Virus record (IMG/VR): IMGVR_UViG_2713896773_000003 | Location: 1 to 20,639 of that record | Strand: one strand, 5' to 3' | Source of the DNA: a virus | Lineage: Duplodnaviria > Heunggongvirae > Uroviricota > Caudoviricetes | Length of the DNA: 20,639 nt | Shown: piece after piece, positions 1 through 20,639 of the stretch | How the letters are laid out: each line of letters opens with the position of its first letter | Numbering within the stretch: position 1 is the stretch's first letter | Translations under genes and position numbers: made by a program | The notes under the pieces: model-generated | Database searches by the model: none | The model's input: the letters and a program-made list of their open reading frames with translations, nothing else | What the model was told of the DNA's origin: nothing

Positions 1-315
1 GATGCAGATATCACTGCCTTGAACGCGCTGAACTCCGCAGCAAACCCCACTACCGTGCTGGCGCTGCTGGATGAGCTGGAGAAGATGCAGGCGCAATCGT
101 CAAAATGGTGCGAAGCCTTCCATAAAGCCGTTTCCGTTGGCGCTCGGTATGAGGAGCGGATTGCTGAACTGGAAGCGAAGCTCGATAGCGCAGATAAATT
201 GCAAGATAGCGCATTTCGTCATGGTCTTCAGCATGGCTTCAGTTTAGGTCAAACGGATAATCAGGCTGGATTTGAAGAGTGCTTATCTGCCTATGGCACC
301 GGTAAAGGAGAGTGA
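1..315 (+). CDS. Hypothetical phage early-region protein, 5' end cut by the window edge (coiled-coil, possibly Ea22-like)
   Basis: The reading frame is open from base 1 with no stop; track ORF 19..315 merely begins at the first TTG. Stop TGA 313-315. Heptad-like segments LLDELEKMQAQ and IAELEAKLDSADKLQ. The Ea22-like label is a weak recollection only. Confidence 0.45.
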   Translation, partial: DADITALNALNSAANPTTVLALLDELEKMQAQSSKWCEAFHKAVSVGARYEERIAELEAKLDSADKLQDSAFRHGLQHGFSLGQTDNQAGFEECLSAYGTGKGE

Positions 316-317
316 AT

Positions 318-590
318 GTGAAAAATTATCTCAGCAATTTAGCCAGCATGCTTCAGGGGATTGCAGGTGTCATTTCAGACGGCGAGCGGGTGCAGAAAGA
401 GTGCCCTGCGCACTTAAAGTCAGCACTACTCGAGGCTTCTCACGCGCTAGATGGTCAATCGGTCAGGGTCAATTATCCGCCTAATGGAAAGCCTGAAATT
501 GTTAATGCCCGCGGACACCATCGACCGCTTACCTTCCGGGAACGAGTGGCAATCCGCTTACTTGGTGGCAGGACGGAGATTCGCCCATGA
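318..590 (+). CDS. Hypothetical protein (about 90 aa)
   Basis: Track ORF 312..590. GTG 312 sits only 1 nt after AAGGAG (305-310), so the in-frame GTG at 318 (7-nt spacing) is the more plausible start. Start region overlaps the upstream stop; its stop overlaps ATG 587 (ATGA), suggesting translational coupling. Confidence 0.5.
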   Translation: MKNYLSNLASMLQGIAGVISDGERVQKECPAHLKSALLEASHALDGQSVRVNYPPNGKPEIVNARGHHRPLTFRERVAIRLLGGRTEIRP

Positions 591-1474
591 GCACTATTAC
601 CAGAGAACTGGCAAAGCTGTTCAGAAAAATTACGAATTCTGAAATTGATGCGGAGGGTAACGCTCATGTTGTTTTATCTCCTGCTGATAGCCTCCTGATT
701 AATAATGCGCGTATAGCACTGGCATCGCTCGAAGCAGAGCCTGTGGCGTATATGGTTGGCACGCAACTTCTGGAAAACATGACACAGGCGATTGCGTACA
801 AAGCGGATACAGCCTTGCAAATTAAGCCGCTTTACACCGCCCCGTCAGCGCCGGTATCTGTTCCTGATTTGAAACCAGTTGGCTTTTTATTCGTGTCCGA
901 TGATGGCGCAGTTGCTTATTCTCCTGCTGGCTGGCCCATGAAAGGATTTAATCTAATCGGTCCGATTTACGGTGATGTGAACGCCTGCCGCGCCGCCATG
1001 CTTCAGTCCGATGGTACCCTCACCAATGAAGGTACCATGCAGTTGTCCGGTAATTCCGAACAAATCGAACCCGTAAGTAATCGTGATGAGTTGCCGTTGG
1101 ACTATCTGCAAGGTCACAAAGACGGCCTTGAATGGGCGGCGCAACTGGCAGAAGCCAATCATCCGCAAACAGGTGACTGGTTGTACGACGACCCAATCGA
1201 TCTTGCCAGGGCGATTCGCAAAGGTCCGGATATGCCTACTGTTCAGGGTGGCAACTCTCCGGTGATTCCGGATGACGTACGCCGCATGGACTGGCTGGTA
1301 TCGAAAACCGTTGATGTTCGTGAGCCTATGGTTTACGGAAGCCATAGCCTTTTCTGGTCGCAGACCATCACGGATGAAGAGGATGATTATCACGCGACTA
1401 AATTACGCGAGCAAATCGATGCGGCTATGGCAGCTGAGCAGGCAGCATCACCGCAGCAGGAGGTGATGCCGTGA
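587..1474 (+). CDS. Hypothetical phage protein (295 aa), no motif recognised
   Basis: Long ORF with ATG start overlapping the upstream stop (ATGA); GGAG about 9 nt upstream; same strand and packing as neighbours. The antisense ORF 953..1393 is treated as spurious. Confidence 0.6.
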   Translation: MSTITRELAKLFRKITNSEIDAEGNAHVVLSPADSLLINNARIALASLEAEPVAYMVGTQLLENMTQAIAYKADTALQIKPLYTAPSAPVSVPDLKPVGFLFVSDDGAVAYSPAGWPMKGFNLIGPIYGDVNACRAAMLQSDGTLTNEGTMQLSGNSEQIEPVSNRDELPLDYLQGHKDGLEWAAQLAEANHPQTGDWLYDDPIDLARAIRKGPDMPTVQGGNSPVIPDDVRRMDWLVSKTVDVREPMVYGSHSLFWSQTITDEEDDYHATKLREQIDAAMAAEQAASPQQEVMP

Positions 1475-1653
1475 ACCGAAAATTCTGGCTGCTGTATCTT
1501 TTGATTGTCGCATCAGTCTGCGTCTTTGTAGCTGGCTTTGAATTTAACCTCATTGCATTTTCTGTTGTGGGGCTATTCGGAATATTCATTTCCGGGATTG
1601 TAATTGGCGACCACGGAGGAAGGTTAGGATATTTCGGGGGTGATGATGCCTAA
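1471..1653 (+). CDS. Small membrane protein (60 aa, two hydrophobic helices)
   Basis: GTG start overlapping the upstream stop (GTGA), preceded by GGAGG (1458-1462) at 8-nt spacing. Sequence FWLLYLLIVASVCVFVAGF ... FSVVGLFGIFISGIVIG gives two TM-like segments. Confidence 0.55.
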   Translation: MNRKFWLLYLLIVASVCVFVAGFEFNLIAFSVVGLFGIFISGIVIGDHGGRLGYFGGDDA

Positions 1654-1719
1654 CCCATTCGACGCATAACTAAACGTCAAGCAACGTTTGATAAAACACT
1701 ATCAACGAGCCATAATAAA

Positions 1720-1749
1720 TCTGCCAGCGGCCTGAACAACCCTGGCAGA
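1720..1749 (+). terminator. Stem-loop in the 213-bp gap upstream of ninB (possible tR2-like terminator or attenuator)
   Basis: Perfect 8-bp inverted repeat TCTGCCAG (1720-1727) / CTGGCAGA (1742-1749) with a 14-nt loop, followed by CTTCTTCGCATTT, which is not a clean U-tract. The position matches where lambda carries tR2, just before ninB. Confidence 0.3.
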
Positions 1750-1866
1750 CTTCTTCGCATTTAAGGGGACTTAAATGCGACCACAATCTGAACTCCTCAC
1801 CTTGTCACAGATGCAGAAATGCACCTGCGATTTTCTGCATTCTACGTTACCTCTCGGAGGTGGCGT

Positions 1867-2304
1867 ATGAAACAGCCTGTTTTCTACCTCCGCGACGAAC
1901 GCGTTCGCGATAACCTCATCGACTACATCAGGAAGCTGCCTGTTAACGACGCTCTGCCGCTCGTGGTGAAGTTTTCTGAGGCTGACCGCACTCTCGCCCA
2001 AAACGACCTCTTCCACGCTCTTTGTGGCGATACAGCGAAGCAATTGCAATGGGCTGGCAAGTCGCGCGACCTCGCTTCATGGAAAGTCCTGTATGTCTCA
2101 GGCCATGCCATTGCCACCGGTAAGCCTGGTGAAGTGGTGCCGGGTCTGGAAGGGGAGTTCTGCGCCATCCGGGAAAGCACTGCGAAGATGGGCATCCGTC
2201 GCATGACCAGTCTCATCGAATACAGCCAGGCATTTGCTGTGCAAAACGGCGTGCAACTCCGTGAAGTTCGCTACTCAGGTGATTACTTCGGGAGGGTTGC
2301 GTAA
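1867..2304 (+). CDS. ninB: NinB recombination protein (lambda NinB/Orf family)
   Basis: Track ORF 1819..2304. The internal ATG 1867 has GGAGG (1856-1860) at 6-nt spacing and gives 146 aa, the lambda NinB length. Motifs LAQNDLFHALCGD, SWKVLYVSG and ESTAKMGIRRMTSLIEYSQAF match my memory of the lambda NinB pattern (DQN...W...G, SWK, S.SRM). Confidence 0.85.
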   Translation: MKQPVFYLRDERVRDNLIDYIRKLPVNDALPLVVKFSEADRTLAQNDLFHALCGDTAKQLQWAGKSRDLASWKVLYVSGHAIATGKPGEVVPGLEGEFCAIRESTAKMGIRRMTSLIEYSQAFAVQNGVQLREVRYSGDYFGRVA

Positions 2305-2474
2305 TGGCTAGCCCTCTCGCTCGCATCATCACCAACGAAATCTACCGGGTCCGGACACGCACTAAGCGCAAGCCAGCGGTTAAGCCGTCCGACATCCCGA
2401 CCCTGAAAGACTACACCGCCCGCCTGGTGGATCAGAAATGGCTGCGTCTCGCGGCGAGGAGGCGCCATGTGTAA
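2304..2474 (+). CDS. ninE: NinE-like small protein (56 aa)
   Basis: Not in the ORF track (below 60 aa). ATG 2304 overlaps the ninB stop TAA by 1 nt; GGAGG 2291-2295 upstream. Translation MASPLARIITNEIYRVRTRTKRKPAVKPSDIPTLKDYTARLVDQKWLRLAARRRHV resembles my recollection of lambda NinE (RNKRKP...WLRHRARK). The 3' end overlaps the ninG start by 8 nt. Confidence 0.6.
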   Translation: MASPLARIITNEIYRVRTRTKRKPAVKPSDIPTLKDYTARLVDQKWLRLAARRRHV

Positions 2475-3114
2475 ACCATCCCGCCGTAAGTGCAAAGTAT
2501 GCGGTGAATACTTCGTGCCGAAATTCCACGACATCCGGATCCGCTGGTGCTGCCCGGAACACGGCGCAATCCTCGCAATGGAAGAGCGTGAAAAGGAGAA
2601 GGTGAAAGCCGAGGCTAAGCGCATCAGGGAGCAGAAGGAAGCCGAGAAGGAAGGGCGCAAGCGCCGTAAGGCCAAGCGCGAGTCACTCAAGTCAAAATCT
2701 CAGTGGGATAAAGAGGCTCAATCGGCCTTTAACCGCTACATCCGGATCCGCGATGAAGGTAAGCCATGTGTCAGTTGCGGCAATCCACTCATCGGCAAAA
2801 GCAATTACCTGACTGGCAGCGCCATTGACGCCAGCCATTACCGTTCACGTGGCGCTGCCTCACACCTCAAATTCAACGTGTTTAACGTCCACTCCGCTTG
2901 CACCCGCTGTAACCGGCAGTTGAGCGGTAATGCTGTCGAGTACCGGATCCGCCTGATTCATCGCATTGGCCTTAAGCGCGTAGAGCGGCTCGAAGCTGAC
3001 AATGCCCCACGCCGGTTTGACGTTACCTACCTGAAGCGCGTGAAAGCAATTTTTTCCCGCAGGGCCAATGCACTGATGAAGCGCCGTCAAAAACTACAGG
3101 AGAGTGCAGCATGA
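2467..3114 (+). CDS. ninG: NinG/Rap-like recombination protein (Holliday-junction and branched-DNA endonuclease family)
   Basis: GAGGAGG (2454-2460) 6 nt before ATG. Cysteine and histidine motifs CKVCGEYF, WCCPEHG, CVSCG, DASHYRSRG and CTRCNRQLSGNAVEYRIRLI follow the lambda NinG/Rap pattern as I recall it. Lysine and glutamate-rich basic linker in the middle. Confidence 0.85.
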   Translation: MCKPSRRKCKVCGEYFVPKFHDIRIRWCCPEHGAILAMEEREKEKVKAEAKRIREQKEAEKEGRKRRKAKRESLKSKSQWDKEAQSAFNRYIRIRDEGKPCVSCGNPLIGKSNYLTGSAIDASHYRSRGAASHLKFNVFNVHSACTRCNRQLSGNAVEYRIRLIHRIGLKRVERLEADNAPRRFDVTYLKRVKAIFSRRANALMKRRQKLQESAA

Positions 3115-3752
3115 AATGCAAAGTTGAAGGTTGTGAGCGTGAATGCAAACACTACCCAGGAAAGGGTATCTGTCAAATGCACTACTTCCGAATGATGCGC
3201 TACGGGACCTACGAACTCACAAAAAATGGTAAAGGGAAATTCAGGCATAAAAATGCGAAGGGATATCAAATGCTCAAAATTCCTGATCATCCACTATCAA
3301 TGGCGAATGGCTGCGTTTATGAGCACCGAAAAGTTGTTTACGACCGCTATGGAGAAACACTTCCACCATGCGAAAAATGCGGCAAGAAGGTCACATGGAA
3401 AACCGCGCATATTGATCACATTGATGAGGTTGTTGATAACAATGCGGACTCAAATCTTAGGGTGCTTTGCCGAGCGTGTAATGTCATGCGATCTCGAGTG
3501 CATATCCCTGAGCACACAAAAAAAGGACGCACAGCCATAACTTTCAATGGCGAAACGAAAACCGCCACAGAATGGTCAAGGGACCATCGCGTTTCAGTAT
3601 CAGAAACATCCATCAAGCGTCGACTAAAAAATGGAATGAATGTAGAGGATGCGCTTTTTTCTCCCAAAGTAACCCACAGGCATACCAGGCCAAGAGGAAG
3701 AACACCTCTGTATGGTGAATATCGCGGACCAAAGCAGAAGGAGTCAGCATGA
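3111..3752 (+). CDS. HNH homing-type endonuclease with an N-terminal Cys/His cluster and a C-terminal DNA-binding-like region
   Basis: ATG overlaps the ninG stop (ATGA). Cys/His cluster CERECKHY...CQMHY. HNH core EHRKVVYDRYGETLPPCEKCGKKVTWKTAHIDHIDEVVDNNADSNLRVLCRACN (His, Asn, His with flanking CxxC pairs). Codon and base composition are visibly more AT-rich than the flanking nin genes. Confidence 0.8.
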   Translation: MKCKVEGCERECKHYPGKGICQMHYFRMMRYGTYELTKNGKGKFRHKNAKGYQMLKIPDHPLSMANGCVYEHRKVVYDRYGETLPPCEKCGKKVTWKTAHIDHIDEVVDNNADSNLRVLCRACNVMRSRVHIPEHTKKGRTAITFNGETKTATEWSRDHRVSVSETSIKRRLKNGMNVEDALFSPKVTHRHTRPRGRTPLYGEYRGPKQKESA

Positions 3753-3865
3753 ACCACACCGACTTCCTCCGGTACCAGGCCGAAAGCGTTAAGCGCGCCT
3801 ACCTGCCGCCAGTAGCAAAGCACAGCCAGACCAAAACCCACCAGCCACAGAAGGAAGCCGCATAA
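3749..3865 (+). CDS. Possible very small ORF (38 aa) coupled between the HNH gene and the Q-like gene
   Basis: ATG 3749 overlaps the HNH stop (ATGA); its stop TAA 3863-3865 overlaps ATG 3865 of the next gene (TAATG). No motif recognised. The overlaps suggest translational coupling, but such a short ORF could be chance. Confidence 0.3.
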   Translation: MNHTDFLRYQAESVKRAYLPPVAKHSQTKTHQPQKEAA

Positions 3866-4674
3866 TGAACCTCGAATCAATCGCTAAATACTTTGCGCCT
3901 AAATCACCGATGTTCAGTGACTCTCCTCGCGCAACCGCATCAGACAGTCTCACCGGCACTGACGTTATGGCGGCGCTTGGCCTTGCTGGCCACAAGTGCG
4001 GGTTTGGTTTCGATCTTTACCTCTCGAAAATCGGCATTAGCAGCCCAGATATAGCACTGGAGAGACTCTATGAGCAGGCACGTAAGTTATCAGGTAAATT
4101 CAGAGCACTGTCTGAACTCGATGAATCAGCTCGGTCAGGCGTGCTTAAGGTTCTCTGCGCTTTTGCATACCAGGATTATTCAAGAAGTGCTGCCAGCACT
4201 CGAAAATGTGATTGCTGTGATGGTGGCGGATTTACAGAGGCGCAAGTGTTTACCAACAAGGTCTCATACCCATGGGGGAAACCGCCTTACTGGTCGAAAA
4301 TGTCGCGTGCCGTTCGCCCAAGCGACTGGGAGAGCTGGACACAGGCGCGTGAGGTGGTGCGAGTTAAGTGCAAGCCGTGTAACGGAAAAGGCGTTATCAG
4401 CAATTCGTGTCGCTGCCATGGCAAAGGTAAGGTGCTGGACAAGGCAGAAAGCGATCGCCAGGGCGTTCCAGTAATGAAAGCCTGCGACCGCTGCGGTGGT
4501 AGAGGTTACGCCAGGCTTAAGTTCTCAACGGTAATTGAGGGCGTTAATACTGTTGCGGAGATAAAGAAAACGGCGGCATATGAGCAACTTCAGCCGCTAT
4601 TTGAGGAGTTGGTCGCCGAATGCCATAAACAGGAGTCTATGGCTGATTCCATTCTCTCAAAAGTAACGAGATGA
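3865..4674 (+). CDS. Putative late-gene antitermination protein Q-like, with four CxxCxGxG zinc-finger-like repeats
   Basis: Last gene before a long non-coding region containing promoter and terminators and the lysis cassette, which is the canonical Q position. Repeats CDCCDGGG, CKPCNGKG, CRCHGKG and CDRCGGRG suggest zinc binding. Family assignment is by position and from memory that some Q-type antiterminators are zinc-binding. Confidence 0.55.
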   Translation: MNLESIAKYFAPKSPMFSDSPRATASDSLTGTDVMAALGLAGHKCGFGFDLYLSKIGISSPDIALERLYEQARKLSGKFRALSELDESARSGVLKVLCAFAYQDYSRSAASTRKCDCCDGGGFTEAQVFTNKVSYPWGKPPYWSKMSRAVRPSDWESWTQAREVVRVKCKPCNGKGVISNSCRCHGKGKVLDKAESDRQGVPVMKACDRCGGRGYARLKFSTVIEGVNTVAEIKKTAAYEQLQPLFEELVAECHKQESMADSILSKVTR

Positions 4675-4716
4675 AAATAATTTTCCCTAATGTTGAAAAT
4701 ATATAGGAAATAGGTA

Positions 4717-4745
4717 TTGCATTTCGCGGAAAAACTGGATAGATT
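4717..4745 (+). promoter_or_regulatory. Candidate sigma70 late promoter (PR'-like): -35 TTGCAT, 17-bp spacer, -10 TAGATT
   Basis: TTGCAT at 4717-4722 and TAGATT at 4740-4745 with exactly 17 bp between, 40 bp downstream of the Q-like stop and about 50 bp upstream of the first terminator hairpin. This geometry fits a short PR'-to-tR' leader on which Q would act. Confidence 0.4.
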
Positions 4746-4796
4746 CATCTCTAACGCTGGGAATCCGTTCAGTCGTTCCGAAGCCAAAAAAATTCA

Positions 4797-4826
4797 AGCC
4801 CGAGGTTAACGCCTTGGGCTTTTTTT
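4797..4826 (+). terminator. Rho-independent terminator (tR'-like)
   Basis: Stem AGCCCGAGG (4797-4805) / CCTTGGGCT (4812-4820): 9 bp with one G-U pair, loop TTAACG, followed by a run of T at 4820-4826. Confidence 0.6.
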
Positions 4827-5088
4827 ATTTCTTTGTGGCCTAAATCGCTTCGAGCCAAAAAAACGCGGAGAACGACATCACCCCTCTCCGCAATAACGAC
4901 TCAATCTCATACCCGCTTGTCTTTCTTTTATCCACAAAGAGGTAAAGCCATAACTTAGTGGAAATGGTAACAGCTAAAAACTATTTGAAAAGCTAATTAT
5001 TTTTTGCATCAACTGGCTATTCTTAAGGATTGTTTAATTTTTTGCTTTCCTAGCGAGAAAGAAGCTCCGGAAACTATCAATCAATACA

Positions 5089-5113
5089 AGGCTGCCGTTC
5101 GGCGGCCTTTTTT
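5089..5113 (+). terminator. Second rho-independent terminator upstream of the lysis genes
   Basis: Stem AGGCTGCC (5089-5096) / GGCGGCCT (5101-5108): 8 bp with one G-U pair, loop GTTC, T-run 5108-5113. It sits 40 bp before the holin start. Confidence 0.6.
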
Positions 5114-5152
5114 ATTCCTAGCAACAGCACTCGCACAAAGCGAGGTGAGAGT

Positions 5153-5377
5153 ATGTATCGCATGGACAAACTAACCACTGGTGCTGCCTATGGCGCTTCA
5201 GCCGGGAGCATCCTAAACGGCATGTTGAATGCCTACAGCCCCGAGCAGTGGAACGCTATCGGCGTGCTGGTGGGTATCATCATTGCCGTAATGACGTATC
5301 TGACAAATCTCTATTTCAAAATCCGCGAAGACAACCGCCGCAGCAGGAGCCGAGATGAACCCAACGTTGAGGAATAA
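5153..5377 (+). CDS. S: Class II holin, phage-21 S-like pinholin, with dual start (Met1 and Met4)
   Basis: GAGGTGAGAG upstream. N-terminus MYRMDK gives two in-frame starts differing by a positive charge, the holin/antiholin arrangement. Two TM segments. C-terminus [17 protein letters not shown] matches my memory of phage 21 S ([14 protein letters not shown]). 3' end overlaps the endolysin start. Confidence 0.85.
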
Positions 5378-5849
5378 GCTGGTGGGTGCCATTGTTGGCG
5401 GATCAGGGGCAATCACTATTGCTGCAGTAATGCTGGGCAATGCGGATGGACTCGAAGGTCGGCGTTATTACGCCTATCAGGATGTGGTCGGCGTCTGGAC
5501 CGTTTGCGATGGGCACACTGGTACCGACATTCGCCGCGGTCACCGATATACCGACAAAGAGTGTGACAACCTGCTTAAGGCAGATCTGCGAAAGGTGGCA
5601 AGCGCCATCGACCCGCTGATCAAGGTTCGCATCCCTGAGCCAACCCGCGCCGCGCTTTACTCCTTCACCTATAACGTTGGCTCTGGTGCTTTTGCCAGCT
5701 CGACGCTGCTGAAGAAGCTGAACTCCGGTGATGTTCCGGGTGCGTGTAAAGAACTGCAGCGCTGGACTTATGCTGGCGGCAAGCAGTGGAAGGGGCTGAT
5801 CACCCGGCGCGAGATTGAGCGTGAAGTCTGCGAGTGGGGCCAGAAATGA
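5355..5849 (+). CDS. R: SAR endolysin (T4-lysozyme-like muramidase with N-terminal signal-anchor-release domain), phage-21 R-like
   Basis: Glycine and alanine-rich weakly hydrophobic N-terminus [20 protein letters not shown] (SAR domain). Catalytic E-x8-D-x5-T arrangement in [17 protein letters not shown]. Conserved [26 protein letters not shown] tail. Overlaps holin 3' end and Rz start. Confidence 0.9.
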
Positions 5850-6310
5850 GCCGATTAACCGCAATCATCTGCGCTGTCGTTATCTGCCTGCTGGTTTCCA
5901 TGGCCTGGGCCATTAACCACTACCGCGACAACGCCATCACCTACAAAGACCAGCGCGATAAAGCCACAAAGAACCTCCGCCTGGCTAATGCCACCATCAA
6001 AGATATGCAGACCCGCCAGCGTGATGTCGCTGCACTGGATGCCAAATACACGAAGGAATTGTCCGATGCGAAAAAGACCATTAACGATTTGCGTCGTGAT
6101 GTCGATTCTGGCGCTAAACGGCTGCGCATCGCCGCAACCTGCCCTGGAGTGCCAAAAGCCACCTCCTCCACCGGCGTGGATGATGCAGGAGCCCCCGAAC
6201 TTACTCCAGACGCTCGACGGAATTATTTCGATCACCGGGACGGAATCGCAACCGCTGACAAAATGATTCGCGGCATGCAGGACTACATCAAAGAGCAGTG
6301 TCTTAAGTGA
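5846..6310 (+). CDS. Rz: Rz i-spanin (inner-membrane spanin subunit)
   Basis: ATG 5846 overlaps the endolysin stop (ATGA); the track start at 5834 is an upstream GTG. N-terminal TM helix [20 protein letters not shown] followed by a charged coiled-coil periplasmic domain. Rz1 is embedded in the +1 frame. Confidence 0.8.
6066..6266 (+). CDS. Rz1: Rz1 o-spanin (outer-membrane lipoprotein), fully embedded in Rz in another frame
   Basis: Within track ORF 5988..6266. ATG 6066 is preceded by AAGGAA. Signal peptide with lipobox LALNGC, then the proline-rich stretch [14 protein letters not shown], nearly identical to the lambda Rz1 motif [14 protein letters not shown] as I recall it. 66 aa. Confidence 0.8.
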
Positions 6311-6329
6311 TTCGTCACCCAAATAACAG

Positions 6330-6354
6330 AGCCTGACTTCGGTCGGGCTTTTTT
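6330..6354 (+). terminator. Rho-independent terminator after the lysis cassette
   Basis: Stem AGCCTGAC (6330-6337) / GTCGGGCT (6342-6349): 8 bp with one G-U pair, UUCG tetraloop, T-run 6349-6354, 20 bp after the Rz stop. Confidence 0.65.
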
Positions 6355-6381
6355 ATTCCCAGAAGAAGCAGGAGAAGAAGC

Positions 6382-6582
6382 ATGTTAACAGTAAAAGTAA
6401 TGTCGCCAGGTGGCGGTGAAGAGATTCATTGCGGGTTGAGTGTAGGGTTCAATCCGGGGCAGCAGAGCATCGCGGTATCGGGAATGGACAAAAATGTATT
6501 CCTGAAACCTGGCGAGGTCGCCTACGTGATGAACCAGAACGGGAAGACGGTATCTCGTTACGAGCATAATGACCGCCAGTAG
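6382..6582 (+). CDS. Hypothetical small protein (66 aa), function unknown
   Basis: GGAG (6371-6374) 7 nt before ATG 6382, in a purine-rich leader. Glycine-rich, probably beta-rich small protein; no motif recognised. First gene of a three-gene set between the lysis terminator and the terminase. Confidence 0.55.
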   Translation: MLTVKVMSPGGGEEIHCGLSVGFNPGQQSIAVSGMDKNVFLKPGEVAYVMNQNGKTVSRYEHNDRQ

Positions 6583-6681
6583 CCATTCCAAAGCTCACCT
6601 GCTGGTGGGCTTGATAATGGATATCCCCCTGAGCGGATAAATCAAAAATAACCCCTGCAACGGATAATGACGGAGCAACAG

Positions 6682-7053
6682 ATGGCAAAAGCCAAATGGC
6701 ACAAACTCCCGGCGTTCACCATTCCGCTGTTTCAAAGTGCACACGTCTACCTCGCAACAACCAGAGAACAGTTTCAGCACGCTGATAAATTCCTTGGCGG
6801 CAGCGGGGATGAGAAGCCATTCAATCTTGGGATTGCAAGCAACTATGAAAACACTGATACGGGAGAGCGAGTTTACCTGATTGGAGTATTCGATCAGCAG
6901 ATATCAACTCTCGTTCACGAATGCGCTCACGTATGTTTTTACGTCTGCTCTGATGTGGGCGTAACGACCAATCCGGAAGACGCAAACGAAACCTACTGCT
7001 ATCTGCTCGACAGAATGTTTTCGGCATTTTTGCCGTATATAAAACAGGATTAA
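6682..7053 (+). CDS. Hypothetical protein with HExxH motif (HECAH), possible small zinc-metallopeptidase-like protein
   Basis: Track ORF 6667..7053. ATG 6682 has GGAG (6672-6675) at 6-nt spacing, whereas ATG 6667 lacks a spaced RBS. Motif TLVHECAHV with a Glu about 19 residues downstream (PEDANE), a gluzincin-like arrangement. Only a 3-nt gap to the next gene. Confidence 0.55.
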   Translation: MAKAKWHKLPAFTIPLFQSAHVYLATTREQFQHADKFLGGSGDEKPFNLGIASNYENTDTGERVYLIGVFDQQISTLVHECAHVCFYVCSDVGVTTNPEDANETYCYLLDRMFSAFLPYIKQD

Positions 7054-7056
7054 CTC

Positions 7057-7695
7057 ATGGTGAACGAAGACGAGCGCAGGCCACTTCCACCAGTTAATTT
7101 CATTGGCCCTGATAACTGGCAGCCCTACACCAGATTGATTCCCGCCAATGAAGTGCATGACTGGATAAGCCATCAAATCCTCAGCGATAGCGGAAGCATC
7201 CATAACCCAGACCACGCCCATTTAATGGAAGCTGATTTGTGTTTTATGTGGGCTTCTGACTCATTCGCGAAGAAAGGGCGCTACGTTCTCGGACAGGCCG
7301 AACAGGTAATGCTCCGCGCAGGTGGTTGGCAGAAAGCCAGAATGGAACAGCAGATGTATGAATGGTTCGGGCGCATCCCGAAGTTCATCATCACGCTGGC
7401 AGCCGACTACTGCTCACAATGCAGCGACCTTGAATTCTGCGCCCTGGTAGAGCATGAGCTTTACCACATTGCCCAGGCCACCGATGATTTCGGCGCACCT
7501 AAGTTCAACAAAGAGACCGGGCAGCCAGTTCTCACATTGCGCGGCCACGACGTCGAAGAATTTGTCGGTGTTGTGCGTAGATACGGGGCGAGCACTGAAG
7601 TGCAAGAACTGGTGGACGCAGCCAATCAACCTGCAGAGGTGGCAAAACTTAACATCGCCAGAGCGTGCGGGACGTGCATGCTGAGACTGGCGTGA
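7057..7695 (+). CDS. Putative phage metallopeptidase-domain protein (HExxH motif HELYH, SprT-like or phage metallopeptidase-like)
   Basis: CAGGA RBS 7 nt upstream; coupled to the previous gene. Motif CALVEHELYHIAQATDDFG with Glu about 20 residues after, plus cysteine pairs CSQCSDLEFC and CGTC. Family identity is from memory. Confidence 0.6.
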   Translation: MVNEDERRPLPPVNFIGPDNWQPYTRLIPANEVHDWISHQILSDSGSIHNPDHAHLMEADLCFMWASDSFAKKGRYVLGQAEQVMLRAGGWQKARMEQQMYEWFGRIPKFIITLAADYCSQCSDLEFCALVEHELYHIAQATDDFGAPKFNKETGQPVLTLRGHDVEEFVGVVRRYGASTEVQELVDAANQPAEVAKLNIARACGTCMLRLA

Positions 7696-7726
7696 ATTTT
7701 TGACTGATTATGACAGGCGGTAAGCG

Positions 7727-8215
7727 ATGGCTGCATTAAAGGGAGAGGTGAAAGCGTTTATCGTTCAATCGCTTGCATGCTTCGACACGCCGTCGCAAGT
7801 GGTCGATGCCGTCAAAAAAGAATTTGGCATCACGATCCCCCGTCAGCAGGTTGAATCTCACGACCCGACGAAAGCAAACGGCAAAGGTCTGGCGAAAAAA
7901 TGGGTCGAGATGTTCAACGAAACCCGCGAGCGCTTCCAGACGGAAATTGCAGAAATCCCGATCGCTAATAAGGCTTATCGGCTTCGCGTACTGCAACGAA
8001 TGTCTGTGACCGCAGAGAACATGAAAAACCTCGGCATGACAGCTCAGCTTCTCGAACAGGCAGCAAAAGAAGTTGGGGATGTCTACACCAACAAACAGAA
8101 GGTTGAGCAAAGCGTTGTTGCCACCCATAACGTTATGCCGGTCCCGTCCTGCGATAACGTCGACGACTGGGAAGCAGCAGCACAGAAACAGCAGAGCGAG
8201 GTTCTTGGTGGATGA
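7727..8215 (+). CDS. Putative terminase small subunit
   Basis: A 162-aa gene immediately upstream of, and overlapping (ATGA), the terminase large subunit. The N-terminus MAALKGEVKAFIVQSLACFDTPSQVV resembles small-subunit proteins of enterobacterial phages as I recall them. Assignment is mainly positional. Confidence 0.65.
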   Translation: MAALKGEVKAFIVQSLACFDTPSQVVDAVKKEFGITIPRQQVESHDPTKANGKGLAKKWVEMFNETRERFQTEIAEIPIANKAYRLRVLQRMSVTAENMKNLGMTAQLLEQAAKEVGDVYTNKQKVEQSVVATHNVMPVPSCDNVDDWEAAAQKQQSEVLGG

Positions 8216-9783
8216 ATTACAAAGCCGTCTGGAAACCTTTGCCGGGATCGCAATCGCTCTCCCTGAGTTGCCCGTGTAACGAAATCCTCTACGAAGGTAC
8301 GCGAGGCCCCGGTAAAACCGCCGCGCAACTGGCGCGCTTTCGTCGCCTGGTTGGTCTGGGCTATGGCTCGTTCTGGCGTGGCGTCATTTTCGATACCGAG
8401 TATAAGAACCTCACCGATATCATTACCCAGTCAAAGCGCATGTATCGCCTGTTTAACGACGGCGCACGCTATCTGGCGTCAGCATCTGAACTGCGCTGGG
8501 TGTGGCCGACTGGAGAGGAGCTGCTGTTCCGCTTCGGGAAAGAAGAGGGTGACTACTGGGACTATCACGGCCAGGAGTTTCCGTTCATCGGCTTTAACGA
8601 GCTGACCAAGCAGCAGTCCCCTGAATTCTACGAGATGATGTTCTCTTGCCGGCGCTCCTCGTTCCGGCCTGAGAATTACCCGCTGGGTGACGGTTCGTTA
8701 CTTAAGCCTATTCCCCTGGAGACGTTCAGCACCACTAACCCGTTTGGCATCGGCCACACCTGGGTGAAGAAACGCTTCATCGAGCCAGCGCCCCGCGGCA
8801 CCATCATTCGTGAAACGCAGCAGGTGTTTAACCCGCAAACTGAGCGCGAAGAGGATGTGACGCTGACGCGCGTGGCTATTCACGGCTCGTTCAAAGAGAA
8901 CCCGTATCTGGATCCCCAGTACATCGCAACGCTGATGGCCATCAAAGACCCGAACCGCCGCAAAGCTTGGGTAGAGGGCTCCTGGGATGTCACCAGCGGT
9001 GGGCGCTTTGACCACCTGTGGAATGCATCGCTGCACGTCATTAAGCCGTTCCGCATCCCGGATAGCTGGACGGTTGACCGTTCCCATGACTGGGGTGAGT
9101 CGAAGCCGTTCTCTAACCTCTGGTGGGCGCGAGCCGACGGTACTGCCGCAGAACTGCCTGATGGTCGCCAGTTCTGCCCGCCTGCCGGGTCGCTGATCCT
9201 GATTGGCGAGTGGTATGGCTGTCCACCTGACGAGCTGAACAAAGGGCTCAATATGAGCTCGACAAACGTCGCCAAGGGTGTGGCCTGGATTGATAAGCGG
9301 CTGATGGGCGAAGAGCTGCCTGAACCTGAAGAGATAAAACTCAATGGGATAACTCAGGGGCAACTGAACATCATGCCCGGTATCTGCAAAAAGGTTGTGC
9401 CGGGCCCAGCTGACGGTGCCATCTACAACACTGGCGATGACGAGCTCTCTATTGCCCAGAAGATGGAATCGCAGGGCGTTAAGTGGGTTCCATCCAACAA
9501 GAAACCGGGATCGCGCGTAAACGGAGCGGCCCTCTTTGCTGACATGCTGGAGGCCGTCCTTGAGGGTAAGAAGCTGGAATCTGGTGTACCTGAGAAACCA
9601 GCATTCTACGTCTTCGACTATTGCCGCGGCTGGATAAGCCGTGTTCCGGTGCTCGTTCGCGACAGTAAGAACCCTGATGACGTAGACACTCAGCAGGAAG
9701 ATCACGACTGGGATGGCACTAGATATGCCGTCCTGCATTCACCGCCGAAGAAAGTCGGCAAAGTCACCAACCTACGGATCTAA
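8212..9783 (+). CDS. Terminase large subunit (ATPase plus nuclease)
   Basis: Walker A-like YEGTRGPGKT near the N-terminus, 523 aa, directly upstream of the portal gene. The first about 25 residues (SQSLSLSCPC) are low-complexity, so the true start could be an internal non-ATG codon. The 346-aa antisense ORF 8698..9738 is rejected. Confidence 0.9.
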   Translation: MNYKAVWKPLPGSQSLSLSCPCNEILYEGTRGPGKTAAQLARFRRLVGLGYGSFWRGVIFDTEYKNLTDIITQSKRMYRLFNDGARYLASASELRWVWPTGEELLFRFGKEEGDYWDYHGQEFPFIGFNELTKQQSPEFYEMMFSCRRSSFRPENYPLGDGSLLKPIPLETFSTTNPFGIGHTWVKKRFIEPAPRGTIIRETQQVFNPQTEREEDVTLTRVAIHGSFKENPYLDPQYIATLMAIKDPNRRKAWVEGSWDVTSGGRFDHLWNASLHVIKPFRIPDSWTVDRSHDWGESKPFSNLWWARADGTAAELPDGRQFCPPAGSLILIGEWYGCPPDELNKGLNMSSTNVAKGVAWIDKRLMGEELPEPEEIKLNGITQGQLNIMPGICKKVVPGPADGAIYNTGDDELSIAQKMESQGVKWVPSNKKPGSRVNGAALFADMLEAVLEGKKLESGVPEKPAFYVFDYCRGWISRVPVLVRDSKNPDDVDTQQEDHDWDGTRYAVLHSPPKKVGKVTNLRI

Positions 9784-9787
9784 TCCC

Positions 9788-11191
9788 ATGCCTGATATTT
9801 CAACCCCAAATCTGGACTATGGGAACATGGTCGAGGCGTGGGATATCAACGATGCCCTGATGGGCGGCACGCTCTATATGCGACAGCTGGGCGAGCAATA
9901 TCTACCGCGCTGGCCGAAAGAAGACAAAGAGGACTACAAAAAACGCCTCGCCGTGGCCACGCTTCTGCCAGCCTACGAAGAGACCATTAAGCAAAACATC
10001 GGGCGTGTATTCGCCGAGCCCATTAAGCTTGCCGAGAATGTGCCTGATGAGCTGCGAGAGTATGCGAAAAACTTCGACCTTGAGGGGACGCGCCTGGACG
10101 TATGGGCGCAGGCATTCTTCGGTCTGGCGATGCAGTATGGACTCTCCCACGCGCTGGTGGATTATCCCAGGGTGGACACCGAAAAGGTGAAAACCAAAGC
10201 GGAAGAGAAAGCTACTGGCGCGCGCCCATACGTCACCATGCTCAATCCCCGGCAGGTGATCGGATGGAAGTCGAAAATGGTAGACGGCAAAGTGGTGCTG
10301 ACCGAGCTGCGTATCAAAGAGGTAGTTATCGAGGACGGCGACGACTTCGGGCAGACAAAGGTCGAGCAAATTCGTTATCTGACACCTGGAATGGTGCAAA
10401 TCTACCGCAAGTCGAAAGGTATCGATGGGGCGGCGAACTGGGAGAAGTTCGACGAATGGACAACATCTCGTAAGGACATAACACTGGTGACGCTCTACAC
10501 CAAGCGCACCGGGTTTATGTGTGGTTCACCTCCACTGCTCAATATGGCTCTGCTGAACATCAAGCACTGGCAGAGTCAAAGCGAGCAGGACAACATCCTG
10601 CATGTCGCCAGGGTGCCGTTGCTCACGGTGTTCGGTTTGGAAGAGGGGCAAGAGCTGATAATTGGCTCGTCTTCAGCTACGTCGTTCACTGATCGGCAAA
10701 AGCAGGGTCTGGAGTACGTCGAGCATACAGGCTCCTCCATCGGTGCTGGTAAAGAGTCGCTGGCAGAACTTGTGGAGCAGATGCGCCAGGCTGGTGCGAA
10801 GCTGCTTCGTACGGAAAACACCTCTACCAAATCGGTAGACCAGACCTCTGAAGAGAAAATGCAGGAGCAGTCACCGCTCTACACCATGGCTACCAGCCTT
10901 GAAGATGCGATCGACAACATTCTGCAAATCATGGCCGAGTACATCGGCGAGAAAGATGGTGGCAACGTTGATGTTCGCACTGAGCTGGATGTCGAATCGA
11001 CCGTATTCAATCCGTCCGCCGCGCTTGCCATCCAGGCACTGCGCCAGGGTGGTGATATCCGTCGAGCTGATGCGATTAAATCGCTACAGAAGTTGAACAT
11101 TATTGATGCCGATGCGGATCCTGATGTGGTTCTGAGCGAACTGCTGGCTGAGTCCGCATCGCTGAGTGACCCGCCGCCGGACGAGGTGTGA
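9788..11191 (+). CDS. Portal protein
   Basis: Track ORF 9713..11191. ATG 9788 lies 5 nt after the terminase stop and is preferred over 9713, which would overlap the terminase by about 70 nt. The 467-aa size and position between terminase and head morphogenesis gene are typical of a portal. Confidence 0.8.
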   Translation: MPDISTPNLDYGNMVEAWDINDALMGGTLYMRQLGEQYLPRWPKEDKEDYKKRLAVATLLPAYEETIKQNIGRVFAEPIKLAENVPDELREYAKNFDLEGTRLDVWAQAFFGLAMQYGLSHALVDYPRVDTEKVKTKAEEKATGARPYVTMLNPRQVIGWKSKMVDGKVVLTELRIKEVVIEDGDDFGQTKVEQIRYLTPGMVQIYRKSKGIDGAANWEKFDEWTTSRKDITLVTLYTKRTGFMCGSPPLLNMALLNIKHWQSQSEQDNILHVARVPLLTVFGLEEGQELIIGSSSATSFTDRQKQGLEYVEHTGSSIGAGKESLAELVEQMRQAGAKLLRTENTSTKSVDQTSEEKMQEQSPLYTMATSLEDAIDNILQIMAEYIGEKDGGNVDVRTELDVESTVFNPSAALAIQALRQGGDIRRADAIKSLQKLNIIDADADPDVVLSELLAESASLSDPPPDEV

Positions 11192-11192
11192 T

Positions 11193-12296
11193 ATGGCCCG
11201 CTCAGTTAACGACCGCCTGCAGGACGAAACGATAGCGCACGGCCTGTATGTAAACCGCTACGGTACTGGCGTCGCTCGTCGGATGGTGGCGCTGCTCAGC
11301 AAGATGGATGCTGACCTGGCTGCCAAACTGCTGGTGCTGCTGGATGGTAAGCGTGCCGATACCTACAGCGCTCGCCGCCTGGCTTCGCTGCTGGCTGGTG
11401 TGCGCGACCTGAATCAACAGGCCTATGAACCGGTGAATGCTGCGCTGGCACGTGAACTGACGCGCTACGTTGAATATGAGGTCGGTTATCAGTTTGACCT
11501 TTTTATCAGCATCATTCCGAAGCAGATCCTCAGGCATGTACCGCTCCAGAGCATCGCGCCTGAGCAGGTTTACGCCTCAGCAGTGACTCAGCCATTCCAG
11601 GGGCGCTTGCTGAAGGAGTGGGGCCAGAAGCTTGAAACGGATCGGCTGGATAAAATCACCAACGCTGTGCGCACCGGTTTCCTTCAGGGTGAAACGGTAG
11701 ATCAGATCGTTAAACGCGTTGCCGGAACGCCGAAACTCAATCGTGAAGATGGGGTGATTAACGCCTCCCGTCGCGACCTGGCGGTGGTGGCCCGCACGGC
11801 TGTAAATCACATGGCCGCTACTGCGCGTCAGGAGTTCGCACAGGGCAACAGCGATATCGTAAAGGCCAAACAGTGGTCCTCAACGCTGGACACTCATACC
11901 AGCCAGTGGTGCATTATCCGCGACCGAAAGCTTTACACGCTCGACGGCAAGCCGCTGGGGCATGAAATTCCGTATCTGCGCGGACCCGGCAAAATCCACT
12001 TTTGCTGCCGCTCCGGTGAAATCCTGATTACCAAATCGTGGGAAGAGATGCAGATAGCCTCTGGCGAACTGAGCAGCGCCACACGCGCTTCGATGGATGG
12101 ACAGGTGCCATCGCATACCAGCTATGCCGAATGGCTCGTCAGGCAACCGTACGCACGGCAGGAGCAGGTGCTGGGCGTTACTCGCGCGCGGATGCTGCGT
12201 GACGGCAAAATCACCGTGCCGGAGATGTTCAACGATGCCGGGGAGTTCCTGACCCTGGACGAACTGCGCCGCGTGGATGCATCGGCTTTTGAATAA
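11193..12296 (+). CDS. Head morphogenesis protein (phage Mu F-like or SPP1 gp7-like minor head protein)
   Basis: Track ORF 11166..12296. ATG 11193 has GAGGTG upstream and starts 2 nt after the portal stop. Position directly after the portal and the about 370-aa size fit the MuF-like family. Confidence 0.7.
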   Translation: MARSVNDRLQDETIAHGLYVNRYGTGVARRMVALLSKMDADLAAKLLVLLDGKRADTYSARRLASLLAGVRDLNQQAYEPVNAALARELTRYVEYEVGYQFDLFISIIPKQILRHVPLQSIAPEQVYASAVTQPFQGRLLKEWGQKLETDRLDKITNAVRTGFLQGETVDQIVKRVAGTPKLNREDGVINASRRDLAVVARTAVNHMAATARQEFAQGNSDIVKAKQWSSTLDTHTSQWCIIRDRKLYTLDGKPLGHEIPYLRGPGKIHFCCRSGEILITKSWEEMQIASGELSSATRASMDGQVPSHTSYAEWLVRQPYARQEQVLGVTRARMLRDGKITVPEMFNDAGEFLTLDELRRVDASAFE

Positions 12297-12316
12297 CTGA
12301 ATAAGGTAATAAAACA

Positions 12317-12781
12317 ATGACTCAACATATTGGCGTGAAGCTCATCAATGCTTACCCGATGACCCGTCTGGCATATAACGACTTTCGTGGTTGGGAGTTA
12401 CCAAGTGACGAAAACGGAAGTGATGAAGGTTATCTCGTCGAGTATCTGGATGGCGGAAAGCCAAACACCGATCGCTTCAACGGGTATGTGAGCTGGAGTC
12501 CGAAAGATGTGTTCGACAAAGCCTACCGACCAGTGGCGGGGCTTAGCTTCGGACTGGCTGTCGAAGCCCTGAAATCAGGCAAGCGTGTCACCCGCGCAGG
12601 CTGGAACGGCAAGGGCCTGTGGCTTGAGCTGGTCCAGCAGTCGCCATCTGTGGACCTGCCGTACATTCGTTTAATTTATCCTGTGCCGGGCAATGGTGCT
12701 ATGCCATACCCAAATGGCGCTCGCGTGCCTTGGGCACCAAGCCAAACCGACGTCTTGGCTGATGACTGGCAAATTCTCTAA
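12317..12781 (+). CDS. Two-domain accessory protein; C-terminal half DUF2829-like (the family of Thoeris anti-defence Tad2), N-terminal half a possible degenerate duplicate
   Basis: C-terminal motifs LAVEALKSGKRVTRAGWNGKGLWLEL and VPWAPSQTDVLADDWQIL match my recollection of the DUF2829 signature. N-terminal segment GYVSWSPKDVFDKAY echoes the C-terminal W-P-x-D-V-L-x-x-D-W element. Sits between head morphogenesis and scaffold genes, a classic moron site. Confidence 0.6.
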   Translation: MTQHIGVKLINAYPMTRLAYNDFRGWELPSDENGSDEGYLVEYLDGGKPNTDRFNGYVSWSPKDVFDKAYRPVAGLSFGLAVEALKSGKRVTRAGWNGKGLWLELVQQSPSVDLPYIRLIYPVPGNGAMPYPNGARVPWAPSQTDVLADDWQIL

Positions 12782-12804
12782 ACCAGTTGCTTGGGGGGTG
12801 GTCT

Positions 12805-13014
12805 ATGCGAGATGACGATTTTCACCATGTGGGCGATGGCCGCGGTAAGCGCCGAGTGTTCGTTAACGGCAACGAGGTCAAGCGCTGCGTATGGGCGGAT
12901 GTTAAGCGAGGAATAGCATGCTTCTACCCATACCCCATTCGGGTCCATAAGCGAAAGCGCGATGAAGTCTATACCCGCAAACTGCGCGGCGTAATAACCG
13001 TCGAATTTATCTAA
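12805..13014 (+). CDS. Hypothetical small basic protein (69 aa)
   Basis: Track ORF 12787..13014. ATG 12805 is preceded by a G-rich stretch (GGGGGGTGG). No motif recognised. Followed immediately by a terminator hairpin. Confidence 0.5.
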   Translation: MRDDDFHHVGDGRGKRRVFVNGNEVKRCVWADVKRGIACFYPYPIRVHKRKRDEVYTRKLRGVITVEFI

Positions 13015-13015
13015 C

Positions 13016-13041
13016 AGGCTGCCTTCGGGTGGCCTTTTTTA
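13016..13041 (+). terminator. Rho-independent terminator closing the accessory pair
   Basis: Stem AGGCTGCC (13016-13023) / GGTGGCCT (13028-13035): 8 bp including two G-U pairs, UUCG tetraloop, T-run 13035-13040. Confidence 0.6.
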
Positions 13042-13121
13042 TGCCTGCCGCTGAGCGGATGCGACGCGGTGACCGGGTCGGATGACCTATTACCAATGGC
13101 CGGAAGGCTGGAGCAAAAACA

Positions 13122-13874
13122 ATGAAACTGAAACTTGATGCTAACGGAAATGTGGTCGTTGAAAACGGTATGCCTGTGTACATCCATGATGATGGCAAAG
13201 AAATCCCGTTCGACGCAGCCGCAGCGATGACCAAAATCACCTCCCTGAATGGTGAAGCTAAAACTCACCGTGAAGCGAAGGAGGCGGCGGAAGCCAGTCT
13301 CGCGAAATTCTCTGGCATCACCGATCCGACCAAGGCGCTCGAAGCCCTGGAGATGATGACCAAAATCGACCAGAAAAAACTGATCGACGCTGGCGCTGTT
13401 GACCAGGTTAAGGCTGAGATTACCAAGGTATTCCAGCAGCAGCTGGATGAAGCGAACGGCAAGACCAAACAGCTCGAAAGCCAGCTCTACGACGAGATGA
13501 TCGGCGGGCGCTTCGGTGGCTCCAAATTCATTTCAGAGAAGATGGCGATCCCGGCTGAGTTCGTGCGTTCCCACTTCGGTCAGAACTTCAAAATCGAAGA
13601 CGGCAAAGTCGTGGCGTACGACGGGCAGGGCAACAAGGTGTTCTCTCGCACCAAGCCAGGCGAGTTAGCCAGCTTTGATGAGGCCCTGGAGTCTCTGGTC
13701 GAGTCGCATCCGCAGAAAGATTACATCCTCAAAGCGTCCGGTAACAGCGGCGGCGGTTCTCACCAGTCGCAGCACCAGGCCGGGCAAAAAACCATGAAAC
13801 GCGATGCGTTTGATTCCCTGGATAACGCTGGCAAGCAAGCAGCGCTGAAAGACGGCGTCAGCATCGTCGATTAA
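13122..13874 (+). CDS. Putative scaffolding protein
   Basis: A 250-aa acidic, alpha-helical-looking protein (runs of A, E, K, Q) directly upstream of the major capsid gene; GGAG about 9 nt upstream of the ATG. Confidence 0.6.
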   Translation: MKLKLDANGNVVVENGMPVYIHDDGKEIPFDAAAAMTKITSLNGEAKTHREAKEAAEASLAKFSGITDPTKALEALEMMTKIDQKKLIDAGAVDQVKAEITKVFQQQLDEANGKTKQLESQLYDEMIGGRFGGSKFISEKMAIPAEFVRSHFGQNFKIEDGKVVAYDGQGNKVFSRTKPGELASFDEALESLVESHPQKDYILKASGNSGGGSHQSQHQAGQKTMKRDAFDSLDNAGKQAALKDGVSIVD

Positions 13875-13891
13875 ATCGAAAGGAGCCATAA

Positions 13892-15031
13892 ATGGCAGGC
13901 AATACCCTTACTGGTCTGATCCCGACCATCTATACCGCGCTGTACGTAGTGTCCCGCGAGCAAACTGGTTTTATTCCTGCGGTGGCGCGTGACGCGAAAG
14001 CGGATGCTGCTGCAAAAGACCAGACCGTACGTGCGCCAGTCGCACCTGCAGCCACCACTGAAGATATTGTCCCTGGACCTTCAGCGCCTAATTCTGGCGA
14101 CCAGACCATCGGTGGTGTGGATGTCAAAATCACCAAATCCAAAATGGCCCCGGTGAAATGGAATGGTGAAGAGCAATTGGCTCTGGGCCCGGCTGGTACC
14201 TACAACACCATCCTGGCTGACCAGTTCAAGCAGGCTTTCCGTGCGCTGGCGAACGAAGTGGATGCGGATCTCGCTGCGCTGTACCTCAACTCCTCCCGCG
14301 CTGTTGGCGCGCCAAAGAATACCCCGTTCAGCATCAAAGACGATCTGACTGATGCTGCGTTGGCGCGTCAAATCCTGACCGATAACGGTGCGCCGACTAC
14401 TGATTTGCGTATGGTGCTGGGTGGCGAAGCGATGGCATCCATCCGTGGTAAACAGGCTGTACTCTTCAAAGCGAACGAAGCGGGAACCGACCAACTGCTG
14501 CGTGAAGGTGTTATCGGTCGCATCATGGGCTTCAACCTCCACGAATCCTTCAGCATCAAGCGTACCGCGAAAAGCGCTGCTGCTGGCTATAAGGTCAATG
14601 GCGCGAAGAAAGAGGGCGATATCATCATCGCTATCTCTGCTGGCACCGGCGGTATTGCTGCAGGTACTGCGGTGAAGTTCGCCGGTGATGACAATCAGTA
14701 TCTGGTCGTTGCGGCTACGTCTTCCACTATCACTATTAGCGCGCCGGGCCTCCGTCAGGATCTGGCAGACCAGGCTGATGTCACTGTGTTGAGCGAATTT
14801 GTACCGAACATGGCGTTTGACCGCGGGGCATTCCTGCTGGCCAGCCGTACCCCGGCGATGCCTGAAGGTGGCGATACTGCTGATGACGTCATGAATGTGA
14901 CCGACCCGGTATCTGGCATCACCTTCCAGGTGGCGCTGTACCGCCAGTACCGTCAGGTGCGTTATGAAGTGGGCCTGGCATGGGGTGTGGCTGCTGTGGC
15001 GCCACGTCATTCCGCCATCATCATGGGTTAA
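13892..15031 (+). CDS. Major capsid (coat) protein
   Basis: A 379-aa ORF with a strong RBS (AAAGGAG), immediately after the scaffold gene and followed by a terminator hairpin. Composition is typical of coat proteins. The 329-aa antisense ORF 14081..15070 is rejected. Confidence 0.8.
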   Translation: MAGNTLTGLIPTIYTALYVVSREQTGFIPAVARDAKADAAAKDQTVRAPVAPAATTEDIVPGPSAPNSGDQTIGGVDVKITKSKMAPVKWNGEEQLALGPAGTYNTILADQFKQAFRALANEVDADLAALYLNSSRAVGAPKNTPFSIKDDLTDAALARQILTDNGAPTTDLRMVLGGEAMASIRGKQAVLFKANEAGTDQLLREGVIGRIMGFNLHESFSIKRTAKSAAAGYKVNGAKKEGDIIIAISAGTGGIAAGTAVKFAGDDNQYLVVAATSSTITISAPGLRQDLADQADVTVLSEFVPNMAFDRGAFLLASRTPAMPEGGDTADDVMNVTDPVSGITFQVALYRQYRQVRYEVGLAWGVAAVAPRHSAIIMG

Positions 15032-15035
15032 CCCA

Positions 15036-15058
15036 GGGGGCTTCGGCCCCTTTGTTTT
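15036..15058 (+). terminator. Rho-independent terminator after the major capsid gene
   Basis: GC stem GGGGC (15037-15041) / GCCCC (15046-15050) around a UUCG tetraloop, followed by TTTGTTTT (15051-15058); probably partial, to enrich capsid transcript. Confidence 0.6.
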
Positions 15059-15069
15059 CAGGAGGCCCA

Positions 15070-15270
15070 ATGGCCGGATTAACCAAAGAGCAGAGCGCGC
15101 AGCGTGAGGCTGAAAAGCTTGCCGCGCAGAACGGCGCTGAACAAACAGGTATTGAGCTGGTGGCTATGATGCGAGATACCCCGGAGTTCCCCGGCGGTCC
15201 GCTGAGCGCTGAGGTTCACCCTGACGAAGTCGATAACTGGCTGGCGCTGGACTGGCGACTGGAGGAGTAA
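15070..15270 (+). CDS. Hypothetical small acidic protein (66 aa)
   Basis: Track ORF 14980..15270 overlaps the capsid gene. ATG 15070 has AGGAGG (15060-15065) upstream and lies just after the terminator. No motif recognised. Confidence 0.5.
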   Translation: MAGLTKEQSAQREAEKLAAQNGAEQTGIELVAMMRDTPEFPGGPLSAEVHPDEVDNWLALDWRLEE

Positions 15271-15272
15271 CT

Positions 15273-15584
15273 GTGAGCGATAAAGATATTGAGCAGGAAA
15301 TTCAGGCCAAAGGCTTGAACGCGCCGCGCGTTACGCTGGGCGAGTTGAAGGCGAATATTAAGCATGCCGAGATCGTGAAGCACGTATCCGTCACCGGGCA
15401 GGTGCTTCGCTGGGCGGTCATCACCACTCAAAACGGATTCGCAGTAACAGGGAATCCGTCGTGCTCAGTTTCCTCCGCTAACGACAACGCTGAAATTGGC
15501 GAGAAAATTGCTATTGAGAACGCCGAAAGCGAGTTGTGGGCGTTGATGGGATATGCGTTAAAGCAGAAGCTTTTCGAAGCCTGA
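15273..15584 (+). CDS. Gp49-like protein (phage N4 gp49 / Sf6 gp66 family, function unknown)
   Basis: GTG start with GGAGGAG (15261-15267) 5 nt upstream. Motif NGFAVTGNPSCSVSSANDNAEIGEKIAIENAESELWALMGYALKQKL fits my recollection of the family signature (G.SAC, NFD.EIG..IA..NA...W.LEGY.L). Confidence 0.55.
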   Translation: MSDKDIEQEIQAKGLNAPRVTLGELKANIKHAEIVKHVSVTGQVLRWAVITTQNGFAVTGNPSCSVSSANDNAEIGEKIAIENAESELWALMGYALKQKLFEA

Positions 15585-15597
15585 GAGGAGCTCTGAG

Positions 15598-16080
15598 ATG
15601 ATTAATGCCGATCCCCATTCGTCTGACTTCAACAGCTATGCCAGCGTTGGTGATCTGCGCGCGTTCGCTGCGGGGCGCGGATACACCATCCCTGCTGAAG
15701 ATGGCGAATGCAGCCAGATGCTGATGCAGGCAATGGACTTTCTGGAAGGGAAGGCCTGGCGCGGTCAGCGTTCCAGCGCATCACAGCCTCTATCCTGGCC
15801 GCGTTCCGGCGTGCGCTTCGATGGTGTTGACCTGTCGAATGATGCGATTCCACAGCGCCTGATTGATGCTCAATGTCGCCTGGCCATCGAATCGCAGGAG
15901 ATTGACCTCACCCCGTCGGTCGCTGGCGGTGGGGCGGTTACGATGGAGCGCGTCGAGGGTGCGGTAACAGTCCAGTATGAGCCGGGAACGAATAAAGCTT
16001 CTCCGTCATTCCCATGGTTCTATTCCGCACTGCGCGGGCTTGTAGTGGGCGGCAACCAGGTCCGGGTCGAAAGGGGGTAG
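15598..16080 (+). CDS. Putative head-tail connector protein (gp6-like / DnaT-like fold)
   Basis: A 160-aa ORF in the post-capsid connector position. Motif WRGQRSSASQPLSWPRSG resembles connector-like proteins annotated as DnaT-like as I recall them. Confidence 0.5.
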   Translation: MINADPHSSDFNSYASVGDLRAFAAGRGYTIPAEDGECSQMLMQAMDFLEGKAWRGQRSSASQPLSWPRSGVRFDGVDLSNDAIPQRLIDAQCRLAIESQEIDLTPSVAGGGAVTMERVEGAVTVQYEPGTNKASPSFPWFYSALRGLVVGGNQVRVERG

Positions 16081-16081
16081 C

Positions 16082-16435
16082 ATGGCAATCGACTATCGCC
16101 GCATGCGCGCGACCGCGACCCGACTGCTGACCGAGAACGGGAAGGCATATCAGCTTACCCGCGGCGGCGGCACCATCCGTGACCAGTTCGGCAAAGAGGT
16201 CACCACCCCGGCCATTACCGCGACCGTAACCGGTGTTATCACCGAATACTCCTCCCGCGAAATCGACGGTTCCCTGATCGCCACCGGCGACAAGAAGCTG
16301 GCGGCCACTTTCGAGACGGAAGTGCGCATCGATGACCGCATCGAAATCGACAGCAAAAAGTGGCGCGTGGTACAGCCGAATCCGGTTAAGCCTGCCGATG
16401 TGCTGATCTCCTACAACATCCAGCTGAGGGCGTAA
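16082..16435 (+). CDS. Putative head closure or neck protein
   Basis: A 117-aa ORF starting 2 nt after the previous stop; assignment by position and size only. Confidence 0.45.
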   Translation: MAIDYRRMRATATRLLTENGKAYQLTRGGGTIRDQFGKEVTTPAITATVTGVITEYSSREIDGSLIATGDKKLAATFETEVRIDDRIEIDSKKWRVVQPNPVKPADVLISYNIQLRA

Positions 16436-16437
16436 CT

Positions 16438-17037
16438 ATGGTGGGGTCTGTTAATCAGCCGTTCCTGGCTGCCATTCAGCTGTTCGTGGATGGCTCGAAG
16501 CAGGAGATGGACGAGGTGGTGCGCCGGACGGGTATTAAAATCCTCGCTCAACTGGTTGAGATGTCCCCGGTGGGCCAACCGGATATCTGGCAGGTCAACC
16601 AGACCGCGACGGCGTACAACACTGCGGTGCGGGAGCATAACGCGACCCTGCGTGATGACCCGGCTAATCTGACCAAATCAGGACGACTTAAGCGCGGCCT
16701 GCGCGTCAACGACTCGATGGACATCAAAAAGCCTGAGGGCTATGTCGGCGGGCGGTTTAAAAACAACTGGTATGTGGGCTTTGACAGCCAGCCAAGCCAA
16801 TCCAACGACACCCCCGACGCTTCCGGCCAGGGTTCCAACTCCCGCGGTCTGGCAGTGCTCGAGGTGTTCCGGGTAGGGCAGGTCAGCTCGATTTTCTTCA
16901 CCAATAATCTGCCATATGCGGCAGCACTGGAGAACGGGCATTCCGGCCAGGCACCCGGCGGCATGGTGGGCATCACTGCGCTGGATGCCGCGCAGTTGTT
17001 CCGTGAGGCAATGAGCGAGGTGCGCAATGGCCAGTGA
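16438..17037 (+). CDS. Putative neck or tail-completion protein (HK97 gp10-like position)
   Basis: A 199-aa ORF tightly packed with neighbours; assignment by position only. Confidence 0.45.
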   Translation: MVGSVNQPFLAAIQLFVDGSKQEMDEVVRRTGIKILAQLVEMSPVGQPDIWQVNQTATAYNTAVREHNATLRDDPANLTKSGRLKRGLRVNDSMDIKKPEGYVGGRFKNNWYVGFDSQPSQSNDTPDASGQGSNSRGLAVLEVFRVGQVSSIFFTNNLPYAAALENGHSGQAPGGMVGITALDAAQLFREAMSEVRNGQ

Positions 17038-17476
17038 CCAGTCAATGCGAATTGCTGAACTACTGGAGAGCCGCATTGCGGTTATCTGCTTATCGCTTGG
17101 GCTGCCCGTAGCCTGGCCGAACATACCGTTTACTCCCCCGGATAGCTCACCATACGGGCGTGTTTATGTTCTGCCGGCACAGACGGTGGGGCAAGACCTG
17201 GAAGGTCAATTGCGAACCTATCAGGGCATCCTGCAGCTCAACATCATTGCGCCAGCAGGCAGCGGCGTGACGCAGGCCAGAGGGCTGGCTAAATCTGTCG
17301 CTGATGCATTTCCTGAAGGGCTTGCGCTGGTGGATGGTGACCTGACTGTTTATATCAATGGGCCGCCGCAGGTGAGACAACCCATCCAGGACCGGCCAAC
17401 CTCGGCGTCCAACGGGTCCAGTGGCTCCATAACCTACACCATTCCCGTCAGCATGCAGTACCGCGCTGACTACTGA
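17027..17476 (+). CDS. Putative tail terminator or tail-completion protein
   Basis: A 149-aa ORF overlapping the upstream gene by 11 nt, immediately before the major tail gene and followed by a terminator hairpin. Confidence 0.5.
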   Translation: MASDQSMRIAELLESRIAVICLSLGLPVAWPNIPFTPPDSSPYGRVYVLPAQTVGQDLEGQLRTYQGILQLNIIAPAGSGVTQARGLAKSVADAFPEGLALVDGDLTVYINGPPQVRQPIQDRPTSASNGSSGSITYTIPVSMQYRADY

Positions 17477-17499
17477 CCCGCCAGATGGCGGGTTTTTTA
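17477..17499 (+). terminator. Rho-independent terminator-like hairpin before the major tail gene
   Basis: Perfect stem CCCGCC (17477-17482) / GGCGGG (17487-17492) with loop AGAT, followed by TTTTTTATT (17493-17501). Confidence 0.6.
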
Positions 17500-17522
17500 T
17501 TACCTAAATTCAGGAGAGTGCT

Positions 17523-18455
17523 ATGGCATTCGCAATCCCTAACGGCTCGCGTGTTAACGTGGCCAAGGCCTATCAGGCTCCCATCACCTTTACCGCTGCC
17601 TCTAACGCTACTGAATGCGAACTGACTGTTGCATCTGCCGCTGGCATCCTGGCGGGCGACGTAGTGCAGGTGAGCTCCGGCTGGCTAAAACTCGATAATA
17701 TGGTGCTGCGCGTTAAATCCGTAGCCGGTACCAAAATCGTGCTGGATTCGTTCGATACCTCTGACACCACCAAATTCCCGGCAGGCACTGGCGCGGGCAC
17801 GCTGCGTAAAATCGACACGTGGATCACGATGCCGCAGGTGATGACCCTCTCCACAGAGGGTGGTGACCAGCAGACCATCAGCGTGCAGTTCCTTGAAGAC
17901 GATAAGGCCCGTACCATCCCGACCTTCAAAAACGCCGTGGTGCAGGTCTACACCTTCGCGCACGATCCGCTGCTGGCAATTTACAAGCGTCTGAGTGAAC
18001 TTGACGAATCCAGCGACACCACTGCTGTGTGGTTCCATAACCCGCGCGGCAAAGCGGACCGTTATTACTCTGCCAAAGTGTCTTTCCAGAAGGTGCCTAA
18101 GACCGAAATCAACGCCGTGGAAAGCAACGAAGCGCGCATGAACTTCGAATCGGATATGCAGATTTACCCGATCGCCGATTCATCCGTTACGCCGCTGGCG
18201 TTCCTGACTGATCTGCCATCAACCAAAGCAGTTAGTGTTGGAGATGCGCTCGATTTAGCCGTCGTTATGCAAGGCGGCTCAGCCCCTTACACCTACGTGT
18301 GGAAGAAAGGAAGCTCCGCAATTCCGGGCAAAACCGCCTCGACGTTCAACATTTCGTCTGTCTCATCCGGTGATGCTGGCGTTTATACCTGCGAAGTCAC
18401 TGACGCCGCAGGCAAGACCCTAACGTCGGCGGCATGCACCGTTACTGTCAGCTAA
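17523..18455 (+). CDS. Major tail (tube) protein with C-terminal Ig-like domain
   Basis: AGGAGAG RBS. 310 aa. C-terminal about 85 aa carry Ig-like hallmarks (PYTYVWKKGSSAIPGKTASTFNISSVSSGDAGVYTCEVTDAAGKTLTSAACTVTV). Lies upstream of the chaperone and tape-measure genes. Confidence 0.75.
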   Translation: MAFAIPNGSRVNVAKAYQAPITFTAASNATECELTVASAAGILAGDVVQVSSGWLKLDNMVLRVKSVAGTKIVLDSFDTSDTTKFPAGTGAGTLRKIDTWITMPQVMTLSTEGGDQQTISVQFLEDDKARTIPTFKNAVVQVYTFAHDPLLAIYKRLSELDESSDTTAVWFHNPRGKADRYYSAKVSFQKVPKTEINAVESNEARMNFESDMQIYPIADSSVTPLAFLTDLPSTKAVSVGDALDLAVVMQGGSAPYTYVWKKGSSAIPGKTASTFNISSVSSGDAGVYTCEVTDAAGKTLTSAACTVTVS

Positions 18456-18463
18456 CCAATCAG

Positions 18464-18486
18464 GCCCGGTTCGCCGGGCTTTATTT
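18464..18486 (+). terminator. Rho-independent terminator after the major tail gene
   Basis: Perfect stem GCCCGG (18464-18469) / CCGGGC (18474-18479) with UUCG tetraloop, followed by TTTATTT. Confidence 0.65.
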
Positions 18487-18671
18487 CGCAATGAGTACCG
18501 CTGGCGAATTTTCTGTATTCGCATTACCCATCTTTTCAAACTGCGCCTTCACACGCGCTCTCTAACCAAGAACCTTTCAGAAAGCGTTCCTGAGAACTGC
18601 CGTTAGTGCCGGTGGGCCTCTTGGGGCGGCTTTTCTGTGTGAACAGGTTCGCTTTTTAAAAGGTACACACC

Positions 18672-19202
18672 ATGAATCACCCAACCGTCTCAGTGAATGG
18701 GGTCTCCGTCCGCGTTGATGACGAAGGCCGGTACAGTCTTAACGATCTTCATGCGGCAGCGGTAGCTAACGGAGAGGCTACTGAGTCACAAAGGCCCAGC
18801 GTCTTCCTGCGTAGCGCGCAGATCAAACGCTTCGTTAAAGCGCTAAAATCCAAAGCACTAAAAAGTGCTTCGGAACAAAATCAACCACTTAAGGTTATAA
18901 AAGGCGGTGATCAAAGTGGTGCATGGGGCATTGAACTTCTGGCAATCCGCTATGCCGCCTGGATAAAGCCAGAGTTTGAGATTGAAGTGTACGAAGTATT
19001 TAGAACAGTGGTGCGTCTTGGTATCAGTGCCATGTCCCGCCTGAACAAAATCGACCACATCATCAACACTGAAACCAAGGCAATTAGCCAGTGTGCCAGC
19101 CAAATGGCCAAGTGGGGTGTTGGTGGTCGCAAGCAGCTATTACATGCAGCCCGGGATCGCGTCGCCGACGAAGTCCAGATGTATCTGCCCGGCATTAACT
19201 AA
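18672..19202 (+). CDS. KilA-N domain protein (DNA-binding domain with a C-terminal extension of unknown function)
   Basis: N-terminal region VSVNGVSVRVDDEGRYSLNDLHAA ... AWGIELLAIRYAAWIKPEF matches the KilA-N / APSES-like pattern. Preceded by a 216-bp non-coding region and followed by a hairpin terminator; more AT-rich than the flanking tail genes. Confidence 0.7.
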   Translation: MNHPTVSVNGVSVRVDDEGRYSLNDLHAAAVANGEATESQRPSVFLRSAQIKRFVKALKSKALKSASEQNQPLKVIKGGDQSGAWGIELLAIRYAAWIKPEFEIEVYEVFRTVVRLGISAMSRLNKIDHIINTETKAISQCASQMAKWGVGGRKQLLHAARDRVADEVQMYLPGIN

Positions 19203-19204
19203 TA

Positions 19205-19228
19205 CCCGCTACGGCGGGTTTCGTTTTT
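19205..19228 (+). terminator. Terminator-like hairpin after the KilA-N gene
   Basis: Stem CCCGC (19205-19209) / GCGGG (19214-19218) with loop TACG, followed by TTTCGTTTTT. Confidence 0.55.
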
Positions 19229-19241
19229 CTAAGGAACCGAA

Positions 19242-19580
19242 ATGACCAAATTCTCCCTGATCCCGAACCCGACCTTCTCCGTTACCGCCAGCATCCCGCG
19301 CGCTGGTGCTGAAGACGGCAAGCTGACCTTTACCTTCCGCCACAAGACACTGGAAGAGCTGCGCTCTATGGATGAAAAGCTGCAAAAGTCGGCTGAAGGT
19401 AAAAAGGCTGCTATCGAGCCGCAGGCCGACTACCTCATGGAAATTGTCGAGGGGTGGGCACTACCTGACGAGTTCACCCGCGACAACGTTATTGTCCTTC
19501 TTCAGAACTACCCGCGCGCGTTCGACAGCATCGGTCTGGCCTACACCAAAGAGCTGATGGGTATCCGCGAAAAAAACTAA
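19242..19580 (+). CDS. Tail assembly chaperone (lambda gpG-like)
   Basis: A 112-aa ORF with AAGGAA RBS, directly upstream of the tape measure gene, ending in a run of 7 A that forms a slippery site. Confidence 0.75.
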   Translation: MTKFSLIPNPTFSVTASIPRAGAEDGKLTFTFRHKTLEELRSMDEKLQKSAEGKKAAIEPQADYLMEIVEGWALPDEFTRDNVIVLLQNYPRAFDSIGLAYTKELMGIREKN

Positions 19581-19885
19581 GGCAGGTCGCCGCAGCGTTG
19601 TACACGCCGGGACCGACTCTCGCGGAGTTAGCCGCTTTTGGTTTGACGCCTGAGGACGTGGAGGAAGAGGTGGGTATCCTGCCCTCTGTGTGGAAGTCTT
19701 TCACCATCTTCTCTGCCCTGGCAACCCAGTGGCGCGTCGGCGCGAGCGGGGCGACCGGCCTTGATTACAACGTTCTCCCCTGGATGTTCGAGTTACACGG
19801 GGTTGAGGATGCGGCGGCCTGCATGGCTGACCTTCAAATTATGGAAAGCGAGGCTCTCAAGGTAATGCATAAGGAGACGAAATAA
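19242..19885 (+). CDS. Tail assembly chaperone G-T fusion (gpGT-like), produced by -1 frameshift near 19571-19577
   Basis: Track ORF 19598..19885 lies in the -1 frame relative to G and ends 1 nt into the tape measure start codon (TAATG). Conserved G then T then tape-measure arrangement. The coordinates span a frameshifted product, not a continuous ORF. Confidence 0.55.
19571..19577 (+). other. Programmed -1 ribosomal frameshift site (slippery heptamer A_AAA_AAC) for G-T fusion
   Basis: Zero-frame codons GAA AAA AAC TAA end the G gene. The -1 frame is open from 19577 to the TAA at 19883-19885 with no stop. The heptamer is analogous to the known U_UUA_AAC class of slippery sites. Confidence 0.55.
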
Positions 19886-20639
19886 TGACAGACCAGATCG
19901 CCTCGATTACTTTGCGGGCCGATGTTTCTGACCTGAAAACAGCCAGCAACGAACTGGATAAACTCGGCCAGGCGGCGGCCGGTGCTGTAGATAAAGCAGA
20001 TGATCTGAATAGCGTGTTTCGCGCTGGCGCTGAATCTGCGAAGCAAGGCAGCGAAGGACTCAAGGAGCAGCAGAACGCGCTCAAAGGGCTGCTGGAGAAT
20101 ATCGACCCGGTTACCAAGGCCTTAAACCGCCTGGATGAGCAGCAAGAATCGCTGCGGAAATTCCAGGCCAAAGGTTTCCTGGATACCGATACCTTTCAGG
20201 CATACAACAAAATCCTGGATGACACCCGCCTCAAGCTGACCGACACCGGAGAAGCCGCGGCGCGCGCTCAGGCTGAATTAGCCGCTACCCAGGCGGCAGA
20301 AAAGCAGTCCGCAGCGTTAAAGAACCTTCTTGGATCCATCGACCCGACTATCCGCGCGTTCAATTCGTTGGATGAACAGCACGCACAGCTGGTGGAACAT
20401 TTCGAAGCTGGGCGCATTAACGGTGCTCAGTTCGAGCACTTCAACACAATCCTTAACCAGACGCGTGAGCGCCTCTCTGGTGTCGCTGACGTACTACCAG
20501 AGGCGCTATCCCGGCAGGAAGCTGCTGCCCGGCGCGCTGGAATCTCCGTTGGTCAGTACAGCGCAGCAATGCGCACGCTTCCGGCGCAATTCACCGATAT
20601 CGCCACGCAGCTGGCTGGCGGTCAGTCGCCGTTCCTGAT
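19885..20639 (+). CDS. Tail tape measure protein, N-terminal part (3' end beyond window)
   Basis: Not in the ORF track because no stop occurs in the window. ATG 19885 preceded by AAGGAG (19871-19876); I translated 251 codons with no stop. Product MTDQIASITLRADVSDLKTASNELDKLGQAAAGAVDKADD ... ends with GISVGQYSAAMRTLPAQFTDIATQLAGGQSPFL, a lambda-H-like tape-measure motif. Confidence 0.85.
   Translation, partial: MTDQIASITLRADVSDLKTASNELDKLGQAAAGAVDKADDLNSVFRAGAESAKQGSEGLKEQQNALKGLLENIDPVTKALNRLDEQQESLRKFQAKGFLDTDTFQAYNKILDDTRLKLTDTGEAAARAQAELAATQAAEKQSAALKNLLGSIDPTIRAFNSLDEQHAQLVEHFEAGRINGAQFEHFNTILNQTRERLSGVADVLPEALSRQEAAARRAGISVGQYSAAMRTLPAQFTDIATQLAGGQSPFL

Follow-up and report, generated by a model that had tools for sequence, protein, structure and literature searches.

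An optional HNH endonuclease gene directly behind the junction-resolvase gene in the nin region of phi80-like prophages

Is an HNH endonuclease gene found between ninG and the Q antiterminator gene a stray insertion, or a working part of the nin region? The question is raised by a 20,639-nt stretch of Caudoviricetes DNA (IMG/VR record IMGVR_UViG_2713896773_000003, hereafter the window), in which such a gene occupies positions 3111-3752 of the plus strand. Taken alone, it is ordinary, one more prophage "HNH endonuclease". A literature search for an HNH endonuclease of the lambdoid nin region returned nothing.

The gene starts with ATG, ends with the TGA at 3750-3752, and encodes a 213-aa protein of the PHROG 4160 family. 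On its 5' side lies ninG (2467-3114, plus strand; Pfam NinG PF05766, E=1.9e-50), which encodes a Rap-type junction-specific endonuclease. On its 3' side a 38-aa ORF (orf38; 3749-3865, plus strand) is followed by the phi80-type Q gene at the end of the delayed-early nin operon (3865-4674, plus strand; Pfam Antiterm PF03589, E=1.3e-34; phrog_127, E=1.5e-92), 98% identical to phi80. The placement between ninG and a Q-like gene in the first-pass annotation agrees with the Pfam matches of both flanks, but orf38 had been overlooked. Overlapping stop and start codons link the four genes into a chain: ATGA at 3111 and 3749, the latter coupling orf38 to the HNH gene, and TAATG at 3865, coupling it to Q. 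The upstream junction (3098-3114, plus strand) consists of a Shine-Dalgarno sequence AGGAGAG (3098-3104), a 6-nt spacer, and an ATGA shared by the ninG stop and the HNH start, and this GGAG..GCATGA arrangement recurs at each cassette boundary in phi80, ABWA45, 730V1, and the Klebsiella loci. As for orf38, gene calls include it on 4 contigs and the annotation of E. coli 730V1 lists it; it has no family match in Pfam, PHROG, and NCBIfam/PADLOC-type profile searches and no similarity to YlcG. Between 1829 and 4796 neither a promoter-like site nor a plus-strand terminator-like site was detected, and a weak minus-strand terminator-like match at 3764-3742 is opposed to the operon direction. That the gene is a moron (autonomous prophage cargo) was rejected because both a promoter and a terminator of its own are missing and the overlapping codons tie it to its neighbours.

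Regarding composition, the HNH gene has a GC content of 0.450 and a GC3 of 0.416, compared with 0.549 and 0.634 for NinG and 0.512 and 0.515 for Q, in line with the lower GC content noticed at first pass. Both values are the lowest among the 22 genes or gene segments measured in the window. Only 1.9% of 642-nt segments have a GC content this low, the remaining ones lying within the Q-holin intergenic region. An identical protein is encoded on 4 public contigs. The neighbouring ninG is a mosaic: 2465-2671 is 91% phi80-like, and the remainder is not alignable to phi80 by blastn.

By its sequence, ORF 3111-3752 is an intact HNH nuclease gene. Profile searches for its subfamily report Pfam HNH (PF01844) at residues 87-127 (E=1.6e-7; 31.8 bits against a gathering score of 21.4) and a full-length match to phrog_4160 (E=1.8e-39; residues 1-190 against profile positions 7-176 of 178), which carries the database label "unknown function". 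Apart from PF01844, Pfam yields only a sub-threshold HNH_5 match, and HNH_3 and zf-His_Me_endon are not reached. The HNH motif with zinc-ligand cysteines described in the first-pass annotation is complete, with catalytic and zinc residues intact (C87-x2-C90, H100-I-D102-H103, N111, N115-L, C120-x2-C123-N124). None of these residues changes among 64 homologues down to 47% identity, except for H100, which is kept in at least 90%. A catalytic D-H general base, a structural Asn, and a metal-ligand Asn/His in a predicted beta-beta-alpha fold mark the protein as a member of the HNH / His-Me finger group.

The protein is laid out as an N-terminal zinc ribbon, an HNH core, and an HTH module, and its AF2 model has a mean pLDDT of 88. 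In the ribbon (residues 1-33; 3111-3209, plus strand), C3-x4-C8 and C21-x2-H24 are followed by YFR..R.G, and C3, C8, C21, H24, Y25, R27, R30, and G32 are invariant in the 64 homologues. Beta strands and a helix come next (residues about 44-81, GYQML...HPL...G.VYEHRKV; 3240-3353, plus strand), corresponding to the part of I-HmuI/HNH_3-type enzymes that lies ahead of the catalytic core. The beta-beta-alpha-metal core itself (residues 85-131; 3363-3503, plus strand) contains a CCCC zinc site (C87, C90, C120, C123) and the catalytic residues D102/H103, N115, and N124. The C-terminal HTH-like DNA-binding module (residues about 138-185, ITFNGETKTATEWSRD..V..S..TI..R...G....AL; 3522-3665, plus strand) is indicated by AF2 (strands 143-145 and 148-150; helices 152-157, 165-173, and 178-183), by W155, R171, and G175, invariant in the same 64 homologues, and by matches to PHROGs of HNH endonucleases (phrog_3377). 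In relatives of 258-283 aa this module is present as two tandem copies, and some relatives weakly match Pfam HNH_3. The best structural match of the window protein is I-HmuI; Foldseek against the PDB reports only core matches (E>0.01), and a sequence search of the PDB only the Cas9 HNH core (E=0.018).

Several other identities were tried for the protein. Replacement of the resolvase by an endonuclease VII-like enzyme was considered because rusA often fills the slot before ylcG-Q. It was rejected, since a resolvase is always found alongside the gene and endonuclease VII is absent from the structural matches; neither a profile (Endonuclease_7) nor a fold match to the T4 endonuclease VII-type resolvase was found. 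The protein matches no Nin Pfam family of the canonical lambda nin genes (ninA-ninI). NCBIfam and PADLOC gave only sub-threshold ZorE core matches and thus no evidence for a defence system.

Comparison of the ninG-to-Q junction in related prophages indicates that the HNH gene is an optional module of phi80-like prophages, held in a variable slot with orf38 as the right-hand border. The slot is empty in the phi80-type prophages of E. coli ABWA45 and W619, where NinG is followed directly by the 38-aa ORF and Q. Elsewhere it holds other cargo, namely a Lar-like gene in phi80 and a 127-aa gene in 730V1, and Lar-like or phrog_1621 genes are the alternatives among phi80-type phages. To the right, from 3732 on, the window and the HNH-less ABWA45 prophage share 99.5% identity, so that presence and absence differ at a defined site in otherwise similar genomes; nucleotide matches end at ninG on the left and restart at 3732-3769 on the right. 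Lambda, phi80, P22, and most lambdoid phages do not have the gene. At the nucleotide level it was found neither in 50,697 phage records (megablast) nor in 5,426 complete E. coli genomes (megablast and blastn). According to tblastn, 69 of these phage records match, none of them lambda-like, with a best identity of 45.5% in a Vibrio phage, and no homologue above 46% identity occurs in the isolated phages of that set. When insertion scars were sought in the form of direct or inverted repeats at the flanks, only the generic Shine-Dalgarno and ATGA motif came up, which is not a target-site duplication because it is found at every gene boundary.

While presence of the gene varies, its upstream neighbour hardly does. 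The 80 IMG/VR loci reduce to 51 distinct upstream ORFs (34 NinG, 16 RusA, and 1 IS transposase), that is, the gene directly 5' of the family member is a junction resolvase in 50 of 51 distinct viral-contig contexts. All genome contexts checked also have a resolvase (NinG, RusA, or DUF1064) directly upstream. NinG holds this position in the clade of the window, Klebsiella, Kluyvera, E. coli, Pectobacterium, Proteus, Xenorhabdus, Paraburkholderia, six Pseudomonas genomes or MAGs, a Vibrio phage, and Pseudomonas phage PSA04, and RusA in E. coli, Salmonella, Pantoea, Enterobacter, and phage BA3. In an Ectothiorhodospiraceae MAG the upstream gene is a DUF1064/phrog_190 "Holliday junction resolvase" (DUF1064 E=2e-14); a weaker case is the upstream gene of an alphaproteobacterial MAG, with phrog_190 at E=1.1e-31 and DUF1064 below the Pfam cut-off. 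In-frame NinG-HNH fusions exist in three lineages (P0145, P0149, and P0163), all on metagenome contigs only and with no intein features; the first two were looked up and occur on two contigs each. The downstream gene varies (orf38, YlcG, NinH, Lar, or Q). Among Klebsiella loci encoding an identical HNH protein, the order NinE-NinG-HNH-YlcG is kept in 6 of 6, and the Q, lysis, and terminase modules vary. Sequence identities of NinG and HNH are decoupled (48% vs 82% and 89% vs 100%, respectively), and therefore the two genes do not strictly co-evolve. The HNH family is an old optional phage family, near-always directly behind, and sometimes fused to, a Holliday-junction resolvase. The first-pass annotation had instead favoured an insertion over a conserved nin family, and by its own terms that proposal falls with the resolvase adjacency and the NinG fusions.

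The family is also old. Relatives at 40-98% identity are spread across Proteobacteria, and synonymous sites are saturated between the window and the Klebsiella copies. Where measurable, dN/dS of the HNH gene is 0.03-0.07, compared with 0.13-0.22 for NinG. The GC content of family genes tracks the host, from 0.36 to 0.60, and in 19 of 23 lineages the gene is slightly but persistently more AT-rich than its locus, most of all in the window. On these sequence comparisons the family is ancient and under strong purifying selection; a recent horizontal acquisition, as AT-richness might suggest, is contradicted by the saturated sites, the low dN/dS, and the host-tracking GC content.

Position beside, or fusion to, a resolvase gene makes it probable that the family works in phage recombination. 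We give about an even chance to the reading that the protein is an active sequence-specific endonuclease, most likely a strand-specific nickase, partnering the resolvase in a nin recombination module. The gene is embedded in the lambdoid nin (delayed-early, pR) operon, with translation coupled to the ninG stop codon; given this coupling and the lack of a separate promoter or terminator, the protein would be made alongside NinB (Orf) and NinG (Rap) in lytic growth. The enzyme would break DNA at particular sequences, replication would turn these breaks into recombinogenic ends, NinB/Red or RecA functions would take them up, and the adjacent resolvase would then resolve the joint molecules. In this scheme the two enzymes would be an initiator-plus-resolver pair, possibly in physical association. 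Other nin-region His-Me finger nucleases, NinG and YbcO/DUF1364, have been linked to recombination (PMC5714182). Adjacency could, however, merely mirror conserved lambdoid gene order, in which non-homologous resolvases swap and the slot behind them is a hot spot for cargo, and fusions of genes overlapping by 4 nt can come from single indels. The homing-endonuclease architecture also counts against a recombination partner. A wider version, in which the family is a dedicated sequence-reading nickase partner, physical or functional, of NinG, RusA, and DUF1064 resolvases from Enterobacterales to Pseudomonas, Vibrio, and Alphaproteobacteria, is possible but rather doubtful; it would amount to an undescribed two-nuclease "break-and-resolve" module that, if true, would help drive lambdoid mosaicism.

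That architecture leads to the first alternative, a selfish free-standing homing endonuclease as proposed at first pass, a serious contender that we nonetheless consider less likely. Such an enzyme would cut or nick HNH-less lambdoid genomes near the resolvase-Q junction at co-infection or lysogen superinfection, and repair would copy the cassette with its flanking markers, causing marker exclusion with no benefit to the phage. The modular combination of zinc ribbon, HNH, and one or two HTH modules, with I-HmuI as the closest structure, fits this proposal, as do an exact ORF-sized cassette between conserved junction motifs, the gene's presence or absence and the other cargo in phi80-type relatives with 99.5% identity just to the right, and HNH identity decoupled from that of NinG. 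It is also consistent with the AT bias of 19 of 23 lineages, strongest in the window, and with the conserved active site, which an actively homing element needs. However, with three unrelated resolvase families upstream and a varied gene downstream, no common flanking target is evident, and homing does not account for in-frame NinG fusions devoid of intein features. Low dN/dS at saturated dS and GC amelioration point to long residence under selection rather than to invasion-decay cycles, and the Klebsiella gene order stays constant in six loci amid varying modules. Moreover, among the 4 contigs with an identical protein no HNH-centred co-conversion tract was found: differences fall in the 5' third of ninG (2400-2700) and none in 2700-5700, and relative to the window, contigs L010 and L012 have changes only in 2400-2700.

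HNH nucleases commonly serve as effectors in defence and offence systems. A second alternative is accordingly an inter-genome conflict nuclease that attacks rival phage, plasmid, or host DNA, with superinfection exclusion, host DNA degradation, or anti-defence as candidate roles and no part in the phage's own recombination. Weak HNH-core matches to ZorE models (PADLOC E=1.1e-5, NCBIfam E=0.002), core matches to Cap5, McrA, and retron-associated HNH structures, and an optional presence like that of accessory competition genes agree with it. These matches are, however, limited to the 40-residue core and far under family cut-offs (17 bits vs 600), the gene has no independent promoter for expression from the prophage and no partner sensor or immunity gene, and resolvase adjacency and fusions would be left unexplained, which makes this alternative improbable. 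Least probable is the packaging role raised at first pass, in which the protein would aid terminase in cos cleavage in the manner of HK97 gp74. Many phage HNH proteins do so (Kala et al. 2014; PMC3592412), and in the HK97-like Escherichia phage Fraca terS/terL are immediately preceded by the gene of a distant relative (37.6% identity). In the window, however, about 4 kb separate the gene from the DUF2280 small-terminase-like gene downstream of it, and orf38, Q, the lysis cassette, and another three ORFs intervene before the DUF2280/TerL genes (7727-9783). The head module belongs to the MuF/DUF4055-portal type rather than the HK97 type, and closely related phi80-type phages do not have the gene. 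A packaging role is also unlikely because one and the same Klebsiella protein, P0006, is found together with at least three types of terminase (DUF2280 with a 558-aa TerL, Terminase_6C, and Terminase_2 with Terminase_6N).

What the comparison adds to an ordinary prophage gene is one zinc-ribbon/HNH/HTH family tied to the resolvase gene across three unrelated resolvase folds. If adjacency reflects function, the family may be the missing initiator nuclease for nin-region recombination (Orf, Rap, RusA) and a candidate driver of the recombination behind lambdoid mosaic genomes. Its probable site specificity may offer a new nicking-enzyme specificity for tool use. If it is instead a selfish element, it would be a case of homing-type behaviour in temperate lambdoid phages.

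Among known systems, the window protein resembles the I-HmuI/HNH_3 homing (nicking) endonucleases (His-Me finger group 2; PDB 1u3e) in the beta-strand segment before the HNH core and in a C-terminal HTH-type DNA-binding module of variable copy number among relatives, and relatives score on HNH_3. Unlike that group, its gene is not encoded in an intron or intein, the protein misses the HNH_3 model and has an extra N-terminal CxxxxC/CxxH ribbon and a core CCCC zinc site, and the family is syntenic with, and sometimes fused to, junction resolvases. The zinc-ribbon HNH nickases N.phiGamma, Gme HNH 4h9d, and GVE2 HNH combine a [CxxC]2 core with a CxxxxC/CxxH ribbon (Xu & Gupta 2013, PMC3592412), and the window protein has the same motifs (C87/C90/C120/C123 and C3-x4-C8/C21-x2-H24), all invariant. 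Those nickases, however, are about 90-190 aa long, lie beside cos and terminase genes, and carry no HTH module, whereas the window gene is resolvase-linked in the nin operon, 4 kb from terminase genes.

In comparison with lambda NinG (Rap), RusA, YbcO/DUF1364, and DUF968, the gene shares the operon and the delayed-early expression. NinG is assigned to His-Me finger group 24 (PMC5714182), so the superfamily is shared as well, and nin-region nucleases are known to be optional and shuffled among lambdoid phages (PMC4118853). There is, however, no homology to NinG beyond the CxxC/His-Me core, and the sequence-reading modules (zinc ribbon, HTH) would be expected of a site-specific rather than a structure-specific enzyme. 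The family always accompanies a resolvase and never replaces one. As for HK97 gp74, it is likewise an HNH protein of a lambdoid-type phage with CxxC/CxxH zinc motifs, and the Fraca relative occupies the gp74 position; the window protein differs in position, in length (213 vs about 119 aa), in its extra domains, and in having no tie to a particular terminase.

The HNH gene (3111-3752, + strand; 213 aa, ATG start) lies between ninG and Q, exactly where the first-pass annotation had placed it. The window, contig LDYI01000088.1 of assembly GCA_001309485.1, contains the right arm of a lambdoid prophage related to phi80. The HNH gene comes fourth in a chain of genes that overlap one another, made up of ninB (1867-2304, gene call on the contig, Pfam NinB), ninE (2304-2474, Pfam NinE), ninG (2467-3114, Pfam NinG), the HNH gene, orf38 (a 38-aa ORF, 3749-3865, + strand, with translational coupling to the HNH gene on one side and to Q on the other), and Q (3865-4674, Pfam Antiterm). 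The stops and starts overlap as ATGA at 3111 and 3749 and as TAATG at 3865, and a GGAG-type Shine-Dalgarno sequence precedes every start in the chain. Between 1829 and 4796 no promoter-like or + strand terminator-like site was found, the sole match being a weak - strand terminator-like site (3764-3742), which makes the HNH gene part of the delayed-early operon and rules out an autonomous moron. By this layout it is predicted to be expressed within the nin operon through translational coupling to the resolvase gene.

The reported HNH motif with zinc cysteines is borne out by a match to Pfam HNH (PF01844, E=1.6e-7, residues 87-127), which assigns the protein to the HNH/His-Me finger superfamily, and by motif residues that are invariant in an alignment of 64 homologues with 47-84% identity. 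Invariant in this alignment are C3, C8, C21, and H24, forming an N-terminal CxxxxC...CxxH zinc ribbon; G51, Y52, H72, and R73; C87, C90, C120, and C123 of the HNH zinc site; the catalytic or metal-binding residues D102, H103, N111, N115, and N124; and W155, R171, and G175, all in the C-terminal module. In the AlphaFold2 model built on these homologues (mean pLDDT 88), the ribbon and the beta-beta-alpha core are accompanied by a segment of three strands plus a helix and by a three-helix module at the C-terminus; relatives of 258-283 aa have a second tandem copy of this C-terminal module. As judged from the sequence, the HNH active site is thus intact and is accompanied by two zinc sites and a predicted DNA-binding module. 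NCBIfam and PADLOC profile searches with the protein returned nothing past the HNH core; at full length it falls into phrog_4160, labelled "unknown function" in PHROGs, while public records already label it "HNH endonuclease". A canonical lambda nin gene and an endonuclease VII-like resolvase were both rejected as identities. The HTH-like C-terminal module (~50 aa, residues ~138-190) also forms very long tandem arrays in other proteins, among them P0121 (1537 aa), P0122 (1202 aa), and P0123. A single polypeptide can hold as many as 28 copies, and Pfam gives these proteins just a weak PVL_ORF50 match.

Relatives with 98-100% identity are encoded by 4 contigs and many IMG/VR contigs, followed by those from Lelliottia, Raoultella, Klebsiella, Kluyvera, Salmonella, Citrobacter, Pectobacterium, and Serratia (72-86%), E. 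coli and Salmonella (65-69%), Proteus (about 55%), and Xenorhabdus, Pseudomonas, Paraburkholderia, Vibrio and Thalassomonas phages, an alphaproteobacterial MAG, and phage Fraca (37-56%). In the genomic contexts examined, phage Fraca excepted, a junction resolvase gene stands directly 5' of the HNH family gene, usually overlapping its start by 4 to 16 nt. This resolvase is NinG in the window clade, Klebsiella, Kluyvera, E. coli (locus L053), Pectobacterium, Proteus, Xenorhabdus, and metagenome contigs L054-57, as well as in Vibrio phage 1.029.O, Pseudomonas phage PSA04, six Pseudomonas genomes or MAGs, and Paraburkholderia; RusA in E. coli (L015), Salmonella (L016/17), two Pantoea species, an Enterobacter MAG, and phage BA3; and a DUF1064/phrog_190 "Holliday junction resolvase" in an Ectothiorhodospiraceae MAG (DUF1064 E=2e-14) and, with weaker matches, in an alphaproteobacterial MAG (phrog_190 E=1.1e-31; DUF1064 22.2 bits, below the 24.7-bit cut-off). 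When 80 IMG/VR loci were surveyed blind, the distinct upstream ORFs numbered 51, comprising NinG (34), RusA (16), and an IS transposase (1) that truncates the HNH-family gene; at one more locus, no ORF of at least 50 aa lay upstream with its end near the start. Fraca has an ISL3 transposase in the upstream position, and no further gene separates its HNH-family gene from cos and terS. Adjacency is therefore near-universal and spans three unrelated resolvase folds, while the gene 3' of HNH varies (orf38, YlcG, NinH, Lar, or Q directly).

Occasionally the two genes are joined: the representative proteins P0145 (385 aa), P0149 (367 aa), and P0163 (297 aa) are in-frame NinG-HNH fusions without an internal start codon, the first two found on two contigs each on look-up. 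Resolvase linkage and NinG fusions are the only unexpected features of the HNH gene, and a literature search found no paper on either. Curtis et al. (PMC4118853) noted that orf invariably comes before rap or rusA and that some ninR maps contain HNH genes. Two existing annotations are probably wrong: Pfam identifies Fraca VUF54105.1 (L022:1579-2871), labelled "protein with HNH endonuclease domain", as an ISL3 transposase, and PSA04 QVJ12451.1 (L021:3001-3618), "recombination protein NinG", is an HNH-family member, the true NinG being the preceding gene. About 2 kb downstream of fusion P0145, its metagenome contig carries a second, small HNH gene (L061:3667-3984, 105 aa) in a position resembling that of packaging-type genes; both HNH roles may coexist in one phage.

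As for the claimed insertion, the ninG-to-Q junction in relatives shows the HNH gene both present and absent. E. coli ABWA45 and W619 have nothing between ninG and orf38, phi80 has a 68-aa Lar-like gene there, and strain 730V1 has a 127-aa phrog_1621 gene; with the HNH gene of the window, this makes at least 4 states of the slot. An E. coli draft genome carries HNH plus Lar, and its order, ppp-NinG-HNH-Lar-Q, is that of phi80 with HNH added. Window 3769-6141 (Q and lysis genes) is 98% identical to phi80, and the first 205 nt of ninG (2465-2671) share 91% identity with phi80 rap and with many E. coli prophages, while the interval between them is unalignable to phi80. The 99.5% identity to ABWA45 begins at 3732, 20 nt ahead of the HNH stop. 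No match to the HNH gene DNA was detectable in 50,697 phage records, or among the best matches in 5,426 complete E. coli genomes. The insertion thus holds relative to phi80-type phages, where the slot is otherwise empty or holds other cargo, but not as a one-off event, the gene belonging to an old, recurrent, resolvase-linked family. A motif common to all slot junctions, GGAG..GCATGA(A), was rejected as a target duplication since it equals a generic translational-coupling signal.

Several observations concern the surroundings of the slot. In phi80-type prophages (L013, L014, L001, L024, L053) the position serves as a hot spot for cargo, and ninG is mosaic, its remaining two thirds (2672-3110) being unalignable to phi80 rap and those E. 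coli prophages. The ORF orf38 begins MNHTDFLRYQAESVKRAYLPP, is conserved 5' of phi80-type Q in E. coli prophages, is unannotated in phi80, and is 91% identical at the DNA level in phage HK639 and Enterobacter phages ENT1 and BHUENT; family searches with it matched no family, and the unrelated YlcG holds its place in Klebsiella prophages.

The low GC noted in the first-pass annotation is real: GC and GC3 are 0.450 and 0.416 for the HNH gene, versus 0.549 and 0.634 for ninG and 0.512 and 0.515 for Q, its GC3 being the lowest among measured window genes. Only 1.9% of 642-nt windows are equally low, the other low ones falling in the Q-holin intergenic region. Across the family, GC tracks the host, from 0.36 (low-GC metagenome phage) to 0.60 (Pseudomonas), and its difference from the remaining locus averages -0.032 and is negative in 19 of 23 lineages, with the window at the extreme. 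AT-richness is thus a mild feature of the family, most pronounced in Enterobacteriaceae, and is no evidence for recent import. Recent acquisition is also contradicted by the saturation of synonymous sites when the window is compared with the copies from Klebsiella, Pectobacterium, Pantoea, and Proteus, and by dN/dS of 0.03-0.07 for pairs with estimable dS (window versus two Kluyvera copies; E. coli versus Salmonella); NinG gives 0.13-0.22. The family combines optional presence with strong purifying selection.

Identities of NinG and HNH are decoupled (89% and 100% for window versus L010, 48% and 82% versus Klebsiella L003, 95% and 85% for Kluyvera intermedia L026 versus K. georgiana L028), indicating recombination at the junction, as in other lambdoid mosaics. 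The four contigs encoding the identical HNH protein differ solely in the ninG 5' third, which means that no conversion tract is centred on HNH. Contigs L010 and L012, otherwise 98-99% identical to the window, diverge almost only in 2400-2700.

Elsewhere in the window, a 154-aa gene (12317-12781, + strand) between the MuF-like head-morphogenesis and scaffold genes has a precomputed Pfam Tad2-like (PF11195) match and belongs to phrog_872, of unknown function; Tad2-like is a family name associated with anti-Thoeris proteins. At 7057-8215 (+ strand), a PhageMetallopep (PF18894) gene is followed by a DUF2280 gene in a small-terminase-like position and then the large terminase gene; the pair recurs 5' of different large terminases in Klebsiella prophages.

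Active site, operon embedding, resolvase adjacency, fusions, and selection together lead us to infer, with about an even chance of being right, a site-specific, probably nicking endonuclease working with nin-region recombination functions. The enzyme would break DNA to give recombinogenic ends, leaving resolution of the products to the resolvase encoded next to it; such nicks have been speculated to stimulate recombination (Xu and Gupta, PMC3592412). The main rival, a selfish homing or marker-exclusion endonuclease, fits the protein architecture, patchy presence, and sharp cassette borders, but non-homologous flanks, NinG-HNH fusions, and long-term constraint make it rather unlikely. A conflict nuclease is less probable still. 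The packaging role suggested in the first-pass annotation is scarcely credible, being contradicted by gene position and by the co-occurrence of one identical HNH protein with at least 3 terminase types. Overall, that annotation is confirmed in observation and partly supported in interpretation: the gene itself is ordinary, while the comparative signal is clean, testable, and points to a resolvase-partner nuclease. In comparison with known systems, the protein does not fit the HNH_3 profile, and its gene lacks the terminase adjacency of packaging-type HNH genes; it resembles I-HmuI-type homing nickases, and its ribbon pattern matches that of zinc-ribbon HNH nickases (Xu and Gupta, PMC3592412).

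Follow-up and report, generated by a model that had tools for sequence, protein, structure and literature searches.

A conserved pre-holin cassette with a candidate antisense RNA in the late control region of a phi80-like prophage

Results

Gene context and identity of the region

The window (the whole stretch of DNA that was analyzed, 20,639 nucleotides of IMG/VR record IMGVR_UViG_2713896773_000003) contains a 478-bp interval, at 4675-5152, between the genes for the late antiterminator Q and a class II holin. The genes around this interval are arranged in the order NinG, HNH endonuclease, Q, and then class II holin, lysozyme and Rz; the features of the region are listed in Table 1. A preliminary description had named the interval a Q-to-S late control region, which is borne out by the upstream open reading frame, a lambda-type Q gene of family PF03589, and by the holin, lysozyme and Rz genes downstream. 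The product of the Q gene is called a late transcription antitermination protein in the phi80 record. We checked every coordinate and sequence of that description against the letters, and all are correct.

The 601 bases around the interval match the prophages of two E. coli genomes at 100% identity, and are 99.8% identical both to phage phi80 (JX871397) and to the phi80 remnant of the strains DH5alpha, DH10B, TOP10 and JM83. In these four strains the stretch between the two terminators (4827-5152) matches at 100% identity. Identity to phi80 (98.4%) is restricted to positions 3865-6141, and the window is therefore a phi80-like mosaic prophage and not phi80 itself. There is hardly any doubt that the late genes of a phi80-like lambdoid prophage are controlled from this interval.

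No tRNA is found in the window by ARAGORN, as the preliminary description had stated, whereas in a Klebsiella relative the corresponding place between Q and the holin gene is taken by tRNA-Asn and tRNA-Ser. An Rfam search of positions 4400-5400 on both strands gives nothing at the gathering score; sub-threshold matches to trpB, the Phe leader and similar families are terminator look-alikes. In the phi80 record no RNA is annotated in the region, the sole ncRNA of the record being M3. This RNA, an oop homologue, is placed by the record at 36229-36288 on the minus strand, and so does not map here; it is reportedly an RNase P substrate, a finding ascribed to Bothwell, Stark and Altman in 1976.

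Table 1. Features of the late control region, in positions of the window.
Feature	Position	Strand	Evidence
Late antiterminator gene Q (phi80 gene 17 type, 269 aa)	3865-4674	+	Pfam PF03589 Antiterm, E = 1.3e-34
pR' late promoter (-35 TTGCAT, 4717-4722; -10 TAGATT, 4740-4745)	4717-4745	+	phi80 annotation; aligns with lambda pR' and the Gifsy-1 isrJ promoter
Annotated gp17 (Q) binding element, between -35 and -10	4724-4730	+	phi80 GenBank annotation, JX871397
Inferred transcription start (~4752-4753) and -10-like element AACGCT-GGG (4753-4761)	4752-4761	+	Alignment with lambda pR'
tR', first intrinsic terminator (hairpin 4796-4821, T-run 4822-4828)	4796-4828	+	Terminator scan; phi80 annotation
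Left arm of 9-bp stem, in no conserved element	4830-4838	+	Outside the cassette; chance-level repeat
Conserved 300-bp non-coding pre-holin cassette, unannotated	4852-5151		~20 distinct variants, sharp boundaries
Proposed minus-strand intrinsic terminator and Hfq-type module (UUAUU 4896-4892, hairpin 4891-4865, U-tract 4863-4857)	4857-4896	-	Near-complete invariance
Near-invariant A/G-rich block, minus sense UUUGUGGAUAAAAGAAAGACAA; candidate single-stranded seed or Hfq-contact region	4918-4939	-	Alignments; invariant run 4926-4938
Candidate extended -10 promoter TGnTAYYAT (TGTTACCAT; TGTTAYYAT, 4972-4964)	4964-4972	-	Conservation in the alignment
Weak candidate plus-strand promoter (-35 4975-4980; -10 TATTTT 4998-5003)	4975-5003	+	Matrix scan
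Invariant block CTTAAGGATTGTTTAAT	5022-5038	+	Alignments
Second intrinsic terminator of the late leader (hairpin 5088-5109, T-run 5108-5113)	5088-5113	+	Terminator scan; phi80 annotation
Hairpin (5128-5134 with 5140-5147) over the holin Shine-Dalgarno GAGGTGAGAG (5142-5151; GAGG)	5128-5151	+	Conserved pairing
Class II (S21-type) holin, dual start (Met1 5153, Met4 5162)	5153-5377	+	Pfam PF04971, E = 5.4e-25; phrog_20

The late promoter and its terminators

The two hexamers of pR' are separated by a 17-nt spacer, and the PR'-like promoter of the preliminary description holds up: both hexamers are present, they are annotated in phi80, and they align position by position with lambda pR' (TTGACT in lambda versus TTGCAT in the window at -35, and TAAATT versus TAGATT at -10). 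The promoter scores 10.7 bits with a sigma-70 matrix, and the best match in shuffled sequences has a median of 10.2 bits. By sequence alone pR' is thus unremarkable, and its identity follows from homology and from the phi80 annotation. A short distance downstream, the window has an AACGCT-GGG sequence, which by its presence is the counterpart of the lambda element AACGAT-GGG. In lambda, this element induces a sigma-dependent pause, at which Q loads.

Mapped onto the window, the features of JX871397 place terminators at 4798-4826 and 5090-5113. Both correspond to terminators that had been noticed beforehand, one downstream of the promoter and one further along the leader, and both are recovered by our consensus terminator scan, which returns three terminator-like sites, against 1.3 expected. 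The tR' hairpin is more stable in the plus sense (-17.6 kcal/mol) than in the antisense direction (-12.4 kcal/mol), and it ends a pR' RNA of ~72-76 nt. The second terminator has the same polarity (-15.3 kcal/mol in the plus sense versus -11.3 kcal/mol in the minus sense). In the alignment 96% of its cells pair, and where one side of a pair alone has changed (to U-G, U-A and C-G at one pair, and to G-U at three others), pairing is kept in the plus sense only.

The promoter, the Q site and both terminators are already annotated in phi80; they form a textbook case of Q antitermination, to which the present analysis adds nothing new, and we regard this part of the region as known with near certainty. 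Transcription from pR' would start at ~4752, and polymerase would pause at the -10-like element, where Q, bound at its site between the promoter hexamers, can load. Without Q, transcription would stop at tR' and release an RNA of ~75 nt. Read-through past tR' would be caught by the second terminator, and the last leader element before the dual-start holin gene would be the hairpin over the Shine-Dalgarno sequence.

Comparison with lambda, StxS and IsrJ

The arrangement resembles lambda pR'-qut-tR' in several respects. In both, the promoter comes immediately after a Q gene, the two Q genes being of one Pfam family; the promoter geometry is alike, with the annotated Q site of phi80 between the -35 and -10 hexamers, and the AACGNT-GGG element after the start is followed by an intrinsic terminator. 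A second hairpin with a T-run precedes the holin gene in both phages (~120 nt before S in lambda). The differences are that the terminated RNA is ~75 nt in the window versus 194 nt in lambda, that the Q-binding sequence is unlike that of lambda, and that the leader DNA between tR' and the holin gene has no similarity to lambda. According to Sy et al. 2020 (PMC7547250), a short RNA regulated by antitermination is produced by phi80, as it is by lambda, 21, 82 and P22. The ~75-nt RNA would be the phi80 counterpart of lambda 6S RNA and of StxS, with which it shares its origin as the short product of an antiterminated, late-type promoter (PMC7547250).

The same RNA is also a distant homologue of Salmonella IsrJ. 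The Rfam isrJ model (RF01393) matches positions 4744-4822 over its full length with 23.8 bits (E = 0.011), which is below the gathering threshold of 37, so that by the Rfam rule the pR' RNA is not a member of the isrJ family; on Gifsy-1 itself the model scores 100 bits. Homology can still be seen when the window and Gifsy-1 isrJ are aligned directly, since they share the promoter (TTGCAA-17-TATATT in Gifsy-1), an internal TCAxTCGT, the sequence CCAAAxAAATTCAAGCC, and a terminator in the same place. Their positions differ in that isrJ follows anrP in Gifsy-1, whereas the pR' RNA directly follows Q. Gifsy-1 has isrK, a C4-type RNA, isrJ, a tRNA and isrI between Q and the holin gene, and the terminator after isrI is 96% identical to the second terminator of the window over 28 nt. 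Judged from these sequence features, the short pR' RNA of phi80 and IsrJ appear to be the same kind of molecule, and their likeness lends support to the view that prophage sRNAs have arisen repeatedly from terminated late-promoter transcripts.

A conserved cassette directly upstream of the holin gene

The new element of the region is the unannotated pre-holin cassette, of which we find ~20 distinct variants with 80-95% identity in scans of viral, genome and metagenome collections. The right end of the cassette is always directly 5' of the holin start codon, and the holins that follow belong to three unrelated families: PF04971 (the S21 type), phrog_1350, and PF05106 (the lambda S type). On the left side there are likewise three contexts, which are a phi80-type tR', the Rfam sRNA STnc100 at a distance of ~100 nt, and other DNA. 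In PHB10, the one related phage in the phage collection, similarity to the window begins abruptly at 4852. From this distribution we infer that recombination moves the cassette between phages as a single unit, joined to the start codon of the holin gene. Apart from the variants with 80-95% identity, the scans gave a single divergent copy (L028), which lies in a decayed prophage with a frameshifted lysozyme gene.

Variation within the cassette is unevenly distributed. At 4865-4896, 31 of 32 positions are invariant, and further invariant runs occur at 4926-4938, 5022-5038 (with one variable site, 5031) and 5140-5151, while the stretches beside these blocks vary freely. The longest invariant run is 17; in column shuffles the longest run has its median at 9 and its 99th percentile at 16. 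Small proteins do not explain the blocks: none of the open reading frames of at least 20 aa on either strand is conserved, and 1-nt indels, together with blocks that lack synonymous variation, argue against protein coding. Consensus folding of both strands of the cassette brings out no structure other than local hairpins, and the covariation term is -1.1 kcal/mol. In comparisons with lambda, Gifsy-1, Klebsiella phages and the EPEC Pas loci, homology to the cassette is confined to the second terminator and the last 40-50 nt.

The long-range stem and the hairpin within it

The preliminary description had suggested a possible structured RNA or leader element at 4830-4940, in which a 9-bp stem encloses a 7-bp hairpin. 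Both pairings exist in the sequence, in that TCTTTGTGG (4830-4838) is perfectly complementary to CCACAAAGA (4932-4940), and GCGGAGA (4865-4871) pairs with TCTCCGC (4885-4891). The window sequence also folds as had been predicted, since the single-sequence fold of 4828-4942 has -26.4 kcal/mol and z = -3.2. Homologues, however, do not keep the outer stem. In the alignment of 19 distinct homologues, 42% of the outer-stem cells pair and there is no compensatory change, and the stem is broken even in two close relatives that have the same upstream flank (L010 and L030). Its left arm lies beyond the edge of the conserved cassette. When the region is shuffled by a first-order Markov model, 32% of the shuffles contain a perfect inverted repeat that is 9 bp or longer and falls within 150 nt, which puts the outer stem at chance level. 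Thus the covariation check on 4830-4940 divides the proposed element into an inner hairpin that is conserved and an outer stem that is neither conserved nor compensated, and in spite of the favorable fold of the window itself, we consider an RNA closed by the outer stem to be very improbable.

The inner hairpin is a different matter, because 100% of its cells pair in the 19 homologues and it never varies. In the plus strand it is preceded by an invariant run of six to seven A residues and followed by an invariant AATAA. Read in the minus sense, these flanks give UUAUU, the hairpin, and then six to seven U residues, which in sequence layout is that of an intrinsic terminator and of an Hfq-binding sRNA module. 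The hairpin at 4865-4891 is also the more stable in this sense (-13.0 to -13.9 kcal/mol, versus -9.7 to -10.2 kcal/mol in the plus sense), and this asymmetry of 3-4 kcal/mol is opposite to that of both plus-strand terminators. The flanks and the energy asymmetry of the inner hairpin thus point to a function on the opposite strand.

Plus-sense elements of the right half

The right half of the cassette contains elements that are to be read in the plus sense. In addition to the second terminator, there is the hairpin over the Shine-Dalgarno sequence of the holin gene, in which 99% of cells pair among 17 distinct sequences, with one C-G to U-G change. From its position, this hairpin would sequester the Shine-Dalgarno sequence. 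The holin gene begins ATG TAT CGC ATG, and the start motifs in the variants are MYRM and MKM. The S genes of lambda and phage 21 are likewise known to have a hairpin before a dual-start motif, and the hairpin and dual start of the window are putative counterparts of the translation control by the lambda S sdi stem-loop and in S21.

Further upstream, the AGGA of the invariant block at 5022-5038 can pair with UCCU at 5048-5051, forming a helix that is 97% paired and almost invariant. The weak candidate plus-strand promoter just before this block reaches 10-13 bits in four of the variants (L003, L014, L021 and L035), and has a poor -35 hexamer in the window.

A candidate minus-strand RNA in the left third

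The left third of the cassette most likely encodes an RNA of ~100 nt antisense to the late operon, a prediction drawn from sequence to which we give a confidence just short of even. The candidate RNA would run from the extended -10 element to the U-rich/hairpin/poly-U module, with a predicted start at ~4956-4959 and an end near 4858, and would contain the UUUGUGGAUAAAAGAAAGACAA stretch and a variable linker. In consensus folding there is no conserved structure over the A/G-rich block at 4918-4939. The candidate promoter lies ~100 nt upstream of the hairpin module in the minus sense. The TG and positions T1, A2, A5 and T6 of TGnTAYYAT are invariant in 21 of 21 sequences, L028 among them, and only hexamer positions 3 and 4 are variable. 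With the matrix it scores 8.9, a value that shuffled sequences also reach, and its -35 region is not conserved.

Several observations speak against an antisense RNA. One is the invariance of the hairpin itself, since a hairpin that never varies offers no covariation to fix its strand. Another comes from the divergent copy, L028, in which the changes give a G-U pair in the plus sense and an A-C mismatch in the minus sense, and in which the U-tract is weaker. In addition, the invariant loop of the terminator is unusual for a plain terminator. Finally, the family is shallow (80-95% identity), so that some of the conservation may simply reflect recent spread.

Discussion

Precedents in EHEC and EPEC prophages

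Small RNA genes in a similar position are known from other prophages. Tree et al. 2014 (PMC4104026) described sRNA genes downstream of pR' in EHEC prophages, some of which are oriented against the late transcript. In EPEC, Northern blots have validated PasA (85 nt) and PasC, which depend on Hfq for their stability (PMC8550237); both are antisense to, and adjoin, the holin/lysozyme operon (bioRxiv 10.64898/2026.05.13.724894). The phi80 candidate occupies the gap from pR' to the holin gene, as do PasA, PasC, AsxR and AgvB. Three of these (PasA, PasC and AsxR) are antisense to the late operon, and for the phi80 candidate this orientation is read from the terminator asymmetry. The spacing is also close: ~298 nt separate the PasA terminator from the holin ATG in E2348/69, where a plus-strand terminator precedes the ATG by ~55 nt, and the corresponding terminator-to-ATG distance in the window is 296 nt. 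A profile HMM of the cassette finds nothing at E < 0.1 in the PasA, PasB, PasC and PasD1 loci of E2348/69, and pairwise alignment yields a shared layout only. In view of this lack of detectable homology, we speak of the same layout and not of membership in the Pas family. The two arrangements differ further in that the terminators of the phi80 cassette face outward, whereas those described by Tree et al. form convergent pairs (PMC4104026).

By analogy with PasA/PasC and AsxR/AgvB, the candidate RNA would be made in lysogens, where it would pair with mRNAs of the host or the phage in the manner of an Hfq-type RNA. Its perfect complementarity to the late leader could also let it pair, upstream of the holin gene, with leaky late transcripts.

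Alternative explanations

The cassette may instead function in the plus sense only, as the 5' leader of the Q-antiterminated late mRNA, in which case its blocks would be processing, stability or protein sites that set holin expression and there would be no antisense RNA. We consider this unlikely but worth serious attention, because the cassette is always fused to the holin start, its second terminator and Shine-Dalgarno hairpin are clearly plus-sense, the divergent copy keeps the inner hairpin better in the plus sense, and the invariant loop suggests sequence-specific recognition. RNAalifold also shows a possible long-range pairing of UCUUUCUU with GAGAAAGA in the plus sense, although this pairing has no covariation and two breaks. 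What tells against a purely plus-sense leader is the left third, where no plus-sense role is known for the invariant A-run ahead of the hairpin or for the AAUAA that follows it, and where the hairpin is weaker in the plus sense and has a 13-nt loop; over the whole cassette, moreover, the small covariation term given above goes with a compensatory change at one pair only. A plus-strand sRNA gene, present in addition to or instead of the minus-strand one, is distinctly unlikely. It would use the promoter at ~4975-5003 and give an RNA of ~100 nt (~5010-5113), with the invariant CUUAAGGAUUGUUUAAU near its 5' end and the second terminator as its 3' end. The -35 and -10 matches of 10-13 bits fall at the same alignment position in several relatives and have an invariant block just downstream of them, and Gifsy-1 provides a parallel in the sRNA IsrI, which lies directly upstream of the near-identical terminator. 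The -35 hexamer is poor (TAAAAA), however, in the window and in half of the variants, and one variant loses the TA of the -10 hexamer by a 1-nt deletion. Folding of 5008-5116 gives z = -2.3 (z = -4.8 for the alignment), but the terminator supplies most of this signal, and there is no Rfam match above threshold.

It might also be that, apart from supplying the second terminator and the ribosome-binding region of the holin gene, the cassette is without a function, and that its conservation results from recent horizontal spread by recombination at gene boundaries. The shallow family with its single divergent copy agrees with this, as do an overall divergence similar to that of the neighboring genes and a longest invariant run that, compared with column shuffles, goes no further than about the 99th percentile. 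Spread alone would be hard to reconcile with the strong patterning of the variation, in which a block with 31 of 32 invariant positions lies beside freely varying stretches, with the persistence of the same blocks in the decayed copy, or with a left boundary that falls at the end of a terminator-like element. We therefore hold an absence of function to be improbable.

Taken as a whole, the region is best explained by the pR'/Q/tR' late switch combined with an antisense RNA encoded in the cassette, an explanation that we think somewhat more probable than its negation. The fuller proposal is more doubtful, namely that the cassette is a mobile regulatory unit with an undescribed antisense sRNA gene, whose product would be an Hfq-mediated regulator in lysogens as well as a brake on leaky holin expression, and would be unrelated in sequence to the Pas and anti-sRNA families. 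If true, it would mean that the lysis cassettes of several holin families travel with their own RNA-based control. A confirmed RNA would also be an unnoticed prophage RNA in standard cloning hosts, namely DH5alpha, DH10B, TOP10 and JM83.

A published probe for RacR binding spans -235 to +7 of the lysozyme gene (PMC6715736). It corresponds to ~5120-5361 of the window, and overlaps only the last ~30 nt of the late control region.

Counterparts of the cassette between Q and the holin gene

The phi80 cassette, the conserved 300-bp non-coding block that ends at the holin start codon, matches the PasA locus of E. coli E2348/69 in layout and size, with no sequence similarity between the two. In the PasA locus, the terminator of the antisense sRNA is followed after ∼298 nt by the holin ATG, near which lies a plus-strand terminator. 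Lambda has a second GC-rich hairpin with a T-run ∼120 nt 5′ of S, and this parallels the second terminator in the window. In Gifsy-1, the antQ-to-holin interval contains isrK, a C4-type antisense RNA together with its a1/b1 targets, isrJ, tRNA-Arg and isrI, and the terminator 3′ of isrI is 96% identical to the corresponding segment of the window (Table).

In Klebsiella phage ST13-OXA48phi12.5, whose Q gene and tR′ (the first intrinsic terminator) are close relatives of those in the window, tRNA-Asn and tRNA-Ser occupy the place where the cassette would be, and only the final stretch of ∼28 nt 5′ of the holin start is retained. PHB10-type phages have an STnc100 sRNA ∼100 nt upstream of the cassette. 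STnc100 lies on the holin strand and would therefore be transcribed convergently with the putative antisense RNA, a proposed minus-strand transcript of the cassette.

Features in the window and in related sequences
Feature	Sequence	Position	Strand	Match
HNH endonuclease ORF	window	3111-3752		PF01844
Segment matching Gifsy-1 terminator	window	5089-5116		96% identity
Holin gene start	window	5153-5164
STnc100	L003; also L021, L025, L005, L024	2195-2400 (L003)	holin	Rfam, 62-74 bits
tmRNA gene	L008	573-936		288 bits
tRNA-Asn and tRNA-Ser	L002 (ST13-OXA48phi12.5)	1732-1977
antQ-to-holin interval	L037 (Gifsy-1)	1474-3028
PasA locus	L039 (E2348/69)	743395-743725
Second hairpin and T-run	L043 (lambda)	∼632-670

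Prophage setting

The phi80 match of the window is confined to 3865-6141, and the window is therefore a mosaic relative. The slot between NinG and Q is occupied by a Lar-family gene in phi80, but by an HNH endonuclease ORF in the window. The holin gene begins ATG TAT CGC ATG, and Met1 and Met4 constitute an S21-type dual-start motif, which implies holin and antiholin forms.

Contig JBOBHQ010000010 (Bacterium BS0013) carries two distinct cassette variants (L022 and L023; 95% and 88% identity) with different holins downstream, which suggests two prophages. The viral contig L008 carries a tmRNA gene as well as a cassette variant, suggesting a prophage with ssrA as its integration site.

Follow-up and report, generated by a model that had tools for sequence, protein, structure and literature searches.

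The stretch of DNA analysed here (20,639 nucleotides, hereafter the window) is the late region of a lambdoid prophage with all genes on one strand; its Q gene, late promoter pR' and lysis genes are of the phi80 type, and its head and tail genes are of the HK639 type. The Q antiterminator gene (3865-4674, + strand; Pfam PF03589 Antiterm, E = 1.3e-34) lies in a segment (3769-6141) with 98.2% identity to phi80, whose record names the gene product as the late transcription antitermination protein. The intergenic region between Q and the holin gene, including pR', is identical to phi80 at 480 of 481 positions. Coordinates of pR' (4717-4745, + strand) were carried over from the phi80 record annotation, with the -35 hexamer TTGCAT at 4717-4722, the -10 hexamer TAGATT at 4740-4745, and a Q-binding element between them. 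A scan of the window found three sigma-70-like sites in 20 kb, compared to 12.9 ± 4.0 expected, and no sigma-70-like promoter after any of the terminators described below. The original prediction had placed these hairpins at operon boundaries, but as no such promoter lies 3' of any of them, they are not operon ends.

A strict terminator scan, which detects only perfect stems and requires a T-tract, returned nine + strand sites and nothing on the - strand. Eight of them are strong (-11.3 kcal/mol or better), whereas a weak ninth site (-8.2 kcal/mol), at 11478, is intragenic. The eight strong terminators are all on the coding strand, each in one of the few genuine intergenic gaps, and each consists of a tetraloop (four UUCG, one UACG, and one each of GUUC, UAAC, and AGAU) on a perfect, G+C-rich stem of 6-11 bp, followed by a T-tract. 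Their folding free energies lie between -11.8 and -18.2 kcal/mol, and comparison with shuffled sequences gives z-scores of -2.9 to -5.8 for all hairpins except 15035 (z = -1.45), because its G5/C5 composition folds even when shuffled; by the folding-energy check proposed with the prediction, folding of the eight is thus not weak.

Two of the terminators follow pR' in tandem, both on the + strand like all features below. Terminator tR'-1 (4796-4830, hairpin 4796-4821; ΔG -18.2 kcal/mol, z -4.8) has an 11-bp stem, the loop UAAC, and a T7 tract, and a pR' transcript stopped here would measure ~75 nt. Terminator tR'-2 (5088-5116, hairpin 5088-5109; -15.9, z -4.2), 37 nt upstream of the holin gene, has a 9-bp stem, a GUUC loop with a C-G closing pair, and the tail TTTTTTATT. 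Both are sequence-identical to annotated phi80 terminators (JX871397; 42070-42098 and 42362-42385, respectively), of which they are direct orthologues. The terminator after the Rz/spanin gene (6328-6357, hairpin 6328-6351; -16.9, z -5.8) has a C(UUCG)G loop and the tail TTTTTTATT, whereas phi80 has a different hairpin with the loop GAU after Rz.

The remaining five sites lie in the structural region. T_A (13016-13042, hairpin 13016-13035; -12.8, z -2.9), upstream of a scaffold-like DUF6651 gene, has a C(UUCG)G loop and the tail TTTTTTAT. T_B (15035-15058, hairpin 15035-15052; -12.4), after the major capsid gene, folds as GGGGGC-UUCG-GCCCC with the interrupted tail TTTGTTTT. T_C (17475-17501, hairpin 17475-17494; -15.1, z -5.0) starts within the stop codon of the tail-terminator gene and has the loop AGAU and the tail TTTTTTATT. 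T_D1 (18462-18486, hairpin 18462-18481; -14.1, z -3.1), after the tail tube gene, has a G(UUCG)C loop, whose G-C closing pair lacks the special cUNCGg stability, and the weak tail TTTATTT. Finally, T_D2 (19204-19228, hairpin 19204-19219; -11.8, z -3.1), 13 nt upstream of the chaperone gene, folds as ACCCGC-UACG-GCGGGU, a C(UACG)G hairpin, with the tail TTCGTTTTT. Orthologues of T_A, T_C, T_D1, and T_D2 with the same stems and positions are annotated in HK639 (NC_016158) at 4901-4922, 9019-9040, 10003-10029, and 10850-10873, respectively, although the post-tube loop is UACG in HK639 and UUCG in the window, and the HK639 hairpin corresponding to T_B (6915-6934) is unannotated in that record.

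The five hairpins originally named (near 5089, 6330, 13016, 15036, and 18464) are therefore all present on the + strand, just 3' of stop codons, and "at least five" was borne out by three further hairpins of the same class, at 4796, 17475, and 19204 (the latter with a UNCG loop). The C(UUCG)G form is found at 6328, 13016, and 15035, but 5088 has a C-G-closed GUUC loop rather than UUCG, and 18462 is closed by G-C in place of the C-G pair of the extra-stable cUUCGg motif. Likewise, the proposed TTTTTTATT tail does not fit every hairpin. Five copies of TTTTTTAT are present in the window (0.67 expected), each time at a terminator (4821, 5108, 6349, 13035, and 17493), and perfect T6-7 tracts are found at 5/8 sites, whereas the tracts at 15035, 18462, and 19204 are interrupted and these hairpins may terminate poorly.

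Comparison with 22 related prophages from about ten enterobacterial genera (23 genomes in the site counts) revealed that position, stem, and T-tract are kept across these genera. At four of the five structural-region terminators a UNCG loop is retained in 70/79 cases: 17/20 at T_A, 17/21 at T_B (with UUCG in 17/21 genomes), 19/21 at T_D1, and 17/17 at T_D2. Most differences fall on the free second loop position (U, C, A, or G), and stem changes retain pairing (e.g. AGGCUGCC/GGUGGCCU, /GGCAGCUU, /GGCGGCCU, and AGGUCGC/GCGGCCU). In contrast, T_C has no UNCG loop in any of 22 cases and presents eight different loops on a near-invariant stem in the same genomes, which argues for selection on the loop at the other four sites. 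Almost every genome retains the T-tract at T_A, T_B, T_C, and T_D2. The post-tube hairpin is retained without any T-tract in L021 and L024, and L020 and L028 likewise have it, although the T-tract-requiring scan did not call it there, which suggests that hairpins of the T_D1 type have a role other than termination, such as 3'-end protection.

Variable genes were found at some of these sites. The slot between the tail-tube and tail-assembly-chaperone genes is bounded exactly by the 18462 and 19204 hairpins. Homology breaks at 18485/18486, the end of the 18462 T-tract, in all eight relatives of the first comparison and is restored from 19204, where the next hairpin begins (from 19223 in the one relative with an empty slot). 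Among the 23 genomes, the slot is empty (n = 7) or holds a KilA-N gene (n = 6), a DUF1983-like gene (n = 8; 226-322 aa, with an extra 111-aa ORF in three), or unrelated membrane-protein genes (n = 2), i.e. at least four different classes of cargo or none. T_D2 is present in all 16 cargo-holding genomes and once without cargo (L029). In the window, the cargo gene (18672-19202, + strand) encodes a 176-aa KilA-N domain protein (Pfam PF04383, E = 3.8e-15); this gene has a GC content of 0.47-0.50 versus 0.55-0.59 in its flanks and is replaced or missing in most relatives. It is preceded by a conserved structured leader of ~130 nt (18543-18671, + strand), comprising a small GCGC hairpin (18543-18558) and a rod-like hairpin of ~93 nt (18572-18664), the 3' base of which covers the Shine-Dalgarno sequence AAAAGG. 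This leader occurs in at least 149 phage records, has no Rfam entry, and may be new.

A second accessory insertion (12317-13014, + strand) lies just upstream of T_A and comprises a Tad2-like (DUF2829) gene (12317-12781; Pfam PF11195, E = 4.6e-20) and a 75-aa ORF (12787-13014). HK639 homology stops at 12292 and restarts at 13023, and the Tad2-like gene is missing from HK639 and at least seven further relatives, with no match to it in HK639, L009, L016, L017, L019, L020, and L021, among others. The original reading of the hairpins as boundaries of morons or accessory genes thus holds for the 18462/19204 slot and the 13016 insertion, and the suggested scan of related prophages confirmed the hairpin-bounded slot. 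It is also supported by 4796-type and 6328-type hairpins in IMG/VR contigs, beyond whose T-tracts the sequence diverges. The reading does not extend to 4796 and 5088, rejected as moron boundaries because they are the terminators directly 3' of the phi80 late promoter, nor to 17475, which has no variable gene alongside in 22 relatives. Furthermore, no terminator accompanies the inserted Gp49 gene (15273-15584) or, in L005 and L007, an inserted HTH gene that lies on the reverse strand between the genes for scaffold and capsid. A hand calculation over the eight junctions covered by most genomes found 3/4 junctions with a terminator to be variable versus 1/4 without (one-sided Fisher p = 0.24), so a general rule that terminators mark variable genes is not demonstrated. 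Overall, the earlier observation was mostly right, and its moron-boundary interpretation is partly supported.

Coincidence was considered as an explanation of the shared loops. As a word, CTTCGG shows no overall enrichment in the window (15 found vs. 12.0 expected), which would fit coincidence, as would a set of only eight sites and a pattern picked out after the sequence was seen. Under a common scan, however, all eight terminators of the window have tetraloops (4 UUCG, 5 UNCG), compared to 24 of 60 terminator-like sites in 300 kb of E. coli K-12 (1 UUCG, 2 UNCG; Fisher p = 4e-4 for UUCG, for this sample) and 137 of 260 sites in 1.08 Mb of enterobacterial (pro)phage contigs selected via an unrelated motif (19 UUCG, 35 UNCG; p = 2e-3). 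UUCG among the window terminators is beyond chance in this post hoc comparison, and the 70/79 versus 0/22 contrast supports this independently, so that coincidence is effectively refuted by the orthologue data. It is also very improbable that the hairpins are copies of one element, either duplicated or dispersed within the genome as a small mobile repeat. A repeat search groups 5089-5129, 6330-6370, and 13016-13056 as one 41-nt family (73% and 66% identity), and 5088 and 6328 match at 10/14 nt following TTTTTTAT, but much of this similarity is forced by the terminator grammar of GC stem, UUCG loop, and T-tract. Moreover, the eight sites have different stems, hairpins of the 6328 type are followed by unrelated sequence in other phages, and every structural-region site forms its own orthologue lineage, stable across genera. 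What stands of the proposed reused design is therefore a common loop class kept in relatives, not literal copying, and the UNCG loops are probably a selected feature rather than the signature of one copied element.

The exact coincidence of breakpoints with hairpin edges in every comparison raises the question of whether the hairpins are short conserved linker sequences for homologous cassette swapping, which would make them the cause of the mosaic joints and not just their markers. In IMG/VR contigs, identical hairpins of the 4796 and 6328 types keep their upstream flank and diverge to different downstream partners right after the T-tract (the 6328 type follows Rz in five contigs), and the ACCCGC-UNCG-GCGGGU hairpin closes at least three unrelated cargo types. 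Yet the arms of 16-26 nt are short for RecA- or Red-type exchange, the Gp49 and HTH insertions have no hairpin at their edges, and the same outcome would be expected if joints arose by random illegitimate joining and were then selected, making a causal role unlikely. Also rather unlikely is that the internal hairpins are mainly mRNA 3'-end stabilisers or processing barriers that set the abundance of capsid versus tube messages in a polycistronic late RNA. The weakest T-tracts do follow the most abundant structural genes, capsid (15035) and tube (18462), the post-tube hairpins of L020, L021, L024, and L028 fit such a role, and UNCG caps are known from nuclease-resistant, very stable hairpins (PMC3972237). 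A pure stabiliser needs no T-tract, though, and the conservation of T-tracts at four sites and the perfect tracts at five of the eight weigh against it, while stabiliser and terminator roles are not mutually exclusive.

We consider it most probable that the hairpins act as ordinary intrinsic (Rho-independent) terminators, distributed over the one late transcription unit of the prophage. Such terminators are a known kind of feature and textbook phage biology, and the phi80 and HK639 records already carry annotations of the orthologues. UUCG hairpins acting as Rho-independent terminators and lying between T4 genes, with short G+C-rich stems and C-G-closed UUCG or UNCG caps, are described in PMC3972237 (citing Tuerk et al. 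1988; d'Aubenton Carafa et al. 1990); one window site differs in its G-C closing pair, and UNCG is more frequent in this phage family (5/8 sites; 70/79 orthologues at four sites) than in the host and prophage samples. The arrangement of a Q gene followed by a constitutive late promoter resembles lambda-type pR'-tR' control (6S RNA; StxS in Stx phages), in which a strong terminator 45-80 nt downstream yields a short RNA in lysogens unless Q is present (PMC7547250), although the window has two tandem terminators; we found no experimental data on the phi80-type short RNA. The slot resembles morons of HK97 and HK022, such as HK97 gene 15, which lies between the genes for the tail chaperone and the tape measure, in adding a tail-operon gene of lower GC that is missing from relatives and has its own terminator (PMC3594210). 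It differs in its position, one junction further upstream and flanked by the tube and chaperone genes, and in having a conserved structured RNA leader in place of a sigma-70-type promoter, none being found in the scan.

Termination, its efficiency, and read-through by Q are what we infer from these comparisons. By analogy with lambda, 82, 21, and Stx phages, pR' would fire constitutively, and without Q, RNA polymerase would halt at 4796, with 5088 as a back-up, releasing the short RNA of ~75 nt. UNCG caps may allow short stems of 6-8 bp to fold fast and stably, which would suit intergenic gaps of 38-46 nt, and the hairpins behind the capsid and tube genes, the two most abundantly expressed structural genes, probably also protect processed mRNA 3' ends. 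An added gene that brings its own terminator is the classical moron arrangement. Cargo may accumulate at terminators because a gene placed behind one terminator and carrying another leaves translationally coupled neighbours undisturbed, and because joints just past a T-tract would survive selection. After induction, Q would load at pR' and render the polymerase terminator-resistant, so that it reads through all eight sites and the lysis, head, and tail genes are expressed. The six internal terminators would consequently act only on polymerase not modified by Q and may shield neighbouring late genes from stray or cargo-driven transcription in the lysogen. The Q antiterminator would thus make the terminators downstream of it conditional.

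A strict scan of the window for intrinsic terminators, limited to perfect stems of 5 bp or more, loops of 3–8 nt, T-rich tails, and folding energies of −8 kcal/mol or better, returned nine + strand sites and no − strand sites. One of the nine, at 11478, is weak and intragenic. The remaining eight + strand sites are strong and intergenic, starting at 4796 (loop UAAC), 5088 (GUUC), 6328, 13016, and 15035 (each C(UUCG)G), 17475 (AGAU), 18462 (G(UUCG)C), and 19204 (C(UACG)G). Six of them are found 0–20 nt 3′ of a stop codon, and 4796 and 5088 instead lie in the leader of the late promoter pR′. All eight have the hairpin of an intrinsic terminator, with perfect 6–11 bp stems, 4-nt loops, and energies of −11.8 to −18.2 kcal/mol, and seven fold far better than shuffled sequences (z = −2.9 to −5.8). 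The hairpin at 15035 reaches z = −1.45 because its G5/C5 composition folds whatever the order. An uninterrupted T6–7 tract directly follows the stem at 4796, 5088, 6328, 13016, and 17475, and the tract is interrupted at 15035 (TTTGTTTT), 18462 (TTTATTT), and 19204 (TTCGTTTTT). The motif TTTTTTAT occurs five times in the window against 0.67 expected, each time at a terminator.

The original prediction had proposed that at least five hairpins (5088, 6328, 13016, 15035, and 18462) share a UUCG- or GUUC-type tetraloop with G-C closure and a TTTTTTATT tail, as a reused design marking the boundaries of inserted accessory genes (morons). All five hairpins are real and lie where they had been placed, and the weak folding that it named as counting against them was not observed. 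The common architecture held in part. Four of the five carry UUCG, but 5088 does not, and 18462 has the "wrong" closing pair, G-C as in all 20 of its orthologues, compared to C-G at 6328, 13016, 15035, and 19204; the TTTTTTATT tail is present at five of the eight sites and broken at the three with interrupted tracts. Three sites of the same class (4796, 17475, and 19204) had been overlooked. A U-N-C-G loop caps five of the eight hairpins (UUCG at 6328, 13016, 15035, and 18462; UACG at 19204), and 5088, 4796, and 17475 have loops of other types.

The window represents the late region of a lambdoid prophage with every gene on the + strand. Q, the late promoter region, and the genes for the holin, lysozyme, and Rz lie within 3769–6141, a segment with 98.2% identity to phage phi80; positions 8122–20639, encoding the terminase, portal, head, and tail proteins, are ~87% identical to phage HK639. 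Pfam searches identified Q (PF03589, E = 1.3e-34), a holin, a lysozyme, Mu-F-like minor head, P22-type coat, tail terminator, tail tube, and tail assembly chaperone proteins, a metallopeptidase, a DUF6651 scaffold-like protein, and a DUF2280 protein at the small-terminase position; a tRNA/tmRNA scan of the window found none. The closest complete Escherichia coli prophage is located in NZ_LR536430 (96%), and one IMG/VR contig is 98.2% identical across 11182–20639. For the head-tail module, 22 relatives were compared, comprising HK639, seven E. coli prophages, and 14 prophages of Enterobacter, Atlantibacter, Kluyvera, Leclercia, Pseudescherichia, Silvania, Yokenella, Siccibacter, and further genera. 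By far the most divergent gene of this module is the ORF at 15071–15270, just 3′ of the capsid terminator, with 35–65% identity and very different lengths in nearly all relatives (98% in L003 only), while its neighbours are mostly 85–99% identical.

The position of all five structural-region terminators is conserved among these relatives, as are their T-tracts. Upstream of the scaffold-like gene (13016), the loop is UUCG in 6, UCCG in 11, UCAG in 2, and UCCC in 1 genomes; behind the capsid gene (15035), it is UUCG in 17, UUAG in 3, and CUCG in 1; behind the tube gene (18462), UUCG in 10, UACG in 9, and UAAG in 2; and upstream of the chaperone gene (19204), UACG in 8, UCCG in 8, and UGCG in 1. 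In total, 70 of the 79 loops at these four sites are U-N-C-G, and the variation is concentrated at the single position left free by the UNCG fold. The fifth site, 3′ of the tail-terminator gene (17475–17494 in the window), has a near-invariant 8-bp stem (GACCCGCC/GGCGGGUU) with occasional pair-preserving substitutions, but eight different tetraloops in 22 genomes (AGAU, ACCU, GCCC, ACCC, GCUC, ACUC, AAAC, and AUCC), none of them UNCG. Since the loop drifts here in the same genomes, nothing forces loops to stay constant. To judge from these alignments, the conservation at the other four sites is the pattern expected of purifying selection on the UNCG cap. Stem substitutions keep the pairing, mostly via G-U intermediates, and the stem at the 13016-type site has been re-paired in HK639 and in the relative L021. 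In a Leclercia MAG (L020, 743–804), two hairpins of this type are arranged in tandem, with UCCG and CCCG loops.

This preference is a property of the loop context and not of the CTTCGG word, which is not significantly enriched across the window (15 found vs. 12.0 expected). The same scan, counting sites of −10 kcal/mol or better, was applied to 300 kb of E. coli K-12 and to 1.08 Mb of (pro)phage contigs from enterobacteria that had been collected for a different purpose. In the K-12 sample, 60 terminator-like sites (median stem 11 bp) included 24 tetraloops, with 1 UUCG, 2 UNCG, and 5 GNRA loops, whereas the 260 unique (pro)phage sites (median stem 9 bp) included 137 tetraloops, with 19 UUCG, 35 UNCG, and 2 GNRA loops, UUCG being the commonest loop of all. 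UNCG-capped terminators therefore make up 13% of the sites in the temperate-phage sample and 3% in the host sample. Within these samples, short UNCG-capped terminators are more frequent in the temperate phages of enterobacteria than in the host, and the phage studied here is at the high end: all eight of its sites have tetraloops, with 4 UUCG and 5 UNCG, an excess of UUCG over both K-12 (Fisher p = 4e-4) and the prophages (p = 2e-3) that is based on small numbers, a pattern chosen post hoc, and a scan that sees perfect stems only.

A shared loop could reflect descent from one terminator that was copied along the genome, as the phrase "one reused design" implies. A direct-repeat search lends this some plausibility, as 5089–5129, 6330–6370, and 13016–13056 form the top repeat family of the window (41 nt, 73% and 66% identity), and the hairpins at 5088 and 6328, which flank the lysis cassette, also match at 10 of 14 nt beyond the tail. 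Literal copying was nevertheless rejected, as the eight stems differ and every site has its own stable orthologue lineage. In other phages, moreover, the DNA 3′ of 6328-type hairpins is unrelated. Convergence on a compact terminator grammar probably explains the data better, and common descent of the repeats at 5089, 6330, and 13016 is the less probable alternative.

The clearest association with accessory genes is found at the junction between the tail tube and chaperone genes. In all eight relatives of the first round, homology to the window ends at 18485/18486, where the T-tract behind the 18462 hairpin stops, and is restored from 19204, where the next hairpin begins, or from 19223 in L009, whose slot is empty. 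Across 23 genomes, this slot is empty (41–68 nt) in 7 and contains a KilA-N gene in 6, including the window (18672–19202, + strand), a DUF1983-annotated gene of 226–322 aa in 8 (with an extra 111-aa ORF in three), and unrelated membrane-protein genes in 2. A hairpin of the 19204 type, ACCCGC-UNCG-GCGGGU, is present in all 16 cargo-bearing genomes. The KilA-N cassette (18487–19228) is absent from collinear relatives, has its own terminator, and deviates in base composition, with a GC content of 0.47–0.50 over 18650–19249 vs. 0.55–0.59 on both sides. The morons originally described were cargo genes of tail operons that carry their own terminators (PMC3594210), and the slot fits this definition except that no promoter was found: a consensus scan of 18486–18671 gave no sigma-70-like site, and the aligned cargo upstream regions contain no conserved −35/−10 pair, although weak or activator-dependent promoters could escape detection. 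A second case is an insert at 12317–13014, flanked by the minor head gene and the terminator at 13016 and consisting of a Tad2-like gene (12317–12781) and a 75-aa ORF. The 154-aa Tad2-like product has a Thoeris anti-defence 2 domain (PF11195/DUF2829) at residues 77–154, and its gene has no match in HK639, L009, or several other relatives (at least seven besides HK639). It is a candidate anti-defence cargo gene that would be expressed with the late genes.

As a general rule, the link between hairpins and moron boundaries is weaker. In its favour, besides the hairpin-bounded slot and the Tad2-like insert, IMG/VR contigs with 4796- and 6328-type hairpins keep the upstream flank and diverge straight after the T-tract. 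On the other hand, 17475 adjoins nothing variable, and 4796 and 5088 have a different role, as discussed below. Insertions also occur in places where there is no terminator. A Gp49/Sf6 gp66-family gene (PF13876, 15273–15584), inserted between a small post-capsid ORF and the adaptor gene and shared only with L003 and L022 among the relatives, has neither a terminator nor an intergenic gap at its edges, and in two relatives an HTH gene on the reverse strand, situated between the genes for scaffold and capsid, likewise has no terminator at its edges. Among eight well-covered junctions, three of four with a terminator are variable vs. one of four without, a difference that falls short of significance (one-sided Fisher p = 0.24, calculated by hand). 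Terminators and insertions alike may simply need a real intergenic gap.

The two hairpins behind Q can be placed in a known regulatory context. The Q-to-holin intergenic region is identical to that of phi80 at 480 of 481 positions, and the phi80 record annotates pR′ (−35, Q-binding element, and −10) followed by two "putative rightward transcription terminators", which correspond to 4796 and 5088; neither is thus a moron boundary. The order of a Q-family protein gene, a late promoter with a Q-binding element, and a terminator is that predicted for a lambda-type Q antitermination module. In lambda and Stx phages, the pR′ promoter is active at all times, and in lysogens its transcripts end directly downstream as a short RNA (PMC7547250). 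By this analogy, 4796 and 5088 would be regulatory tR′ terminators targeted by Q. The other six terminators are inside one late transcription unit, and a consensus scan of the window found no sigma-70-like promoter after any terminator. Positions 1–20000 contain 3 promoter-like sites, fewer than in shuffled sequence (12.9 ± 4.0), a scarcity consistent with selection against internal promoters in the late operon. During lytic growth, Q-modified polymerase would read through the six internal terminators; in the lysogen, these would act on unmodified polymerase and insulate the late genes and cargo. They may also double as protective 3′ hairpins. Such a stabilizing role is suggested for the post-tube hairpin by comparison with relatives, because L021 and L024 keep it without any T-tract and because it is also kept in L020 and L028, where the terminator scan does not call it. 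In L021 and L024 (5931–6030), this UUCG hairpin is followed by extra DNA ending in a different terminator, with a leader downstream.

That leader (~130 nt, 18543–18671 in the window) lies upstream of the KilA-N cargo gene and directly behind the 18462 terminator. Conservation is high over the whole 185 nt from this terminator to the start codon of the KilA-N gene, a stretch also shared with the region upstream of phi80 rha, which is likewise right behind a terminator. The leader was also found at L001 8321–8414 and at more than 100 IMG/VR loci (L038–L156). A pattern of 27 fixed bases taken from this 185-nt stretch had matches in at least 119 contigs of IMG/VR. A BLAST search started from the phi80 version retrieved at least 149 phage records in GenBank; Stx2a-converting phages account for 73 of these, and HK106, HK639, and epsilon34 are also among them. 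Almost none of the phage records searched has an annotation at the leader, and a few have a "hypothetical protein" over the match. Among the matches listed, the downstream genes are mutually unrelated, encoding Rha (39), three KilA-N groups (18, 13, and 3), HNH (5), Ant-like, GIY-YIG-like, and other proteins, and a terminator-like hairpin is located at most 115 nt upstream in 82 of 86 unique copies. Between the 18462 terminator and the leader, an inverted repeat (GCGAAT-TTTCTGT-ATTCGC, 18503–18521) is kept in all KilA-N cassettes of the slot (the window, L017, L019, L021, L024, and L025); it may serve as an operator or form a small hairpin.

All variants of the leader are predicted to fold into a small GCGC hairpin and a ~95-nt rod, at whose base CCUUU pairs with AAAGG of the Shine-Dalgarno region. 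Across 43 distinct sequences, pairing in the core helices reaches 99.6% vs. 40–52% with the partners slid, six pairs show double changes vs. 0–1 in the slid controls, and U-G wobble pairs that never vary suggest a sense-strand RNA. Rfam assigned no family to the window at the gathering threshold, an E-value scan of 18440–18700 gave sub-threshold noise only, and six leader-bearing loci yielded only an unrelated int-alpA match. Neither Rha nor antirepressor or lysis-region elements are mentioned in a paper on EHEC anti-sRNAs (PMC4104026). A U-rich run in the leader is unlikely to be an attenuator terminator because it is base-paired and co-varies with the opposite strand (GAGAA/UUUUC vs. GAGGA/UUUCC). 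It is possible, if somewhat short of probable, that terminator and leader form the common 5′ end of a family of accessory cassettes in enterobacterial temperate phages, with the leader controlling the cargo post-transcriptionally. Our guess is that the leader would block access to the Shine-Dalgarno sequence, with release once the long hairpin is opened or is cut in the manner of an RNase III site.

The hairpins are real but of a known kind, because orthologous sites are already annotated in the phi80 and HK639 records, UUCG-capped hairpins are a classical feature of T4 mRNA and of terminators (Tuerk 1988 and d'Aubenton Carafa 1990, as cited in PMC3972237), and the original morons precede this case. 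A literature search on HK639 and on rha with IHF found nothing on these sites. The understanding of termination and of morons is unchanged and the practical value is modest. Still, the loop census across orthologues adds a small piece of new supporting evidence in the form of a natural experiment, in which UNCG appears to be held by selection at four terminators and the loop is free at a fifth in the same genomes. In HK639-like prophages, the terminators are precise landmarks for slots of accessory-gene exchange, which aids annotation and the mining of cargo such as the Tad2-like putative anti-defence gene, KilA-N genes, and membrane proteins. The leader could matter more than the terminators, as it is widespread, including in Shiga-toxin phages, and precedes genes of the Rha, KilA-N, and antirepressor types.

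Follow-up and report, generated by a model that had tools for sequence, protein, structure and literature searches.

What are two genes for putative zinc peptidases doing between the lysis and terminase genes of a prophage? The window analyzed here, 20,639 nucleotides in full, is an E. coli lambdoid prophage with 100% identity to the ABWA45 prophage and to about ten other E. coli genomes. In the ABWA45 prophage, PGAP annotates P (replication protein), ren, NinG and Q (antiterminator), then a holin, lysozyme, lysis protein (Rz), two hypotheticals, a 'putative metallopeptidase', DUF2280, a terminase, a portal and a capsid protein of the P22 type. A sequence-only reading had described three ORFs following the lysis terminator and preceding the terminase small subunit as one cassette, here genes A, B and C, and had taken B and C for putative minimal metallopeptidases. 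The layout was borne out, with gaps of 99 nt between A and B (using the B start at 6682), 3 nt between B and C, and 31 nt between C and the DUF2280 gene (Table 1). The start at 6682 is the PGAP choice, and an equivalent Met starts all 33 aligned B homologues (32 with 'MA', one with 'MP'), preceded in one of them by a 13-residue called extension. When all 20.6 kb of the window were translated in six frames, HECAH in B and HELYH in C were the only HExxH strings; 1.3 were expected from composition, so the two are not significant by count alone. They are nevertheless real motifs rather than chance strings, because they are conserved in 33/33 B homologues and in 78/78 diverse C homologues.

Table 1. 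Coordinates of the features discussed, numbered from the first letter of the window.
Feature	Position	Strand	Description
Intrinsic-terminator-like hairpin and T-run	6328..6359	+	10-bp stem, 4-nt loop; hairpin plus T-run placed at 6328-6351; just 3' of Rz/Rz1; end of lysis cassette
Gene A	6382..6582	+	66 aa; phrog_3909; no Pfam family
Gene B	6682..7053	+	123 aa; phrog_1365 (function-less PHROG label), hkcC-like; no Pfam family; predicted minimal gluzincin-like zinc peptidase
Gene B, alternative ATG	6667-7053	+	128 aa
B HECAH (H79 E80 H83)	6916..6930	+	invariant in 33/33 homologues
B N102-E103	6985..6990	+	invariant; 20 residues past H83; start of next helix
Gene C	7057..7695	+	212 aa; Pfam PF18894 'putative phage metallopeptidase'; predicted zincin fold
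C H53-x-H55	7213..7221	+	77/78 and 75/78; possibly a second metal site
C HELYH (H133 E134 H137)	7453..7467	+	invariant in 78/78
C GHDVEEF	7543..7563	+	H164 78/78 (candidate third zinc ligand); D165 74/78; E167 77/78
C C204-G205-T-C207	7666..7677	+	78/78, 78/78, 69/78; candidate cysteine switch or latency tail
Exchange unit: C and N-terminal ~130 codons of DUF2280 gene	7061..8121	+	swapped in L010, L032
DUF2280 gene (PF10045), small terminase	7727..8215	+	obligate 3' partner of C
Large terminase	8212-9783	+	4-nt overlap with DUF2280 gene

The proposal of a three-gene cassette did not survive comparison with other phages. Among 80 viral contigs chosen by B, C was the next gene in 19 and A was present in 6. 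We also examined 160 loci chosen by C, comprising 80 genome loci and viral contigs of which 77 had enough upstream flank. B stood upstream of C in 0/80 of these genome loci and 0/77 of these viral contigs, and A was present in 0/80 and 1/77, respectively. These neighborhood counts argue against joint inheritance of A, B and C and rule out a conserved A-B-C cassette. In related phages, the site between lysis terminator and terminase is variable and holds Rha/KilA-N, decoration-like or small ORFs.

B always followed the lysis genes where these were detectable in the contigs chosen by it. Where C was not the next gene, B was followed by a small terminase of phrog_51, 1206, 309 or 1482, or by head-decoration-like, Rha-like or small ORFs and then a P22 gp3-type small terminase. 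B was thereby found ahead of at least five small-terminase types. Since the next gene varies and no B lies upstream of C in loci chosen by C, B is a free-standing accessory gene of the late operon. Gene A had 253 phage-record matches, mostly in T5-like virulent phages (60-78% identity), where its homologue lies in the tRNA-rich region; in the lambdoid phage Fraca the homologue follows Rz. A is also missing from L010, a contig otherwise homologous to the window. Judged by these sequence comparisons, A is a mobile small ORF and an independent accessory gene.

B homologues numbered 233, and the named ones among the 120 listed were all from Enterobacterales. They include ST64T orf-129, ST104 ORF47 and SE1 orf49, each 59% identical to B, and the more distant HK620 hkcC (35%). 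The same HExxH...NETYCY motifs recur in hkcC of P22 and HK620, ST64T orf-129 and ST104 ORF47, which span 35-59% identity to B. ST64T orf-129 has the lysis genes on one side and gene 3 (small terminase) on the other, whereas hkcC of P22 and HK620 occupies the immI region between sieA and mnt. In P22 the B-like ORF in that interval is intact, 35% identical to B and absent from the RefSeq annotation. Partial B-like domains were found near the genome ends of N4-like phages.

Across 33 B sequences ranging down to 48% identity, H79, E80, H83, C89, D91, N102, E103, Y105, C106 and Y107 were invariant. A Glu about 20 residues past HExxH had been claimed for both proteins. In B it is E103 (33/33), placed at the next helix as in the gluzincin motif (helices 74-91 and 103-120), but in C the corresponding E153 of KETGQ is Glu in 8/78 members and falls in a gap in 35/78. 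Thermolysin has the spacing HExxH-19-NExxSD, and N102-E103 of B, with its gluzincin spacing, stands at what we take to be the thermolysin-type 'NE' position of the third zinc ligand. The AF2 model of B (pLDDT 85, pTM 0.81) runs strand-strand-helix-strand-strand-helix(HExxH)-helix(NE), which as modeled is the order of a minimal, minigluzincin-like zincin. Foldseek comparison of this model with the PDB returned no significant match, its fold matches being weak. Motifs and model together indicate that B is probably a small zinc peptidase of a separate minimal HExxH...NE type, belonging to the hkcC-like family.

Gene C has a fixed neighbor. Among loci chosen by C in Proteobacterial phages, C was followed by DUF2280 in 176 of 178. 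A same-strand DUF2280 gene lay downstream in 78 of the 80 alpha-, beta- and gammaproteobacterial genome loci, and C was truncated in both of the others. DUF2280 was directly downstream in every enterobacterial viral contig with enough flank (19/19 and 79/79, or 98/98), and C was conversely upstream in 73/73 viral contigs chosen by DUF2280. The gap between the two genes was at most 34 nt in most of the 78 genome loci; in alphaproteobacterial loci 150-711 nt had been inserted and the linkage was kept. The order C, DUF2280, large terminase recurs in Pseudomonas JBD44 (gp16-17-18), Pectobacterium ZF40 (C and DUF2280 as gp39-gp40), Acinetobacter Acba_13, Vibrio XM1 and Burkholderia BgManors32, and with one inserted gene in Rhizobium RHph_TM3_3_3. 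Phage database records matched C in 144 cases and DUF2280 in 326, of which 181 were Salinibacter phages; the other 145 had nearly the same genus counts as C (C/DUF2280: Acinetobacter 62/62, Pseudomonas 44/44, Vibrio 8/8, Burkholderia 7/7).

The conserved unit starts at C, because the genes before it fall into 68 clusters on either strand. The genes found after DUF2280 form no fewer than three mutually unrelated clusters, each of large-terminase size. In Proteobacterial phages, C and the DUF2280 small-terminase gene form a fixed two-gene unit, while the upstream genes and the large-terminase lineage vary. Salinibacter phages carry DUF2280 without C and have a membrane protein gene upstream instead, so C is not universally needed by a DUF2280-type small terminase. 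Bordetella phage PHB04 has a short and distantly related PF18894 protein whose gene does not adjoin a terminase. One apparent Rosetta-stone fusion of C and DUF2280 (P0247, 374 aa) has Trp in its linker at the stop positions inferred from the in-frame TGA stops of the window; it is therefore probably a gene-calling artefact in which TGA was read as Trp, and was set aside as evidence.

The exchange of sequence blocks narrows down what C travels with. Besides PF10045, the DUF2280 protein has a C-terminal match to phrog_5334 TerS, and its tail shares homology with the tail of a phrog_1206 small terminase preceding the same large terminase. By position and by this shared C-terminal tail, predicted to bind the large terminase, it has the characters of a small terminase. 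In contigs L010 and L032, homology to the window covers B (6583-7060) and resumes at about codon 132 of the small terminase, running through large terminase and portal (8122 to ~12,290; 87-89% nucleotide identity). Between these stretches, positions 7061-8121, holding C and the DUF2280 domain, are replaced by the N-terminal domain of the phrog_1206 small terminase, and C is absent. This swap ties C to the DNA-recognition half of the small terminase rather than to the motor or the capsid. It also places C outside the core motor, since the same large terminase works with another small terminase where C is absent. As for the statement in the sequence-only reading that nothing in virion assembly requires these genes, C for its part probably does have a connection with virion production.

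We then considered what kind of protein C is. It matched PF18894 with 147 bits (gathering threshold 23.7) over profile positions 2-134 of 134, as a full-length, high-scoring member with the HExxH conserved as in the family, and 78/78 aligned relatives matched PF18894 too. The phage metallopeptidase profile was one of several candidates put forward in the earlier reading, and it was the one that fitted C. Neither B nor C reached the threshold of SprT-like PF10263 (25.6 bits): B scored 13.6 bits over 20 residues, with sub-threshold matches in 25/33 of its members, and 4/78 C members had sub-threshold matches only. The combination of a profile match and an adjacent HTH repressor expected of ImmA/IrrE (M78) was not found, nor was the ArdC-type combination of an N-terminal ssDNA-binding domain and a C-terminal metalloprotease domain. 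Side by side as they are, B and C are not paralogues, since hhalign gave their pairing a probability of 0.6% with only 9 aligned columns, at the HExxH. An NCBIfam search produced no match above noise. PDB sequence searches with single sequences and profiles of B and C, the PF18894 family included, yielded no meaningful match. C also matches PHROG 513, labeled 'transposase', a label without support here because C matches a metallopeptidase family and folds, as modeled, as a zincin; the NCBI name is already 'putative metallopeptidase'.

Clustering at 90% identity divides the C family into more than 3,600 groups, and clustering at 50% identity (E<=1e-3) leaves at least 769. C is 43-88% identical to proteins from phages of Salmonella, Klebsiella, Pectobacterium, Pseudomonas, Vibrio, Burkholderia, Acinetobacter and Rhizobium, and is unusually conserved for a phage protein across proteobacterial classes. 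Residue conservation was scored on 78 diverse aligned members, all of which have H133, E134, H137, H164, G177, C204 and G205; H53 (77/78), H55 (75/78), D165 (74/78) and E167 (77/78) were nearly invariant. Of the extra cysteine pairs claimed for C, the C-terminal one stood (C204 in 78/78, C207 in 69/78), but the CSQC pair did not (C119 in 18/78, C122 in 22/78).

The AlphaFold2 model of C, built on the 78-member alignment, was confident (pLDDT 93.5, pTM 0.87). Only the last dozen residues, including the invariant Cys-Gly, were uncertain, with 10-residue blocks from position 201 having mean pLDDT of 69 and 51. The model combines a beta-sheet with an active-site helix carrying the HExxH and resembles solved zincins. 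Comparison with solved folds gave values of 7.7 for projannalysin, 6.8 for selecase, 6.7 for the Spartan SprT domain, 6.3 for BepA, 6.0 for proabylysin, 5.8 for the 'zincin-like' structure 3e11, 5.7 for YbeY, and 5.5 for both BlaR1 and Wss1. On this model, C is a PF18894 member with a zincin fold whose nearest solved folds are the minigluzincins and SprT/Spartan. The description of B and C as putative minimal metallopeptidases holds in that both appear to be zincin-type proteins, C with a confidently predicted fold and B with weak fold matches, but not for the size of C: minigluzincins are single domains of ~100 residues, and ~90-95 of the 212 residues of C align to them. In minigluzincins, the third zinc ligand is a His downstream of the HExxH (PMC6925264), and by analogy the invariant H164 is a candidate for the third ligand in C. 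Latency and activation by DNA have a precedent in the zincin fold class of C (PMC4559962).

Fold, conserved residues and linkage led us to a tentative mechanism, held with less than even confidence, in which C would be a minigluzincin/SprT-like peptidase, kept latent, that acts together with the small terminase when packaging begins. Zinc would be bound by H133, H137 and H164, with E134 as the catalytic base, and the invariant C-terminal Cys-Gly tail would keep the enzyme latent. At packaging initiation C would work together with the domain of DUF2280 that recognizes DNA, perhaps by processing or turning over the small terminase, or by clearing proteins off the DNA to be packaged. Both the ligand set and the cysteine-switch idea draw on conservation and analogy. 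A and B would be free-standing accessory genes that occupy an insertion-tolerant site past the lysis terminator by happenstance. Combined with this packaging role for C, the picture of the region as a mosaic junction in the late operon, where lysis cassette meets packaging genes and three evolutionarily independent genes adjoin, is possible, if still short of probable. A broader version, in which PF18894 is a dedicated cofactor of DUF2280-type small terminases and supplies a latent zincin protease for packaging initiation in many Proteobacterial temperate phages, is bolder and on present evidence unlikely. In this version the protease might be released by a cysteine switch upon binding of DNA or of the small terminase.

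Synteny alone does not separate a partnership between proteins from a shared cis-acting site, and the locus can be read in other ways. The sequence-only reading had named a protease directed at host proteins and an exclusion or abortive module as possible roles; on this view A, B and C would form a host-directed or anti-defence/exclusion protease module of morons apart from virion production. Such a module would suit the variable insertion spot between lysis terminator and terminase, the patchy distribution of B and its presence in the P22 immI region beside sieA, the B-like partial domains near N4-like genome ends, and the commonness of A in the tRNA-rich region of virulent T5-like phages. 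However, the three genes are not co-inherited, and C is near-universal and position-locked with DUF2280 as well as strongly conserved, unlike typical counter-defence genes. PADLOC defence-system protein models gave no significant match, only chance-level ones (E 0.006-0.043). We consider this explanation unlikely for the three genes together, although a host-directed or anti-defence role is plausible for B and A alone.

A second explanation places the linkage in the DNA, with the pac site of the DUF2280 domain lying in or beside the C coding sequence and the C protein unrelated to packaging. In P22 and SPP1, pac is found within or next to the gene for the small terminase. In favor of this explanation, the exchange unit described above consists of exactly C and the DNA-recognition part of the small terminase. 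In 90 unique enterobacterial sequences, the spacing between C and the small terminase is very constant (30-32 nt), and C, at 0.37, shows less synonymous diversity than the small-terminase gene, at 0.45. Within C, synonymous variation over codons ~125-160 dips to 0.61-0.74 of expectation after correction for amino-acid composition. This dip is shallow, though, and shared ancestry or recombination could produce it. No other DNA signature was found between 6300 and 8400, nor any repeats beyond short two-copy matches, and the linkage outlasts the alphaproteobacterial inserts. Moreover, the catalytic residues of C are invariant over deep divergence, which indicates that the protein itself is under selection. 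A purely cis-acting linkage is in our judgment quite unlikely.

Two further alternatives concern the chemistry of the proteins. B might be non-enzymatic, its HExxH being a structural or metal-binding relic within a small adaptor or inhibitor, which we regard as very improbable. The slimmest prospect is that C, with a zincin-like fold comparable to that of YbeY, is a metal-dependent nuclease or other nucleic-acid enzyme assisting in DNA cutting at packaging initiation, in analogy to the HNH partners of HK97-type terminases.

C, the proposed latent peptidase paired with a small terminase, was already catalogued and named by NCBI; what is new is its near-obligate pairing with DUF2280 and its block exchange together with the DNA-recognition domain. 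The literature searched contained no published account of the fixed PF18894-DUF2280 pairing, no functional study of PF18894, DUF2280, 'phage metallopeptidase' or hkcC, and no experiment on any member of the A, B or C families. The C family is widespread in phages of Enterobacterales, Pseudomonas, Acinetobacter, Burkholderia, Vibrio and Rhizobium, and its co-inheritance with DUF2280 offers a testable hypothesis for thousands of genes labeled 'hypothetical' or mislabeled 'transposase'. Database labels can be corrected accordingly, and the unannotated hkcC-like ORF is flagged in the P22 reference genome. If a peptidase does take part in packaging initiation, terminases would gain an accessory factor of a new kind, with bearing on pac-site specificity, on transduction by such prophages and on phage engineering.

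Among known systems, the nearest folds to C are the minigluzincins (projannalysin, 4jix; proabylysin, 4jiu; selecase, 4qhf), together with catalytic cores of the related M48/M56 type. C also shares a fold likeness with the DNA-dependent metalloproteases SprT/Spartan and Wss1 (WLM), with no Pfam score for these proteases reaching the gathering threshold, and a scan of C for a zinc-binding DNA subdomain and for SHP/VIM and SIM motifs recognized none. The closest parallel in genome organization is with the HNH partners of HK97-type terminases, which in work by Kala et al. in 2014 are said to have been noticed by synteny first, before their necessity for packaging was demonstrated. HNH partners and C are both genes for small metal-dependent enzymes, predicted as such for C, that are fixed beside terminase genes across many phages. 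They differ in fold and chemistry, and C pairs with the DNA-recognition domain of the small terminase whereas HNH proteins pair with the large terminase and portal. If the packaging role is true, C would be a protease-type counterpart to these HNH partners.

The PF18894 zincin gene (gene C) and the N-terminal DUF2280 domain of the small terminase are replaced together in close relatives of the window. In two contigs homologous to the window on both flanks (L010 and L032), a phrog_1206 small-terminase N-terminal domain takes the place of both, while the C-terminal tail of the small terminase, the large terminase and the portal are the same as in the window. The breakpoints fall at the gene C start codon and at about codon 132 of the small terminase. 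This replacement is a clean modular exchange.

Coordinates of the features discussed
Feature	Location	Strand	Remarks
Exchanged block	window 7061-8121 vs L010 5380-5932 and L032		gene C + DUF2280 domain vs phrog_1206 N-terminal domain
Annotated HNH/putative endonuclease gene	L003 3562-4029 (Acinetobacter phage Acba_13)		overlaps PF18894 gene start
DUF2280 region of Salinibacter phage 2_3	L169 2932-3980		
Perfect tandem direct repeat AGAAGAAGCA	window 6361-6382		two copies, start-to-start 12 nt
Q-type antiterminator	window 3865-4674		
246-aa hypothetical gene	window about 13870-14610 (L001 16571-17311)	-	
Intact 121-codon ORF in P22	L170 1362-1724 = NC_002371.2 about 13861-14223	+	gene B homologue

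The association of PF18894 with DUF2280 extends to other phages. One database protein of 374 aa (P0247) apparently joins the two in a single chain. However, its linker carries Trp at inferred stop positions, as judged from the in-frame TGA stops of the window, which argues against a real fusion; P0247 therefore probably arose when genes were called on metagenome sequence under a TGA=Trp code. In Acba_13 and other Acinetobacter phages, the gene labelled HNH or putative endonuclease runs into the 5' end of the PF18894 gene, and the order is annotated endonuclease, zincin, DUF2280 and large terminase. A Pfam search with the 155-aa annotated endonuclease of Acba_13 gave no match at E<=0.01. The single lineage seen to break the pairing was that of the Salinibacter ruber phages (181 records), where the gene ahead of the DUF2280 small-terminase-like gene encodes a predicted membrane protein and is not a PF18894 member. 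In Salinibacter phage 2_3, the annotated DUF2280 start looks to have been placed too far downstream, since the tblastn alignment begins at position 3501 of locus L169 and the CDS at 3576.

PF18894 proteins repeatedly carry the label 'transposase' or 'putative transposase', both in PHROG 513 and in GenBank records such as NC_018279, JQ177065 and NC_028657, a designation without support in sequence or fold. The residue directly after HExxH (position 138 in an alignment of diverse family members) is Cys in 48 of 78 sequences and Ile in the gene C protein of the window. In most of the family, this HExxHC Cys may have to do with metal binding or redox control.

Elsewhere in the window, the tandem repeat lies just past the lysis terminator and directly 5' of gene A, extending into its start codon. 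The antiterminator also hits the DnaJ CXXCXGXG zinc-finger domain, but its score of 24 bits (E 5e-5) stays below the cut-off of 32.7. The 246-aa gene has the look of a moron inserted into the head-gene cluster: it is on the opposite strand, flanked by a DUF6651 gene and by that for the P22-type major capsid protein.

The P22 ORF is homologous both to gene B, which encodes the HECAH protein and shares 35% identity with it, and to HK620 hkcC. Located between sieA and orf59a/mnt, this ORF is unannotated in the P22 RefSeq record, where the sole features listed in the sieA-mnt interval are the sieA promoter and mnt terminator. P22 retains both HECAH and NETYCY.

Follow-up and report, generated by a model that had tools for sequence, protein, structure and literature searches.

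A probable Tad2-family sponge with a shuffled N-terminal domain in a hypervariable head-module slot of an HK639-like lambdoid prophage

In a 20,639-nt stretch of DNA from an HK639-like lambdoid prophage (the window), two small genes, ORF154 and ORF69, lie between the MuF-like head morphogenesis gene and the scaffold gene. ORF154 is a typical representative of an anti-defence family already described, with an under-studied accessory domain attached. We consider it likely that it is a Tad2-family sponge with a shuffled N-terminal domain, encoded in a hypervariable cargo slot, with ORF69 as a separate accessory.

A hypervariable slot holding two separable cassettes

The MuF-like gene (PF04233) ends at 12296 and the scaffold gene (DUF6651) starts at 13122, leaving a gap of 825 bp that contains both ORF154 (12317..12781, plus strand; 154 aa in the ORF list, with an N-terminal module followed by a Tad2-like domain) and ORF69 (12805..13014, plus strand; ATG at 12805, stop at 13014; 69 aa). 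The first-pass annotation had placed two genes here and had considered structural genes unexpected at this position, and both points were borne out: neither ORF154 nor ORF69 is structural, both being passengers in the head module, and phage HK639, with flanks 97% identical, has neither. We surveyed 74 related phage loci in which the scaffold protein was at least 95% identical and the slot could be scored, and found the slot empty in 23, occupied by ORF69 alone in 32 (including Salmonella and E. coli ET729 prophages), by ORF154 plus ORF69 in four and by an ORF154-like gene without ORF69 in one (L038), the remaining loci carrying other small genes. At this level of scaffold identity, slot length ranged from 126 to 945 bp, with at least 10 different contents. 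Columns 59-560 of a four-way DNA alignment were occupied only in the window and the 21AR0133 prophage, and the indel seen when the window is compared with the E. coli ET729 prophage and with phage HK639 set the limits of the ORF154 cassette at 12287..12788 (about ±5 bp). No foreign base composition was seen in the insert, the GC content being 0.51-0.57 against 0.54 for the window.

Because each gene occurs without the other among related loci, the slot holds two separable, unrelated cassettes and not a pair. An anti-defence islet in which the two genes would form a mutually dependent functional unit could draw on their adjacency on the same strand and on their co-occurrence in the window and five related sequences (L003, L016, L037, L058 and L092). 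Set against this are the loci with ORF69 alone in the same slot, the solitary ORF154-like gene of L038, the homologues of ORF154 in Klebsiella prophages, N4 and Kapi1 that have no ORF69 neighbour, and the relatives of ORF69 that occupy other, unrelated late-region positions in other phages. A two-gene unit is very unlikely and is largely refuted by these presence/absence data.

ORF69 is nevertheless a real gene under purifying selection, since dN/dS between diverged copies is about 0.1 (0.05-0.13). It encodes a basic protein (pI 10.1) that had been described as lacking a recognisable family, which proved incorrect: it belongs to phrog_3540 (E 1.6e-33), and a profile search returned about 200 protein clusters, all annotated as hypothetical and none with a Pfam family. 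Searches of Pfam and NCBIfam gave no match, and the best hit of a PDB sequence search was non-significant (E 0.15). We regard ORF69 as a separate small basic accessory protein, an independently mobile cargo unrelated to ORF154.

A terminator scan identified an intrinsic terminator with a UUCG tetraloop at 13016..13035 (plus strand), reading AGGCUGCC-UUCG-GGUGGCCU followed by a T-run, with eight pairs (two of them G-U) and a minimum free energy of -12.8 kcal/mol. The hairpin had been correctly noticed in the first reading of the sequence, but it is not the islet's own: the same hairpin and the same downstream flank were present in 81 of 85 related sequences. Because it is kept in nearly all slots, empty ones included, the terminator is part of the phage backbone, and the MuF-scaffold gap is a hypervariable cargo slot closed by a conserved backbone terminator. 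Its paired positions change among relatives (GGTGGCC, GGCAGCT and GGCGGCC), and the annotation of phage HK639 marks a terminator at the slot as well. Assignment of the terminator to the insert was rejected on finding the same hairpin in empty slots and beside every other cargo seen.

Morons, described for lambdoid phages such as HK97 and HK022, are accessory genes inserted between late genes. The present case resembles them in having an extra gene between conserved late genes, variable among close relatives and with a terminator after it, but differs in showing no promoter of its own (a consensus-only scan for sigma-70-like promoters gave none in 11000-14000) and in that the terminator is fixed in the slot. 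The label of moron that had been applied here therefore fits the presence/absence polymorphism, but not the upstream promoter or the travelling terminator. Elsewhere in the window, an Acb4-family gene (15273-15584) sits in the gap after the capsid gene.

The C-terminal half of ORF154 is a Tad2 domain

Residues 76-154 of ORF154 (12542..12778, plus strand) form a clear Tad2/DUF2829 domain by profile, by matches to solved structures and by predicted fold, confirming the first-pass reading of its motifs. Residues 77-154 matched positions 2-73 of the 73-position Pfam profile PF11195 (E 4.6e-20; 72.4 bits against a cut-off of 25), and sequence searches retrieved the solved SPO1, Myroides and Spt Tad2 structures, with E values of 5e-11 for SPO1 Tad2 and 6.5e-10 for ModTad2. 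An AF2 monomer model of the whole protein (pLDDT 84.5; pTM 0.62, with an uncertain inter-domain arrangement) showed the N-terminal helix and the antiparallel sheet with helical loops typical of the Tad2 fold, and the 18 best Foldseek matches in the PDB were all Tad2 (probability 1.0; target-normalised TM-scores of 0.55-0.80).

Both motifs named in the first-pass annotation are present, GWNGKG at residues 95-100 and WAPSQTDVLADDW at 139-151. Residues W96, N97, W139, S142, T144 and D145 align with W25, N26, W73, S76, T78 and D79 of SPO1 Tad2, which structure papers assign to the gcADPR pocket together with W21/N22 and S90/T92/D93 of HgmTad2. The base-side (adenine-side) contacts I63, T65, D67 and H71 of SPO1 are not conserved, their positions being taken by M129, Y131, N133 and V137 in the ungapped register from the conserved Trp, and for this reason the ligand of ORF154 cannot be named. 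From the WNG motif to the second Trp, ORF154 has 38 residues compared with 63 in HgmTad2; because the segment from GWNGKG to the second Trp is shorter than in either SPO1 or HgmTad2, ORF154 appears unlikely to have the kind of cyclic-dinucleotide pocket seen in HgmTad2. The Tad2 family is functionally diverse, with members inhibiting Thoeris I, II and IV, CBASS and Pycsar.

The protein as a whole matched phrog_872 over its full length (E 2e-60), and the best 120 of its 4,932 homologues covered 79-100% of the query, all but one of them at least 97%. Homologues adjoin Acb4 genes in unrelated phages. Because the exact sequence occurs on at least 1,000 contigs, where it is annotated as a DUF2829 domain-containing protein, and gp49 of phage N4 has the same layout, the two-domain architecture is not rare, and its earlier description as undescribed had to be dropped. 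Some phage records call homologues "anti-CRISPR protein", ORF154 matches AcrIIA7/HgmTad2 entries (E 8e-8 and 1e-6), and its gene lies within the head module; these observations would fit an AcrIIA7-type anti-CRISPR or a head-assembly accessory in place of a signal sponge. We consider either role extremely improbable. AcrIIA7 activity was not reproducible, and AcrIIA7 is itself a gcADPR/cGG sponge. ORF154 is not needed for assembly, because most phages with near-identical head genes lack it, and its homologues also occupy non-structural sites in N4, in Kapi1 and beside an integrase.

An independently mobile N-terminal domain

Residues 1-73 (12317..12535, plus strand) form a beta-alpha-beta-beta-alpha domain (N-domain) that belongs to no Pfam family and has been seen before: a preprint of June 2026 (bioRxiv 10.64898/2026.06.04.730250) describes it at the N terminus of RyR Tad. 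It matched residues 1-69 of RyR Tad, gp68 of phage CB1, by BLASTP (E 6e-6) and by hhalign (95.7%, E 1e-8, 62 columns), and one BFVD match was an RyR-domain protein of Yersinia phage TG1 (probability 1.0).

The first-pass annotation had read this half as a degenerate echo of the Tad2 domain left by internal duplication. The segment SWSPKDVFDKAY does locally resemble the C-terminal motif at 139-151, each consisting of a strand, W-x-P and a helix, but BLASTP between the halves gave an E value of 15 and hhalign a profile-profile probability of 0.2%; the Pfam search that identified PF11195 in the C-terminal half returned nothing for the N-terminal half, PF11195 included; and the N-domain also pairs with partners other than Tad2. 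Duplication is refuted at the sensitivity available to these comparisons, and we give it almost no credence. As judged from sequence, the N-domain is an unrelated and independently mobile domain.

Relatives of the N-domain comprised 1,498 cluster representatives. Among its 150 closest relatives, the partner was Tad2 in 52, Sequestin in 36, Acb4 in 20 and an Acb2/Tad1 hairpin in one, with the domain standing alone in only two; it is also carried by triple fusions such as Acb4-Ndom-Sequestin. Its sequence is independent of partner identity, with about 60% identity retained across representatives that have entirely different partners. Nearly invariant positions are K8, R17, Y20, N21, R24, W26, E32, D36, E42, Y43, D45, N50, Y57, S59, W60 and S61; the run R24-G25-W26 as a whole and the DGGKPN loop are likewise nearly invariant. 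The unassigned partner segments held no recurrent family (53 segments fell into 52 clusters), and some partner segments resemble frameshift debris. Identity with Lockin or Acb5 was judged unlikely from their descriptions: Lockin is reported to form hexamers and not to have been found in completely sequenced phage genomes, and Acb5 needs R10, W38 and H61, whereas the N-domain has no conserved His. A search of paper supplements for tested Tad2 proteins bearing the N-domain found none.

In the crystal structure of the RyR Tad N-domain, beta1 is swapped between two protomers to give a dimer with a five-stranded sheet (bioRxiv 10.64898/2026.06.04.730250). The monomer model of the ORF154 N-domain has three strands and leaves residues 1-9 at its N terminus unpaired, which would be consistent with strand swapping. 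By homology to this structure, the N-domain would most likely form a strand-swapped dimer and add an oligomerisation interface to the sponge.

The N-domain might also bind a ligand of its own, acting as a sponge or as a small signal-degrading enzyme, and ORF154 would then neutralise two immune signals; we regard this as possible but doubtful. The fusion partners of the N-domain come from at least three established sponge families, triple fusions included, and Sequestin itself was discovered by the same guilt-by-fusion logic. Acb4-Tad2 and Acb4-Sequestin fusions provide a precedent for two signals per polypeptide. The conservation of the domain is unusually strong, affects polar and aromatic residues and does not depend on the partner, and sponges are generally built as small homo-oligomers with pockets at protomer interfaces. 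A published fusion screen based on Pfam would have missed the N-domain, because it has no Pfam family. On the other side, the RyR Tad N-domain alone had no anti-type-I-Thoeris activity (bioRxiv 10.64898/2026.06.04.730250), an imperfect comparison because that copy lacks residues nearly invariant in the ORF154-type domain; the N-domain is net acidic, unlike the positively charged pockets of sponges; and it is rarely found alone. If it did bind or degrade a signal, the N-domain, plugged in beside Tad2, Sequestin or Acb4, could tentatively be seen as building multi-target inhibitors, ORF154 would be a dual-specificity anti-defence protein, and the domain would mark further sponge partners yet to be recognised.

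Proposed action and wider meaning

Under the preferred reading, with the N-domain as a dimeriser, ORF154 would act by homology as a Tad2-family signal sponge. We infer that its C-terminal domain (residues 76-154) assembles like SPO1 Tad2 into a homotetramer, whose inter-protomer pockets would trap TIR-made alarm molecules derived from ADP-ribose, for example 3'cADPR or possibly His-ADPR or N7-cADPR, through predicted contacts with W96/N97 and W139/S142/T144/D145. With the signal trapped, the Thoeris effector would stay unactivated. ORF154 seems to have no promoter of its own and is presumably expressed from the Q-antiterminated late transcript, alongside the structural proteins. Residues 1-73 form an autonomous module that phages shuffle among different sponge domains.

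The Tad2 domain of ORF154 is a further example from a sponge family that has been studied in detail. The N-domain is among the most conserved pieces of these proteins and recurs in shuffled combinations with at least three families of proven sponges; its testing so far covers a divergent copy and type I Thoeris only. An answer to whether it simply dimerises or binds a further signal would alter the interpretation of multi-domain sponges. The ORF154 slot and the Acb4-family slot after the capsid gene suggest that the late structural operon of temperate enterobacterial phages carries exchangeable anti-signalling cargo, which would be expressed together with structural proteins. Some phage structural proteins have been reported as involved in Thoeris sensing. 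Other small genes of the slot, including ORF69, are reasonable candidates for anti-defence activity screening.

Comparison with known systems

SPO1 Tad2 (Gp34.65; PDB 8SME/8SMF/8SMG; PF11195) aligns end-to-end with the C-terminal 79 residues of ORF154, shares its predicted fold (TM about 0.8) and has the motifs GWNGK and W-x-PSQTDVLA-DW in common with it. It is, however, a single-domain protein of 89 aa, whereas ORF154 has an extra N-terminal domain of 73 aa; its adenine-contacting beta-strand reads IKTADNKIH, against MPYPNGARV in ORF154; and it comes from a Bacillus phage, whereas the gene for ORF154 is part of the late head operon in a temperate phage of enterobacteria. HgmTad2/AcrIIA7 and SptTad2 (PDB 8KBI-8KBM, 8WJD) share the Tad2 core and the gcADPR-site motifs with ORF154, but carry a long beta2-beta5 insertion that makes up a second pocket, in which cGG or cGAMP binds; the corresponding ORF154 segment is much shorter.

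Multi-sponge fusions (Acb4-Tad2 of Pm86, Tad2-Sequestin, and Acb4-Sequestin of YH6/Ab09) likewise join a Tad2-type sponge to a small module; in these, both parts are proven sponges, whereas a ligand role of the N-domain is a candidate one. RyR Tad (gp68 of Pectobacterium phage vB_PatP_CB1), a proven gcADPR sponge (bioRxiv 10.64898/2026.06.04.730250), shows the same order of a homologous N-domain followed by a signal-binding domain. Its C-terminal domain is RyR-repeat-like (PF02026) and not Tad2, its N-domain is without the R17, N21, R24-G25-W26 and DGGKPN loop conserved in that of ORF154, and it is a dimer, whereas Tad2 is a tetramer.

Gp49 of Escherichia phage N4 (YP_950527.1, 160 aa), on which we found no experimental report in the literature searched, combines an N-domain with Tad2 and is 47% identical to ORF154 over its full length. 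Its gene lies not in a head module but in the N4-like "anti-signalling hotspot" that separates the replication genes from the gene for the virion RNA polymerase. Like ORF154, it keeps company with an Acb4-family gene, adjoining one in N4 just as the ORF154 window encodes one as well.

Layout of the late region and of the MuF-scaffold gap

The sequence in the window is a prophage late region of the lambdoid, HK639-like type, with genes for the large terminase (8212-9783), the portal protein (9713-11191), a MuF-like protein (11166-12296), a DUF6651 protein at the scaffold position (13122-13874) and a P22-type major capsid protein (13892-15031). The 825-bp gap between the MuF-like and scaffold genes contained two ORFs, ORF154 (12317-12781, + strand) and ORF69 (ATG at 12805 to stop at 13014, + strand, behind a G-rich Shine-Dalgarno-like run), and one intrinsic terminator at 13016-13035 (AGGCTGCC-TTCG-GGTGGCCT followed by a T-run; -12.8 kcal/mol). 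Elsewhere in the window, a putative phage metallopeptidase ORF (7057-7695, + strand; PF18894, E 4e-43) immediately precedes the region of the small terminase gene, and a KilA-N domain ORF (18672-19199, + strand; PF04383, E 4e-15) lies within the tail-gene region, at a position matched in the 21AR0133 prophage by a gene labelled 'tail tip fiber protein'; this position could represent a further slot for cargo.

A Tad2 domain forms the C-terminal half of ORF154

The most plausible reading of ORF154 is a Tad2-family sponge carrying an accessory domain that probably dimerises. GWNGKG and a second motif, which the first-pass annotation assigned to DUF2829/Tad2, were both found in the protein, and the assignment proved correct for its C-terminal half, on which profile, solved-structure sequences and predicted fold concurred. 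Residues 77-154 matched Pfam PF11195 (Tad2-like) at E 4.6e-20 (72 bits, cut-off 25), and the sequences of solved structures matched included SPO1 Tad2 (E 5e-11), Myroides ModTad2, SptTad2 and HgmTad2/AcrIIA7. An AlphaFold2 model (pLDDT 84.5) searched against the PDB with Foldseek returned only Tad2 structures as significant matches (probability 1.0, TM ≤0.80, target-normalised).

According to the structure papers, ligand is contacted by W25, N26, W73, S76, T78 and D79 in SPO1 Tad2 and by W21/N22 and S90/T92/D93 in HgmTad2; ORF154 W96, N97, W139, S142, T144 and D145 align with these contacts. The adenine-touching strand differs (MPYPNGARV in ORF154, IKTADNKIH in SPO1 Tad2), and different members of the Tad2 family inhibit Thoeris I, II and IV, CBASS and Pycsar. 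The ligand is likely of the ADPR type, with the exact molecule not assignable because of this strand difference and the diversity of family targets. Since the variable segment of ORF154 is shorter than that of SPO1 Tad2 and far shorter than that of HgmTad2, a cyclic-dinucleotide pocket of the HgmTad2 type is disfavoured. The architecture is widespread and has already been annotated: the exact protein occurs in at least 1,000 public contigs and is labelled 'DUF2829 domain-containing protein' in Escherichia, Enterobacter and Citrobacter.

Members of the ORF154 family were mosaic. P0020, a 160-aa relative, is identical to ORF154 over residues 1-100 and different thereafter, with an SPO1-like Tad2 core; the protein at locus L038 (3392-3874) shares that core and differs by about ten substitutions within residues 1-100. 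Among the homologues, near-identical N-domains were followed by at least seven different variable segments, a pattern suggesting that recombination may exchange the pocket-forming part.

The N-domain is a separate, shuffled module

An internal duplication, with the N-terminal half as a degenerate Tad2 copy, had also been proposed and was ruled out: the halves gave a BLASTP E value of 15 and their profiles an hhalign probability of 0.2%, and the N-half matched no Pfam family. At a cut-off of E ≤ 1e-3, an exhaustive search with residues 1-75 recovered 1,498 cluster representatives, in which the N-domain was N-terminal, in the middle or C-terminal in proteins of 72-354 aa. Pfam domains counted among the best 150 of these representatives showed Tad2 as partner in 52, PF21825 (Sequestin) in 36, PF13876 (Acb4) in 20 and an Acb2/Tad1 hairpin in one. 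Local re-annotation gave Ndom-Tad2, Ndom-Sequestin, Acb4-Ndom-Sequestin, Ndom-Tad2-Sequestin and similar architectures.

Across proteins with differing partners the N-domain kept ~60% identity, and many of its polar and aromatic positions were almost invariant. Mean identity was 0.60-0.64 within partner classes versus 0.60-0.62 between them, and in 49 of 90 cases the nearest neighbour had the same partner (chance expectation 0.44); N-domain sequence thus does not track the partner domain. This highly conserved and freely shuffled domain may have a ligand of its own. About one-third of the closest N-domain proteins (P0133-P0282) carried partner segments of at least 45 aa matching no Pfam, Tad2, Acb4 or Sequestin family; 53 such segments formed 52 clusters. 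Some of the segments resemble frameshift debris, and others could be unknown partner domains.

ORF154 and ORF69 occupy a variable slot independently

The first-pass annotation had taken ORF154 and ORF69 for a paired islet with its own terminator, and neither element of that proposal was supported. A survey covered 80 IMG/VR loci with a scaffold protein ≥95% identical, in 74 of which the slot was scorable. Slots ranged from 126 to 945 bp: 23 were empty, 32 held ORF69 alone, four held both genes and one (L038) held an ORF154-like gene without ORF69. The rest carried other, uncharacterised cargo, including ORFs of 47 aa (L028:3731-3874) and 83 aa (L035:3576-3827), a 69-aa ORF unrelated to ORF69 (L057:3685-3894), an HNH-like 178-aa ORF (L023:3310-3846), and a 226-aa ORF with a HEMGHH motif and, behind it, a 61-aa ORF (L055, L061 and L071, at about 3026-3864). 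Phage HK639, with flanks 97% identical, lacks both genes and has a 38-aa hydrophobic ORF and the terminator; the E. coli ET729 prophage has ORF69 only and the E. coli 21AR0133 prophage has both, neither with other slot content. Against these three relatives, the ORF154 cassette shows as a ~502-bp indel (12287-12788). ORF154 and ORF69 are thus independent passengers.

The terminator is a phage backbone feature, because hairpin and downstream flank were kept in 81 of 85 sequences examined, empty slots included; its paired positions covary among variants (e.g. GGTGGCC, GGCAGCT and GGCGGCC). No sigma-70-like promoter was found upstream of ORF154/ORF69, and the simplest inference is that slot genes are expressed from the antiterminated late transcript.

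ORF69, though uncalled by PGAP in 21AR0133, is a real gene, given its strong purifying selection (dN/dS 0.05-0.13 at saturating dS) and constant length among the copies compared. The protein is basic (pI 10.1) and belongs to phrog_3540, and a profile search recovered about 200 clusters of stand-alone, ~70-aa relatives from Enterobacteriaceae, Pseudomonas, Vibrio and Acinetobacter, all unannotated and none with a Pfam family. Relatives occupy different places in the late region: 3' of a holin gene and ahead of the terminase genes in L102, in a group of small ORFs that precedes the terminase genes in L097 and L098, and between the genes for head-tail connectors and for the tail terminator in L099. 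Nothing found in these analyses linked ORF69 to ORF154 or to defence.

Genomic context and Acb4-family neighbours

The genomic context of ORF154 homologues lends support to an anti-defence role. In Klebsiella prophages whose head genes are unrelated, the homologue lies directly upstream of the capsid gene, and in several Klebsiella prophages an Acb4-family gene follows it directly; in another element an integrase gene precedes an Acb4-family gene and an ORF154 homologue, and in the P22-like phage Kapi1 the homologue is flanked by the lysis genes and by that for the small terminase. The window has its own Acb4-family gene (15273-15584, + strand, 103 aa; PF13876, E 6e-15), a second sponge-family gene within the head module. 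It starts with GTG behind a GGAGGAG Shine-Dalgarno sequence and occupies another variable slot, flanked by the capsid gene (with a 66-aa ORF) and a DnaT_2-like adaptor gene. Only 7 of 68 related loci carried it, it was missing from HK639 and from the 21AR0133 prophage, and the exact protein occurs in 785 contigs as 'Gp49 family protein'.

Comparison with RyR Tad and phage N4 gp49

Modelled alone, the N-domain gave a high-confidence beta-alpha-beta-beta-alpha fold (pLDDT 94); its profile matched no PDB sequence. 'RyR Tad', gp68 of Pectobacterium phage CB1, is a gcADPR sponge that binds ligand through a C-terminal RyR-like domain, while its N-terminal domain forms a beta1-swapped dimer in the crystal and showed no anti-type-I-Thoeris activity when expressed alone (10.64898/2026.06.04.730250, June 2026 preprint). 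Sequence and profile comparison (BLASTP E 6e-6; hhalign 95.7%, E 1e-8) indicates that the N-terminal domains of CB1 gp68 and ORF154 are homologous, with K-x-x-x-A-x-PMT, EGYLV-Y and SWSP-x-x-VFD motifs in common; independently, the N-domain model matched an RyR-domain protein of Yersinia phage TG1 in BFVD. Because the CB1 copy is missing features that hardly vary in the ORF154 clade (R17, N21, R24-G25-W26 and the DGGKPN loop), its negative activity result may not transfer to the ORF154 N-domain.

In the N4 RefSeq record (L095:2109-2962, record positions 33632-34485), the Acb4/PF13876 protein is numbered gp48 and the protein combining N-domain and Tad2 is gp49; the Pfam name of PF13876 is 'N4 Gp49', and gene numbering, varying by source, is easily confused. 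Phage N4 gp49 (RefSeq numbering, 160 aa), which adjoins the Acb4-family gene of N4, has the same N-domain plus Tad2 layout as ORF154, with 47% identity.

What the first reader, a model, noticed from the sequence alone, without database searches (positions are those of the whole stretch)
17523..18455. Major tail protein ends in an Ig-like domain
The last about 85 residues show the Ig-like pattern (YxW, a conserved cysteine context YTCEV, a DxG core), as in lambda gpV-type tail tubes. Such domains decorate the tube and may aid surface adhesion.
Basis: partly seen in the sequence, partly recalled or inferred. Interest (0 to 1): 0.2.

Follow-up and report, generated by a model that had tools for sequence, protein, structure and literature searches.

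The report
Phage tail tube protein with Ig domain
This gene encodes the tail tube protein of an HK639-like E. coli prophage, and its last 86 residues form an immunoglobulin-like domain, which is a common and already described arrangement and so an ordinary finding.

Summary
ORF 17523..18455 (+) encodes a 310-aa protein. Residues 1-215 are a T1/HK639-type siphovirus tail tube protein (Pfam PF08813, 152.6 bits; PHROG 584). Residues 225-310 are an immunoglobulin-superfamily domain: Ig_3, Ig_2 and I-set all score above Pfam's cut-offs, the AlphaFold model has pLDDT 92, and Foldseek TM is 0.8 or more to phage decoration Ig domains and animal I-set/C2 domains.

The lambda gpV comparison holds for architecture only. 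gpV is Phage_TTP_12 + Big_2 and shows no pairwise sequence similarity to this protein. The right comparator for the Ig part is HK97 gp12, which the literature cites as an I-set tail tube protein (50% identity, E 2e-27).

The gene is 84% identical to the annotated major tail protein of phage HK639 and 98.5% identical to E. coli prophage genes. Similar Ig modules occur in 1925 phage records. The PF08813 + Ig architecture is already described.

The domain is fused in frame, with no frameshift signal. The likely role, inferred and not shown, is an outward-facing, flexibly tethered domain that weakly binds surface glycans. Already known; low interest.

The parts
17523..18455 (+). Complete major tail (tube) protein gene, 310 aa plus stop
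   Evidence: ORF list and translation. PF08813 at 152.6 bits and PHROG 584 'major tail protein' at E 2e-85. 84% nt identity to HK639_12 'major tail protein' and 98.5% to an E. coli prophage 'phage tail tube protein'.
17512..17516 (+). Shine-Dalgarno AGGAG, 6 nt before the ATG
   Evidence: Read directly from the sequence.
17523..17792 (+). N-terminal beta domain, aa 1-90. Inferred to be the outward-facing FCCH-like petal of PF08813-type tubes.
   Evidence: phmmer aligns aa 5-213 to the T1 tube protein 9l0f_G and to 9jlf_E. The model shows six strands in aa 10-74 with pLDDT about 90. The FCCH assignment and outward orientation come from solved homologues described in PMC13576161. Pfam E1_FCCH itself did not hit.
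17793..18167 (+). Tube-forming beta-sandwich ('phage barrel') domain, aa 91-215, including the long hairpin arm at aa 115-136
   Evidence: PF08813 covers aa 52-212. Foldseek gives 9jlf_E at E 4e-19 and 9l0f_G at E 1e-15. pLDDT is below 50 only at aa 115-136, the arm that orders on assembly in homologues (PMC13576161).
18168..18194 (+). Linker PIADSSVTP, aa 216-224
   Evidence: The 217-aa Ig-less relatives end at ...SDMQIYATA, exactly here. pLDDT dips to 74-78 in blocks 210-230.
18195..18452 (+). C-terminal Ig-like domain (I-set/Ig_3 type), aa 225-310
   Evidence: Pfam Ig_3, Ig_2 and I-set all score above their cut-offs. PDB sequence hits to phage Ig domains. Model pLDDT 92.3. Foldseek TM 0.80-0.84. 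50% identity to the Ig domain of HK97 gp12.
17475..17504 (+). Terminator-like hairpin plus T-run just upstream of the gene
   Evidence: Scan result. HK639 annotates a terminator at the equivalent place.
18464..18486 (+). Terminator-like hairpin GCCCGG-TTCG-CCGGGC followed by TTTATTT, just after the stop codon
   Evidence: Read from the sequence. It was not reported by the scan. HK639 annotates a terminator at the equivalent place. Homology to HK639 and to the E. coli prophage ends at 18486.

Best explanation
The gene encodes the tail tube subunit of an HK639-like temperate siphovirus (prophage) of Enterobacteriaceae.

Shown:
- Residues 1-215 are homologous to the solved T1-type tube proteins of family PF08813.
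- Residues 225-310 are an in-frame, C-terminal immunoglobulin-superfamily domain of the I-set/Ig_3 type. It belongs to the same subfamily as the Ig domain of HK97 gp12.

Inferred from solved homologues: the barrel domain hexamerises into stacked rings around the tape measure protein. The N-terminal petal and the C-terminal Ig domain face outward, with the Ig domain held on a 9-residue flexible linker.

A rough estimate gives about 230 copies per tail. It assumes a tape measure of about 1,030 aa in relatives, about 1.5 A per residue, a ring rise of about 40 A and 6 subunits per ring.

Most likely function (hypothesis from the field, not tested here; my probability is about 0.5): the many copies make weak, multivalent contacts with surface carbohydrates, either the bacterial envelope or host mucus. 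This would hold the virion near a cell and improve adsorption. On this view the domain is dispensable for tube assembly.
For: Identity of the gene.

Gene order matches a siphovirus tail module: tail terminator (PF13554) at 17027-17476, this gene, tail assembly chaperone (PF08748) at 19242-19580, then DUF1799 reached by a -1 frameshift site.

Ig domain.

Modularity:
- The closest Ig-less relatives (217 aa, 55-58% identity; Providencia, Proteus, Xenorhabdus) stop exactly at the linker.
- 249-aa proteins with unrelated N-termini, and HK97 gp12, carry the same Ig module at 50-61% identity.
- 1925 phage records contain the module, under tail tube, Hoc, whisker and fibre annotations.

The fusion is in frame, with no X_XXY_YYZ heptamer anywhere in the gene.

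Literature:
- C-terminal Ig folds of siphovirus tube proteins protrude outward and are proposed to bind carbohydrates weakly. About 70% of enterobacterial siphovirus tube proteins carry one, and I-set examples include HK97 gp12 (PMC8718954; PMC9022992).
- PF08813 + Ig_3/Ig_2 is a listed architecture (PMC13576161).
Against: Nothing speaks against the identity.

Against the adhesion mechanism: no binding partner is known, and the reviews say the function of tube-protein Ig domains is unclear and unverified. In SPP1 the equivalent FN3 domain is dispensable. In lambda, removing the Big_2 domain costs 100-fold in activity, and the domain touches a neighbouring subunit, which points to a structural contribution instead.

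The outward orientation is inferred from homologues, not modelled in an assembled tube.
Confidence: 0.85

Rival explanations
1. The Ig domain is mainly structural. It contacts neighbouring subunits on the tube surface and stabilises the tail or aids its assembly, as proposed for the lambda gpV C-terminal domain.
For: In lambda, the Ig fold lies parallel to the tube axis, touches the beta1-beta2 loop of the adjacent subunit, and its removal lowers activity 100-fold (PMC8718954). This lineage lacks the inter-ring cysteines that T1-type tubes use for stabilisation: window Q105 and F123 align with the T1 cysteines (PMC13576161).
Against: Tube proteins at 55-58% identity, and T1 itself, build tails with no Ig domain. 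The domain sits on a lower-confidence linker. The same module is found on capsid decoration, whisker and fibre proteins, where it cannot play a tube-specific role.
Confidence: 0.25
2. The domain is a near-neutral passenger. It is a promiscuous module that spreads by recombination and has no measurable effect on infection.
For: The SPP1 FN3 domain is not needed for infection or viability. The module is highly mosaic across unrelated proteins. A recombination breakpoint lies inside it.
Against: The domain is retained intact in all 310-aa relatives from Escherichia, Kluyvera and Klebsiella at 65-94% identity, with 21 invariant columns. Thirteen of the 14 nucleotide differences from the E. coli prophage copy fall in synonymous codons or in the one changed codon, so only one residue changes, which is consistent with purifying selection.
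Confidence: 0.15
3. The motifs are a chance resemblance and the C-terminus is not an Ig fold.
For: None found.
Against: Three Pfam Ig models score above their cut-offs. PDB sequence hits reach E 4e-40. The model has pLDDT 92. Foldseek gives probability 1.00.
Confidence: 0.01

Closest known systems
Escherichia phage HK639 major tail protein (HK639_12, ADO67696.1) and PGAP-annotated 'phage tail tube protein' genes of E. coli prophages (e.g. WP_134393362.1)
   Same: Same length (310 aa) and the same PF08813 + Ig_3/Ig_2/I-set architecture. 84.4% nt identity to HK639 and 98.5% to the prophage. Same neighbouring genes and the same flanking terminators.
   Different: Only point differences. Against the E. 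coli prophage, all 14 differences cluster in the last 23 codons. The cassette downstream of the gene differs in each genome.
HK97 gp12 major tail subunit (NP_037706), the literature example of an I-set domain on a tail tube protein
   Same: A C-terminal, in-frame Ig domain of the same subfamily: 50% identity over 105 residues, E 2e-27. It includes GG-x-PY-x-Y-x-WKK, SGDAG-x-YTC and the C-terminal AACT-x-T motif with both cysteines.
   Different: The N-terminal tube domain is a different, shorter family (Phage_TTP_11, with marginal PF08813) and has no detectable pairwise similarity to this one. There is no extra N-terminal petal.
Phage T1 / FCWL1 / NBD2 gp39 tail tube proteins (PDB 9l0f, 9jlf; PF08813)
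   Same: Homologous over aa 5-213: 37-38% identity, phmmer E about 1e-36, Foldseek E down to 4e-19. By homology, the same petal + barrel + hairpin-arm build.
   Different: They are 217-222 aa and have no Ig domain. They have two cysteines that cross-link rings, which this protein lacks: Q105 and F123 occupy those positions (PMC13576161).
Lambda gpV (P03733)
   Same: The same overall plan, a tube-forming N-domain followed by a C-terminal Ig-like fold displayed on the tube. Foldseek finds gpV at E 7e-9.
   Different: Both domains belong to different Pfam families (Phage_TTP_12 + Big_2). There is no significant pairwise sequence similarity and no Big_2 hit here.
Phage capsid decoration and whisker Ig domains (T5 pb10 C-domain 5lxk/8zvi; N4 and Moo19 decoration proteins; Hoc-like PHROGs)
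   Same: The same Ig subfamily by sequence and fold: pb10 E 7e-12, Moo19 and N4 TM 0.82, PHROG 2973/4069 'Hoc-like' E 1e-19 to 1e-25.
   Different: They are attached to capsid or neck proteins rather than to the tube, and often occur in tandem copies.

Membership tests
Siphovirus tail tube protein, Pfam PF08813 (Phage_tail_3) | Match to the family HMM above the gathering score | tested here: met
   152.6 bits against a cut-off of 24.2, aa 52-212 covering profile positions 1-160 of 165. PHROG 584 'major tail protein' E 2e-85 over aa 1-216.
Siphovirus tail tube protein, Pfam PF08813 (Phage_tail_3) | Fold of solved family members (beta-sandwich barrel, one helix, long hairpin arm) | tested here: met
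   Model pLDDT 83.7, with helix 152-163 and a low-confidence arm at 115-136. Foldseek target-normalised TM 0.83-0.84 to 9jlf_E and 9l0f_G.
Siphovirus tail tube protein, Pfam PF08813 (Phage_tail_3) | Position in the tail module: after the tail terminator, before the chaperone G/GT pair and the tape measure | tested here: met
   PF13554 tail terminator at 17027-17476. PF08748 chaperone at 19242-19580. DUF1799 in the -1 frame with A_AAA_AAC at 19571-19577. The tape measure follows in HK639 and in the E. coli prophage.
Siphovirus tail tube protein, Pfam PF08813 (Phage_tail_3) | Polymerises into hexameric rings that form the virion tail | not testable with these tools
   Needs virion proteomics or cryo-EM. 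Inferred from 37-38% identical solved homologues.
Immunoglobulin superfamily domain (Pfam Ig_3 / Ig_2 / I-set) | Match to the family HMMs above the gathering scores | tested here: met
   Ig_3 35.7 (cut-off 30), Ig_2 33.2 (27), I-set 29.3 (23.7), ig 23.0 (21.8).
Immunoglobulin superfamily domain (Pfam Ig_3 / Ig_2 / I-set) | Two-sheet Greek-key beta-sandwich | tested here: met
   Model of aa 217-310 with pLDDT 92.3 and about 8 strands. TM 0.79-0.84 and rmsd 1.4-2.3 A to MALT1 C2 Ig, Sidekick Ig and phage N4/Moo19 Ig domains.
Immunoglobulin superfamily domain (Pfam Ig_3 / Ig_2 / I-set) | Core motif: Trp in strand C and DxGxYxC before and in strand F | tested here: met
   W260, and D284-A-G-V-Y-T-C290. 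These are invariant in 23 aligned homologues.
Immunoglobulin superfamily domain (Pfam Ig_3 / Ig_2 / I-set) | Canonical strand B to strand F disulfide (typical of the family but not obligatory) | tested here: not met
   The domain has only C290 (strand F) and C305 (strand G). Strand B (LDLAVVMQ) has no cysteine.
Lambda gpV-type tube protein (Phage_TTP_12 + Big_2) | Big_2 (PF02368) C-terminal domain | tested here: not met
   No Big_2 hit at E <= 1 for the window protein. gpV itself gives Big_2 at 70.1 bits.
Lambda gpV-type tube protein (Phage_TTP_12 + Big_2) | Phage_TTP_12 N-terminal domain, or sequence similarity to gpV | tested here: not met
   No PF16461 hit. BLASTP best E 0.38. Only fold-level similarity: Foldseek E 7e-9, TM 0.28-0.35.
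Frameshift-appended tube decoration (SPP1 gp17.1* type) | The Ig/FN3 domain is reached only by programmed ribosomal frameshifting | tested here: not met
   There is a single open frame through both domains. No in-frame X_XXY_YYZ heptamer occurs in 17523-18455.
Glycan-binding phage Ig-like adhesion domains (Fraser-Davidson hypothesis; Hoc/BAM model) | Demonstrated binding to bacterial or mucin carbohydrates | not testable with these tools
   Requires glycan arrays or adsorption assays with a truncation mutant.

The most novel reading that the evidence does not exclude
The HK97-gp12-type Ig module carried here may be a self-contained mobile cassette that recombination moves between unrelated tail tube families. 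A breakpoint lies inside it at codon 288, and homology ends at the terminator just after it.

Separately, its invariant Cys290 (strand F) and Cys305 (strand G) may form a non-canonical cross-strand disulfide after lysis, replacing the classical B-F bond to harden the exposed domain.
Probability: 0.2. Interest if true: 0.25.

Novelty: already known. Interest (0 to 1): 0.08.

Why it matters
It matters little beyond correct annotation. The gene can be labelled with confidence as a tail tube protein with a C-terminal I-set-type Ig domain, HK639/HK97 gp12-like, and not lambda gpV/Big_2-like.

It adds one more example to the well-documented promiscuity of Ig-like modules on phage virions. The open question is what such domains bind, and this sequence does not make that easier to test than the existing model phages HK97 and HK639 do.

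Tried and rejected
- Big_2 and gpV membership: no Pfam hit and no pairwise similarity, so rejected.
- Programmed frameshift that appends or removes the Ig domain: the reading frame is continuous and no slippery heptamer occurs, so rejected.
- Pfam E1_FCCH hit for the N-terminal 90 residues: none. The FCCH-like label therefore rests only on homology to solved T1-type tubes as described in PMC13576161.
- NCBIfam gave only one weak, sub-threshold, irrelevant hit (PamR, 18 bits against a cut-off of 300).
- A paper search by PDB code found a source only for 9L0F and 9JLF. It found nothing for 9C2D, 9NCF or 10LJ, so I cite those entries only by their depositors' molecule names.
- Measuring the C290-C305 distance was not possible, because model coordinates are not exposed. 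The disulfide idea stays untested. It is weakened by related phage Ig domains that carry only one of the two cysteines: 9ncf and 9c2d have only the strand-F one, and T5 pb10 has only the strand-G one.
- Two database 'homologues' with odd C-termini look like a frameshifted and a chimeric assembly product, not alternative architectures (P0019, P0083).

Full report
**Observation**

The ORF at 17523..18455 (+) is real. It has an ATG start, 310 codons and a stop, and is preceded by AGGAG at 17512-17516. Together they make the immunoglobulin hallmark of a strand-C Trp plus DxGxYxC.

**Tube part**

- Pfam places aa 52-212 in PF08813 (Phage_tail_3, 'phage tail tube protein') at 152.6 bits against a cut-off of 24.2.
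- PHROG 584 'major tail protein' covers aa 1-216 at E 2e-85.
- By sequence, aa 5-213 align to solved tube proteins: 9l0f_G (phage T1 tube), 9jlf_E (phage FCWL1) and 10lj_C ('tail protein gp15'), all at E about 1e-36.
- The AlphaFold2 model has mean pLDDT 83.7. It is low only at aa 1-4 and 115-136, the long hairpin arm.
- Foldseek matches 9jlf_E at E 4e-19, 9l0f_G at E 1e-15 and 9lbn_L at E 6e-12. Lambda gpV comes much further behind, at E 7e-9 and TM about 0.3.
- A 2026 structural paper on this family describes a barrel domain that forms the lumen and an N-terminal FCCH-like beta-barrel that faces outward like a petal (PMC13576161). By homology, aa 1-90 of this protein are that petal. Pfam's E1_FCCH model itself does not hit.
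- The two cysteines that cross-link rings in T1, FCWL1 and NBD2 gp39 are replaced here by Q105 and F123 (alignment; PMC13576161).

**Ig part**

- Four Pfam Ig-clan models pass their curated cut-offs over aa 230-309: Ig_3 35.7/30, Ig_2 33.2/27, I-set 29.3/23.7 and ig 23.0/21.8. Big_2 does not appear even at E <= 1.
- aa 217-310 alone hit the tandem Ig repeats of 9ncf_S ('Immunoglobulin-like domain protein', E 4e-40) and 9c2d_S (deposited as 'Tail protein', E 3e-32).
- The same segment hits the T5 decoration protein (8zvi_a and 5lxk_A, E about 1e-12), a neck whisker protein (9occ_A), and animal I-set domains such as Robo, titin and contactin.
- The domain model has pLDDT 92.3 and pTM 0.80 and is all-beta.
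- Foldseek returns only Ig domains at probability 1.00: phage Moo19 and N4 capsid decoration (TM 0.80-0.84), MALT1 C2-type Ig (TM 0.84, rmsd 1.4 A), Sidekick, obscurin-like/titin, and the T5 pb10 C-domain.

**Context**

The gene sits in a standard siphovirus tail module. The order is tail terminator (PF13554, 17027-17476), this gene, a KilA-N gene (18672-19202), tail assembly chaperone (PF08748, 19242-19580), then DUF1799 in the -1 frame.

The chaperone ORF ends with A_AAA_AAC at 19571-19577, immediately before its stop. The -1 frame is open from 19469 to 19885. This is the conserved G/GT frameshift arrangement.

At the DNA level, the gene is 84.4% identical to HK639_12 ('major tail protein') and 98.5% identical to a prophage gene of E. 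coli annotated as 'phage tail tube protein'. The window is collinear with that prophage at 95.8% identity from 11523 to 18486. The head genes there are P22-coat-like.

**Modularity**

Database relatives fall into three groups:
- 310-aa two-domain proteins at 80-98% identity, from Escherichia, Kluyvera and Klebsiella.
- 216-219-aa proteins at 53-58% identity, from Providencia, Proteus, Xenorhabdus and Arsenophonus. They end at ...SDMQIYATA, exactly where the linker PIADSSVTP begins here.
- Proteins of about 249 aa from Trabulsiella and Salmonella, which share only the Ig domain, at 57-61% identity, behind an unrelated N-terminus. That N-terminus has a sub-threshold Phage_tail_2 hit.

HK97 gp12 is listed as the I-set example among tail tube proteins in the review PMC9022992 (Table 3, after Fraser et al. 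2006). Its Ig domain is 50% identical to this one (E 2e-27), while the tube domains do not align.

A tblastn of the 94-residue segment finds 1925 phage records, mostly Salmonella, Escherichia and Klebsiella phages. The hits lie under features annotated as tail tube, major tail, Hoc-like decoration, neck whisker/fibritin and tail fibre.

So this is a promiscuous virion-surface module, as the literature describes. [quoted passage not shown] PF08813 fused to Ig_3 or Ig_2 is listed as an architecture of the family.

**Comparison with lambda gpV**

gpV is Phage_TTP_12 (235 bits) + Big_2 (70 bits). BLASTP against the window protein gives nothing better than E 0.38. The resemblance is one of plan and fold, not of family membership.

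**Frameshifting**

Some phages append such domains by programmed frameshifting, for example SPP1 gp17.1*. Here both domains lie in one frame, and the gene contains no in-frame X_XXY_YYZ heptamer. Every subunit should therefore carry the domain.

**Mechanism**

Shown: domain identities, in-frame fusion, linker position and module exchange.

Inferred from solved homologues: hexameric rings, an outward-facing Ig domain, and about 230 copies per tail. The copy estimate uses the tape measure length in HK639 and the E. coli prophage (1,024-1,043 aa), about 1.5 A per residue, and the 39.9 A rise reported for a family member.

Hypothesised: weak multivalent binding to surface carbohydrates that aids adsorption. 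The reviews call this proposed but unverified. The main rival is a structural role like that of the lambda gpV C-domain. Arguing against that rival, close relatives and T1 build tubes without any Ig domain.

**Side observations**

- Against the E. coli prophage copy, the first 863 nt of the gene are identical. All 14 differences fall in codons 288-308 and change only one residue (L300I). Homology ends at 18486, right after a terminator-like hairpin, and resumes at 19204.
- The segment between those points (18487-19203) carries the KilA-N gene. HK639 and the E. coli prophage carry different genes there.
- The Ig domain has an invariant cysteine pair, C290 in strand F and C305 in strand G. HK97 gp12 shares the pair, but there is no strand-B cysteine. 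Related phage Ig domains have only one or the other. A possible F-G disulfide could not be tested.

**Verdict**

The finding is correct and ordinary. It is an already-described architecture in a gene nearly identical to annotated ones.

Noticed in passing
window 18487-19203 (ORF 18672..19202 +): A KilA-N domain gene (PF04383, E 4e-15) sits between the tail tube gene and the tail assembly chaperone. It is bracketed by terminator-like hairpins at 18464-18486 and 19204-19219. Homology to HK639 and to an E. coli prophage stops at 18486 and resumes at 19204, and each of those genomes carries different genes in this slot. It looks like a replaceable moron cassette.
   Followed up: partly
window 19242-19885: The tail assembly chaperone ORF (PF08748) ends with the slippery heptamer A_AAA_AAC at 19571-19577, just before its stop. 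The -1 frame is open from 19469 to 19885 and encodes DUF1799. This is the conserved G/GT -1 frameshift arrangement. The prophage annotation lists the two as separate genes.
   Followed up: partly
window 18386-18446 (codons 288-308 of the tail tube gene): Compared with the 98.5% identical E. coli prophage copy (L002), all 14 nucleotide differences lie in the last 23 codons and change only one residue (L300I). The preceding 863 nt are identical. This indicates a recombination breakpoint inside the Ig domain, not point-mutation drift.
   Followed up: partly
window 18390-18392 and 18435-18437 (Cys290, Cys305): The Ig domain lacks the canonical strand-B cysteine. It has an invariant pair in strands F and G (23 of 23 aligned homologues, and also HK97 gp12). 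Other phage Ig domains (9ncf, 9c2d, T5 pb10) have only one of the two. Whether the pair forms a cross-strand disulfide is untested.
   Followed up: partly
window 17835-17837 and 17889-17891 (Gln105, Phe123): The positions that carry the inter-ring disulfide cysteines in T1-type PF08813 tubes (T1, FCWL1, NBD2 gp39) are Q and F here. This tube therefore belongs to the majority of the family that has no covalent ring cross-links.
   Followed up: partly
window 17475-17504 and 18464-18486: Terminator-like hairpins flank the tail tube gene inside what should be one late operon. HK639 annotates terminators at the same places. From my own knowledge, not checked here: HK639 is reported to use RNA-mediated antitermination, which would read through them.
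   Followed up: no
window 13892-15031 versus 17523-18455: The head module is P22-coat-like (PF11651), while the tail tube is T1-type and its Ig domain is HK97 gp12-type. This is a strongly mosaic virion gene set, shared with HK639.
   Followed up: no
database proteins P0019 and P0083: Two apparent homologues have different C-termini. One looks like a frameshifted read-through and the other like a chimeric assembly product. They should not be taken as alternative domain architectures.
   Followed up: partly

Follow-up and report, generated by a model that had tools for sequence, protein, structure and literature searches.

Accessory genes in the late operons of phages are usually taken as independent, prophage-expressed morons, and for the moron in the sense of Juhala and Hendrix a promoter of its own is the defining feature (e.g. 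gene 15 of HK97 and the ant moron of P22). Other elements keep outside transcription at bay: IS10, IS200 and others rely on an upstream terminator and/or a fold-back that hides the ribosome binding site. Leader RNAs are also employed by phages, with c4 of P1 and P7, CI of P4, and IsrK of Gifsy-1 controlling antirepressor operons. The ant moron of P22 has been described (PMC2629481), and rha is a late-operon gene that harms phage growth in IHF-deficient hosts, according to work cited in PMC4936722. BstA of prophage BTP1 is a KilA-N-like abortive-infection protein expressed from the prophage as a defence (PMC8585504).

Here we analyzed a 20,639-nt stretch of viral DNA (IMG/VR record IMGVR_UViG_2713896773_000003; hereafter the window). 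It represents a lambdoid prophage's right arm, and all of its genes lie on the plus strand. Its tail block contains a gene for a KilA-N domain protein that, with its flanking terminators, had looked in a preliminary description like an autonomous transcription unit, one that could be expressed from the prophage. We consider it fairly probable that this gene is instead the cargo of a large family of accessory cassettes, gated by a leader RNA and located in late operons that depend on Q, in temperate phages of enterobacteria. The structured RNA in the spacer considerably raises the interest of an otherwise ordinary accessory-gene locus.

A variable slot in the tail block

The layout of the operon and the elements surrounding the KilA-N gene are collected in Table 1. 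The KilA-N family (PF04383) matched residues 9-113 of the 176-aa ORF with an E-value of 3.8e-15 and 56.1 bits, the Pfam gathering cut-off being 23.8 bits, and the ORF also matched phrog_129. Both the domain and the neighboring genes were thus as had been proposed for a 176-aa KilA-N gene inside the tail block. The G+C content of the gene is below that of its flanks, with a GC3 of 0.51 versus 0.65-0.70. The homologues of the protein (n = 506), all named KilA-N domain protein, are uniform in length (170-180 aa). Its C-terminal 60 residues are conserved and predicted to form two long helices; the C-terminal ANT domain (KilA-C, PF03374) was not found in the protein, for which Pfam gives KilA-N only, and no PADLOC family matched it at E <= 0.01. 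The AlphaFold model was of low confidence (mean pLDDT 58) and too poor for fold searches, and a marginal match to the MarR-type protein TcaR (E 0.003, profile search against PDB sequences) was disregarded. The protein is most likely a DNA-binding regulator or a factor in inter-phage competition.

Table 1. Genes, terminators and leader elements of the window
Feature	Position	Strand or frame	Remarks
nin genes and HNH gene	5' of Q antiterminator	+	
Q antiterminator	3865-4674	+	heads the late operon
holin, lysozyme, Rz, then terminase, portal, head genes, tail terminator gene	3' of Q	+	
major tail protein (tail tube)	17523-18455	+	Phage_tail_3 and C-terminal Ig domain
intrinsic terminator after major tail gene	18464-18486	+	GCCCGG-TTCG-CCGGGC, then TTTATTT
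palindrome GCGAAT-N7-ATTCGC	18504-18522	+	between terminator and leader
structured RNA leader	18541-18671	+	covariance model match extends to the ATG (18674)
small 5' hairpin	18543-18558	+	GCGC, loop C-UUCACAC, GCGC
pseudoknot 5' strand, hairpin loop UUCACAC	18548-18554	+	perfect 7-nt complement of 18637-18643
long hairpin, 5' arm	18572-18592	+	P0 ACCUUU (anti-Shine-Dalgarno strand), then P1 AGAAAGCG..CCUG
upper hairpin	18593-18636	+	P2 AGAA/UUCU, P3 GCCG/CGGC (helices 4 and 5), variable apical region
pseudoknot 3' strand, 3' asymmetric internal loop GUGUGAA	18637-18643	+	inverted repeat and covariation
long hairpin, 3' arm	18644-18664	+	P1 CAGG..CGCUUUUU, then P0 AAAGGU
KilA-N domain protein, 176 aa	18672-19202	+	ORF and Pfam match
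intrinsic terminator after cassette	19204-19229	+	ACCCGC TACG GCGGGT, then TTCGTTTTTC
tail assembly chaperone (G)	19242-19580	+	Phage_TAC_4
DUF1799	19598-19885	-1 frame	next gene is the tape measure gene

The closest phage, HK639, is 86.6% identical in nucleotide sequence, and the match is interrupted exactly between the two terminator hairpins, the place being taken in HK639 by a 226-aa gene that is unrelated to the KilA-N gene and has a tail-tip-fibre domain. In complete E. coli genomes that share the tail module, this slot mostly holds tail-tip-like genes of 263-309 aa, in some prophages with an extra 111-aa ORF beside them. KilA-N alleles in the same slot were found in Kluyvera, Pseudescherichia, and Atlantibacter, 70-96% identical to one another with flanking genes at about 90%. 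Close homologues also occur at other late-operon junctions: Salmonella phage 29485 and E. coli GN25 have one between the genes for the tape measure and a DUF6246 protein, and ST64B and the P22-like ST104 have one between the Rz and terminase genes. In E. coli ET729 only 65 bp separate the tail tube gene from the chaperone gene. As this gap retains 10 nt of the leader described below (AAAGTCTTTC), it does not look like an empty ancestral site and probably arose by secondary deletion. The earlier claim of an insertion into a conserved tail block was borne out by comparison with HK639, five E. coli prophages, and ET729, the last to be read with the caveat that its state looks like a secondary deletion. 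The KilA-N gene is an accessory add-on in this block.

Both hairpins reported on either side of the gene were recovered. A consensus terminator scan detected the downstream one (19204-19219 and its T run) and missed the upstream one, probably because the stem of the latter can extend into the T run; the homologues of both are annotated as terminators in HK639. The upstream terminator forms a slot boundary common to HK639 and the ET729 remnant, while the downstream one is kept behind the different cargo of HK639 and is absent from the remnant. Since both flank a different gene in HK639, they belong to the slot and not to the KilA-N gene. Moreover, eight strong plus-strand terminators lie in the operon between 4796 and 19219, so that a terminator-flanked gene is unremarkable here.

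The leader RNA and the support for its fold

The spacer between the stop codon (18455) and the ATG (18672) has the length given in the preliminary description (216 bp), but the label non-coding does not hold, since 18541-18671 encodes a structured RNA leader. Similarly, the palindrome GCGAAT-N7-ATTCGC singled out there is present but by itself not above chance, with 34 such 6-bp inverted-repeat pairs in 821 nt, and it is kept only in KilA-N cassettes of the same slot (L009, L017, L019, and L021). The significant inverted repeats had been missed: a 21-nt pair (18572-18592/18644-18664) and a further 7-nt pair (18548-18554/18637-18643).

In an alignment of the DNA upstream of some 30 KilA-N genes, approximately 130 nt before the ATG proved conserved across very different phages and genera, and about 28 homologous leaders, each folded alone, yielded the same architecture. 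Its parts are a small GC hairpin, a 13-20-nt linker, and a long imperfect hairpin (P0, P1, internal loop, P2, and P3), in which the internal loop of 6-7 nt lies on the 3' side only, between P1 and P2. In the window, the leader of about 130 nt begins 55 nt after the terminator. The 5' arm of its long hairpin is supported by the inverted repeat, by single-sequence folds, and by helices 2 and 3 of the alignment; the apical region of the upper hairpin contains a near-invariant GGGGC, and the Shine-Dalgarno sequence AAGG (18660-18663) lies within P0, 8 nt before the ATG. A covariance model built from 25 sequences (R1) gave a sole strong match in the window, at 123 bits and an E-value of about 1e-24.

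On the model alignment, which is biased towards nested helices, 91.4% of the cells of these helices were paired versus 37-53% with slid partners; 25 of 31 base pairs showed changes on both sides, and the observed values were reached by none of 500 shuffles. All helices of the leader covary. The small 5' hairpin (helix 1) was paired in 98% of cells, its stem reading GUGCA/UGCAC in L025 and L031. In the long hairpin, pair 45-152 is C-G in 26 of the 31 sequences, and the neighboring pairs covary. G.U pairs outnumbered A.C mismatches 71 to 25, which points to an RNA of the plus strand.

The alignment bias does not touch the pseudoknot, and because R1 held no pseudoknot information, the alignments on which the pseudoknot was assessed were not fitted to it. 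On the model alignment, 90.7% of its cells were paired with six of six pairs covarying, and 98.1% were paired in 72 further sequences. The helix, which joins the loop of the small 5' hairpin to the internal loop, has 6-7 bp across the family (7 of 7 pairs in the window copy), and its compensatory variants include UCGCAC/GUGCGA, CCACAU/AUGUGG, UUCGCGU/ACGCGAA, UUCUCGU/ACGAGAA, UCUCAC/GUGAGA, UUCGUAC/GUACGAA, CUCACC/GGUGAG, and UGCCC/GGGCA.

The pairing probability of the Shine-Dalgarno sequence did not discriminate (0.91 versus 0.90 with a shuffled upstream part), and the case for its sequestration thus rests on the covariation of P0. Very few unpaired nucleotides of the leader are invariant, which favors recognition by shape, or simple structural control, over a ligand pocket or a ribozyme core. 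A helix proposed by RNAalifold from a MAFFT alignment, joining GARCC of the linker to GGYUC of the 3' arm, was rejected, as it was 69% paired on the model alignment and not above shuffles, versus 92% for its competitor P1b. A sigma-E site, a sigma-54 site, a k-turn, and an IHF site in the linker were dropped as candidates, their motifs not being conserved across clades; a boxA/nut-like site, GCUCUCUAAC, was dropped as confined to the clade of the window. Rfam 15, including C4, IsrK, and the self-cleaving ribozymes, gave chance-level E-values only (0.2-0.8) against 18300-19400 and the P22 copy, and no published description was found in the literature searched. The leader RNA is apparently previously undescribed.

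Distribution and cargo of the leader

The covariance model finds about 100 distinct copies of the leader. Within viral contigs there were 81 strong matches in 80 contigs (pattern scan, with 80 loci, plus model), a set whose search pattern kept part of the internal loop constant; extra matches came from genome loci. Every match ends exactly on an ATG that opens an ORF. When the viral contigs were pooled with the loci from genomes, phages, and E. coli, 16 cargo clusters emerged, led by KilA-N (38 copies), tail-tip-fibre-like proteins (28 copies), and, third commonest, Rha-like and related proteins of 171-202 aa (19 copies). Less frequent were a glycosyltransferase-like protein of 485 aa (five copies), ANT/KilA-C, Phage_pRha, and HNH proteins (two copies each), T5orf172/MUG113 and TerB-like proteins (one copy each), and several copies of small unknowns. 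Several of these families are alike even in their first six codons, and two loci (L012 and L025) carry tandem cassettes.

The genomic setting was equally consistent. A terminator-like hairpin lies within 120 nt upstream of 81 of 97 leaders (84%, versus a background of 9%), with a median distance of 20 nt from stem to leader, and at 103 of 107 loci the flanking long ORFs are co-directional with the leader. The tail-tip-like cargo in HK639 and in its relatives from E. coli has the leader in front of it as well; the HK639-type leader alone was detected by blastn in 219 of 5426 complete E. coli genomes.

Several copies reside in well-known phages and strains. The P22 leader (79.6 bits) stands before rha and ends on an in-frame ATG, the predicted start at 39644, 23 codons downstream of the annotated start, which, judged by the position of the leader, appears to have been placed 23 codons too far upstream. 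In phi80, copies precede rha (118.7 bits) and a 242-aa ORF, and the phi80 leader region is also found in DH5alpha/TOP10 and NEB5-alpha, which carry a phi80 remnant. Further copies precede orf45 of ST104 and sb54 of ST64B (a KilA-N homologue), and E. coli Nissle 1917 carries one as well.

Expression of the cassette and its relation to known systems

If the KilA-N gene were a classical moron, insulated by terminators and active in the prophage, for instance in exclusion, anti-repression, or host killing, its own promoter would be expected in the 216-bp spacer. The gene is indeed inserted, compositionally unlike its flanks, and followed by a terminator; the KilA-N-like BstA is a prophage-expressed defence protein (PMC8585504); and some related KilA-N cassettes have a perfect TATAAT 7 nt before the hairpin base (Salmonella phage 29485, E. 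coli GN25, L010-L014, L018, and L024). At this position, however, the window reads TCTAAC, and a -35 element was absent from all clades, the TATAAT-bearing cassettes included. No sigma-70-like promoter was found by a consensus scan of 17000-20639, and the best score of a -35/-10 hexamer scan of 18456-18675 was 8 against a shuffle mean of 8.9, so that nothing in the spacer exceeds shuffled sequence. Only 10 of the 97 distinct leaders have a TATAAT-like hexamer, leaving 87 without one. Most copies begin 8-27 nt after the terminator stem, many of them at 8 nt; the conserved leader thus fills the interval between terminator and gene and leaves no room for a promoter in most copies. The lack of a PADLOC defence match for the protein also speaks against a moron, as does, weakly, a lysogeny transcriptome paper, in whose searched text ST64B sb54 is not mentioned (PMC7067206). 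We therefore regard a classical moron as unlikely, although a non-consensus or activator-dependent promoter may lie within 18487-18571, and the members with TATAAT in the linker may be transcribed independently. With no promoter match, an operon headed by Q, a leader that fills the spacer, and hairpins that go with the slot, the autonomous, prophage-expressed unit of the preliminary description was not supported, and on the sequence evidence the gene is most plausibly a cassette gene of the late operon.

The leader might also serve mainly in RNA processing, as a site for host RNase III or RNase E or as a self-cleaving RNA that releases the cargo mRNA from the polycistronic late transcript. The upstream terminator hairpin would then shield the 3' end so created, as happens at RNase III sites in phage T7. 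Its intercistronic position directly after a hairpin would suit such a role for the leader, as would its long near-continuous duplex of about 20 bp and a further 10 bp or so, which has an asymmetric internal loop. In the pistol ribozyme a hairpin loop is paired to an internal loop, a topology that the leader recalls; yet it has few invariant unpaired nucleotides, unlike known ribozyme cores, and no Rfam ribozyme family matches it. Processing as the main function is rather doubtful, but it is compatible with the late-cassette explanation and does not exclude it. That the inverted repeats act instead as DNA, at a recombination or insertion site that moves cassettes in the manner of integron attC hairpins, is highly improbable. 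At a wide range of junctions one leader is indeed joined to unrelated cargo, the first six codons are common to several cargo families, and the copies adjoin terminators; however, ordinary homologous recombination within the conserved leader accounts for this mosaicism, and no recombinase accompanies the cassettes. The excess of G.U pairs over A.C mismatches, the compensatory changes in the pseudoknot, and a constant register relative to the Shine-Dalgarno sequence and the start codon all point to RNA.

The late-cassette explanation that we favor would work as follows. With a terminator directly upstream and no promoter in between, the KilA-N gene would be transcribed only during lytic growth, by Q-modified, terminator-resistant polymerase, and not in the prophage. 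The folded leader would then set or gate translation, and possibly mRNA processing and stability: by pairing the Shine-Dalgarno sequence, with the pseudoknot locking the hairpin, it would limit or time translation or direct processing. In this way a very abundant late transcript would yield only a little of a DNA-binding, potentially harmful protein, or would yield it at a set time. Most likely the leader acts as a post-transcriptional gate on cassette genes whose mRNA comes from antiterminated late transcription alone, but its fold is more elaborate than occlusion needs, and translation control may therefore not be its main or only job. Transcripts started at the linker site of the TATAAT-bearing clade would lack the 5' hairpin and hence the pseudoknot, a hint that the pseudoknot may tell read-through transcripts apart from those started within the cassette. 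The leader would, in addition, be a portable expression module, and this would explain why unrelated cargo is joined exactly at the ATG. Whether it represents a widespread, undescribed class of pseudoknotted cis-acting RNA is, in our judgment, evenly poised. Such a plug-in module (terminator, leader, and any cargo at the ATG) would make expression of its cargo depend on antiterminated late transcription and on a post-transcriptional step governed by the host or the phage, and it may also be the unrecognized target of the IHF/Rha phenotype of P22 and phi80.

These findings suggest that many genes of this kind (KilA-N, Rha, and Ant-like regulators, nucleases, and tail-tip-like proteins) are late genes by way of one RNA module and not independent morons. 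The pseudoknot, P0, and the terminator provide a mutable handle on when and why phages make these DNA-binding proteins, and the leader predicts start codons, as for P22 rha. Its presence in model systems (P22, phi80, the phi80 remnant, and E. coli Nissle) makes it easily tested, and phage design may find in the module a natural cassette for insulated expression.

Compared with the described systems, the KilA-N cassette resembles morons in being an extra late-operon gene without a role in morphogenesis, inserted between genes that are elsewhere adjacent or differently filled, with atypical composition, a downstream terminator, and a rapidly changing slot. It differs in that a promoter of its own was undetected here and in about 90% of the leader family, and in having a terminator directly upstream and a conserved structured leader. 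With BstA it shares an N-terminal KilA-N-like DNA-binding domain and carriage by enterobacterial prophages; the 176-aa protein is, however, shorter, has other C-terminal residues (about 60) and no PADLOC match, and is encoded in the late operon, whereas bstA lies next to the repressor gene.

As in IS10 and IS200, a potentially harmful gene on a mobile unit has a terminator close upstream of it and its Shine-Dalgarno sequence paired in a helix, but the cassette has no transposase, depends on read-through by antiterminated polymerase, and adds a covarying pseudoknot and upper helices. The c4, CI, and IsrK RNAs are likewise structured RNAs just upstream of antirepressor-like genes, with loops that pair to a downstream segment near the translation start. 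The pairing in our leader is intramolecular, its partner is an internal loop and not the ribosome binding site, it belongs to late operons and not immunity regions, its cargo extends beyond antirepressors, and it matches no Rfam model. A further counterpart is rha of P22 and phi80. The IHF link published for rha (cited in PMC4936722) is not known to be connected to this leader RNA. The encoded domains differ (Phage_pRha versus KilA-N), as do the sites (the Rz/terminase junction versus the tail tube/chaperone junction in the window), but the same leader lies directly upstream of both genes, and both occupy a late-operon site after a terminator.

N-termini and start codons of the leader-borne genes

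In the cargo ORFs compared (the one at 18672 in the window and those of loci L108, L084, L103 and L091), the KilA-N, Rha-like and P22_AR_N-like genes joined to the structured leader RNA have their first six codons (M-x-Y-P-T-V) in common, while the remainder of the proteins is unrelated. Two readings fit: a recombination joint placed a little way into the ORF, or codons that form part of the RNA element itself.

In phage P22 (NC_002371), the match to the leader model ends on an ATG at 39644. The annotated start of rha (39575) lies 23 codons upstream in the same frame and is contained in the leader hairpin. The N-terminus predicted from the ATG at 39644, MNELIANHDFDF, is similar to those of other Rha-like cargo proteins, and the annotated start is probably wrong.

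The second most common leader cargo was represented by stand-alone proteins with a tail-tip-fibre domain (similar to the C-terminal part of lambda J, PF09327), for which a virion part, a decoy and an exclusion factor are candidate roles.

Leader copies, remnants and a linker hexamer

Phage phi80 carries two copies of the leader, one preceding rha and the other a 242-aa hypothetical gene. The leader is therefore present in common laboratory strains (TOP10, NEB5-alpha), and it also occurs in E. coli Nissle 1917. In the 'empty' slot of E. coli ET729, between the major tail and chaperone genes, the terminator is retained, and a stretch of 10 nt (AAAGTCTTTC) that exactly matches the 5' arm of P0, the basal helix, in the HK639-type leader is fused to the ribosome binding site of the chaperone gene; this slot is probably a deletion scar.

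The 97 distinct leaders include only 10 with a perfect TATAAT between the 5' hairpin and P0, and KilA-N was the cargo of every such leader inspected individually. Transcripts from this hexamer would start at the hairpin base, without the pseudoknot partner.

Coordinates of leader-associated features and window terminators
Feature	Locus	Position	Strand	Basis
Tail-tip-fibre-domain cargo	L001	4600-5280
Tail-tip-fibre-domain cargo	L004-L007
Tail-tip-fibre-domain cargo	L012	2952-3767
'Empty' slot	E. coli ET729 (L003)	2434-2501
Leaders with linker TATAAT	L002, L008, L010-L014, L018, L024
Leader copies	phi80 region, E. coli TOP10 (L161)	1905-2037; 3499-3614
Leader copy	E. coli Nissle 1917 (L162)	2999-3127
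Leader	phage P22 (L160)	39506-39646		leader model match
Intrinsic terminators	window	4796, 5088, 6328, 13016, 15035, 17475, 18464, 19204	+

Late operon of the window

Between 4796 and 19229, eight strong intrinsic terminators lie within one Q-dependent late operon. Past the terminator that follows Rz, and ahead of the terminase genes, are two ORFs of 66 and 128 aa and then a gene for a putative phage metallopeptidase (7057-7695). The Rz/terminase junction is the site of leader cassettes in P22-like phages; a leader copy is absent from this junction in the window (6328-7695). Downstream (19242-19885), the chaperone ORF occupies the 0 frame and a DUF1799 ORF the -1 frame, and GAAAAAAAC is found near the 3' end of the former, an arrangement consistent with a programmed frameshift of the G/GT type.
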